Of a stretch of DNA of 64,000 nucleotides, positions 1 through 64,000 are shown piece after piece. The translations under genes and the position numbers were made by a program. How positions within the stretch are numbered: position 1 is the first letter of the stretch; the number at the start of each line of letters is the position of its first letter. The notes below the pieces were generated by a model. It was not told where the DNA came from. It saw nothing but the letters and a program-made list of their open reading frames with translations, and did no database searches. Origin of the DNA: Cycas panzhihuaensis (Eukaryota; Plantae; Cycadophyta); NCBI GenBank assembly GCA_023213395.1, contig CM041465.1, forward strand, positions 198,159,741-198,223,740, written 5' to 3'.

Positions 1-1951
1 CTATAAAGTCATTTGTATTTCAATTAATGTTTTAAAATAAAATTTTGACATTTTGATGAGTTATATTTACTTCTTTATTTGCCATATTTTTGGTACTATC
101 AAAAGTATGCCCAATTATATTTTTAGAGTAAAGCTACATTTTTGGTAGATCTAGAAACATGACTGGTCATATTTTTTACTGTTATGTATGTAAAACTTGG
201 CCAACATGCCAAATTTTTATATGCTTCCACCTAAATTTAATGAAATCCTATCTTTATCATGACCTACACTTATCAAAAATATGTGATTATCTATCATAGA
301 GAGTTAAAGTATGATTTTTTCAAGTTTTGTGTAAATTTTGAGAGATTTTTAGAGACTTTTGGAGACTGCTTTTACTGTGACAAAATTAGCTTTTGGTAAT
401 ACTTTTGGGTGAAACTAGGAAGTGAGATTAATACTAAGCTTACTACTCTACTGAGGTTTAAATTTTAATAGTTTGTATTTCAAGTTTTATGGTTTCTCTC
501 AAGACTTTAGCCTTAAAACTCTTCTAAATTGGCAAGATCTTTCCTATGTGATTTTTTATCATTTCATTATTTATTAGAGGATGTTTCTTGCTTAAAATTT
601 ACTCTCTCTTTTGGCTGGTTATTATGGTGATCTTGTATATGTTTTTTCCTTAGAATATTGGTTTAACGATTAGCCCTTTATGGGGTTCACAAGAGATAGG
701 CTAAGGTGGGGCATGGTCATCTCTCCACCATTCAAATAGCTACCTCTTCCCATTCTCCTATAGCAGTCTATATTCCAAGTAGTTTGTGATCCCTTTTAGC
801 TTATATTTGGCTATGGTTCAGCCCTTATTACTTATTATCTTTTTTTCTTTACTTGTTTTAAAGGAAAGTTTAAAGAGAATTGATCAATTGAAAGAAAGGA
901 GACATTCTGAGGCAGAATTTTATACTAGAGAAGAAGTCATGATTATATTGCTTGCGTGATTTCACTCTTAAATTTGTTTTCTTCCTTTGAAAAGAAGAAT
1001 TTAAATTTGTTAAATGAATATATATTTGATTTTTCAAATTACTAGAGGTTAAAGGATCCCTTGGGAGTCTCTCTTGCTCTAATTATAATAGAATCTTAAA
1101 GTTGTATGACTAGTTTCTTATATAAGGATTATAATTGAATTTTTATTATTTACATGCAACTTTAGGGGTCTAAAAATTTATTTTGAACAATAGTAGTATG
1201 CCTTTGAAATTTCTCTTTTGCATCATAGAACATTCATTCAAAGAAAAGATAGCATGTGTGTGATATAAGGATCTTTTAATTAATATTACATGTTATCAAA
1301 TTTTTTAAAAGTTTGCATAGAATAATTACATTATGTGTTGCATCTCTTATTAGTTCTTTTCTTTTTATAGTGAAGTGTGCATATTCAATTTAAAAGGATA
1401 GTCTTATATTTGCATTAGTGTGCTTCATCTTTAAACCAAAAAAGACAAAAAATATATTGCATGCATCTAGTTTTTCTTTGCTTGTTCATTGAAGGTAGAA
1501 AAGGTCTTGCTACTTCATTAATTGCCTTTGTTTATTTTATTTCATTTTATTAAGCATACAAAATAAAAATATAAAAAGAAAGAAAACCTTTCCATTCATT
1601 TAACTCTTCCCCTTTATTCAATTAAAACTTAAAATGTTGAAAGAATCAAAGGATAGAAGCCCCATAGGAAGGGCACATAAAATATTATTAGAGTAGCTCC
1701 AAACTTAAACTCCTTCACCCAATTATATAGGCTAGTAGATCCTACCACACCCATATATCCAATCCTTCTATCATCTTACTTATTCATAGCTTTACTAGAT
1801 GACATAACTAGGTGAAGACTCCTTCTTAAGAGTTGGGTAAAGGTGGTTAGTTAGGTCTTCTTAAACTTTATATCTCCTAGTATTGATTAAAAGAAAGGAA
1901 ATACCTCACGGATTTAGAGATATATAGTTTAGGTCCACCTAAGATATACCA
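1..1951 (+). mobile_element. LTR (3' or solo; start lies outside the window) of a Tat-type family related to element D
   Basis: Collinear patchy similarity to the D 3' LTR: 660-780 vs 39045-39165, 850-920 vs 39230-39300, 1800-1951 vs 40150-40304. Ends ...gatatacCA at 1951 with no PBS after it. Confidence 0.55.
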
Positions 1952-2072
1952 TACCCTTAAAGTTTTTAGTCTTATTTTATCTCTCTAGTATATATATTTT
2001 TTAAACAACCACTTTATCTTCATTAATTCCTTCTTATTTTCATTCTTGTCTTTTTTAGCTTATATCTATCCA

Positions 2073-4475
2073 TATGATGGCTTGCACTCAATTAGCTCAT
2101 ATTTTAGAATTAGAGACTTAGTTCATAGATATGAATAATAGCATTACTTAGATTGATAAAAAAATAGATAAGTTGAATAATGCTCTATCAGAAAATAGCT
2201 AAGATAGATGATGATATTGCAAAGCTCTCTGCATGGTTATTTGTTTTAATATCTAGCATGGCATCTACCTTAAATTTAATAAGAACCCTACTTCCACATC
2301 CCCCACATATATCCACTCCCCAATAATGTTAATAGTCATTTCACTATAAAATTAAAATAGCAACATTTGATTTAGATCTTAATAGGGATAATATGACAAG
2401 TTAGATTAGCAAGTTGGAATCATACTTTGCTTTAAACCTTATGTGTACTACAGATTAATTGACATTTTTCTCTATTTATTTAAAATGCAAGGCACATCAT
2501 TTGTTCTATTGGTAGTAATAAAAATATCCAACAAATTAAACCTATAAATAATTTTACAAGAATTTATTTGAATAATATAAATAAACATAAAACCAACCCT
2601 TATTTAGTCAACTCACTTCACTAAAATAAATAATATCCATCTAAATATATATTAAAGAATTTTGGACATTATATAATCAAGTCATCCAATTATTTGATCA
2701 ATAAATAACCATTGATGTATATGTATCTTGACTCAAGAAGCACATTAAAATGCACTTCAAGATAATTCTTATAACAAATTTAAGAGGATGTATCTCTATG
2801 GTTGAGGCTATTGAGGCTAAATTTATAGCCAAATAACTACCTATAATTTGTTGTGACTATACTTGGTACCAACATCTCTAATAAGAAAACCTACAATATC
2901 AATGACTTTGTAGGGAAGAGTTATAATATTTATTAGTATAGCCTTTAGTAGATTCATTTTGTGTACTAATAACAAAAGTAAATAGATGCAGAGAGGTTAT
3001 CCTTTGTATCAAATGCTCAAAGAAGTAGACCCTTGGTCATGATAGAGTCTGTAAAGCTTACCAAATGGTCTCCACCATTAACCATAAGTTTTCTTCAGAG
3101 GAATATTTTGATACCAACCATAAACTTAAAGATGAACCTTCGCAAGAACTAATCCTAAATCCTAACCTTGACGTGTCTTTATCTAATGTTTCTTATACCT
3201 CTTACTTTTAACCACTTTGTGTTAATAGAATACTTCAAAAAGACCCCATTACCATCTTGATTGATAATGGTGCATTGCTTTACTTTATTGATATATCCTC
3301 AATCAAGAAACTTAACTTACATATTTTTCTTAAAATTGGGTTCACCTATTCTCTACCAAGATATCATACTATCAATTATGCAAGAATAATAAAAAAATTA
3401 TATATTCATATTGGCAGTTACCATTTGGTTTTAGATTTCTATGCCTTATCTATTAGAGGATTAGATGTTATCCTTAGGGCATAGTGGCTCTTAGTACCTA
3501 TAGCACTAATAATTCTCCTAATATTCCTTTCATATTATTCAAAGATAATCATGGCTAAATACATAAGATTCATAGTATTTAATTGTCTAGTAATGAATTT
3601 ATCTTCCTAAATTATATATATAAATAATTGAATAGTAGTATTGGTTATATAGTATACATCAACAATGTTTAAGTCTATATTAATATCAATATGGATATCT
3701 AACACATCCTCCCCAAGTACTTGTCTACCTTTGCTCCACTTCTTACTAGCCACCTCATCCCCCCTCTAGATTATGGCTATTACCATACCATAGAGCTAAA
3801 AACCCCTTACAATCCCATCAGCCTTAGACTTTATCAAAATTTATACTTATAAAAGAATAAAATTAAGAAAATTACTAATGATATAATGGATATAGGTATC
3901 ATCCAACCTAGAAAAAGTCCCTATGCTACCTATATTATCCTTGTTTATAAAAAATATGGCTTATTTAAACTATATATTAACTATCATAAACTTAACAAGA
4001 TCATTATAAAAAGTAAGTTTGTAACCCAAAGGATTGATGACATGCTAGATGAAATCTATGTTGTTATTATGTTCTCTAAATTAGATCTTCAATAAAGATA
4101 TTTTTAAATCCTTATTACTCCTGAAGATCATCATAACAATGCCTTCTGAATGTATCATGGCCACTTTAAATTTCAATCCATACCCTTTGGCCTTTGTAAT
4201 ACCCTAGCTATATTTTAGGCCTTAATGAATAAAATGTTTACCCATTGCCTTTGAAAATTTGTCATTATTTTCTTTGATAACATACTTATTTATAATTCTT
4301 ACATGACTCATCACCTCTAACATTTAGAAGTTCTCCTTTAGGTTCTCCTCAAGCATTAATACTATGCTAAGTTATCTAAATGTAAATTTGGAAAATCTAA
4401 GTTACAGTACTTAGGCCACATCATTTCTTCAGAAGGTGTCCATATTGACTCAAATAAAGTTTTAGTGATCATTGT
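2073..4475 (+). pseudogene. Chromovirus-type Ty3/gypsy gag-protease-RT remnant, truncated in the RT C-terminus
   Basis: Protease-like LIDNGALLYFID (3257); RT GIIQPRKSPY...INYHKLNKIIIKSKF..RIDDMLDEI..FSKLDL (3886-4095); then HGHFKF..PFGLCN.P, FVIIFFDNILIY and KCKFG..KLQYLGHIIS, with stops and frameshifts. Confidence 0.88.
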
Positions 4476-5826
4476 ATAGTCGAGAGAGATCATATCCTAA
4501 ATTGGTGGGGCAGAGAGGGAGCGAGATCACCTAGCTACTAAGAGAGATCATATCCTAGTTAAGAGGGATCACCTATAGAACTAGTACGATCATTTGGTTG
4601 ACTAGATAGTTGTCAGGTCATCACGTAGCAGGACACACATGACCCCCATGATAAAGTAGAGTCCCAAGGATGAGGAGAGTGAGGCAATGACCTTGTAGAG
4701 ATACTAAAGGAGTTTAGGAGGGATGCAGTCCCCTAATAAGGGATTAGGTAGATGAGGGGATGACACCCCCTAAGAGCATGGCATCTAAGAGATTTTGTAC
4801 ACTATGTGTTTTGACAAGAAATCTTTGAACCTCTAGGGAGTTCTATCTCATGTGGTTATATGACTGTACTCCTCCCTACAAGGATTCTAGCTTCCTAGGG
4901 CATATTGTTGAGATGATGTATCATATAATTTTGATACATCCTATTACTTTATATCCATGATACTATTATTTTTGTTTGCGATGTAGCTTGTTTTGTTTCT
5001 ATGATATATAAAGATAGACATGAACATGTATGGATATGGGTATATGGATGCATGAGTGACTATGCACTTAGTTTTAATCTGATTACTACATTATGGTTTT
5101 GATTATATTATATGTAACTAATACTCATGTGCTTCCTTTTATGCAATGCGACACTCATACTAGGTACACACATACACCATGCAAATAGGAGATGGTTACG
5201 TATGAAACTAAGGAAAATCACCACATATATTCTTCAGAGAGAGCATGATGGACATGCAAAAGAAGCACCAGCGAGGGGTACATATACCCAAACAAAAGGG
5301 ATTAGGTTAGAAAGTGACTCCATGCTCAGAAGTGAATGGGGTTTGCTTACCCAACTAGGAAAAGAGAAGATCTTCCTTGGAAAGGAGATAAAGAGATGCA
5401 ACACCAATAATAAAATCTAAAGGATGGAAGGCCACTCTAAATAATCATTGCACCTTTGACTAGGGAGAATAGTAGTATGCTTAGAGTGGTAGTTTAGTCT
5501 TATTTTATAGTGAAAGAGAGGTGTGAATATTTCCACTCAGAAGTAGAAAGAATCACCCTAGGCATGGAGGTGGATGATGAAGAGTAGGCCTTGCATGGTT
5601 AGGCCTATAGGTGGAATGGGTTTGGTCAAAACCAAACTAACATGAAGGACTCGACATGTGACAACTTGCATAGTAAGGTTGAGTTTGGGTAGGATGGGCT
5701 CTAGTCCTTGATGAGGATCTATAGCAAAGAAGAAGTGCCTTTATGACTGGCTCGTCGATGTGGATGCCTACATGAAGTCACTCGGGGAGGGTGGAAAGGT
5801 GAAAGAAATGGCTAGTTCAGAACTAG

Positions 5827-8800
5827 CTACTTGGGAGCCAATGTAGAATAAAGAGAAGAGGATATATCTAATTGGGATATCTCCTTGGGTGTGTGTGAAA
5901 CTATAATGACATGCCAAGGAAGGGGTTCGTGGCCCCCACCATCTGACTCAGAATCACCCATGAAGGTTAAGTAACCATAACTACCTACACCAATAGAGGC
6001 AAACCTAACTAGGTTTGGTTTATGATAAGGCATGGGTTCCATTTGATGAAGGTTGGTCTCCTGAAAAAGGGTTCCCATGGAAGGGATAACATTCTTAGGA
6101 TTACTATCTTCACCATCGAACATAACTTGAAAGGTTGGATAAGAAGTGTGAGATAGTGGAGGCTTACGGGTGATAACTTTATCTTGTCCTTCATTGACAA
6201 ACTTAAGCTGGCCCTAATGTGAGGAGCAAATTGCTCCCATTTGGCTGAGCCATGGTCAACCCAATAGGAGGTTATAGTCTACATCGATATCAAGTATAAT
6301 AGCATCTACATAAATGGTCTTCCCTCCTAAGGTGAGTGAAAGGGAGAATGTCCCAAAGGGAGACTTCTTGGTTCCATCATATCCTTGGTATTTCCAAGGG
6401 ATAGACTCGAGAGCCACTACACCTAACTTATTAAGAATGCATACAGGCATAGCATTAACTAAGGAACCATTATTTATGATGGTCCTCTTTATGATAAAAT
6501 AAAGGGTGTCAATAGAAATGAAAATTAGGTAATGCAAAAGCTTTTCTCATTCACTAGGAGGTGGGAGATCATGAGGATTGAACGAGATAATAGGTGGTCC
6601 ATGGGAGGTAGTGCCTACAGCATGGACGAGAGCATCTTATTAGCCAAGAGATTCGAAAGCAAGAGCATGTTACTCAGGGCAACTCCTTAAGATATCCATC
6701 ATGGATATTCTGGTAGACACAGAGTGGAGCTCATCTATGATCATGAAGGACTTCCCTTTCCCGATAGGTTGGGGAAGTGCCCTTTAGAAATCATAATGAC
6801 CTAGGCAGACAAGAATGGTCTTTATGTGTGCTAGAATCTTAGAAAGTGGAGTATCTATAGAAAAGTGTGGTTGAGAAGAGGAACCCCTAATGTCCTTTTT
6901 GGCTACTTGAGACCTGGCGACAATGTGTAAAGGGGTGGTCTCAAGAATTTGAATTACTCTCTTTCCTTTATTATAGGATTAAGAGGGTGAGGAGGTTCGA
7001 TGGCAAGAACTAAGAGGAGAGGATGAATTTCTTACCCCATTTCATTTTGCTTGCATAGAAGAAGGGTTAGGAGATCATCCCGTATTCTAGTTACCCCTAT
7101 TTTGGGTGTTTTGATCCTATGCCCCATGTTTAAGGAAGGGATCCCTATAGATAGGCCAGTCTAAATTAGGCTTAGATGCCTGTCTAGAAGAGGAGTCATA
7201 AGGTAAGGCAAGTTCGGGATGCTACACCTAACATTACGAGTCCTCATGGAAGCACTCACCATAAATAGAATAATACTTTGTATCTAGGGAAGGTTTGGTC
7301 TTCCTTATTTGGGAGGAGTTGGTATTTCTATTTCTAGGAGGTGCAGCTTGAGAGGCCTGATGGGCAGGTCTATGAGAGTTTGAGGGTAAAGAAGGAGTTT
7401 GGAGCTTAAGCTTCTTCATCATATATTCGAAAGAATGTATAGTAGAAGTTACAAGATCTAGGGTCTTCTCTATTGAGTGGGTAGAAGATTTTCAAGGTTA
7501 TTAGGATCTTAGGTCACATGATGGAGAGGGTGCCTCTTGTCATTATGATGGTTTGAGAGGTTTCTTGAGATCTGATTGGATCTCAATAGCCTTAAGTACC
7601 AAGCATTTAGATATGGTAGAGTCACACATTGTTGCCTCCATTTTGAGGACTTCAACATGGACCTCAGGGCAGAGGGCATTCATGAAAAGGTCCCTCTTTA
7701 ATTCCTTGGGCAATGTAGCCTTCATTAAATGCAAAAGGTCATGAAAGTATCTCATAAAGTTATGATTCATTTCCTTGTGACCATGCTTGAGTAAGAGTAG
7801 AGATTTCATTCCACTCTCAAAAGGATGAGCTATATCAAAGTATGGATGGAATGGGTAGGGAGATGACAAAACCACTTGAGGGCATCTTCCAAAAAGGATG
7901 TGGAAAGAGTTTTATCAGAATATAATCATAAGCCCAATAATTAATGCATGCCATGGAAAAGCTCCTAACATGCTCTGTGTTATATAATATGATAACAATA
8001 TTTTGGAGGCTAAAATTTTGATAGGTTGGTAGTGTGGTTTCTCCCCCAAACTTCCACTGAGGGTTCTAAGGAGGGCGGGAGCCCCCTTTGGCTAGGGTGG
8101 TGCAGGGGGCGCGGAACGCCCCTTGCAAAGAGGGGGTTCAGGGGTGATAGCCCCCGACCCAAAAAGGTAGCACTGAAAGCATACTAAATTGCAAAGAGAA
8201 TTAGGGTTGTTGGCTTAAAAATACCCTAGATTCTATGGTCAAGATTTATGCCTTCTATGACTATATTATGTAGCCCAATTTAGGGTGTTTTTCATTATGT
8301 TGATGATGTTCGATGTATTGGATATACTATGAGGAGTTGGGTGGCTAGTTGTTATTGCTATAAGTATTCTACTATAGATTGTGTACATTTCTCCATTCTT
8401 GATAATAAAGATTAATACCTTTCTTGTGTGGATGTTTCCTTAACACACTGCTAGGCTTTTACCACATTATATTAGGTGTATATGTGATGCTTAGCTTTCT
8501 TATTCATTTTATTATATTATCTCTAGTTTAAGAACTTGCATGTTAAATTTCAGTTTTAATTCCTATAACTAGCTGCAAAATAGTTTAGATCTTGGTGGCA
8601 GTTTCAGGTTATTGGGAGCTTGTCTTCTCAATACTTTGTTAGGTCATGCGATGAGGTCTCATCAAATCTTGGTACCTCATAGGGATGAGGCAGTAAGTTT
8701 TTCCTTAGTACCTTAATAGACAAAGGGATCGACCTATAATCAACAAAAGGGAAAACCCTTGGTTGAGCTAATGGGTCGACAAAAGGAGAAGGAGGAGGTG

Positions 8801-9847
8801 GGTATGGATATCCAAATCCTCCTTGAGAGGTTTGACTATAAAAGGTACCTGGGTTCCCTCTCACTTAGTGGGAAGGAACCATTCCCATTTAAGAGGGTGT
8901 TGAAAAGGAAGTGAATAGGTAAGAGGGACCCACTCCCCCTTGAGGATATGCCCCTTGTTGAGAGGGGACTTAGGGAAAAATCCTTGAGAAGGGGAAAACC
9001 CTCCTTAAGAAGGTGTCATATACAAGATTGTACAAAAAGATAGAAGAGATAGGTTTGGAATTAGATTTTTCCTATATGGGCCACCATGGGAGGTGTAACA
9101 ATATATGGGTGGAGAGAGTCTACCCCATAGACAAGAAGGGGATTTCCCTTCCTATGTCCCAATGGTTGGGATGTGTATCTTAGGGGTAGATAAAGGGAAA
9201 GATCCCTAGATTGAGATTGATGGCATATGGGGATAGATCCCATATGACTTGAAGAAGGGCAGCAAGAGGGCCCTCTAGGTCAGGTGATAGGGGCATGGTT
9301 GGCTAACTAGGAGGATATATGCTTAATCTAATATGAGAGGTAAGTATACCTTATATAGTTCCTAGGGTATAAGGGATATATAAAGAAGAAGGGATAATAG
9401 GGGATAGCCTTATCGTAGACATTAATGTAGATTGGGAAGAAAAGGAGGTCTAGATGAAGAAGAAGGAGGCGCCATACTATGTAGGATGCGTTCTAATCAC
9501 TTTGGAGGTAGTTAGATGCTCATAGCCTAGGAGCATTATTGTAATGCTTCTACAACATCTACAAGAGGGGTTCCTACTTGCTCGTCTGAGGTGGAAGGAT
9601 CCTCATATGAAGTAGACTTCACAGGTTGATCCTCATGGGTATTCTCACTAAGGTGGTTATATCCTATGGAGGATGACACACCCATGTCATGCATGGGAAG
9701 ATGATAGAAATCTAAGTGTTCTTGGTCACTTGGATAAAGCGTAGGTTCATGACCCTCTTGGGTAGGACCTTGAAATGAGGTTGAGGTTTATGGCTAGGTC
9801 TTGGAAACATAGGCAAGATATACCTATTCTAAGGGATATCCTTCCAT
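5827..9847 (-). pseudogene. gag-protease of B (left unit), interrupted by a solo LTR
   Basis: Pro-rich N-terminus; gag core VPRFDETSSHDLTK / YFDIAHPFESGMKSLLLLKHG...DLFMNALCPEV; protease TIINNGSLVNAM...YQGYDG...DVDYNLLLG (6256-6537). Confidence 0.85.
7978..8633. mobile_element. Solo LTR (656 bp) inserted in B gag, with 5-bp TSD ctctg/ctttg
   Basis: Absent from the sister unit at ~20555. Starts TGTTAT, ends CAATA (decayed CAACA). Flanks 7973-7977 and 8634-8638 differ by one base. Confidence 0.85.
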
Positions 9848-10085
9848 GGCCAATTCAAAATCAAATAAAGGAAGGGAGGAATAAGGAGATTCTTCCAAAG
9901 TAGGAGGGAGACCTCATAGATGATAAGAAAATTGTTATATTCAAGTTCCTCCTACAATTTTGAAAGAGGTAAGGATAAAAGCAAAGAAAAGATGTTGGGG
10001 ATTTCTTAACAAATCTTGAAGGGAATAAACCAAAGGAGAAGGGCAATGCTAACACAACAGAAATTAGAGTATTCCCTTACTATGG

Positions 10086-10103
10086 TCCCTAGTATGGTCA
10101 CAA
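10086..10103 (-). promoter_or_regulatory. Primer-binding site of B (left unit)
   Basis: Minus strand ...ttcCA-c-TTGTGACCATACTAGGGA directly after the LTR end; same motif as the other PBS copies. Confidence 0.75.
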
Positions 10104-10104
10104 G

Positions 10105-13100
10105 TGGAAGTATGCCTCTAGGGGGTCACTATGGATAAGAGCACCTAATCTAACACTACAAGTATAACAGAGGCTTAAGGGTCTAAAAAAGGCATTCGTA
10201 TATCAAAACCTAGGTTTAGGAACCCACAAATAGCACTTAATGCCTTCTCCTTTATGTGGTTACCATCTTTGATTTAGATTGGTCAAGGCCATCCTCACTT
10301 TATCGAGTAGCCTAAGGGAGAGCTCTTCTATCCTTAAGGGGAAGGGGAGGAGAAGGAATGCCCTCTTCTAGAGAGGAGACAAGAGGAAAAGATAATTTCT
10401 TATGAAGTGGGGACCTAAAAGCAAGAGGAAGGCAGTGGTTGGTCAAAGGGAAAGGGGAGATTTGGGATATACAAGAGCCAAATCTAAAGGATAAGACTAT
10501 TAGACTTGTTTTAGGTTACCTAAAGGGTTTGCCTTTAGGATTTAGTCTAAATGTAGGGTTTATTGAGTTATATTAAGGGTTTGGATTGTGTCCTTTATTT
10601 TAGTTGTAAGATGATGTGGCAAAAATCAAGGTCTTAGTCTTGAGAAAAGAACACTCTCTTTTAACTTCACTCTCTTTTCCTTTTTCTACAAAAGAATGAT
10701 TCAAGGGAGGGGATAAAAGAGAGGGCAGAAATAAATGATCTATATGGATTTTTTCTTTGATGCTTTCTTTTGCTACAAAAAAAGAATTCTTTTGAATTAG
10801 ATTATGTTTCCTTAACCTTTTCCTTATGTGCATGTATACATGCAAGATGAAAAGAGGTGATGGATAGGAAAATAGGATTCTTTAGTTGTTCTATCCTTTC
10901 TTTTTCTAATGAAAATGTGTTTATTCATGCCACCTTCCTATATGCATGCAAATAAAGGAGAAAAGAATGATCCTTATTATTTTATTCTTTTCACAAAAAG
11001 GAGAGGAAGTGAAAGGACAAGAGTACATGCATATGCATATATCCTTTATATCCCTTTCCTATGAGTGAAAATGTATAAAAGGAAGGCTATAACTCATGTG
11101 CAAGCATAAATCAATTTCTTTTTAGGAAAGGGGGGAATAAAAGGAGGGAGAGAGAAGAGTTTGTGAGAAGCATATTACGAGATGTGTTGGTTGATAAAGC
11201 AATGCACCCCTTCCCTCTGTGCTTCCCTCATTCGTGGCTCCATGCTCCAAATCATGGGGCTTCCTTACGTTTCCCAAAGTATTTATAAAGCAAGGAAATC
11301 TAGAAAGAAAAAATAATGAAAAGTAGATACATAAAGCAAAAACATACCTCTTTGTTGTGGTGTGATTCTACTTACCTGGGAGGATGCCTTGAAACTCACA
11401 AGTAATAAACTAGTCTATGCATATATATAGTAGTGTGTATGCCTTATCAAGGTGAAGTTAAAGTTTATCTTGTGTGTTAACGAAGAAATAAAAAAGTGTG
11501 TTATTTTCCTTTACATACAATAAGTGTTCCTATACAAATTTTGGGAGGAAAGGGGGGGGGAGGGGTTAAAGGAGAAGAGAATGATAGCCTCATAATGGGT
11601 AGCTCCTAGCAATGAAACACCTCCCAAAGATTGGGTCCCATATGGGAAATATGAATAATGTTAAAAGGTGTAAGGAAGAAAGTGAGTGAAAGAGTTTAAG
11701 GAATGTTGCAAAAGGGTTGAAAAAGTTAGAAATAAGCTATGAAAAGGAATGGTAATGGTAAGGTACAATAGCTAACCAAACATAGCATGCATATTCAATG
11801 AGATCAGAAACTAAGCATCACAAATATCATAAAGTAACCAACATATGTGGATCACACCCTCCAAGGTTTATTAGCATGATTAGTAGGCAAGGAACGATAG
11901 AGGTTTGAGAAGAAGGGGGTTGCCCTAGGAGAGGCAGCTATGGGAGTCAAAACTCTAGCCATCTATACCTCTTTAACCTTCCTAAATTGTTTAAAACCTA
12001 GCATACTATGAGCTAGTAGAAACTTAGGGATGGACTAATAGTGGCAAAGTAGGAGGAGAGGGTTTGCCTCTCTTTTGTCGAATAAATATTAAAGAGAATA
12101 TATAGAATAGAGCAAGAAAATGGATAAAATCAGGAGAAAAATAGATCAAAGAGAGAAATAATGGAAGACAACCTACTTTTAGCCATAAAATTCACTCAAA
12201 ATAGAAATTACATTGCCACCAAGAGAGATGGTGCTTAAATACCTATTTTCCTTGGTGAAGGAGGCCTTTTTGGAGGATGAAAGAACCTTTGATCTAGGGC
12301 AACAAGCTACTGCTACTTAGCTAAGTATAAGAGGAGAGTAATCTCACTGAGAAAGGCCTGATCTAGACCTGCAAACTAGAGTTTTACCCTTATAGAACTT
12401 GGAGCAAGAGAAGGAGAAGGAGAGTAGGGGAAGAGAGCTATTTTTTATTCGTGAGAGATTCAAAATGAATTCAAAATTAGGTTTTTGTATCCTAATTACG
12501 TTTTTGAAAGAATTAGGGTTTAATATGCATGGGAAAAGACCCTCTACCACATGCCAGATTCATAATAAATGTAAATCTGGCCATTACCTGGCTGTAGTAA
12601 CTTATGGATAGTCACTTAATAGTAAACTTCACGGTACCACAAATATTGCTACAGTACTGCTAACTTTATAGCAGTGCAAAGAAAATAAAAAATGACCTAA
12701 AGAATCCCAAAAGATTAGTCTTGAGGTGTAAAAACAGAGCTTGGTGGACTTGTAAGGGTCATTTAGGGGATCTAGGTGGTGGTGGATCCTGCCAATATGA
12801 AAAAAAGGTGAAGACTACACATTAATAGTGATGTAAAAGTGTGTAAGTGGGTAAGTATATTAAGTTCCCACCATGGGGCCTACACAACAAGTTAGAAGTG
12901 AGTTAAAGTAGGCCTACAAAGTTCCATGAGTACCTGTAAACTCTAGGGAGGTGTTTTCTAGAGCTATATGGTGCCATAGGACCATGGTCCTGAGTCATCA
13001 TAGGCTGGATCACAGTCAAGTATGAAGTAGGTAAATAAACCAAGCATCAAAATAATCTATGTAACCATGTCATATTACTAGAATCATAAACATGTCTCAA

Positions 13101-13195
13101 CATGCCATCAAAGTCAACAAGGCAAGAGGTTAGGATGTATACCTATGCTTACCTGAAAGGTATCACTCCTGCCCATTCCTGGTAGCTGGGAAATA
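10105..13195 (-). repeat. Middle LTR of B (3' LTR of the right unit and 5' LTR of the left unit)
   Basis: Preceded on the minus strand by a PPT and followed by a PBS; collinear with 22051-25110. Confidence 0.85.
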
Positions 13196-13205
13196 CTGCC
13201 CCCTT
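13196..13205 (-). promoter_or_regulatory. Polypurine tract of B
   Basis: Minus strand AAGGGGGCAG abutting the LTR start T(A)TTTCCC. Confidence 0.75.
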
Positions 13206-13695
13206 GGTAGTAGAACCTCATTGCTCGATAGTGTTTGATGATGGTGAGTGCTTTCAACATAAAAAAAAGTCAGTAGTGTTTGTCTATGCAAGTATGTTGT
13301 TGTCCAAGGGGAGTGAAGAATGCCATGACAGGTCACAAAGATAGAAGCAAAGCTAAAGTGGTATGGGGGCTACCCATACATCACCCTAGGAGTGTAGTAT
13401 GAAGGAAAGATAGGATGGGAGGGCTACCCCCATAGCACACATGTGCAATGTGAGTGCTATGTGGAGTTGTGAACACAGTCAATATGTGTATATAAATAAA
13501 AAATCTATGCATATGAAGAGTTAATATGTAAAAGCATTATGCTATGGATGGTACAAGAGTAGAGAAAAGAATCAAACCTGTGGTCATCATAGTTTAACCT
13601 CATTAGTGGTATATTTTCGGAGGAGCAAGGATAGTCACAATGAATAATGGATGATGATCTAGATGTTTACATGACGAGCCAACCCATTAGGTTAC

Positions 13696-14118
13696 CTAGG
13701 AAGGGTCATCCAGGAGAGGAAGACGATGCTCAAGGATACAGGGGGTGAGGCCATCTGCCTCAGTATTTAGGTCTTAGGAGATGTGTTGGATATCCATGGA
13801 GGAGAAGAGGGATAACAACAACCTCATAGTCAATGCGAGGGACCTTAATCGTGGGCAAGAAACCTATTAAACCTACGTTAGTTGTGATATGACGATCTAG
13901 GAGTCATGATGAAGGATGATGGGGCCATGGTAAACTTAGAGTGCATTATTAAGGGCTTCAATAATAGCTATGTATTCAGCCTCATTATTCGTAGCCTTGG
14001 GTAGGTAGACTCTAGAGTGCATGTAGTTGTTTTCAAAGGGATCACAGAGGATCTATGGGGCTGTAGAAGGTCCAGGGTTTCCACGACTACCACCATTAAT
14101 AAAGATGAGTAACATCAT
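13696..14118 (-). pseudogene. Free-standing archaeal-type RNase HI (aRH) ORF of B
   Basis: One frame of 141 codons: MMLLIFINGGSRGNPGPS...KATNNEAEYIAIIEAL...ILHHDS*IVISQL...HIS*DLNTEADGL. Only point-mutation stops, no frameshift; first catalytic Asp reads Asn. Confidence 0.9.
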
Positions 14119-15389
14119 GGTGAGAAGAGCAGAGTTTAGTTTGAATCACAAAAGGACTGGTGATGGAACTGTTGAGTTAGAGAAAGGGTAACACACTACA
14201 ATAACTCAAAATAATTGGATGTATTAGGCATGAAAGGATAAGAGAGCCCTAGAGATAAGCTACTAGGCTTGTGAAAGGCCTACCCAATAGAAAGGCAAGA
14301 ACATGCTAGTAAACATGCTCCTTCAGTGCTCTAGGGGGTTATGAAATAGCTAACGAAGGCCTGCAAGGGAGGAGGAGCTCTTCTTAGGAGCCTTGAGGGC
14401 TCAAACAAATGGAAAAAATAGATCCAAGACACTAAAATGAGCTAAAAGAGTATAAATACAAGGATGTTTTAGAACAACATGAAAAATTAGATGAATCAAC
14501 CTTCAGAGAGCTAAAGGGGTTTATTATAAATATACAAAAATGATGTAGAAAGGAGGCACTAGGAGAAAAACAAGGATCAAACCTTGAAGACAAAGAGAAT
14601 GGGGATAAAATATCAATCTTGAGGGCTGTCACATCAAAGAAAATAGAGGTAGCACCTCAGGAAGCCCCGCAAATAAAAAGGGTAAGGAGGCAAGAAAATG
14701 TTTTATTTTTGTAGGCCCCTCAAGAGATCCAATGCACTCTCACCTAAGTAGTAAGGCTTTACTGCCTTATACGAGCACACACCATGAGATTCAACCGTTA
14801 GATCAAGACGAGGAGATAGCCACTGAGACTAGGACAACAAGATGGCAATGATTAAACTTGACCTAGTAAGTGGATTGTACCCTAGTCTTTTCATTTTACC
14901 ACTTGAATTTAATGTCTCATTTTATAAATTTGGGGCCCTATAGGGGCCATGGGGATTCCCTAGAGCTTATTGGAGGCCCCAGGAGGGGGAGAACTAAGGC
15001 ATTAGGTAGACCTAGTCCTAGTGGACCAAGTTAGGCCTACCTAGACAATTTTTTTAAGATTTTTAGGGTAACCACCCCTTTTTAGAAGGGGTATCTATAG
15101 CCTCATGACATTTGTTGTGGTACTACGAAGTTTGTGGTAGGGCCCACTAAGGGTCCAAAAATATTCAGCAGGGCCCACATCAAACTTTATGGTACCACAG
15201 ATATTAATGTAGGGTAGTAAGGGGAAAAGGAAAAAAACTAATCAGACTAGATGGATTTGCCTAGTTTGTGGTGGCTCAAACCATCCAAAGAGGGAATAGG
15301 ATAAGGTAATGAGGTCTTAGTGACTCATTGACTAGTGATTTTATGCTTTGCAAGCTTTTCTCATAATTAACAACCACACGAATATTGGC

Positions 15390-17270
15390 ATGGCAATGAT
15401 GAGCTTCATTGAGATGATGACACAGTAGGAGAGGAGCACCTTGCAGTATTACAGGCTACTGAAAGTGATTAGGATGTCATAGTATGCATTAGATCAGAGG
15501 TTTCTAGTAGATATTATGTCCCATTAGGACGAGAGGAGGCATATATTCCATCTTCTATAGGTAGGGGGTGTTGCTATCATGCTTGGGGACATTAGGAGGA
15601 TCCTGGGGTTGCTAGCTAGGGGTACGCTAGTAGAGACACTGCTCATAGGGAGGCAGCTAGATTCTTTATAAGGAGTAGCCAATGGGATCGTTGAGTGGTA
15701 TTAGTACAAGTGTTGGTCCTTTATAGAGTTCCTTAGGTGAGGAAATTCATTATATTGGTTATTCTATTCCAGATATCTCAGAATCAAAATTATGGAGATA
15801 TACTTAGAGGTTGGATGATTATCATTAGACGATGTGAGACTAGGGAGAGATTTGACTGGGCTACTCTAATAGTAGCTAATATTATGGCATAGCTAGACTA
15901 GATTAGAGCAGCTAGTAGAGGAGGTTTTTCATATTACATGATGCTCTAGTGCTAGTTATTTGACAACTTTAGAGGAGTGGCTCTATTAGGAGGGGCCCAC
16001 CCTATATCAGTTAGAGCTCTGATGGTCCATCAATGGTAGACTTGATTCAGAGGTACCGAGGGCTAGGTGCATGTGAGGCATTTTGTGGCAACTACATCAT
16101 TGGATCTCCTCACTCGTATAGACTACACAGTGGACCCATACCAAGTGATCCACTAGGAGAGTGATGAGGAGGGAGGAGAGCTAGACGATAGTAAAGATGA
16201 AGATGTGGTGATGGGCCAAGGCCATCATAGCTAGCAGGAGGAGGGGCAGGGTAAGTAGGAGGAAAAGGAGCTACAAGCAGGTTTCTAGTAGCAGTTATGG
16301 CCATGGTGGCAGTGGCAGAGGTAATGATAACTACAATAGATAGAGGGGTCCCTGGTGAGGAGGGAGTAAAGGGAGGAGATGCCCTAACAACTCATGAGGT
16401 AGACAAGGAGGTAGTACTGGTAGTCAAGGAGGTAGAGGCGACAATAGAGGGAGTAATAGTAGAGGAGGAGATCATGCAAGAGGAGGCACCAACAATCGTA
16501 GGAGGTGAGACTCTCTCTTGATTCTAGCTTTAATTCATATTTGACCATTTACTACTTCCTTTGATGCCTATGTTTGGATATGGTGATGCATTTATGTATA
16601 TTTTGGACTGATACATGGTACTCATGGCTTGGAAAGAGGTGACAAGATGGCGAGGCTTCTAGAGGTAATTGTCCATGAGTTGTTCTTGTGGGTCTACGAG
16701 AAGGGACAACCTCCTATCATGGAGAGTGAGGAGCCTTGATTGGTAGGGCCACATACAACAACATTCACTCCTATGATTCAGGATAGGGACATATGGGCGG
16801 TGAAGTCCCAGGAACTCCATGTGAAGGTCAACCAGTTGTAGCATGCCTAGGATAGTCTATAGGTGGAGAGGGACTAATTGGTAGTGGAGAGGGATGCATT
16901 ACAGGGCTAGATATAAGGGTTGGAGGCCCAACTAGGAGGAACATAAGGAGATGCCCTGAGCTAGCTATAAGTTGTTGTATTGGAGGAGATACTCTATGGG
17001 GCAAAGAGGGAGTGGGATCACCTAGTAGCCGAGAGAGTTCAGATCCTAGTTGAGAGGGATTACTTGCAAGATTAGTACAACCAATTAGTTAACTAGATAG
17101 CCACCAAGTCATCACATAGCAGGATGCACATGACCACCATGAACTAGTGGAGGCCCAAGGATGAGGAGAGTGAGGCAGGGACCTCACAGAGATGCCTGAG
17201 GAGTTCAGGAGGGATGGGGTCCCCTCATAAGGGATTAGGTAGACGATGGGATGACACCCCTTAAGGGCAT
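15390..17270 (+). pseudogene. Antisense ORF of B: plant mobile domain (aminotransferase-like PMD), then a Gly/Arg-rich and acidic tract and ERD heptad-like repeats
   Basis: LDQRFLVDIMSH*DERRHIFHLL*VGGVAIMLGDIRRILGL..G (~15490-15625) and RFDWATLIVANIMA*LD*IRAASRGGFSYYMML*C*LFDNF (~15850-15970) match the PMD motifs W...HTFHLP..ITLEDV..ILGLP and Y.WG.A.LA.LY..L...LQ.W..E.F. The 3' limit is approximate. Confidence 0.8.
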
Positions 17271-18301
17271 GGCATCTAGAAGATTTTGTGCACTATGTAT
17301 TTTGACCAGAAACCTCAGCCTCCTGGGAGTTCCATCTCATGTGGTTATAAGATTGTACTCCTTCCTATAAGAATTATGGATTCCTAAGGCATATTGTCAA
17401 GATGATGTACCATATGATTTTGATTGTACTATATGATTTTTTACATATATAGATAGGAAACACATTGCTATCCTATTTTGATACATGATGTTGCTTTATG
17501 TCCATGATGCTATTATTTGTTTTTGTGATGTAGCTTATTTTGTTTGTATGATATATAGAGATGGATATGAGCATGTATGGATATGGGTGCATGGATGCAT
17601 GTGAGATTATTCACTTAGATAGTTTTAATTTAATTGCTACATTATGGTTTTATTTGTATTATATATAGATGATACTCACATGCTTCCTTTCATGCAATGC
17701 CACACTTGTACTAGGCACACACACACCATGCATATAGGAGACAGTTATATATGGGACTAGGGAAGAGCAATATGTATGTTCCTTAGAGGAAGCATGATGG
17801 ACACAAAAAGGAAGCACTGGTGAGGGGTATGGATACCCAAACAAAAGGGCCTAGGTTGGCAAGTAACTCCAAGCTTCAAAACGAATGAGATTTACTTACC
17901 CAATTAGGAAAAGAGAATATCTCCCTTAGAAAGGAGACAAAGAGATGCAACACCAATAACAAAATCCAAAAGATGGAAGGCCACTTTAAACAATCATTAC
18001 ACCTTTGACTAGGAGGAACAATGGTATGCTTAGAGTGGTAGTTTAGGCTTATTTCAGAGCAAAAGAGGGGTGTGACTATTTCCACTTGGAAGTAGAAAGA
18101 ATCACCCTAGGATGGAGGTGGATGATGAAGGGTGGGCCTTATGTGGATAGGCCTATAGGTAGGATAAGTTTGGTCAAAACCAAACTAACATGAAGGACTA
18201 AACACGTGACAAATCATGTGGTAAGGTTGTATTTGGGTAGGATGGGCTTTAGTCCTTAATAAGGATCTAGAGCACAAAGAAGAAGCACCTGTATGAGTGC
18301 T

Positions 18302-21300
18302 TTATCGATGCGGACACTTACATGAAGTCGCTTGGGGAGGGCAAAAAAGTGAAAGAAATGGTTGGTTTAGAACCAATAGCTCGAGAGCCAATGTAGAATA
18401 AAGAGAAGAGGATATATCTAATTGGGATATCTCCCTAGGTGTGTGTGAGACTACGATGACATTCCAAGTCAAGGGTTTATAGCCCTCACTATCTAACTTA
18501 GAATCACTCATGAGGGCTAGGTAACCATAGATACCTATACCAATAGGGACGAACCTAACTAGGTTTGGTTCATGATGAGGCATGGGTTCCATTTGATGAA
18601 GGTTGGTATCCTAGAAAGGGTCTCCATAGAAGGGATAGCCTCCTTAGGATCGTTATCTTCACCGTCAAAGACAGCTTGGCAAGCCAAATGAGAAGTTTGA
18701 GATAACAAAGGCTCATGGGTGATAACTTTAACTTGTCCTTCATGGAAAAACTTAAGTTGCCCCTAATCTGAAGAGCAAATTGCTCCCATTTGGTCAAGCC
18801 ATGGTCAACCTAATAAGAGGTTATATTCTATATTGATATCAAGTATAATAAGATCTATAGAAATGGTCTTCTCTAGTAAGATGAGTGAAAAGGAGACCAT
18901 CCCCAAGACAGACTTCTCGGTTCCATCATATCCTTGGTATTTCCAAGGGATAGACTTGAGAGACACTATACCTAACTCCTTAAGCATGCATATATGCATA
19001 GCATTAACTAAAGAACCATTATCTATGATGGTCCTCCTTATGATAAAATTAGAGGTGTCAATAGAAATGATGAATGGGTAATGCAAAAGTTTTTCTCGTT
19101 CACTGAGAGGTAGGAGATCCTGAGGATTGAATAAGATGATAGGTGGTCCATGGGAGGTGGTACCTACAGCATGGATGAGAGCATCTTGTAGGATAAGATC
19201 TTTGAGAAGAAGAGCACATTGCTCAAGGCAACTCTATAAGACATCCATCACAGATATTCTAGCAGACACTAGGTGGAGCTCGCCTATGATCGAGAAGGAC
19301 TTCCTTTTCCCGATAGGTTGGGGAAACACCCATCAAAAATCATAATGACCTAAGCATATATGAATGTTCTTGGGAAGTATAGAATCTTAGAAGATGGAGT
19401 ATCTATAGGATAGTTTAGTTGAGATGAAGAGGCCCTAATAGCCTCTTTGGCTACTTGAGACCTGGTGATAGCATGTAAAAGGTTGGTCTCAAGCATTTAA
19501 ATGTCTATTTTTCCCTTATTATGTGATTGAGAGGGTGAGGAGGTTCAATGGCAAGAACTAAGAGGAGAGGATAAATTTCTTACCCCCTTTCCTCTTACTT
19601 GTGTAGAAGAAGGGTTAGGAGATCATCCCCTATTTTAGTCCCCCATATTCTAGGTGTGCTGATCTTATTCCTCATATTTAGGAAAGGGATCCCTATGGAC
19701 AAGTTGGTCTAAATTGGGATTACACACCCATCTAGGAGAGGAGTCATGAGGTGGGGTAAGTTTGGGATGTTACACTTAATACTACGAGTCCTCATAGAAG
19801 CACTTACCATGAATGGAATAACACTTCTTATCTGATGAAGGTTTTATCTTCCTTATTTGGGAGGAGTGGGTGTTTCCATTTCTAGGAGGTGCATCTTGAG
19901 AGGCCTGATGGATAGGTCTATGAGAGTCTAAAGGTGAATAAGAAGTTTGGAGCTTAAGCTCCTTCATTGTACATTCAAAGGAACATATAGTAGAAGTCAA
20001 AGGATCTAAGGTCTTCTCTGTTGAGTGGCTAGAAGACTTTTGGGGTTATTAGGATAAGAGGTCACATGACAAAAGGGGTGTCTCTCATTGTTGCGATGGT
20101 TTGAGAGGTTTCTTGAGATTTGCTTGGATCTCAATGGCCTCAAGTGTCAAGCATTTAGCTATGGAAGAGTCACACATTATTGCCCCCATTTTAAGGACTT
20201 CAATGTGGACCTCAAGGTAAAGGGCATTCACAAAAAGGTCCCTCTTTAATTCCTTAGGTAATGTAGCCTTCATGGAATGCAAAAGGTCATGAAAGTATCT
20301 CACGAAGTCATGATTCATTTCTTCATGAACTTACTTGAGTGAAAGTATAGATTTCATTCCACTCTTTGAAGATCAAGCCGTGTCAAAGTAGTTGATGAAT
20401 TTATCTACCAATTGCTCCAAGGAATGGATGGAATAGGTAGGGAGATGATAAAACCACTTGAGGGCATCTTCCTATAAATAACATGGAAAGAGTTTTATCA
20501 GAATATGGTCGTAGGCCCAATAATTGATTCATGCCATGGAAAAGCTTCTGACATTCTTAGTTGGGCCCTATGATGAGTTCCTGTTGAATCTTGATCCCTC
20601 CGGGGGATAAGGTGGTAAGTTTGTCCTTAGTGCCTTAATAGACAAAGGGGTTGACCTATAATCAACAAAAGGGAAAACCCTTTGTTGAGCTAATAGGTCG
20701 AGGAAAGGAGAAAGAGGAGGCAAGTATGGATATCCAAATCCTCCTTGAGAGGTTTGACTATAAGAGGGACTTAGGTTCCCTCCCGCTTAGTGGGAACGAA
20801 CCATTCTTATTTGAGACAAAGCTGAAAAGGAAGTGAATGGGTAAGAGGGGCCCACTCCCCCTTGAGGATACACTACTTATTGAGAGAGGACTTAGGGAAA
20901 CAAGACTTAGGAGGGGCAAACCCTCTTTGTGAAGGTGCTATGTGTGGGATTACACACTAAGATGGAAGAGATGGGTATGGAATGGGATTTTACCCATATA
21001 GGCCACCTGCGGGAGGTACAATACCATATGGGTAGAGAGAGTCCACCCTATAGATAAGAAGGGGATTTCCCTTCCCATTACCCCATGGTTGGGATATGTA
21101 TCCTGGGGGTAGGTAGAGGAAAGGATCCCTAGATTGAGATTGAGGGTGCACAAGGATAGATCCCACGTGGCTTGAAGAAAGGAGACATGAGGGTCCCCTA
21201 GGTTAGGTGATAGAGGCATAAACCACATTTGGTTGGGGCATGGTTGCTTGACTATGAGGAGGTATGCTCAACTTAATTTAAGAGGTAAGTATACCTTAGA

Positions 21301-21793
21301 TAGTTCTTATGGTATAAGGGACATGTAAAGAAGAAGGAATAATGAGGGATAGCCCTACCATGGATATTAATGTAGATTGGGAAGAAAAAGGAGGCACATA
21401 TAAAGAAGAAGTAGGTGCCACCCTATGCAGGATGCTTTCTAACCACTTTGGAGGTATTTGGATGCTTGCAACCTAGAAGCATTATTGTAATGCTTCTATG
21501 ACATCTATGGGAGGGGTTTCTACTTATTCGTATGAGGTGGAAGGGTCCTCATATGAAGTAGACCCCACAAGTCGATCATCATGGGTATTCTCACCAAGGT
21601 AGTGATATCCTATGGAAAATGACACACCCACATCATGTGTGGGGAGATGATGGAAATCCAAGTGTTCTTAGTCACCTAGATAAAAGATAGGGTCATGACC
21701 CTCTTGGGCGAGATCCTAAAATGAAGTTGAGGTTTGTGGTTGGGTCTTGGAAACATAGGCATGATATGCCCATTGCAAGTGATATCCTTCCAT
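18302..21793 (-). pseudogene. gag-protease of B (right unit)
   Basis: Gag core 20085-20600 (DFVRYFHDLL..DLFVNAL; DALKWFYHLP); protease IIDNGSLVNAM...IEYNLLLG (18805-19086). Confidence 0.87.
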
Positions 21794-22031
21794 GCCGATT
21801 CAAAATCAGACAAAGGAAGGGAAGAATAAGGAGATTCTTCTAAAGTAGTAGGGAGACCTTGTAGATAGTGAGGAAATCATCGCATTCAAGTTCCTCCTAA
21901 AAATTTAGAAGAGTTAAGGATAAAATCAAAGAAAAGATGTTGGGGATTTCCCAACAAATGTAGAAGGAGATAAACCAAAAGAGAATGAAAATGCTAATAT
22001 AAGAGAAATTAGAATGTTCCCTTACTTGTAG

Positions 22032-22049
22032 TCCCTAGTATGGTTGCTA
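22032..22049 (-). promoter_or_regulatory. Primer-binding site of B (right unit)
   Basis: Minus strand ...ctccCA-g-TAGCAACCATACTAGGGA. Confidence 0.75.
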
Positions 22050-22050
22050 C

Positions 22051-25000
22051 TGGGAGTGCACCTGTAGGGGGTCACTATGGATAAGAGCCCTTAAATCAAC
22101 ATTATAACTATAACAAGGGCTTAAGGGTCTCAAAAGGGAGGATAGGTCACCCTGAAAGGGTGTCTGCGCATCAGCACCTAGGTTTAGGGACCAATGAATA
22201 GTGCTTAAGACATTCCCCTTTATGTGGGTACCTTCTTGTATTTAGATTGGGTAAGGGCATCTTCTGTTTACTAAGTAGCCTAAGGGAGAGCTCTCTTATC
22301 CTTAAGGTGAAGGGGAGGAGAGGAAAATCCCTCTTTCAGAGAGGAGGTGAGAGGAAAAGTTGTTTCATTATGAAGTGGGAACCTAAAAGTAAGAGGAAGT
22401 GGTTGGTCGAAGGGAAAGGGGAGATTTGGCGTATAATGAGGGTTTGGATTATGTCCCTTATTTTAGTTGTGAGATAATGTAGTAAAAATCAAGGTCTTAG
22501 TCTTGAGAAAAGAACACATACAAATAACAACACTCTCTTTTAACCTCACTCTCTTTTCCTTTGTCTAGAGAAGAATGATTCAAGGGAGGGGGTAAAAGTA
22601 AGGGAAGAAATAAATGATCTATATGGCTTTCTTCTTTAATGCAAAAAAGGAATGCTTTTCAATCAGTTTATGTTTCCCTAACCCTTTCCTTATGTGCATG
22701 CATACATGCAAGATGTAAAGAGGTGATGGTTAGGAAAAGAGGGTTCTTTAGTTGGTCTATCCTTTCTTTTACTAAAGAAAATGCATCTATTCATGCCACC
22801 TTCCTATACACATGCAAATAAAGTATAAAAGAATGATCCTTATTATTTTATTCTTTCACTAAAAGGAGAGGAAGCATAAAGACAAGAGTGCATGCATATG
22901 TATATACCCTTTATATCCATTTCCTATGAGTGCAAATATGTAAAAGGAAGGCTATAACTCACATGCAAGTATAAATAGATTTCTTTTTAGGAAAGATGGG
23001 AACAAAAGGAGCGATAGAGAATAGTTTGTAAGAAGTGCACTAGGAGATGTGCCAGTTGATGAAGTGATGTACTCCTTCCTTTCCTACTTCCCTCATTCAT
23101 GGCTTCGCACTCTAAATGATGGAAAACATGGTGGATGAAGCCATAGAAGGGCTCCCCTGCCTTCCCCAAAGTATTTGTAAAGTAAGGAAATCTAAAAAGG
23201 AAAATTGAAGAAAAGTAGATACACAAAGGAGAAACGTACCTCTTTGTTGTGGTGTGATTCTGCTTGCCTAGGAGGATGCCTTGAAACTTACAAGTAATAA
23301 AGAAGTGTATGCACATATATACTAGTATGTGTGCCTTATCAAGGTGAAGATAAAGTTTACCTTGTGTGCTAAAGAAGATATAAAAGTTATGCTATGTTCC
23401 TTTACACACAATAAGTGTTCCCATATAACTTTTGGGAGGAAAAGAGTGTGGGGGGGTTTAAGTAGAAGAGAATGATAGCCTCATAATGGCTAGCTCCTAG
23501 GAATGAAACACCTCCCAAAGATTGGGTCCTATATAGGCAATCTGAACAATGGCAGAAGGTGTAAGAAAGAAAGTGAGTGCAATGGTTTGAGGAACATTGA
23601 AAAAGTTTTAAAAAGGTTGTAGAAGTCACAAAGAAGTTATGAAAAGAAATGATAATAGTAAGGTACAATAGCTAACTAAACATAGCATCCATATTCAATG
23701 AGAGCAAAAACTAAACATCATAAATATCACAAAGTTTCCAACACATGTGGATCATACCCTGCAAGGTTTGTTAATGTGAGAGGCAGGCAAGGAATGATAG
23801 TGGTTTGAGAAGAACAGGGTTGCCCTTGGAGAGGTAGCTATGGGAGTTAGAACTCTAATCATATGTACCTCTCTAACCATCCTAAACTATCCAAAACCCA
23901 ACCTACTATGAGCTAGTAGAAACCTAGGGATGGACCAAGAGTGGCAAAGTAGGAGGAGAGGGTTTGCCTCTCTTTTTTCTAATAAATATTAAAGAAAATA
24001 TATGGAATAGATCATGCAAATGGATAAAATCATGAGCAAAATAGATCAAAGAGACAAATAATAGAAGACAACATGCTTTCAACCATAAAACTTACTCAAA
24101 ATAGAAATTACCTTACTACCAAGAGAGATGGTGCCCAAAAACCTATTTTCCTTGGTGAAGGAGGCCTTTTTGGAGGATGAAAGAACCTTTGATCTAGGGG
24201 AACAAGCTACTGCTACTTGGTTGAGTATAAGAGAAGACTAATCTCAATAAGAAGGGCATGGTCCAAACTTGCAAACTAGGGTTTTACCCTTACAGAACTT
24301 AGAGTAAGAGAAGGAGAAGGAGAGTAGGAGAAGAGAGTTATTTTTCACTTGTGAGAGAGTCAAAATAAATTTGAAATTAGGTTTTTATACCCCAATTAGG
24401 GTTTTGAAGGAATTAAGGTTTGGTTTAGGTGGTAAAAGACCCTCTGCCACATGCAAGATTTATAATAAATGTGAATATGGCCATTACCTAGCCGTGGCAA
24501 CTTATGGACAGTCACCCCATGACAAACTTTATAGTACCACAAATATTGCTGTGGTATCGCTAACTTTGCAATAGTGTGAAGAAAATAAAGAAGAAAATTT
24601 AAAAATGACTTAAAGAATCCAAAAAGGTCAGTCTTGGGGTGCAAACATAGAGTTTTGTGGACTGGTAAGGGTCTTTTAGGGGCTCTAGGTGGTGGTGGGC
24701 CCACCCAATATGCAAAAAGGGTGAAGACTAAGCATTAATAGTGATCTAAATATGTGTAAGTGGGTAAGTAAATTAAGTTCCCACCAGAGGGCCCACACAA
24801 TAGGCTAGAAGTGAGTCAAAGTGGGGTTGCTGAGTTCTATGAGTACCCATAAACTCTAGGGAAGTGTTTTTTGGAGCTATATGGTGCCGTGAGACCATGG
24901 TCTTAAGTCGTCATAGGCTAGATCGCAGTCATAGGCACAAAGTAGGCAAGCAAACCAGGCATCAAAATAGTCTATGTAACTATGTCATGTTACTGGAATC

Positions 25001-25110
25001 ATAAACATGTCTCAACATGCCATCAAAGTGAATAGGGAAAGAGGTGAGGATGTATACCTATGCTTACCTGATAGGTACTACTCTTGCACATTCCTGGTAA
25101 TTAGGAAATA
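22051..25110 (-). repeat. 5' LTR of B
   Basis: Collinear with 10105-13195; homology stops exactly at ggaaata|25110, the PPT-defined terminus of the other copy. Confidence 0.87.
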
Positions 25111-25395
25111 GGAATAAATAAAAGAAAAGAGCATTATCAGTGGAACTATAAGCTCAAATCTCTTATACTTGATTCTATAGGTTAGTTTGTTCCTTTATCG
25201 ATTTGCATTTATATACCTTAGCCTCTTATTCTCTATACTACAAATAATATAAATAAATTTTAACTCCTCCTTTTGAGTTGGGAAAGGTGGTCCTAGGGTT
25301 CCTATAGGTTGATATATCTCCCAATATTCAATCTAAATAGAAGAAATATAAAACTATTGAGAGGTACTTAACCTATGCTGATTCCTAATGAACCA
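25111..25395 (+). repeat. Terminal remnant of the D 5' LTR
   Basis: Aligns with ~40020-40304; ends ...aacCA before the PBS. Confidence 0.82.
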
Positions 25396-25401
25396 TCTTT
25401 T

Positions 25402-25419
25402 TGGCAACCATACTAGGGA
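25402..25419 (+). promoter_or_regulatory. Primer-binding site of D
   Basis: TGGCAACCATACTAGGGA, 6 nt after the LTR end. Confidence 0.8.
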
Positions 25420-25451
25420 GTTGCCTCTTATTTCTTTTATATTCCTAAATA

Positions 25452-28400
25452 ATGGACATAACATTGTCACCCCAATGAAGAAGGCCGTTGAGGCTTTAAG
25501 GTTTTCTACCAAACTTTCCACCTCAACACATACAACTCACTTAATAAGCTTCATTGATCCATGATGATCTTTCTGAACACTAAGTATATAATATTTTATT
25601 TATCTGCATGAGGAATTAGAATAGATATATGAAGTATCTATTAAGTAAGGGTACCTTAAAATATCCTCTCAATTCATTGGAATCACTTCCTTTTCTACCT
25701 TTTCTTCCATTTAAGAAGAGACTCCTTTCATTCAATTGCCTTTAACCTACCTTAAGATAGTTCTTATTAGAATCCCTTCTCCTCTTCATATGACTAGTTA
25801 TCATGAACCTTTCCATCTTGAGACCCACGTTGTGTCAACTTCTACTTAACATCATTAATTTGATCCCCTTTATGATGAATATGAGTCCATATAAGTCAAA
25901 CCATCTAACACTCCTAATGTCAATCAATCCCCTTTACCCTCTCATCCCCCTACACTAAGACCTCTTTCTTCTCATTCAAATTAAGCTTGAAATGATAGAT
26001 CTTTCTATTTCCAACCTATTGTTTTACCTCACTTATTACAAGAACAAGCCCAACCCTCTCATGTTGCACCCTTTAGACATGAGAGGCCTATTGAACCATC
26101 TATTCAAGATAACCCTACTTCTTCACATGTTGTTACATCACATTATAGTCCTCCATCTTCTTTTATCCCTTGACTAATCTATTCTTATTCTAGTAAACTA
26201 ACTTCTTTATTTTTATGCCTATTCCAATTCAAAATCAATAATAGGTTTCTCATAGAGTTGTATCCAAGAATATTAGACCTCCTTCTTCTTCTCCCAGATT
26301 ATCTAATATCATTACATCATCCAATCCTACTTTAAATATCCAAGTTGTTCACTCTCATCCTCTGGTTGCCTAATCTTAGGCTATGAGACCAACTCATCCT
26401 ACCCATTCATCCCACATTCTTAAGCCATTTCTATAACAAACTTATATTCTATTTTTTAGTTCTCTATTTGTTTAATATCCTATACCTTAAACTAATTCTA
26501 TGGTTAATCCATTGACTTAGTTTAACCTTTCACAACTCCCTCCAACCTGTCCTATTTTTTATGAATAACAACCTACTTCCTCTTTAATTTCACAACCATC
26601 ATCATTGCCTCTGTATTCCTTAATGTTGAGGCCAAGGAAACCCTTTCTAGATTATATGAAATCCTCTTTTCCATAAGAGGTCCTCTTGTCTCCCATGACT
26701 CCTTTCCTCTCTAAGCTCCCTAAGTTCTTAGGTGAATCTTCTCAAGATTCAACATCTCATATATAAGTGTTTACACTTTCATGTATAGATTTCATGCCAT
26801 ATGATTATATCACATGCACTTGTTTCTTAAATTTCTTTAAGGTGATGCTTTGAAGTGGTTTTATTATCTTCCCTCTACTTCCATCTTATCTTTCCAACAG
26901 TTGGTTGATTCCTTTATCAACTACTTTGATGTAGTAAGAACTTTTGAATCTAGATTTAAATCATTGTTGGCTATAAAACAAAACTATGATGAAACTTTTA
27001 GAGATTTTGTGTGGAGATTTTAAGACCAAGTTCAGACATATCACTCTCAGTTAGATTTTAACTTTCTTTTTGATTTATTTGCCAATGCTTTGAGGCTCCA
27101 TGTTCATCTTGAAGTACTCGAGCTAGGCCCTCATACTTATGAAGAAACTATTGATAAGTGACTTGCTTCAGAGACCTTTAAGGTCTAACTAGGTATTAAG
27201 AAAGTTGATAAATTAGTTCCTCCTAAAGAATTGATTCAAGCATCAAAGTCCTCTTATTCCAAACCAATGTATGATCCTCTTCTTTAATTAGATCATTAAA
27301 TCATGTGATTAACATAAAATTATGTATTAATAACTTTTCTCCTAATCTTCCTAGTCAATAAGAAAAAGTAATTAATCTTATAGAAGGAAGAAAATGTCAA
27401 AATCTATCTATACCTTCTCCTCCTATAAGGAAGACTATATGGTCATCTTTCCACCAAATTGATACCCCTGATAGAAGTTAGTGTCACATCATTTAGGCAA
27501 TGAATTAAAGTACTACTACTCAATCAAATCAAGCTTCTAAATTACTTAAGATCAATTAATTCATAAGGATCCATTGCCTCAACATGATGACAAAGAGAAG
27601 AAAGATAAAAAAGAAAACACAAAGCAAACAAAAATTGTTAAAAGTGAAACTTCATAACCTAATTCATCAAAGAAATCAAGTACCTCTTCTAACCCCACAT
27701 CAAAGTGTATTAATAGTCAAACTCACCCACCCCTAAAGGTGGTGAAACCAAAAGAACTATTAATATGGTTAAGACCACAAAGAGTACAAGTCTTGCCCTG
27801 AGCAACACCAACTTCTATTTGATGTCTTGCCCTGAGCAACACCAACTTCTATTTGATGTATTAGGAGTCCTTGACTTGATGGGATCATCTAGTTCTATAC
27901 TCTCCTTTGACTTAACTACTTTGCCTAGTTAAGTTAATCATACTCCCAATGATATTCCTCCATTTTATATTAAGATTATCAAAGATGACATTAATATTAG
28001 ACATGTTATCATTGATTATGGTTTATCTGTCAATGCTATTCCTCTTCATTTAGGTGAATATCAAGAGATTTTGGTCTTTGATCCTTATGAGTGGATTTGT
28101 CAAGGTTATGATAAAAACTAAAAGATACCCCTTGGTCAAGTCACTCTGCATTTGACTCTAAAAGGTAAAATAGTCCATGCTAAATTGACAATCATTGATC
28201 TTAATTTAGAATATAATATCCTTTTGGATAGAACTTGGATCAACCAAATGGTATCTATTTGTTCTTCCCTCTTTGGTGAACTTCCATTTATCCATAACGG
28301 TGAATTAAAAGTTATTAAGCGTAAACCTAAACTAATCAAGTAATTAGTGCCTCTCATTAAAATTTTTCCTAAGCTTGGTGAATCTTCTAATTCTTTTGAG

Positions 28401-31400
28401 TACTTCTTTCAATCTTTATGCTTAGGTAAATATTTCACCATTGAAACTCCCCCTCATCAAGGAGAGATAAAAGATATTGATATGGTTGAAATTATCCCTT
28501 TTAAACTAGGCTCCTTTCTGCCTTCTAATCTCACTACTACTACTCTACTATCTTAATCTTCTATTTCTTCTTCTCCATCTCATAAAGAAGAGATATTATA
28601 TGTTAATCAATCTTGTAAATAACTTCCTTTAGTTCAAGTAATTAACTCTAATCCTCCACTCTTAGATGAGTGTCATTTCTCATAAGTTCTACATTTACCT
28701 TCAATTAGAGATGTCTCCATTTCTTCTATTTCAACAGCTCCTCTACTTGAACAAGTGACCTTAGCTTTATAAAATATGTTAATACCTACAACATTGCTTT
28801 TCTTGGTTTCCTTTCTATATTACATGGATTAATAGACATGAAATAAAACTTCCATTACACAAATATCTAGATTTAGTATATGATGATGAAGTTATTATAT
28901 CTTCTACTTCATCTAAGGTAACTCAAATATTACACAATAGAGTTTGAGAGATTAATTTGGTTTCAATTATTTCATTTCCTTCTCTTGATTATATCGATGA
29001 TTATTTGTCATCTTTTCTTCATATGGCTTTATTTGATCATTATTATTCCCTTAAACATGATCAACTCTAATAAAATTTTACCTTAGATTGGGATTTTATT
29101 AATAAGCCTATCCACTTCACTTAAGTTCCCTTGATTATTGGGATTTAACCAAATCATCCATATCCTTCACTTGATGGACCCCAAATTGATAAATCATCAT
29201 CTCCTTCTTATGATTTATCAAAGAATCTTATCCTCATCAATCTTTTTCATTTAGATCATTTTGAGAGTTATGAGGCAATCCTTAAGCATATGGCTAGATT
29301 TATGCCTAGCCTCCTCCCTCATCATCATAAGCTAGGTTTTTTAAAAGCAATATATCTAAAATTTTCACAAGTTACTCATTCATAATTTAAGGAATCAATT
29401 TCTCTTGTGGAACCTACTCCCCCTCATTTTGAAGAAGGTAATGTCATGCTCATAAGAGAGACCATTGATATTGACTTGGAGTTAGGTAATACTCCAAGGA
29501 TTATCAAAGTTGGAGTTAATTGCTCCTTCAAAGAGATCTCCTAGTTTAAATATCCCTTTCATGAATTTAATTCTATTTTTTCTTAGGACTATAATCATAT
29601 GTAGGGTCTTCACCTTAATATTATTGGACACGATATCACTTCCATTCCTAACATTAAGCCTAAGTGATAAAAATAAAGAGCTATCCATCCTCACTTATTT
29701 ATCACAATCAAATAAGAAGTTTATAAATTATTGAAAGCTAGATTCATTAAAAGTGTTGATTATTCTTAATGGGTTTCAAATATAGTTTTAGTTACCAAAA
29801 AGAATGAATCTATTTGAATTTGCATTGATTTCTAAGATATCAACAATGCTTATCTTAAAGAGAATTTCTCTTTTCATTTTCTAGACCAAGTTTGGGACCA
29901 AACTGTTGGTTTTGAAGTCATGTCACCTATGGATAGCTTCTCTGAATATAATCAATTTTCTATTGCACCTCAAAATCATCATAAAATGACATTCACTGCT
30001 TCTTAGGGAACTTTTGTTTATAAAGTTATGCCTTTTCGATTGAAAAACATTGGAGTTATCTATCAAAGAACCATGGTATTTATTTTCCATGATTTGATTA
30101 TCAATATTATTGTAGTATATCTAGATGATATATTTTCCCTCTCTCGATGATGATAAGGCCAACTTCATTATTTAAAAACTATCTTTGATAGATATTGCAA
30201 GTATTGTCTATGTTTGAATCCTTCTAAATATATTTTTACATTTACTTCTCATAGAATGTTGGGTAATATTATTTCACATGATATAATTAGGATTTAGCCC
30301 AATAAGGTTAGGGTAATTATTAAAATAACTCCTCTCAAAACACAAAAGCAAGTCAAATATTTCTTAGGAAGACTTAGTCTTCTTAGGGGCTTCATTGCTA
30401 ATTTTGCCTTGGATGCAAAACCTCTCACTAATCTTCTTTATAAAGAAGCTTCTCTTGAGTGGACCCCTCGAGTTTAAGAGTGTTTTGATAAATTAAAGTG
30501 AGCATTACTGATGGCCCCCATCCTTTCTCCTCCATCTTTTAGCAAGCCTTTTATTTTATATACCTCTTCCATAGAAGAATTGTTAGCAGGAATGTTGGCA
30601 CAGGAAGTTGATTTTGGTAAAGAGCGAGATATATACGTCATTAGTAGAACACTAGTTGCAATAAAACTTTATTATCCTTTTGTACAAAAAGAATGCCTTT
30701 CTTTGATCTTCACTACTAAGAAGTTACATTATTATCTTGGTAATATATTCTTCTTATTATTTAGTCTAATCCTATTAGATATCATTCAACTAAAATGAAC
30801 CTTACTAGGCATTTAGGTAAATGGTCATTACTATTACAATAGTTTGATTTCTAGATAGTTAATCAAAAAATGAAAAAAGAAATGATTGTAGCTAAGATAA
30901 TAGTTAATACTCCTCTACCAAATCCTAATAATTAAGCAGTTGATGATAGAATCCATGATGAACATATCCTCCAGATCTAGGCTATCCCTTCTAAAGATCC
31001 ATGGTATGGAGAGATTAAGGCTTACTTATGAGATCAAACTCTTCCTTCTTCCTCTATATCAAAGAAGAGAAGAAGAATCCAAACTGCCACCCATTATTAT
31101 CTTTTACTCAATAATGTTCTCTATAAACATTTCTTTGATGGGATTTTTTTAAGATGCCTTTCCCCTGATGAAGCTCTTACTATCATAATTGAATGCCATG
31201 ATGGAATATATGGTGGCTATTTTGGTGGCAAGTGTACTATAGAGTGTATCCTTCATAGGGGATACTATTGGCTTACTTTATTTAAAGATGCTCATATCTA
31301 TATTTGAAAATGTGAGAAATTCCAATCCCATGCTACCTTAATTCATTAACTTTCCCAATGGTATTTATATCTCATTACACAAATTTATCCTACATCATCT

Positions 31401-32206
31401 AATGGCCATAAGTTTATTATTACTACCATGGAATATTTTACCAAATGGAGTGAGGCCATTCCGTTAGTATCAACTACAGGTAAAATTGTTGCTACTTTTA
31501 TTTTTGAATATATTATTTGTAGATTTAGGATTACTGATGTTATCATTACTAATAATAAATCTTCATTTTGTAAAACTCATGTGAATGAACTATTTGATAA
31601 ATTCCATATCACACATAAATTGTTATCCCCTTATCATCTGCAACAAATGGGCAAGTTGAAGCCTTTAATAAAACTTTGGCTAAGATTTTAGCCAAGACTG
31701 TGGAAAACTCATATCATGATTGGCATGCTTAGTTATTTATGGTATTATGGGTATATCGAACCTCAATTAGAAATGCCACTAATATGACACCTTTCTCTTT
31801 AGTCTATGGTATGAAAGCAATTCTTCCTTTAGAAGTTGAAATTCCTTCATTACATGTCTCATTAAAGGAAATTATTAATGAAAAGTTTCAAAGCAAAGAA
31901 TACCTTTTAGAATTAGAGAAAGTTAATAAAACCTATTTACCATCACTACAAAATAGTTTGGCTTCTAAAGTAAGAACTTAAGATGCTCATGATAGATAGC
32001 TTAGACCTATAAAATTTCATCTTGATGACAAGGTACTAAAGTTAAAATATCTCCATCGCAAATAATAAAAATTTTCTCCAAAGTGGACTGGACCTTATTT
32101 GATTATTAAAGACTTAGAGAATTATGCTTATTAGATTTCTACACCAGAGGGTTTGGAATTTAAGAAACTTATTAACTCCCAATTTCTAAGGAAATTTTAT
32201 ACTTAA
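25452..32206 (+). pseudogene. gag-pol of D: gag ~26650-27200, protease ~27950-28300, RT ~29600-30300, RNase H ~30500-30850, integrase ~31000-32206
   Basis: GDALKWFY (gag); IIDYGLSVN / LEYNILLDRTWI (PR); VSNIVLVTKKN..CIDF, YKVMPF, VVYLDDI at ~30112 (RT); APILSPPSFSKPFILY...KECLSLIF (RH); EYFTKWSEAIPL, VLWVYRTSIRNATNMTPFSLVYG, KWTGPY, INSQFLRKFYT* (INT). Start is approximate. Confidence 0.92.
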
Positions 32207-33220
32207 TGGTGTCACGTCTCTGCAATGAGGATAAACTATGGTTCTGAAAAATAACATTATCTAATGAGATATAACTATAGGTAATTTCCTTCTTTTAGAT
32301 TCTCTTTTTTTTATTTCATTCTCATGAAGTAATATTCTATTAAACATGTAAGACTACTGTCCTTTTTTGGCATAGGCATTGGTTGCTAAAATTTATCTTT
32401 CGTCACTATCTTCTCTTTCTCTCTTTTAAGACCTAAACTTAGAAGATAACTTTGGTCCCTAATTTCACCTTTGATAGTTATTTAGGGGAAAAGATTTATT
32501 TTGTCAGCTTTAGTTATCTTACTAGTTGTTTGATTTATATTTTATACCTTTCCATTTATTTTGGAGATTTCTTTTTTATCACATTTCATCTATTTTTCTT
32601 TTCATAACCCTTGGTTCTCTCTATTTATACTCCTGAGATGAATACTTATTCTATTATCTTCCCTTTATATTTGGAGACATCATGATTTAGATTTCCTTTC
32701 TTTCTTATGGTTCAACCTTTAAGGAGTTAGGTTACCCTCATTCTATTTTGGTTTTGTTCTACATTAAGGACATTTAATAATTAGATGTTTGTCATACTCT
32801 CCTTCTTATAAATATCAAAAACAAATAATAATAAAGAAAAGTAAAAGTAAAAAAAATAAAAAAGAGACAAAGCCTAAAATATTATTGTTACCATCCTCTT
32901 GTAATCTGGGGCAAGTCATGTGATAGCTTTGTCCCCACATGTATCCATTATAGGTTAGGTTCATTTGGGTGGGTCACTAAGGATGTTCAAGTCTAGTTAC
33001 TTAGGTCCACCATAGTCTTAGTTATGATCGAACCTTATTTGACATATTTTGATCATTGTTGTTATCCTAGTTATGATATTATCCTTTTCTCTTTGTAGTC
33101 AAAATCATTTTTCTATTATTCTACCCTAACTTCTTACTAATTGATTCTTGTAACTTTCCTTTAGTGATCACTCCATCTCTAAATTTAGCTCCTATCTTTT
33201 TTATAGCATTGAGTATAATC

Positions 33221-33775
33221 ACTAATAGAGTTAATAAGGGAAATTCAAGACCATCTACTACTATATGGGTGATATAAGATCAATAAAAATACTTTCTTTC
33301 ATTTGCTAAGCTATTCTTACATAGAGTAACCAATAATAAAGCTAAATACTTTGCTATTATAGGAGCCCTATTAGAGGTTTCTCAGTTCACTGATGGGGGT
33401 AGTAAGGGGAATATAAGACCATCTACTATTGCATGGGTGATTTAAGATGAATAAAATAACTTTCCTTCATCTGTTGAACTATTCTTACATAGAGTAACCA
33501 ATAATAAAGCTAAATATTTTGCTATTATAGGAGACCTGTTATAGGTTTCTCAGTTCCATTATGGACTTGTCACTATTTATTTTGACTTTTATATCATTGT
33601 GTATTAGTTGTTTGGCATCTTCTAAGTTCACTCTCCTTGGCTCCTCATTCTCTACCATCAAGTTTCATTACTGATGTCTCCATTTTATTCTATTACTATC
33701 TAGTATATTCAATGATCCTTTAATACTAAAGCTAATTCTTTAGTTTCTTTTATCTTAGATAACTACCTTATATAG
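33221..33775 (+). pseudogene. Free-standing aRH of D, downstream of integrase, with its first 168 bp tandemly duplicated
   Basis: TDGGSKGN..PST..WVI...VTNNKAKYFAII...TIYFDF...NTKANSL..FIL; homologous to the aRH ORFs of B and C. Confidence 0.8.
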
Positions 33776-34749
33776 CTGCCACTTCATGCTGGGGGCATCC
33801 TACTTTGAAATAAGTATAAACTACCACTCTAGAATGCATATAAACTATCACTTTATAAATAGTATAAGCTATCAATCTTGAAAATGGGAATATGAGTTTT
33901 ATAAAAATTAAGTCCATAGGTTTAGTATAAGATGCAGTCTTAGAAAAGATAGACCTATGTGGGAATCATAAATCTAGGAGGATCTTAGCAGGGGGCAAGT
34001 TCCTAAAAGCTTCTTACCCTTAGAAGGAGCCAATGAGGAATCCTATACACTCAAGAAGTTAGTTGTTTATCAAGTAAGAGGTTTTTTCATTTTATAAACA
34101 ACATGCTTCTTTCGAGATAAATTATATGAATATGAATCTTTTGAGTTTATCTTGAAATGATTTATGTTTGTATAATCTTTCTTGAGTGTTATGTGAATTT
34201 TATAAGTCATTCTTTTAAGAAGGCTTATATCACTCCATCTTCTATTCTTATAATCTTATTATTGCCTATTTTCTAAATGGTTTTAGGTTTATCATAATGG
34301 AATGGATAAATCTTTTCCATGTACTCCCTCCTATACTTTTATCTATTTTCATTTTCTTTATATTTCCTTATATTTCCCTTTCTTAAGACCCCTTTTCACT
34401 TTGCAATGAGTATACATTACCATATACATACCAAAAATATTCAAAGGAAAAATAAAAAATGACAAAATACTAAAAAAAAAAACTTTTTTTTTGTATGCTT
34501 TTACAATCAATCATATTGATGAGGATATATCCTACACAATATATAAAGAGGGATACAAGGGGAGAATTAGTTTAGAGTCAATGTTTCATCTACATATTTA
34601 CACAAATGATGTTTATAATAGTCAATATATGAACATAAAATATATATCAGCCATCATGTGTCTCATAATACATTATTAGAGGCTATCAAATTCCACATGT
34701 CTCCCCACCATCCCCTGTTTATACAACCTATACTCATCTTTGTGAGGCA

Positions 34750-36495
34750 TAATGAGATCCTCCATATCCCCTATTTAGCTATACCTTTTCATCCTAACCT
34801 AGTTTGTCTCCATGTGTTCACTGTCTCTTAGGTGGAAGTTGCCTCCTTTGTTATATTGTTATACTCTTAGATAAAGTGACTTGACCACCTACCTATACTA
34901 GATTCATCCTCCAAAGATAACACCTCTAATCCTCTGCTACCTTAAGCTCTGTCCCTTAGAGCCTTAACTCCATCCTCATATCCTAGAACATATCTTGAGC
35001 TAGCAATGCTAGATTAAAACACTCAATATGATCCCCTAGTAGAGCCTGATCAATAATGTTCCATGCAAGAGGTTCCTTTGATGTAGAATCATATGGAAAT
35101 ATTAGGTCCAAGAGTCTTTGTATCTCTGATAGGGTCAAGCTCCTCTCACCTATCTATGTAAACTATATATGATTTTGATTAGTTTATTATCAAATGAGAG
35201 AAGAAATAATCAAAGGAGAAATATAATTAGAAATGTTAAATAATAATAATTCGCATAACTACTGGCCATGGCTCTCTTCTTATCTCACCTCCTCCTAGTG
35301 GCTCAATCACCATCTCCTTTGCTAGTTATAATATCTCCTCTCCTTGAAGCTCTTAAGGATGATCTCCTCCTCATCCTTTACCATTATCTCATGCTCCTTC
35401 TTGGATGCTTATTAACCCCAACTCCATACTCTATATAGAGCCTCCTCCTCTACTACCTTATGCTCCTCTATCTCCTGGATCATATCTCTTCATCCTCTCT
35501 CACCTGCTCCTACTAATGGCTCTACTCTCTCTCCTCTTTGAACTCCCCAGATAAGTTGCTAACCTCTTTCATCTCTCTATCTCTTCTTCCTCCTAGTTGT
35601 CATGATACCTCCTCTCATCCTCTACCTCTCCCTCTCCCTCTGGCTATAATAAGAACATCCTCTATGACCGCTCTCATAGTTGCATTCATCTCATCATCAT
35701 TCAATGTTGGTAGTCTCTCACATGGATCCTCTAACAGCCACCTCTTGGTCATCCTATTTAATAAAGGACTATGAGTAGTCCTCACTACTATCACTACTTT
35801 ATTATAAATCTAGGCCCTTATGTGCTATTTATTCATCCCTGAATCTATGATAGACAACTCACTTAGTACTCCTCTTAGTCTTATCAAAGGGATTCGGTTG
35901 TATGGCTAGCACATACGGATGGAACTATAAGAGAAGCTTCCTCATCCTTGTCTCTTAAGCCTCGATAACTAAAGGATCATAATATCCAATATATACTAAC
36001 CCTAGTTCATTCTCATTCCCTCCTTGCAAGCTTTAACAACTCTTATCCACTAAGTTGGAACCTGCATAAAATTTTGTGTCCTCATAAGATGAAAGATAAG
36101 AATCAAGGCAATCATCTTCTAAATAACTAGAATCCCCTCTATTATCCTCATCAACTTAATAGATACTCCATGGTCCCCAAACTAGTTTGCTAACCCTATT
36201 AGATATTGACTACATACCTCTTGGGACTTATCATCGATAACTTAGCTTAATTGGATCTCCCTTCTATGATAGTTAACTCTCAAAATCTTACTCATATCCC
36301 AAGGAATTATATAAATGCCATTAATCCCCTATACCTTAGAAACATTCTATCTAGGTATCTAATAACTAATAAAGTTATAGAGAATTTTATACTCCATAAT
36401 TAGTTGAGTTACCCTACTTACTCAGGACAACCCACACCTTTGTAATCGATCCTAATCTTCCTCTATCGGCTATCCTACTAATTATCCAATCATTA
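34750..36495 (-). pseudogene. Antisense PMD-like ORF of D with a Glu/Arg-rich C-terminal part
   Basis: Minus-strand FISY*IPR*NV..GINGIYI.PWDMSKIL and QNF...WIRVVKACKEGMRMN*G*YILDIMIL*LSRL..G*GSFSYSSIRMC*PY align with the B PMD segments. Limits are approximate. Confidence 0.7.
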
Positions 36496-37307
36496 ATCCT
36501 TTATTCTCTTGAGTGTCTATCCTTTCTAGGGGCCACATCACATAATAAATGATTAAGTTAGTTTGAGATTTTGATACAAAAATCCCTACTTTCTTTTCAA
36601 TTTTTCTTTATAATTTTTTCTTTCCAAGGTAAACAATGTGACAACATAGTAAAAAATACAATAACATAGTTACAAGAAAATGTGATAACATCTCTAAAAA
36701 CATGATTTCTCAATCAAAACTATGATTTCCTAAATCTTATCCATTTTAGGAAATCACATTTTAGATCATTAAATCATATTTTTAATCTTGTTTCTCCTTT
36801 TTTTCATTTACATTATTGCATTTTTCATTATAAAATCAAGTTTAAAAAAATATATTGCCAAGAGAAGCTTATTAGATATCTTGGTCCTCAATATATAGCT
36901 CTAAATCTACCTTCCTAGAGATGATCCCACTTCGAAAGGGCCTCCTTATCACATCTTGTGGTTAGAAAATGACTCTTAGAATCATCATTTTCCAACTATC
37001 ATCCATAAAAATGAAATAAAGATTTTTTAATTTCCTTATAAAAGGGGGGTCCTCCTTTAGGTTTTTGGAAAAATTTTTCCTTCAATTTATTTTGTCTATT
37101 TAAGTTAACATGATCTATCTCTAGTTACCATTTTTAAAATAGGCTTCCCGAAACTCAAAACTTTGGATTTCTTTTACATCAATTAAGGTATTATTGTCCT
37201 TTAATAATAAGCAATTTTTTTATGATGGTCATTGTTGCTCAAATGCAATAGCTTTCATATGTTTTTATTATATTCTTTTGATCCTTCATGCTATAAAAAG
37301 TCACTTA

Positions 37308-37530
37308 CTAATGAGCCAAAACTATGGTAATCTAAGGCTCTAAAGCATTTCATCTATTAATAAGCTAAAACTATGATAGAAGTCATGGTCCAAAACTAGA
37401 TTATTGATAAGCCTAAACTACAACAATTAAGCTCTAAAATTTTGATTATTAACAAGTTTAAATTATGATAATATATTACTTTAAGCTCTGAAATCTATCA
37501 CCTATTAATGAGCTTATAAACTATGATACT
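37308..37530 (+). repeat. Degenerate ~45-56 bp tandem array with core AATRAGCYWAAACTAT in the D 3' UTR
   Basis: Cores at ~37310, 37359, 37406, 37451 and 37507. Confidence 0.65.
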
Positions 37531-37982
37531 ATATCCCTTATGCTTTGGTAAAGGGACTCTACCTCTAAGACATGGTTAATGACAGAGAAACTATAACCAT
37601 CCAAGTTTCTAAACCCTATTTAATCAATAGGCATTATTTGTAGTATCATTAATTTAGGTAGTTTTAGGCCCTATGTAACTTATAAGCATCTCTAACTGTA
37701 CCATTGGTTGAGTAAGTTGTAAGACCCATCTATGGGCATCCTTATATCAACTCATCATTTAATCCATATCTATTTAATAGGTATTTTAGTAACACTCTTA
37801 AGTTAGCATTATAGTAATGTTAGAGCTCACTTTTAGCATCAATCTTAACCCTTTTTTGTGTCCTTCCATCATCTGTTCATTTGTCATTCATCCTTATTTT
37901 CATTTATGAGAGACCCTCACTTTTGAGATATTTATCACCTCTCACCATCTTGCTTCTATTTTAGAGCAAGAGCTTTGAGTGT

Positions 37983-37994
37983 GAAAGGGGCAAA
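37983..37994 (+). promoter_or_regulatory. Polypurine tract of D
   Basis: GAAAGGGGCAAA immediately before TGTTTC. Confidence 0.8.
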
Positions 37995-40304
37995 TGTTTC
38001 ACCAAATTTTGGCCCTTCATTAAGTCCTATGTATCCTGTTGATTTATTTATTTGATCATGGGTATTATTTGATAAGGCTATATCTTGTTATTTGGATATC
38101 ATATTATATTTATAATAGGATTGATGTGATTTTGGTGAAATGTTATCTTGATATTGAAGAGGATTGATGTTTGGATGATGATGAATGTATTTTTATGACT
38201 TCCATATGCTGATGAATGAAATGATAGAAACAAAAATCTTCTCCCCATCCATACCGATCCACTGTTTACTTTTAAAACCCTTTTTGTTTCTATCTTTTCC
38301 CCTTGATTTTATACTTTGGTTATCAATTTTTAATATTTATAGGCTTGTGCTTAATTCATCACTTCTTCTGGGTTACTTTTGTCTCTGATGAAGTTATTTT
38401 GTTTTAGTTTTTCAATAATACTTTTAGTTTTTTTTAAGTTTCTTTATCAAACTTTTTATCCCCTATTTGTTTACATTTTTAGTATTACCAAAAATGTGTT
38501 TTTATTCACAATATACAATTGATTATGTTTTATGAATAAAATCATAATTTCCTTTTTTCATAAAGTGCAACTGATCATGTTTTATGAAGAAAATTACATT
38601 TTTGATTGAATTGCATACAAATTTTTTAGTCAAATGCACTAATTTCTCTCCTAATCTTCTATATCACCACCTAGATTTTGTGGTAACTCATTCTCCTTTA
38701 CCCATAAACACCCAAACATCTTCATATTGATGACTATTATGATTATTACATCAAGGAGAGTGAGAAAAAAAGAATAAAAAATAAGAATCAAAGGAAAAGA
38801 GACTTGGACATTTTAATTTTACTTTCATTCTAAAACTTACTAGAGTGTTTATCTTCTATAAATCTTCAATTTAAGCTTCACTACTATTCTCAGAGATTTG
38901 GTAATATTTTTCTACCATTTATCTTCTAAATTTTTGAAGGTTTTTTTGTCATATCGTGCTTAGTTTATGCTATCTTCTTCATGTTAGTTGTTGTTTCTCC
39001 TTTTCCTGGTTGTGGTAGTTATTTCCTTAGAAAAATCTATGCTAAAAGGTTAGCCTTTTATGGGACTTAAAGTGATCAGTTATAGAGAAGAGAGATTTTC
39101 CTCTTCATCATAATTCATAACCTTTTTCCTTCCATTCTCTAGAGTAGTCAACATTCTAAGAGGTGCTTATCTTATTTTTCTTGTTTTGGTGATAGTCCTC
39201 TTATTCCTTCTTTGTTTTTTCCTCTTTGTTACATGTTTGAAAGGAAAAATTAATGAAAGATTGGTCAATAAGGGGAAGATTACTATCCTAAGGCATAAAT
39301 ATAGTAGCCTTCATTTAGTATTCTTATGGTTATTTGGAATGCTTTCCTTTATTCTTCACTTTTTCTCTCCTCCTTAAAAGGATGAACAAATAGGAAAGAG
39401 TAAGGAGATTGAACTTTGCATGTCCATTTTTACTCTTTTCTTACATAAGAGATAGAATAAATTCATAAAGTTTTTCATTGTATGTGGTTTCAACAATTAT
39501 GAGAATATTATATGCTCTTATCTTGGCTTCTCAAAGGATTATATAAATAAAACTTTACTTGCATATTAATGGAAACACTTCCATGTTGCACTTCAAGAGT
39601 TGTTATCTAGTTTTAGAACTTTTTCATATTTCAAAAGTTGTAAATCTTATTGGACATTCTTGCATCTAAGTGGAAGAGTTTCACAAGGAGATCTATATGT
39701 CTTCAACCTTCATTAAATGGTACATATGATAATTTTCTTTCTAAAGTTTGTTCCTTAAATCCTTCCATTTAGAATAAAAGTTTTATTTCAAGAGTTTCTA
39801 AAAGGAGTTTTATTTGATTTTAGATAGCTTTCCTCTTAAAATATAAAAGAAAAGAAAGTATGTGGTTTCCTTTCATAATTAGTTTAATGGTGTGGCTTTC
39901 TTTTCTTTAGTTAAATATTCTTTTCATGTGAATTAATCTTATGAAGTGTATAATGTCATGAGTTCTTGACATCTTTTTCTTTAATCAAGTAAACATAAAA
40001 CATTGAAAATTATAAGGGAAAAAATGAAAAAATAGTGGAACATTATTAGTGTAACTCTAAGCTCAAATCTACTCCACTCGATTGTGCAGGCTAGTGTGTT
40101 CCTTCATTGAGTTTCATTTACATACCCTAGCCTCTTATTCTCTATGCTACAAATCATACAACCAAGTGGAGACACCTCCTTAAGAGTTCGTAAATATGGT
40201 CCTAAGGTTCTTATGAGTTAACATATGTCCCAATATTTAGTCAAAATAGAAGAAATATAAAACTATTGAAGGGTACTTAACTTAAGGTGGTTCCTGATCA
40301 ACCA
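37995..40304 (+). repeat. 3' LTR of D (~2.3 kb)
   Basis: TG start after the PPT, CA end; the terminal part matches 25111-25395. Confidence 0.83.
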
Positions 40305-40914
40305 TTTTGTATCTAATATAAGTGTAATTGGAAGTTTAATGTATGTTATGGTTTATACTCATCTAGATATTATCTATGTATTGAGATTTATAAGCATATA
40401 CATATTAAATCTAAGTAAATAGTGATGGGTTATAATAAAGAGGACTTTTAGGTATTTATGAGGTATATCATAGTGTAGAATTTACTAGTAGGAAAGTCCA
40501 ATGTAAAATAGAGTAGTAGATTTAAGTGGCCTCATTAATGTATGTTGGGTTAGAGATCTTAATAGTAAAAGATCTACAAGTGGTAATGTACTTAACCTAT
40601 TCGGTAGCATATTTAATCAAATAAGCAAGCAATAGCTAATTATTAACTCTCAAGAATAAAATCTAAGTATGAGGTAATTACTCATGCATATAAGCAAGCA
40701 TTTTGGCTTAAGAGATTATGTATAGATATTAGCTTTATACCAAAAGTAGTTGGCATAGATTATGATAGTTAAAGTGCAATTTATCTAGTGAAGAAACCTA
40801 TATTTTATACACAGTGGAAGCATGTCAATGTGTAGTTTTATTTTATTAGAGACATGGTAAGGAGTCACAAAGTGGACTTCCATAAGTAAATATAAAGTAT
40901 TCAACAAGTGAGAG
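40305..40914 (+). pseudogene. Ty1/copia RT C-terminus and RNase H remnant
   Basis: IGSLMYVMVYTHLDI, RSTSG, WLKRL, DS*SAI.LVKKP.F..QWKHVNV*FYFIRDMV; PPT-like caagtgagag at the end. Confidence 0.85.
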
Positions 40915-43380
40915 TGTTTCTTTAAATTTTGGCCTTCCTGGTCCTTAGGTATGGTTTTCTCTTTAGTTTTGCTTTGTATGGGTTAGCTTACTTGTTGTGA
41001 TGTTATCATGTGCTACAAGTATCTATTCCATGGCATTTATGATTAGGATCCACTATGAATTAAATTAAAATCCTATTTACTTATACTATTAGACATGATT
41101 TTGCAGTATATCTTGACTTGTTGTTTGATAAATTGTTTGGATTTTCTCAGCATATTTTCTACTTGAAATTTTCTATTTATTAGTTTTCTAGAATTTAACA
41201 ATGTTGTCCCATCACATTAGCAAAGACCATGTCAAATTTCTATAGAATATCCCATTATCATTGCATGAATCCTATCAAAAGTTTTATAGTGTGTAATATA
41301 TGGTCAAAATTTGTGGTAGTACAGTCAAAATACTTGATGGTATCATTAAATTTATGGATGCAACCCTTGTAATTTTGGCAGTAATGTCCTAATTTTAATG
41401 ATATCAATTGTGTAATCTCCTAAAATAGAAAATGTTTTAATTTTTACTTTATTTGCATTCTATTTTAGTTGTTTTACTAGACCAAACATGACATAGGGAT
41501 TCTATAGGCATAATACAAATGCTTTCCTTACAAAAGACATATTCTAAGAACTCTATATAATTCCATAAGCTCATGTGATATGGGACTTTTGGGTAAAATC
41601 TTTGAGTTATTTGTTATTCTCTTAATTGTCTTGTTTTCTTTTACCTTCTTACTTTCTTGTGAGGTTTTATTTTTGTATGTGTAGGTCTTAGATGCTAATA
41701 AACAAGTTGTGGTTGTTTCTAAACTAGTTGGAGAGGAATTTATTAGTCCCTTTATATCCCATTGCTTAGGGACTTTGATTCATCCTTCTATCTTGTTTCA
41801 ATCATTTTTTTTTCTTCACTCATGGTTTTAAAATTTCATCAATTATTGTTGGATCCCAGTTAACACTAGCATCCTCTTACATTTGGTCTCGAAAGAAAAT
41901 TAGTATATCTCTTATTTACTTCTTATTTAGGAGCAAGATTTTCCATGGATTTACTTGCTTCATATTACTTGATTGAGTGAGTTTTATTGTAGCCAGTCTT
42001 ACTTGTATTTGCTTATGGATTTCTTTATTTCTTGGGAGCAATTCAATTATTTAGTTAAGGTTTGTTATTTCGTGGATTGTTAACATTCACAATAACGCTA
42101 CCAATCAGGGGGCCTCCTCCTAATTATAGAATTGTTAGGATTGATATTAATTTACTTATAGTCAATCGGTTTTATGTACTCTCACTTTTCCTTACACCCC
42201 CTCTTGCATGCTAGTATTACAAGTGGGGCAACTTGCCTTCCAAGCATGATTATGAGGTACCTTCCACCTTCACATGTAGGTATAATAATATACGCTAATT
42301 TCTTCTCTTTTTTTGAGTTTTAGAGTTTACATATTATATTTGATGCTTTGAAGTTATATTTTCCTTTGAGGTTTTCATTATGGTTTCTTGTAGTAAAGAG
42401 GACTTAACTAATGTTCTCTTTATTTAACCGTACCTTAGGTTTATGGTTTTGTTTATCTATTTTTATTATTTTACAAAGAGCTTTTCATAAGACCTAAATA
42501 AGATTCTCTTTACAAAAAAATAAAACAAGACACTTCTAGAAAAACTTAAAAAGATAAAAAAGTATAATGCTAAAAGATAAGACCAAAAAGCTTCTTAATC
42601 TTATATCACTTCATTTTTAGAATACTTGAAAACCTTGCTTATTTAAATTATCATTTAGGTATGTGCTATTAGAAAGAGTAAAGGCAAGTATAAGTGCACT
42701 TAAATCTTAGAACCTCCAGTTTGCTCATTTCTTTTAATAGGGTTACTTACATGATCTTGCCAATTTTAATTATGTAAATTGCTTGGTATAACTAGATATA
42801 CGTAGATTTATATTTTACTTAGTGTTGCTTATGTGTAGTATTATAGTTGCACCTTATTACTATATATGCTTAATTACATTTTGATAAAACTCCTATAATA
42901 AAAATAACATTTGTGAAGAGTATTGTACTTGCATGCATAGAACTAGTCATTAAAATAACACTCATCTACTATCAATGTATTATATGAGAGGGTTTGAGGT
43001 GATATAAGGAGATAGAGCCTCTTCACATAGGTAGAGTTATAAAGAGACTTATAAGGATTCTCAAGGATTTTAAGAAATGCCCCTAATCAAGATTAATTAC
43101 TTTTGGCTAAGCACATTTAGTGATAAGCCAATGTGTAAAGTGATGAGTGATCAAGCACCAATACCCAATCCATAAAGAAAATTAGTTTAACATATTAAGG
43201 GGTGTAGGAAAAATAGTAGGATCTTATAGGTTTCTTCTTCCAATGCCTCTTATGCATTGTATTATTCTTTGGATTAATTAAGGACCCATTGTCACATGAT
43301 GTCTAGTTTTGATTCTTTTACATCCCCTCTCTCCATGGGATAACCAACTTATTTAGGACCTTCTAAATCCTAATTCAACA
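40915..43380 (+). repeat. 5' LTR of a further Tat-type element (E), followed by a PBS and a truncated leader
   Basis: Starts TGTTTCtttAAATTTTGGCC like the D LTR (TGTTTCaccAAATTTTGGCC); ends ttcaaCA just before the PBS. Confidence 0.7.
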
Positions 43381-43383
43381 TTT

Positions 43384-43401
43384 TTGTGACCATACTAGGG
43401 A
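43384..43401 (+). promoter_or_regulatory. Primer-binding site of E
   Basis: TTGTGACCATACTAGGGA after the LTR-terminal CA. Confidence 0.7.
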
Positions 43402-44308
43402 GATGCCAAACCCACTCTCTCTTTTGATCATATCACTGTGCTCTCTTAGTGACATTGTTACTTTATCTTATTCCCTTAAGAGTCCTTCACATTCCTTCTT
43501 ACCTTTCTTTTATTACTTGGACCTACATCCTTTAAGATTCCTTTATTATATAAGTACACTTCTCTTATCATTTGGTTAAGCATGTTGTCCTTTAATTCGT
43601 TGCAATAAATGAAAAAAAGCACTTAACTTTTAAGATGACTAGATGTTTTACTCACATCTAAGTTATTCCTCATAAAGCATGTGATTTTATGTACTTACCC
43701 AAGTTCCACAGACTAAAAGCCTTATGGGATCCAATTCATATGTCACTACAACTACTCACTCTCCTCCACCACCTTGTGCTCACCCTGATCCCTCATTTAT
43801 TCAATATGGTAGTGGGTCCTTTTTCTCATCAAATTTGGCCCATTTTATACTAGAATAATTACTTCTTAGATAGTTTTCATGTCTTTGCTACATACCTCAT
43901 GAGGACCCTAAGCTAACTCCTACCTAAGGCAATGTCTCATTTTCCATTGATACCTTCTTTAAATATCTTAGGTTGAGTTACCCTATCTAAGTAAGAAGTT
44001 CACATAGTTCCTATCAAGAGGCTACCCCTTCCACTTCCTACCTTATGTCCTCTACCCATTTTGTTCCACCAACTTCTTAGCCTATAGTGTCAAGTGCTCA
44101 ACCTTTCAACCACAAAGCTTTCACTTTTCTTGGTCATGGTTCTATATTTAGATATTCTAGTTTACTATAATCCCATTCTAATTCATCTCATGGGGCCTCA
44201 ATTATAGTGAGCCTAATCAGTAGATAATTAGGGATTAATCAAGTTATTTATAGAAGAATGTGACTATTTATTTCATAAGTCATACCCCACATATTTATTA
44301 CTATATGC

Positions 44309-44322
44309 ACACACACACATGC

Positions 44323-44374
<52 letters not shown>
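44309..44374. repeat. Compound microsatellite (AC)n-(CATA)n-(AT)n
   Basis: Read directly. Confidence 0.95.
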
Positions 44375-44376
<2 letters not shown>

Positions 44377-44706
44377 CAATTATAACTTTGTATTATCAAT
44401 TTAGTAATATATTAATCAATATGTCCTTTGGATATATGGATCTCATGAACATATCTACCACTTATCTATAAGCATGACTAGAGCATGTCACCTTAAGTGG
44501 CATTGGAGGAGGCAGCCCACACAGATGATGTGAAATGTGACACATCCATATATTCTAATAAGAAGAAAAGATCAGAATATAAAAAACTTCTTAAGATGAA
44601 AATAAAGAGTGGTCCTTGCTCCTACCAAAAGGATTCCCTAAAGAAAGGAGAATAGAAAGGGAAAGAAGGGGAATGGTTGTGACACACAAAGCTCCCTACT
44701 AGTGAG

Positions 44707-44724
44707 TCCTCAGTATGGTTACCA
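44707..44724 (-). promoter_or_regulatory. Primer-binding site following the 3' LTR of C (second unit)
   Basis: Minus strand ...tttCA-t-TGGTAACCATACTGAGGA. Confidence 0.78.
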
Positions 44725-44725
44725 A

Positions 44726-47346
44726 TGAAACAATACTAAGGCATGGGAGAAGTGATATCATTGAAACCTAACAAATGAGCCTAGGGCAAATGTGGTAAGC
44801 TAAAAGGGAAGACAACACTCCACACCCTACCTAAGGTGTTTGGACACCTCTAGGTGCAAAAAACAAGGTAAGCAACAACCATAAGAAGTGGCTATACTAC
44901 TACCTAGGATAACCCAAATAAGAGCAGACACATGGAGGAGGTTTCAGTCCCTAATTTCCAAGGCACTTATAATGACCTAAAGAAAAGAAAGATGAAATGG
45001 ATGAATTGCACACCTATGAGTCTCTTCTACCTGGTGTATACAAAGGGAGTTTTAGCTAATACGATGCTACACCCTACGAGCTCAGGAACCCATGATATTA
45101 CAATCTTTCCTTTGTTCTTAAATCTTGCACAAGAAGGGGAAAATGAGGATGGACCTATGTGTAATGCATGTGGTATGGATTTTGGTCACTAGTTTACCAC
45201 TTTTTCTTTCTTTTTTTTTGTTGTATTTTTGTCATTTCATTTTATTTATTGTATATTTTCTTTTTTGTTTTTTTGGATGTTTATCCTAAATGCAAGAAAT
45301 AATATGTAAAACATGAGGGATGAAGAAGAGTGATATTTGAAGAAACAAAATGAGAATAAAGGAAACCTTTACTTTTCTTCTTTTCTTTTTATTTTCAAGA
45401 AAAAAAGGGATTGAGTAAGATGAGAAAATAAAAGTGTAGAAAGGGGATGATTAATAAAAGGGTACCTCTCTCTCTTTCCCTTATTTCTTTTTTACTATTT
45501 CCTATTCCCTCAACCACAATATCCTTCTCTTTTTTTTTGTCTCTTATATCTTTTCTCTTTCTTTCTTTCTATTTAAAAATGAAGTAAAACCAAATCAAAG
45601 GTTGTGGCAAGGATAAGAAGAGAAGGGATGCATACCTGTGACAATGATGTCTAATGGAGACAAATCTCATATCCTCATTGCCCATGGGACTGATTTAATG
45701 ATAAATGGCAAGGGTTCACTTACCTCCCCGTAAGATAAATATGGTAGCATTTCCACTTACTAATTTCCCTTATGACAAAATGGAAGAAAGACACAAAGAT
45801 AAAAAAAAAACAAATTCAAGAAACCCAAAGGAAACTTCAAATTAGAATAGTTGCCACTTACCTCTTCTATGGATGATTACAACCTACAATAATGATAAGC
45901 TTGTCAAACCAATAACTATTCTTCCTTCCTGCACATGGATTAGCTTTCTCTCCTAAAGGCATACAACATGCATAAATATATCACTCAATAATGAGGCAAC
46001 TAGTAATGTCATATAAACTATGGAATAAGAAAATACCACCAACAAACTAGCAATCACAAAATAAGAATAATAAAGGAGATATAGTTAAGAGCCTTAGAAT
46101 GACACCATCTTTGCTATATTATTGGTTCCCTAAGCCTTATTTAGGGGACCTCCCCATATGCTTGCATACTCATCTAACGAAAGAAGTTAGGTTTGACAAA
46201 TGAAGCAAAAAGGATAAATATCAAAAACATCCAAGATAGGGTAGCTCAATATCAAGCAAAGAAACTAGAAATATTAAGTAAAAATTTGAGCAATATGAGG
46301 TGGAGATAAGAGAAGAAATTAAAAGGACATTAGCCAACATGAATCATAAAAAATCCTCATAACATGGTAGAGGATTTGATGGAAGCGAGGAGGAAGACAA
46401 TAAATCTTAAATCTTAGGACTGGTTTACCATATCCTTTGTTGGAGAAGAGTGGCCACCATTGGCTACATAATAATCATCCTCAAGGCTTCCTTTAGCTTT
46501 TGTAGAAGTACACATTTAATTATTGCTATGCTTTGCTAAATGAGTCCTCAAATACTAGTAAATCTGGTGAAATTTTGGTAGCATCTCCCCAATAATTCCT
46601 ATCCATAATATATTTTTTGTCCACAACGTGAGAAAAATTACTCTAGAAAACTAGGGATCAATTAGGAGGCTTGAGAAGAATGGGTGCTCTAAACAAGAAA
46701 AGTCTAGGAAAAAGGGAAGATTTGGTAGTTGTTTCCACCTTCCAAGGTAGATATGAGTTACTTGGACTGATAGGGTCTGTTAGGGAGATGATTCAGGTGT
46801 ACTAATGGTAGAATGATATCAATTAAAACCAAATCTAGGTGCTATGACAATCATACCATGAATTCTTTAGTAGTACTGTGATGTTCTTAGTGGTATGACA
46901 ACATACACAGAAATCAAAATAGTACAACATAAAAAAGGAGATTTTAACTTGTTTTACTAAAGCATAGGCTGTTAAGTCTAGGGAACAAGGGTTTATGGAT
47001 GCTCACCTATCATTGGCATATGGAGATGAGGTAAAACAAGGCATAATATATAAAAGTAATCAATCAAAATAAGGGAACAAGCTACTTGTAAGCAAGAAGG
47101 CATCTATTTTTTAACTCAATAATATCAATGGAGAGACACAAGGGCCATGGACAATGTCCTACTCATGATCAGCTAAAAATAGGGGACATCGCCCAATCAA
47201 TCAAGAAAAAGTATCAAGCATCCATCTACCACATGAACCAAACACATGTAAATGAAATTAAAAGGTAGCAAGAAGGGTAGAAATTATACCTACACTTACC
47301 ATACTTAATCGATCATCCAAATTCCATTCCTAGAAGTCAGGAAATA
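44726..47346 (-). repeat. 3' (shared) LTR of C
   Basis: Bounded by the PPT (minus AAGGGGGTGA, 47347-47356) and a PBS; collinear with 55184-57881. Confidence 0.86.
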
Positions 47347-48242
47347 TCACCCCCTTAGCAGTAGAACCTCTTTAAATCTGAACCTTGAAGATGGTAAAAT
47401 CTACCAACACAAATGAGAAGATATGCTTTAATAAGAATACAGATCAAAATGCATGTGGATGTCACATAGGGTTGTGGTTTCCATAATGGTACCTTATCAG
47501 CAGTACGTCAGAGGTAGGTTTCCCTAGGCTAGCCATATAGAGGTCCTAAGGTGGATACACACAAGCTAAGAGAGGTGGCTAATCGATGATCATATCACTC
47601 CCAAAGGCTAGTGGCTACATAATCCTAGTGTGTGCAAGAAAAGTGGGGCCATACATTGGGGGATTTTCCCCTATAGCATGATAGGGTAGACATCAGAGCC
47701 CAAAATAGGGGCATGCAAGCCCAAATCCCTTTGAATACAAGAGGATATACCTCTAATATCCAAAAGGAGGAAGGGGCCCAATGGGCTCGGGGTTAGTTTC
47801 CATAGGTTTACCTCATCAACAACTATCTTTTGGAGGTACAAATTTTTTATTTTTTATGTTTTAAATTTTTTTTATTTTTCTTTATATATGTATGTGTGTG
47901 TAGAATTTTATTGTTTTTTGTAATTTTTTAGATTTTGATTGCTTTATGATTTTTTTTTTTAAATTTTTGATAGTAAAGGTTTGCATGAAAAGTAAATGGC
48001 AATCGAAATAAAGATAATATGTATAAATGCATATACTAGTTTATCCTTGTTTTAGAGTTATGTGGTAGTTTAAACTCTTGCTAGAGCAAAAGGGGAAGCT
48101 TTAGTGGCATGAACTAGCTTTCGTAAAGGGCTATTGTAAGCTTGGGGGTTGCTACCATAATTTTACCTCAATAGTGAGTGCCCCTTAGAGGTGTGGCCAA
48201 GGGATACTTACTGTTATAAATGAAATAGCCTCAAAAGGTAGC

Positions 48243-48686
48243 TCAATGGGCTAAGGGAGGGTTATCTACTAATGGCAAGTGGTGCTCAAGGATGAAATTA
48301 ACCAACCTATCAACCTCAATGTTAAGTCCACAGGGAATCTGATGGAAGTCAATGGAAAAGAACTAAGCCAGAAGGGATCTATCAGTCATGGCTAATAGTC
48401 TCAATTGAGGGCAAATAGAGTGGTAGACTTAGGTAAGCTAGGAGACAACAATCTAGGAATCATAGTGTAAAATAATAGAGCCATGATGAAAGTAGAGTGC
48501 ATTAATCAAAGCCTCAATGATAGTGGTGTGCTTGATCTCATTAGTAGTGGCTTCATGTAGATAGATCCCATATTGAACAAAAGTATACCCAAAGGGATCT
48601 TGAATGACCCAGCTACCAACAAAGGGCCCCAGATTCCCATGACTACCCCCATTGGTGTGAATGATCAATGCCATGGGGATATGCAA
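48243..48686 (-). pseudogene. Free-standing aRH ORF of C
   Basis: IIHTNGGSHGNLGPFVGSWVIQDP...ATTNEIKHTTIIEAL...ILHYDS*...HQIPCGLNIEVDRLVNFILEH; start and stop are in the same frame over 148 codons. Confidence 0.87.
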
Positions 48687-49372
48687 TGATAGCTTAAGAT
48701 AAAATCAATGAATAATGGGAAGGTGTAAGAATAAACAACCATCAATAAGAACTAAGGTGAGCACACAAATCTAACTAGAATGATGGAACCATTAGTCTTT
48801 GGGAACAACCAGTGACCAAACCAAAGAAACCTCCTCCAAAATCCATAAAGAGCAATAAGCTATGCTAAGTAGGGTTTGATCATGATTAAGACCATGGTGG
48901 ATCCAAGCACCTGGATCCAAACATCCTAAAATAGCCCAAACAACTAGACCTAAACTACATATCATAGATAGGGATGAGGCCATCATGCAACCTACCCCGA
49001 GAACCAAGTAGGTGGCAATAAATGTCACCTACTCAACACATACCCATATATACACATCATCATTTTTTTCTCTCGTCATCTTTTTTTTGATATGTCCTTT
49101 AAGACTTCTTTTCTCCCTTTTTTTTTGGATAGCTTCGAGAGGAGATATATAAATAAAGGCTTGAGTTGTATGAGTTAGGTGCAGTTGTATGCTAGACTAT
49201 AAAGGAACTAGGAAGAATGTTGTCATAATAATTTTTTAACATAGTAAGTTCTATGTCATAAGATCGAGCTAAAGAGGTCAAACTGCAAGGTGAAATAGGC
49301 AAGTCATGTAATAGTCTCAAGTATCATGAGTGGGGCATGCATGGAGCAGGGTCCTCTGGTAGGTGACCAAAA

Positions 49373-49655
49373 AGGACATGAGGGAAACAATCTAGGTAAC
49401 CAAGCTTAAACCATGAAAAATACCAATAAAACACCAATATCACTATAACATGCAAGAAAATATGTAGGGTAGTAAGGCTATCATGAAGTAATAGTCTCAA
49501 GTAATAGTCTCTGGGTCTAGGCAATTACTACCACCAAGGACATGAGGGAAACAATCTAGGTAACCAAGCTTAAACCGTGAAAAATCCCAATAAAACACCA
49601 ATATCACTATAACATACAAGAAAATATATAGGGTAGTAAGGCTATCATGAAGTAA
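49373..49655 (+). repeat. Local direct duplication (~120 bp repeated at ~165 bp spacing) inside C
   Basis: aaggacatgagggaaacaatctagg...ggctatcatgaagtaa at ~49373 and ~49537. Confidence 0.9.
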
Positions 49656-50276
49656 AAAGTGAGTAGTGAGCTGCAGGGATGGTGAAGACTCTGCGAGTAA
49701 CCTGGAAGTACTTGGGGGTGATAATATGGTCTAAGTGATCAATGTAGTTACCAAGATATCAAGTATGATAGCATAAGAAGATTAAATACAAGTGAGAAAT
49801 AATGAGATATGAGGGTTAAATGATATTTGACACACATAGGGCCTACATGGGTGATAATTTAAGGATTAGGATGAAAAAGGGATTCAGTGGACTATAAATA
49901 CTTATAAGAGATTAGGTGGGTGCCCCAGGGACAAAAAGAATCACCTAGGAGAAAAAGGAAAAGTATGGCTAAAGATACAGACATGCGATTTGTCATTTTG
50001 AAGGTGTAGATCATAGAGGTCTAGGGGGAGCAGGACCATCTTAGGTTAAGGTATGATTAACTTGTAGACTACATGGTAGCATGGTCCTTGGGGACACATA
50101 TGACCATGCCATCATGTTAATTACTTAGACATGAAGGTCACCCATAGGATGAGGGGAGCAAGGCCAGGCCAACAGAGCGACTAAGGATGAGCCTAGGGTG
50201 TACATGGACCCCACCAGAGCATAGGAGGGAGAGGCCATGAGATGACACTCCATGAGGGAATGAATAGATACATATG

Positions 50277-50280
<4 letters not shown>

Positions 50281-50374
<94 letters not shown>
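50281..50374. repeat. (TA)47 microsatellite
   Basis: Read directly. Confidence 0.97.
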
Positions 50375-50375
<1 letters not shown>

Positions 50376-50954
50376 TGCTCTTTGTATAGTAGAGGAGAGT
50401 TGGGCCTCCAGGGGCATAGAGCTTAGATGCATGATTATACCCCCCTATAAGGATCCCAACCTCCTATTAGGATGATACGTCCCCATCCACCATGTACTTG
50501 ACACTTTTGGATATATATAGATATTCATGGGTGCCAATTGGCACCCCATCATTTGCTTTGTATCCTTTATATATTTGTTCTATGGATGTATCTTTATACG
50601 TATGTGATATCACTCCTATGTATGCATGCACTATGCTTATGTATATTTATTTTATCATAATCTCATGTATATGGAATCATAGCTTACACACACAACATAC
50701 ATCCACATTCCACATGAAATGGTATCACACATTTGGAGATCTAGTTTACACTCATGGTGGACTCTTATGCCATCTTATTATGGAATTGTCATCATCAACA
50801 CATTAGATAGGTTTAAAAGAGAACTTAAGATGAGGTGTTATACATTAGCATAACCCTCAAGATAGGGTGATCTAGGCTTACTTCATAGCCATGGAGAGGT
50901 AATAGATGCCATTCCCCCTATTCTAAGAATGGAGGAAAGCCTGGCCTTATGGGA

Positions 50955-51190
50955 AGGGATAGTTTAGCCTCATTTCAAAGTAGATTGGTAGTTTAGGCTT
51001 GTACCATAGTAGGCTGATAATTTAAGCTCATGCTAGAGTAAGATTGGAAATTTAAGCTCATGACAAAGTAGGTTGGAACTTTAGGCTCATACTAGAGAAA
51101 ATCTATACTTTAGGCTCATATTAGAACAGGTTGGTAATTTAAGCTCATGCTGGAACAAGTTGGCAGTTTAGGCTTGTACTAGAGCAAGTT
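50955..51190 (-). repeat. 29-bp tandem array, 8 copies, minus-strand core ATGAGCCTAAACTACCAA
   Basis: TTTA anchors at 50963, 50992, 51021, 51051, 51080, 51109, 51138 and 51167. Confidence 0.9.
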
Positions 51191-51299
51191 CTCATAGCAC
51201 ACAATAAATGAGATAGGAGTAAGAGTGATTGTGGCTCAAAATTGGTCAATTTATTATGGCCACCCCAAGGAATCTCTCCTTGGAAAATGGCTTGGATAA

Positions 51300-54200
51300 G
51301 AGAGGGGGAGTGTACCCCTCTACTTTATCTTCATGGGTGTGAAGGTTTGGATGATCAAGATGGTGATTAATGGCCATCCTAGTGTTGTGGTAAGATAACC
51401 ACATCCTCAAATGATGAGATTCTTATACAAGTGAAAGAGGAGGTGGATTAGGGATTGGGGTATGATTATAAGGATTTAGTCTAAAAGAGGGGGGAATGTC
51501 AACAGAGGAAGGGATATCCTATGTCATGTTCAAATAATTAACTTGACATGGAGACTCGTCATATTCATCGTCAGACAAGGAGTCACTAAGGACCACCAAA
51601 TAACCATAACTTCTAACCCCTATATAAGAGAAACACACCAAACCATGGGAAGGGGGAGGAAGGGTTCCCTCATCATAAGGATGCACCTCATCCTTGAGTG
51701 GGTCATCCCGTTCCCCTATAGATCTAAAAATTACCTAGCATCGCTAGTGAGAAGGGTAATTAGGTGGAGGTTTACATGTTATGACTTTCATTTACCCTTG
51801 ATGGCTAAACTTAAGTTGCCCCTATCTTGAAGAGCACACTACTGCTATCTAATCAATCTAAGGCCACCATAGAAGGAGGTTGTAATTGAACTCAATGTCT
51901 AAAATGACCACATCTTCTTAGACTATTTTATCCCCCAAGGTCAAGGGAAGATTAACCATACCCAAAGGGGCTTTTTCGAACCCATCATACCATTGGAACC
52001 TCTAGGGAACTAGCTTGAGGGCTTTAATTCCTAACTCCCCAAGCATACAAAATGACATCACATTGACAAAAGATCAATTGTTGATAACATACCTCTTGAG
52101 GGTAACTTCAAGTGTTTTGATGGTAATGGTAAAAGGATAGTGCCAATATACTTATGTATCCTTTGAGGAAGGAAGATTGCATGGATCAAATATGATAAGG
52201 TTTGGCCCATGAGTAGAGGAGGTGCTAACCATATGAATTAGGGTATCGTTGAGCCCTAGGTCTTCTAACAGGAGTGCCCTTTGATTAAGACAACTCTTTA
52301 GCATGTCCATCATGGGCATCTCAGCTAAAATAGTATACAAATCCTAAATGATAGAGAATGCCTTCCCTTTCATAGTAGGTTAGGGAAGAGAACACCTAAA
52401 ATCATACCTACCCGAGTGCACATGAATAATCTTTAGGACTATAGGTATCTCAGTAGGAGGAGAGTCCCTTGAGGTTGTTGTTGTGATATAAAGGCTTCTA
52501 CAGCCTCCTTAGTAGCCTAGGACCTTGTGATGGGATACACTTGGGTGGTCTCAAGTAATTAAGGACTCTCTTGCCCTTGCTCATGGTTTGAGAGGAGGTA
52601 ATGGATTAGGTAATAGGAATCGATGGGGAGGAGTCATCGACGAGTTCCTTCCCCTTCGATTGATTAGTAGGAGGGGTCTAGGTTGGCCTTATATTCCTAT
52701 TTCATCTCATTGATTATTAAATAGGATGATTTTATTGTTCATAATTTAGGAAAAGATCTTAGTGCATAGGTTGTTCAAAGTTTAGTTTAGACTCACCCTG
52801 TGGAGATAGGTCATGAGGAGAGGCTAATTTTAGCTATTATGTCTAACACCTAAAATCATCATGGGTGCATTACCATGAACTGAGCACTACTTCTTTTTTG
52901 GTAGGGGCCTCACCCTCTTAGGTTGAGGTGCAAAATTTTCTTCGCTTTTGGCAGGAAGAGTCTAGGTAGTTTGGTGAACCTAATTATATCTATTTTGAGA
53001 TTGATATGGCTCCTATGATGCTTGAGTTGGTTGTAACTTCAAGTCATGCACCATTCACTCAAATGATGGGACAGTCAAAGTTAAGGGGTCTAAAGTCTTA
53101 TCATTCGAACTAACAGGAGGCTTTGACATTTATTAATGAGTTCCCCTATTCTCACATGAAGAAGGTAGTGCCTTATAATGTTCTAAATTCTTTGTGACCT
53201 TCTTGAGGCTAGCTTGGATCTTAATAGATTGAAGTGATAAGCACTTGGCAATGGAAGAATTGCAAGTAGTCACCCCCTTTTTGATAACCTGGGCATTAAC
53301 TTCAAGTCTTAGGGCATCAACAAAAATGTTCCTCTTCAATTCCTTAGGTAGCATGGCCTTGGAAGAATGGAGGTCATGGAATTACTACATGAAATCATGA
53401 TTCATTTCATCATGACCTTGCTTTAAGGACAACAATGCTTTAACTCCATTTTTGAAGGGATGAGCCACATTAAAATAGTTGACAAAACTATCAACTAATT
53501 ATTGTAGCATGGAAATTAAATATGATAGTAACTGGTAAAACCACTTCAAGGCATCACCTTGAAGTGAATAAGGGAAAAGCTTTATTAATATATAATCATA
53601 GGACCAATAATCGATGTATGCCATGGTAAAATCCCTAACATGATTGGTCAGGTCTTGAGAGGAAGTGCCATCAAATTTAGGCACTTTTGGGGGATGTGGG
53701 GGAAAGTTAGTTTAGAGGGCCCCAAATACAAGTAGGTTAGACCTATAATCTATGAAAGGTTGTCCTCTAGGTTGGGCCAATAGATTAGGAGGGGGATGGA
53801 AGGATCCTCCTTGCAGAAAGTCACTACTCATCTTAACTGTATGAGTAGGGGAAGGGTTGGGCAGATAGCCTTGATATGCAACATCTCTAAATTGGGATGA
53901 TTATGGGGGTGGTCCTTTAAGTTAAGAGGAGGAGTAGGAAGGGCATGGAGGAGGTCGAGAATGCCTAGGTCCACCCCTTATATATGGATAATGATGAGGT
54001 TGGGCATCGTAAGTTATACTACGAGGTGCAGATGGGTGAGAAAAGGGAAGGATTCCCTAGAGGGAAACATCTTATAAAGATGGAAATGTTGATTGAGTAG
54101 GGGGAGGAGGCAAAGGATTTTACCCAAATGGTCCCCTAATAGGTAGGGCTACTCCATAAGGGTGGAGTGGATCAACCCTATAAGTAAGAAGGGGGTTAGA

Positions 54201-54988
54201 ACCCCCATGCCTCTAGGGTAATGATGTGTAACCTAGGGGCATGTATAAAGAGGGATCTGGCATTCAAGGATATAGATGATTGAGAGGCATACTTGATTGC
54301 CCTAGGTAATGAGGATGAGTAGAAGTTATATGTAAAGGTAAGAGGTGTAATAAGGTGGGCGGATAAATGAAAGAATGAATAGGGGTTATGGTCACTTTAT
54401 TACATGGAGGAGGAGCATCGTGAATTGGCTCACCTTTGGTCAATAAAGATTGAGATGCATGAGCCACTAGAGTAGTATCAGATGAAATAGAAGGTAAAGT
54501 ATAAGCAACAAATGATAGAGGGATGGCTAGAGAAGTTGTAGAAGAAGTTGTAAGGAACTGTTACAACCACCTAGGAGGAGGTTGGCTAGTGACCGTTTCA
54601 AAATGCTTCCTCAATGCTTCAACTAAATTACTAGGAGTAGTATGATTAGGGTTAAGGGAGGCCAAAGGCTTTCTTTCATGACCAGGATAAGAAGGAAAAT
54701 CATTGGTTATATGTTCATGATGTAATGAAGGATCATGGAGATGGGTTTCCTCATGGGAATAAGAATAAGGATGAATAATATTCCCTTCTTCTTGAGGAGG
54801 GTCTCAATGAAAGGGGTTATCACCTATGTGGGCAAGACCGTGATAAGGGTAGGGGGCTTCACCTTGAGGTCAATCATGTGCATAGGGTTGGTTAGCCTAC
54901 CCTTTAAGATATTCCTTTATTAATGACTCTTGGTCACTCAAATCAATGAAGGTGTAGGAGGTAGGAATGTGTAAAGAAGGTAGTCCAT
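51300..54988 (-). pseudogene. gag-protease of C
   Basis: PKFDGTSSQDLTNHVRDF...KLFPYSLQGDALKWFYQL (53499-53684); NIFVDALRLEV; protease HYPFTITI...VINN*SFVNVM...YDG...FNYNLLL (~51870-52145). Limits are approximate. Confidence 0.87.
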
Positions 54989-55164
54989 GTAGATGACGTA
55001 AAATATGATAGATCCATATGTTTTAATAAGAAGAAAAGATCAAAATATAAGAAACTTCTTAAGATGAAAATAAAGAGTGGTCCTTGCTCCTACCAAAAGG
55101 ATGCCCTAAAGAAAGGAGAATAGAAAGGGAAGGGTTGTGATATAGAAAGTTCCCTACTCGTAAG

Positions 55165-55182
55165 TCCCTAATATGGTCACCA
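55165..55182 (-). promoter_or_regulatory. Primer-binding site of C
   Basis: Minus strand ...tttCA-c-TGGTGACCATATTAGGGA. Confidence 0.8.
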
Positions 55183-55183
55183 G

Positions 55184-57881
55184 TGAAACGATCCTAAGGC
55201 ATGGGAGAATCACTATTGTCAAAACCTAACAAATGAGCCTAGGGTAAATGTGGTAAGCTAAAAGGGAAGACAACACTCTATACACTACCTAAGGTGTTCA
55301 TGTACCTCTTAGATGCAAAAAATAGGGTAAGTGGCAACCACAAGAAGTAATTATACTACAACTTAAGGCAACCCAAATAAGAACAAACATATGGAGAAGG
55401 TTTCACTCCCTAATTTCTAAGGCATGTATAATGATCTAAAGAAAAGAAAGGTTAAATGGATGAATCAAACACCTTTGAGTCTCTTCTATCTAGTGTATGC
55501 AAAGGCAGTTTTAGCTAATAGGATGTTACACCCTATGAGTTCAAGAACCCATGATGTTATAATCTTTCCTTTGTTCTTAAATCTTGCATAAGAAAGGGAA
55601 AATAAGGATGGACCTATTTGCAATGTGTGTGGTAGGGATTTTGGTCGCTAGTTTAGCACTTTTGCTCCCTTTTTTTTATTGTTGTTTTTTTCATTTCATT
55701 TTATTTGTTGTATATTTCCCTTTTTTTAATTTTTGGAGGTTTGTCCTAAATGCAAGTAATAATATGTAAAAAGTAAGAGATGAAGAAGAATGATATTTGA
55801 AGAAACAAAATGAGAATGAAGGAAACCTTTACTTTTCTTTTTTTTGGGGAAAAAAAGAGGATTGAGTAAGATGAGAAAATAAAAGTGCAGAAAGGGGATG
55901 ATTAATTAAAGGGTGCCTCTTTATCTTCTTTCTTTTTTATCATTTCCTACTCCCTCAACCCCAATATCCTTCTTCTCTTCTTTTTTGTCTCTTATATCTT
56001 TTCTCTTTTGTTTTTTTGAAAATGAAGCGAAACCAAATCAAAGGTTGTGGTAAGGATAAGAAGAGAAGGGATGCATACCTGTGACAACGATGTTTGATGG
56101 AGATAAATATCATGTCCTCATTGGCCATATGACTAATTTGATGACGAATGTAGGGGGTTCACTTACCTCCCCTTGAGAGAAATTCGATAGCATTTCCTCT
56201 TACTGGTTTCCCTTATGATAAAAAGTTAGAAAGATATAAAATTGAAAAAAGAGATAAGAAACCCAAAGGAAACCTTAAATAAGAACCATTGCCACTTAGC
56301 TCTTCTATGGACGGTTGTAACCAACAATAATGGTAAGCTCCTTTATGCAAATCTTGTCAAACCAACAAGTATTCTTCCTTACTGCACATAGATTAGCTTT
56401 CTCTCGTAATGGCATACAACATGAATAAATATATCACTCAATAATGAGGCAACTAGTAATGTCATATAAATAATGAAATAAGAAAATACCACCTACAAAC
56501 TAGCAATCAAAAAATAAGAATAGTAAAGGAGATATGGTTAAGATCCTCAGAATGGCATTGTCTCTCCTATATCATTAGTTTCCTAAGCCTTACTTAGGAG
56601 ACCTCCCTATATGCTTGCACACTCATCCAACAAGCAGAATTGGATTTGATATATGGAGTAAGGAGGGTGAATATCATTAACATTTAACTTGGAATAACTC
56701 AATATTATGTAAAGAAAGTAAAGCATCAAGTAAAAATCTAAGCAATATCTAGTGGAGATAAGAAAAGAAATTAAGGAAACATTAGCCAACCTCAATCATC
56801 GAAACATCCTCACAACATGGTAGAGAATGTGATGGAAATGAGGAGAAAGATAACAAATCCTAGGCTTCAAAGTGGTGTACCATATCCCTTTGTTGGAGAA
56901 AAGTGGCCATTAGCTACACAGTAATCATTCCTCAAGGGCTCCTTCAACTACTACAGAAGCATCTCTCCAATCTTTATAATATTTACTAGATGAATCCCCA
57001 AATGCTAGCAAATCTAGCAAAATTTTGGTAGCATCTCCCCATCAATTTCTTCCTACAAATGATCACCCCTCTTCCCTCTAAAAAATATTTTGGTTTTTTA
57101 ACTGAAAACAAGGGTAAGGGGTGAGTGGTGTCCTACCCACAATGTGGGGGAAACCACTTTAGAAAACCAGGGATGAATTGAGAGGTTTAAGTAGAATGGG
57201 TGCTTTAAACAAGAAAAGTATAGGAAAAGTAGAAGATTTGGGGCTTGTTTTAGGCCTCAAATGTAGATATGAGTTGCCTAGACTAATAGGGTCTATCAAG
57301 GAGGTGATCTAGGTGCATTTATAGCAGACTAATAGTAATTAAAACTAAATTTGAGCACTATGAAAGTCATATCATGAATTCTTTAGTGATACTATAAAGA
57401 TATTCGTAGTACCATAAAGTTCTAAGAAGTATAATAATATATATAGAAATCAAAGTAGTGTGATATCAAAAAGGAGATTTTAACTTATTTTATTGAATAA
57501 TAGGCTATTAAGTCTAGGAATAAGGGTCTGTGGATGCTCATCTATCATTGATAGATGGAGACAAGGCAAAACAAGGCATAATGTGCAAAAATAATCAATC
57601 AAAATGAGGGAATGAGCTAGTTGCAAGTAGGGAGGTATCCATTTTCTAACTCTATAATACTAATGGAGAGACATAAGGACCATGGGCAATGTCCCGCTTA
57701 TCATTGATTGGAAATAGGGGACATGGCCTAATTGATCAAGCAAAAGTATCACACATCCATCCACCACATGAACCAAATGAATGTAAATGAAACAAAAAGG
57801 TAGCAAAAAGGATAGAAATTATACCTGCACTTACCATACTCAACTGATCATCCAAATCCCATTCCTAGAAGCTAAGAAACA
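55184..57881 (-). repeat. 5' LTR of C
   Basis: Minus strand starts TGTTTC at 57881 and ends CA at 55184. Confidence 0.88.
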
Positions 57882-57913
57882 ACACTTAACTTAAGGTGGT
57901 TCCTGATCAACCA

Positions 57914-58580
57914 TTTTGTATCCTATATAATTATAATTGGAAGTCTAATGTATGTTATGGTTTATACTCATCTAGATATTATTTATGCTGTGAGAGTTAT
58001 GAGAGCATACATATCAAATCTAGGTAAATAGTGATGGGTTATAACAAAGAGAATTATTAGGTATATATGAGGCATATCATAGTGTTAAATTTACTAGTAG
58101 GAAAGTCCTATGTAGAATAGAGTATTAGATTTTAGAGGTCTCATTGATGTAGGTTGGGTTAGAGATCTTAATAGTAAAAGATTTACAAGTGGTAATGTAT
58201 TTAACCTATTTGGTAGCATAGTCAATTATATGAGTAAGTAATAGCCAATTATTGACTCTCGAGAATAAAATCTACGTATGAGATAATTACTTGTGTAAAA
58301 TGAAGCAATTTGGCTTAAGAGATTATGCATAGATATTAGCTTTATACAAAAAGTAGTTAGGATAAATTATGATAGTTAAAGTATAATTTGTCTACTAAAG
58401 AAACCTACATTTCATGCATAGTGGAAACATATCAATGTGTAGTTTATTTTATTAGAGATATGGTAAGGAGTCATAAAGTGTACTTGCATAAGTAAATATA
58501 ACTTACTCATTAACCAAGGCAATTGGTTTAAAAAATTTTACTTGGTGTAGAAAAGTAATGGGTATTTCAAATTTTGGAAT
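57914..58580 (+). pseudogene. Second copy of the copia RT/RNase H remnant
   Basis: Same motifs as 40305-40914, plus the C-terminal SLTKAIG..F.WCR..MG that is deleted in the left copy. Confidence 0.85.
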
Positions 58581-61500
58581 TAAATTATTTATTTATAAAA
58601 GTTTTTTATAAAGTATTTAACAAATTTTGGCCTTCTTGGTCCTTAGGTATGGTTTTCTCTTTAGTTTTGCTTTGTATGCGTTGGCTTACTTTTTGTGATG
58701 TTATCATGTGTCACAAGTACCTATTCTAGGGCATTTATGATTAGGATCCACCATGCATCAAATTAAAAGCCTATTTACTTATACTATTAGCCACCATTTT
58801 GTTGTATATCTTGACTTGCTATTTGATATTTTTTTGCATTTTCTCAGTATATTTTCTACTTGAATTTTTCTATTGATTAGTTTTCTAGAATTTGATAATG
58901 TTGTCCCATCATATTAGTAAAGACCCTGTCAAATTTCTTCACAATATCCCATTATCATTGCATGGATCCTATCAAAAGTTCTATAGTGTGTAATATATGG
59001 TCAAAATTTATGATAGTGCAATCATAATACTTGATAGTATCATTAAATTTAGGGATGCAACCCTTGTAATTTTGACACTAATGTCCTAATTTTAATGATA
59101 TAAATTGTGTAATATCCCAAAATAGAAAATGTTTTAATTTTTGCTTTATTTTGCATTCTACTTTAGTTGTTTTAGTAGACCAAGCATGACATAGGGATTC
59201 TATAGGCATAATATGAATGCTTTCCTTACAAAAACCATATTTTAAGAGCTTTATATAATTCCATAAGCTCATGATATGGGAGTTTTGGGTAAAATCTTTG
59301 AATTGTTTGGTATTCTCTTGATTCTCTTGGTTTCTTTTACATTGTTACTCTCTTGTGAGGTTCTCTTTTTGTATGTGCAGGTATTGGATGCTTGATTGGA
59401 GGCTAATAAACAAGTTGTGGTTGTTTTCAACTAGTTGGAGAGAAATTTTTTAGTCCCTTTATGTCGCATCGCTTAGGGACTTTGCTTCATCCTTCTTGCT
59501 TGTTTAAATCATTTTTTTTTCTTCACTTATGGTTTTAAATTTTCATCAAATGTTGTTGGATCCCATTCAGGATTAACATCCTCTTATATTTGGTTTTAAA
59601 AGCAAATTAGTATATCTCTTATTTACTTGTTGTTTAGGAGCATGATTTTCCATGGATTTACTTACTTTACTTGATCAAGTGAGTTTTTTTATAGTTAGTC
59701 TTACTTGTATTTGCTTATGGATTTCTTTATTTCTTAGAAGCAGTTTAATTATTTACTTGAGGTTTGTTATTTTGTGGATTGTTAACATTCACAATAAGGC
59801 TACCAATCAAGGGTCTTCCTCCTAATTATAGAATTGTTAGGATGATATCCATTTACTTATAGTCAATAGGTTTTGTGTACTTGCTCTTTTCCTTACACCC
59901 CCTCTTGCATGCTAACATTACAAGTGGAGTAACTTGCCTTCCAAGCATGATTATCAAGTACTTGCCACCTTCGCATGTAGGTATAATAATATGATAATTT
60001 CTTCTCTTTTTTTGAATTTTAGAGTTTACATATTATATTTGATGCTTTAAAGTTACATTTTCCTCTTGAGATTTTCATTATGGTTTCTTGTAGTAAAGAG
60101 GACTTAATTAATGTTTTCTTTATGTAACCTTTAGATTTATGGTTTTGTTTGTCTTTTCCTTCTTACTTTACAAAGAGCTTTTCATAAGACCTAAATAAGA
60201 TTATCTTTACAAAAAAGAAGAAGAAGACACTTTTAAAGAAAAAACTAAAAAGATAAAAGATATAAAGCTAAAAAATAAGACCAAAAAGCTTCCTAAACTT
60301 ATATCATTTCATTTCAAGACTACTTGAAAATCTTGATTATTTTAGGTATGTCCATTAAAAAGAGGAAAGCCAAGTATAATTTCACTTAAATCTTAGAACC
60401 TCTAGTTCACTCATTTCTTTTAATAGGGTTACTTACCTAATCTTGTCAGTTTCATTTATGTAAATTGCTTGGTATAACTAGCTATAGGTAGATTTGTATT
60501 TTACCTAGTGTTGCTTATGTGGAGTATTATAGTTGCACCTCATTACTATATATGCTTAATTACATTTTGATAATACCACTATAATAACAATAACATTTGT
60601 GAAGAGTGTCATACTTGCATGCATAAAACTAGTCATTAAAATAATAGTAATCTGCTATCAATGTATTATATGAGAGGGGTTGAGGAGATATAAGGAGATA
60701 GACCCTCTTCACTTAGGTGGAGTTGTAAGGAGACTTATAAGGATTCTCAAGGATTTTAAGTAATGCCCTTAATCGAGAATCATCACTTTTGGCTAAGCAC
60801 ATTTAGTGATAAGCCAACATGTAAAGTGAGGTGTGATCAAGCACCAATTCCCAATCCATAGGGAAAAGTAGTTTAGCATATTAAGGGGTGTAGGAAAAGT
60901 ACTAGGATATTGTATGTTTCTTCTTATAATGCCTCTTATGTATTGTATTATTCATTGGATCAATTAATGACCCATTGTCACATGCTGTCTAGTTCTTGTT
61001 CTTTTACATCCTCTCTCTGCATAGGATGACTAGCTTATTTAGGCCCTCCTAAATCCTAAATAAAGATTTTTATGACCCTACTAGCGATGTGCTAAACCCA
61101 CTTTCTCTTTTGATCATATCACTACACTCTCTTAGTGACATTGTTACTTTGTCTTATTCCCTTGAGAGTCCTTCACATTCCTTCTTACCTTTCTTCTATT
61201 ACGTGGTCATATGTCCTTTAAGAGTCATTCATTATATAAGTATATTTCTCTTATCATTTGGTTAAGCATGATGTTCTTTAATTCACCATAGTAAATTAAA
61301 AAAAACACTTAACTTTTATGATGACTAGATGTTTCACTCAAATCTAAGTTCTTCCTCCTAAAGCATGTGATTTTATGTCTTTGCCCAAGTTCCATGAGAC
61401 TAAAAGCCTTATGGGATTCAGTTCATATGTCACTACAACCACTCACTCTCCTCCACCACCTCTTACTCACCCTTAACCCTCATTTACTCAATATGGTAGT

Positions 61501-61988
61501 GGGCCCTTTTGCTCATTAGATTTGGCCCATTTTAAGCTAGAATAATTACTTCTTAAAGAGTTTTCATGTATTTGCTATGTACCTCATGAGGAACCTAAGC
61601 TAACTTATTCCTAAGGCAATGTCTCATTTTCCATTGATACCTTCTTTGAATATCTTAGGTTGAGTTACCCCATCTAAGTAAGAAGTTATCATAGTTCATA
61701 TCAAGAGGCTACCCCTTCTACTTCCTACCCTATGTCCTCTACCCCTTTTGTTCCACCAACTTCCTAGCCTACTATGTTAAGTGCTCAACCTTTCAACCAC
61801 AAAGCTTCTACTTCTCTTGGTCATGTTCCTATACTTAGATATTCTAGTTTACTATAATCCCCTTTTAATTCATCTCATGGGGGCTCAATTATAATGAGCC
61901 TAATTAGTAGATAATTAAGGATTAATCAAGTTATTTATAGAAGAAGGTGACTATTTATTCCATAAGTCGCACCTTATATATTCATTGA

Positions 61989-62021
61989 TATATCTATCTA
62001 TCTATCTATCTATATATATAG

Positions 62022-62065
<44 letters not shown>

Positions 62066-62107
62066 CTGTGTCTGTGTGTGTGTGTGTGTGTATGTATGTA
62101 TATATAT
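61989..62107. repeat. Compound microsatellite (TATC)n-(TA)n-(TG)n
   Basis: Read directly; positional paralogue of 44309-44374. Confidence 0.95.
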
Positions 62108-62159
62108 GGCAATTATAACTTTTAATTATCAATTTAGTAATATATTAATCAATATATCA

Positions 62160-63784
62160 TGTGGATATATGGGTCTCATAACCATATCTACCACTTTTCT
62201 ATAAGCATGACTAGAGCATGTCACTTGAAGTGGAATTAGACAAGTTGCTTAGCATTTGAGTGATAAATAGGTTTAATATCTTTGAAGCCTCTCTAAATAC
62301 TATCATTCACTACAAAACTTCATCACCATTAACCTACTTAGGTGTAAATGCATGCAATATAACATTTATAATCACATTTTTAGGAAAAAGCTATTATCTC
62401 TATATGTATTATTGTAGCTATATTAGTCATGCCATCCTATATCTATCATCATCATTGTATTTAATCATCATCACTAACCCAAAACATCTATAGAAAAAAT
62501 ATATAAATATCACCAAACTAATGTCCATCTATGAGTGAGTGATAATCCAAATATGCGTAAGCTCCATACTAAGCATATTAGTATATAGAAATAGAATTTC
62601 CAATCTTTCATTATAGAGCTTCAAGCAGATACCTTTCCTATGTGGATGTCACCCTAGCACTCTACTAGGTATCAGTGGTTAAAAAGGCTATCAACCTAAG
62701 CCCAATAAATTATAGAAAGGCCTTTTAATACATTTACAGACAACTTTTACCCTTCTTTTCTTCTATTTGTAGAAATCCCTTATTTATCTTAATATTTTAG
62801 TCCCTTTTATCATTAAAACTATTATTTTTATACGTATTTTTCTCCATATTATTATGATAAATGCTAATTCATCTATGATTTTAGACCATCCTATGTTGAA
62901 ACGTGTCTTTCTCATGTTGTATTTGGTCTTCTAGAAACTTTATGATACTATAAAGCTTACCACATTGCTTTGAAGTTCTAAACTTTATAATACTTTTAAG
63001 AACTTTGTGAGATGATAGTAGGTGAACTAAGAAAGGGCCACACATTTTTAACATACAACTAATACACCTAACTACATTTCTATCTCAACAATAGGAAAAG
63101 ATCTTGGAGGAATCTACTATTTCCTACATAATACTTACTTATTCAATGCTTTATCATTAAGATTAAGCCAAATCCATCGGTGATTTGCCTTAATTTTGGC
63201 CTATAGTTTAGTTCTAAACCATGGGCCTAATACTACTCCATTTCACTTCACAACATCTATAAAATCCCCCTTTATTTTCACATGAGGGGGGGCTGGGGCA
63301 AGTTCATAGTTTTATGCTTCTAGAATGTTGTTGAATTTTCTATGGAATTCCATTTCTTCTTTATTTGTTTAATTGGATTCCACCTTTATCTTAGAGATTA
63401 GAGTCAAATTGTTGCTAAAGACCTATTGGATTAGAGCTATATACCATGAGTATTCCTCTTTGATCAAGAATTAGGGAAAAACCCTTATACTATTTGTATT
63501 CCTTTCCCATTTCTAATTATATTTGGTTTCTAGGTTTTTAATTATTTTTTAGTTTTTACTAAGTTTTCACTTTACATCCTTTATGAATTTCACTTTGATT
63601 TCTTAATGGAAGTGTATTATATGAAGAATAAAGGATGAGTAGAACTCTTTAAGCTTTAAAATTGGTGGCAACTTTGCCAATTTTGAGGATCTATTTCTTT
63701 TCTAACTTATTATTAATTTCAGTTTATAATTGCTTTTATTATTGCTAGATCTTAAAGATTTTCATAGCATGCATTAATCTAACA
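62160..63784 (+). mobile_element. Possible very degenerate gypsy pol tail with PPT (63284-63292) and a short LTR
   Basis: Weak motifs KWN*TSCLAFE, V(N)AC, IIITNPKHL, KPNKL*KGLL; GAGGGGGGG-c-TG at 63284-63295. Confidence 0.3.
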
Positions 63785-64000
63785 AGTGGAGGAGTACCTT
63801 AATATGTTTTATGTAGGTTGAAGATTTTAGAAGAAAATTAGAGATACCACCTTCTTCCCTCACTCTTCCCACCAACTTAATAGTACATATTACAAAACTA
63901 AGGTGCTGCCCAAATTGTTTTAGTAATATCTAAATGTATGAGATTGAAAACTTTATTTTAAACCCATTTTTTAGCACTTTGAATTATAAACAAAATTTTA

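Follow-up and report, generated by a model that had tools for sequence, protein, structure and literature searches.

Can an LTR retrotransposon that has lost its polymerase and integrase go on using an RNase H of its own, and if so, whose polymerase does it work with? This question is raised by a stretch of 64,000 nucleotides from Cycas panzhihuaensis (hereafter the window), in which plant LTR retrotransposons form an old nest and the GC content is 27-47%. A first-pass annotation of the window proposed that two element families without RT, RNase H and integrase (INT), here called B and C, are mobilised in trans by a complete Tat element, D. The nest is rearranged, with truncations at 4476 and 44507 and a 4.2-kb duplication. 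Its longest stop-free frame spans only 142 aa, so all ORFs are dead, and broken genes were translated with X at stop codons.

A complete element and two families without pol

By its layout, element D is a complete but decayed member of the Tat lineage and belongs to the 'post-integrase' type of gymnosperms (TatIII, structure #3). Its features are:

25111..25399, plus strand: D 5' LTR remnant, last ~290 bp, 78% match to 40017-40308
25402..25420, plus strand: D primer-binding site (PBS)
26600..32206, plus strand: D gag-protease (PR)-linker-RT-RH-INT, interrupted by stops and frameshifts (Pfam)
33203..33775, plus strand: D solo aRH ORF (Pfam RVT_3 3e-8)
~35600..36550, minus strand: D antisense ORF, putatively PMD-like, with homology to the B antisense ORF
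37995..40305, plus strand: D 3' LTR, 2.3 kb, first bases TGTTTC, G-rich PPT before it

The full gag-pol that had been ascribed to D is indeed there, though decayed. The Pfam families Retrotrans_gag, RVT_1 (2.6e-7), RT_RNaseH_2 (3e-18), Integrase_H2C2 (8.5e-6), rve and SH3_Tf2-1 were detected, the gypsy order PR-RT-RH-INT is present, the RT motif YLDD lies at 30118 and the INT stop near 32205. The solo aRH ORF is located outside pol, 1 kb downstream of this stop, and contains a 168-bp internal tandem duplication (TRF). A PMD-like ORF of D at 34700-35200 was considered and rejected, since the comparison places the ORF at 35600-36550. Element B is inserted at the D 5' LTR remnant, and the remainder of that LTR was lost.

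Element B is a tandem of the form LTR-internal-LTR-internal on the minus strand, cut at 4476; its first unit (B1) has a size of ~15 kb, and element C of ~13 kb. Their features are:

22052..25110, minus strand: B 5' LTR, 3.06 kb, first bases TATTTC, PBS next to it at 22049-22032
18300..21130, minus strand: B1 gag-protease ORF and post-protease tail, no RT behind (Retrotrans_gag 0.0024)
15340..16990, plus strand: B1 antisense ORF, putatively PMD-like, frameshifted, end coordinate set by eye
13700..14118, minus strand: B1 solo aRH ORF with its own ATG (Pfam RVT_3 2.7e-10, RNase_H 3.6e-5)
10105..13195, minus strand: B second LTR, PPT before and PBS after it, K2P 0.175 +/- 0.009 to the 5' LTR
4476..10104, minus strand: B2, second internal unit with leader, gag-PR, tail and non-coding part, 80% to B1
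55185..57881, minus strand: C 5' LTR, 2.7 kb, first bases TGTTTC, PBS next to it at 55182-55165
51200..54700, minus strand: C gag-protease and post-protease tail, no RT behind, single frame over 53999-51200
48750..51200, no strand: C non-coding interior with 29-bp tandem repeats, (AT)n and a 126-bp duplication
48260..48674, minus strand: C solo aRH ORF with its own ATG, 50% identical to B1 aRH, RVT_3 only 0.04
44507..47346, minus strand: C 3' LTR region, PPT before it, second PBS and 220 bp of leader after it (cut tandem); the LTR proper is 47346-44727

The interiors of B1 and B2 differ by a K2P of 0.20-0.21 and are as diverged as the LTRs (transversion distance 0.041-0.050), and B2 gag holds a 650-bp insert. 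Because LTRs and interiors are equally diverged, B1 and B2 count as one event, and their treatment as independent copies was rejected. Nor is B explained by a deletion within D: in B, the antisense ORF comes before aRH, in D after it, and the protein identity between the two is 35-43%.

Absence of RT and integrase from B and C

We subsequently searched the internal units for remnants of pol. In tblastn searches with RT, RH, INT and the PR-RT linker of D and with the RT of another element of the nest (A), no match was obtained in B1, B2 or C at E<=0.05. The same approach was able to detect diverged homologs, as the D RT found the RT of element A (26% identity, 2e-12). Likewise, no RT, RH or INT family was found by Pfam in the frames between PR and PPT, covering the minus strand at 13200-21000 and the plus strand at 15000-17100 for B1, the minus strand at 4476-6200 for B2, and both strands at 47350-51200 for C. 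The non-coding interior of C (48750..51200) contained no RT, INT or PMD-like ORF. Hence, the claim that B and C carry no RT, RH or INT holds for all three internal units by both methods, and the homology of their gag-PR to that of D was borne out by comparison. Gag and protease are present, and RT and INT absent, in B as well as in C. Furthermore, the two B units remain colinear over the 1.7 kb that follow PR, which indicates that pol was already absent before B was inserted.

B and C are repeated families

Public sequence runs were then searched for further copies. The search listed 10 runs, six of them with 8-15% of the sampled words. Contigs came from four of the 10 (four studies, three organism labels; ~46-47% of each run) and were compared with the stretches 13200-33190 and 50390-57881, the aRH side of C (47348-50389) lying outside. 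For both stretches, 30/30 bins were covered in 4/4 runs. The first-pass annotation had named single-copy B and C as an outcome that would speak against its proposal, but B and C are repeated families. In the non-coding interior of B, 2-47 contigs share a non-window letter at single sites, for example 27-47 contigs at 17206 and 7-26 at 17742 (all among the best 40 of 2355 rows), and the D non-coding sites 25466, 25988 and 29141 have 4-18 such contigs (again the best 40 of 2355 rows). For the post-PR region of C, 8-29 contigs per site carry a non-window letter among the best 40 of 993 rows.

The transition from PR into the tail of C is bridged by an 82%-identical contig (51398-51950; X2 record 10), and diverged contigs also cover 51269-51624, 50707-50997 and 50594-50980. 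Among the listed pieces, 50997-51269 is bridged only by 95%-identical contigs, which are perhaps from the same locus. No loose ends at the PR-tail junction of C were found among the 24 listed. The summed contig depth, which is not a copy number, shows no step up in C (100-357 in the non-coding tail, 169-676 in PR). For B, it reaches 11,000-28,000 in the gag and PR cores, far above the 220-1,400 of the interior, and none of the contigs extends over an entire element. There must therefore be a large number of B-like gag-PR elements whose layout is unseen, and some of these may be autonomous. Intact relatives of C gag-PR were not found among 7407 candidates, and metagenome scans with the PR and gag alignments gave 310 and 303 pattern matches, none of which was confirmed.

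Terminal signals, kinship and ages

A related 18-nt PBS recurs within four mismatches at six sites: behind what remains of the D 5' LTR, behind each of the two LTRs of B and of C, and behind one more LTR, E. The PBS of B1 and D are identical at 16/16 positions, so the shared PBS of the first-pass annotation was correctly seen. Its common LTR start TGTTTC applies to only two of the five B, C and D starts (C 5', D 3'), the other three being TATTTC; the first six bases thus read T(G/A)TTTC throughout. Over 23 bases, the B and C starts are alike at 16-18 positions, compared to 8-10 with D. A common PPT type was likewise claimed and is correct insofar as all are G-rich, but the extended motif aligns only between B and C (21/24).

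The coding regions give the same picture. Gag identity is 59% between B and C versus 43% with D, and aRH identity 50% versus 33%. A post-PR tail is common to B and C (z 5.8, 8.4), and it was not detected in the D linker (best z 2.9 in 45 frame pairs). Judged from these alignments of gag, aRH, LTR start, PPT and tail, B and C appear closer to each other than to D. At the level of cis signals, only the PBS and the first 5-6 terminal LTR bases link D to the other two.

The distances between the LTRs of a pair, taken from one pair each, are 0.175 for B, 0.21 +/- 0.011 for C and 0.243 +/- 0.034 for D (all K2P), the latter on only 283 sites. These values overlap. Since B and C are located in D LTR sequence, the D copy is at least as old as they are. 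The age overlap is compatible with a partnership and is not proof of one.

Conservation of the solo aRH ORF

A separate aRH ORF had been reported for all three elements. RVT_3, the best Pfam family for these ORFs, clearly recognises those of B and D but reaches only 0.04 for C; tblastn nevertheless links all of them (B-C 5e-30, D-C 3e-17, D-B 7e-15). In both B and C, the ORF lies near the PPT. In a tree built from 30 of 33 short representatives and seven focal rows, the three elements group together with three relatives (96/86); within this group, B and C are not separated from D, which is a long branch. B, C, P0011, P0015 and P0062 each have a Met 6-7 codons ahead of the first catalytic position, a placement that would fit a solo ORF. 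The DEDD core that marks an archaeal-type RNase H is partly mutated, and none of the B, C and D copies has kept the diagnostic Arg.

We compared the substitution pattern of aRH between B and C with those of gag and protease. The pN/pS values are 0.29 (0.22-0.37) for gag, 0.45 (0.35-0.56) for PR and 0.35 (0.27-0.44) for aRH, and are to be read with two opposing biases in mind, as the choice of alignable segments favours lower values and saturation favours higher ones. Synonymous sites are indeed saturated, with a pS of 0.71-0.81. By this measure, aRH appears as conserved as the protease, and a neutrally evolving aRH would not be expected to stay 50% identical at such a synonymous distance. Yet the ORF lies amid unrelated sequence, ~1.5 kb of it in B and ~2.5 kb in C. 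The B-C values would be compatible with selection before the loss of pol as well as after it, and a pN/pS below 1 would also be expected if each family had recently lost pol from its own autonomous parent. Between B1 and B2, the pN/pS is mixed (PR 0.97, gag 0.52).

The antisense ORF

According to the first-pass annotation, B and D also share an antisense PMD ORF. A homologous ORF is indeed present in both: two of nine frame pairs gave z values of 7.1 and 16.7 with colinear blocks, which 0/300 shuffles reached. In C, no convincing match to this ORF was found in 72 frame pairs, the best (z 4.1 and 4.7) being short or of low complexity. The name PMD fared less well. Pfam returned no match to PMD (PF10536) in the antisense frames of B and D, at E<=0.05 or 1, and no PMD was found in protein searches with the B antisense frame or with the B/D alignment. 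We infer the label from the position of such ORFs in the literature and from a putative likeness to PMD motifs. Kept in B and absent from C, the antisense ORF would be dispensable cargo.

A possible route of mobilisation

How could B and C have multiplied? We consider it fairly probable that TatIII families without pol form particles from their own Gag-PR, produce a solo aRH and rely for RT-INT on a complete TatIII family that uses the same primer. Pol was probably lost once, in the common ancestor of B and C, and the solo aRH would then have stayed under selection in the pol-less elements, because a borrowed Pol would not bring RNase H along. In this clade, the native RH appears to be degenerate and active RNase H would be made from an ORF of its own. 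An RNA that borrows Pol would thus not automatically receive RNase H, and would gain by supplying aRH. B and C would package themselves in their own particles, and complete Tat elements of the 'post-integrase' kind from D's clade would provide RT and integrase.

The claim that D-type RT and integrase mobilise B and C agrees with the finding that both are repeated, lack RT and INT and have kept gag-PR and aRH. With D as the specific helper, it goes further than the evidence, since D shares just the PBS and 5-6 terminal bases with them; a D-type helper is therefore plausible at the level of the clade only. The helper would probably be a TatIII family with this PBS, and not necessarily the family of D.

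B and C could also be true non-autonomous families that lost pol separately and late, with aRH and the antisense ORF as passengers near the 3' cis signals, whose conservation would reflect selection in the autonomous parents. We regard such a history as unlikely, although it is the strongest of the alternatives and several observations agree with it: the internal layouts differ, with the antisense ORF before aRH in B and none in C, and the layout of the large pool of B-like gag-PR sequence is unseen. In addition, recently amplified defective Retand clusters keep a 3' antisense ORF (10/63 clusters; PMC11963269). But the gag-PR ORFs of B and C end in a homologous tail that D lacks, aRH has been kept in both amid otherwise unrelated sequence, and no loose end is listed at the post-PR junction of C.

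That B and C are merely local deletion products, with the repeated coverage coming from complete family members, seems very improbable. The nest is old and rearranged and the contigs are short, as this explanation would have it. However, the colinearity of the B units behind PR places the loss before the insertion, neither B nor C retains a trace of the D PR-RT linker or RT, and in C, diverged contigs extend from PR across into the tail and are also found over the non-coding region that follows. Finally, B and C might be helpers as well as dependants, with complete elements receiving Gag, protease and aRH from them in the kind of cooperative complex that has been put forward for wheat Wilma/Sabrina/WHAM (PMC9744471). 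B-like gag and PR do attract the highest coverage within 13200-33190, but D has a gag, PR and aRH of its own and summed contig depth does not count copies. This is the most remote of the explanations.

Returning to pol-less families that borrow RT-INT, we would take one further step only tentatively, and rather doubt that it holds in full. An ancient RT-less branch of gymnosperm Tat elements may have kept a working solo RNase H under selection until synonymous saturation, in a split replication where the dependant brings its own capsid, protease and RNase H and needs the helper just for polymerase and integrase. If this is true, the solo aRH works separately from RT and is itself a limiting factor. 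Families that have dropped RT and kept aRH are a natural experiment on the role of a separate RNase H, and selection on aRH within pol-less families would show that it acts apart from the element's own RT.

Relation to known elements

Elements of the TatIII type (structure #3; clusters Tat H and I) are known from Pinaceae, Cycas and Ginkgo (PMC4408406, PMC6317226, PMC10508981, PMC13468544). Gymnosperm lineage III was described with a Pol that ends in an aRH and with a PMD ORF in antisense orientation (PMC4408406), and the aRH of TatIII was located after INT (PMC6317226); the 2026 study likewise places the 'post-integrase' solo aRH after INT (PMC13468544). In structure #3, aRH is a separate ORF in conifers, Cycas and Ginkgo, although the wording there is 'upstream of pol' (PMC10508981). 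The same paper finds the native RH degraded in all aRH-bearing Tat structures and names the working of the separate aRH ORF an open question. TatIII elements resemble D in the aRH downstream of INT (a solo ORF in the later papers), the antisense 3' ORF (one with PMD in lineage III) and the long LTRs, while B and C differ from them by the lack of RT-RH-INT, and B also by an antisense ORF that precedes aRH.

The combination of features was initially thought to be undescribed. This does not hold for a solo aRH together with an antisense PMD ORF, which are published for TatIII (PMC4408406, PMC10508981). It may hold for the retention of aRH in RT-less families, of which we found no description in a limited search of openly accessible papers. 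What appears new is that two deeply diverged families without RT have both retained a solo RNase H. The later TatIII surveys start from RT or cluster on it (PMC10508981 and PMC13468544, the latter with a search that starts from RT), so elements of the B and C type would escape their listing. Since surveys seeded with RT miss pol-less elements, these may be an uncounted part of the giant gymnosperm genomes.

Wheat already offers semi-autonomous partners of the Gag-protease kind that have little homology to their helper: RLG_Sabrina_SA and RLG_WHAM keep Gag-Pro and depend on RLG_Wilma (PMC9744471). They are high-copy gypsy elements that, like B and C, have Gag-protease and lack RT and INT, and the two dependants share the PBS and LTR terminus with one helper despite little homology otherwise. 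Unlike in B and C, an RNase H plays no part in their description: a count of the term 'RNase H' in the main text of PMC9744471 gives 0. The Wilma partnership was tested by age and subfamily structure.

Other non-autonomous elements also keep gag or gag plus protease, namely TR-GAG (PMC4350172) and, in sugar beet, 29 GAG/PROT families (PMC13570524). TR-GAG elements are <4 kb long and were chosen for lacking protease, RT, RNase H and INT; B1 and C, at 13-15 kb and with protease and aRH, are neither <4 kb nor gag only. The 10/63 defective Retand (Tat) clusters of PMC11963269 resemble B as amplified Tat elements without pol domains that retain an antisense 3' ORF, but Retand carries aRH inside pol, and its extra ORF is TRP28. 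Antisense ORFs are also treated, as of unknown function, in PMC7264820. A soybean autonomous/non-autonomous Tat pair, cited in PMC4408406, may be a further parallel to B and C.

Form and surroundings of the insertions

Both pol-less Tat elements, B and C, which encode gag-protease and a solo RNase H (aRH), have the form of a cut tandem, in which LTR, internal region and LTR are followed by a primer-binding site (PBS) and a partial internal region. In each, one end is an exact LTR start and the other is broken. They are inserted in LTR sequence of D, the decayed complete Tat element on the plus strand, close to that LTR's 3' end (B ∼290 bp and C ∼33 bp away).

Features of the region
3000-4475, a distinct gypsy element (RVP_2, 8e-7; RVT_1, 1e-13), broken off within RT at the end of B2, one of the two internal units of B
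4476-25110, minus strand, insertion B
7975-8623, 650-bp insertion with a GC-rich repeat motif in the B2 gag, possibly the solo LTR of another family
40915-43384, LTR E, with a second copy near 58620-61070
44507-57881, minus strand, insertion C

C is flanked on both sides by a direct duplication of 4.2 kb (40275-44507 and 57884-62240). Since its transversion distance equals that of the C LTR pair (0.048 versus 0.047), the duplication is perhaps contemporary with the insertion of C, and the two may have arisen together. One-ended integration or exchange between empty and filled alleles, for instance, could have generated it.

LTR E begins like the D LTR, with 18 of 23 bases matching, and has the same PBS behind it; a search for a coding region behind LTR E found none. 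Judged by eye from its motifs, 40309-40914, where no Pfam match was obtained, resembles a decayed copia RT/RNase H. D and E probably inserted into this copia-like sequence.

Tandem repeats and an RNase H relative

The aRH of D contains a tandem duplication of codons 1-56 (33219-33564; 168 bp, K2P distance 0.16), which is about as old as the insertions. P0005, an apparently intact RNase H of 142 aa encoded on a 563-bp contig, is placed by the aRH tree beside the aRHs of B, C and D (98/94). Immediately behind the gag-protease tail of C lie about six 29-bp tandem repeats (50979-51190), whose unit number varies between contigs from public sequencing runs.
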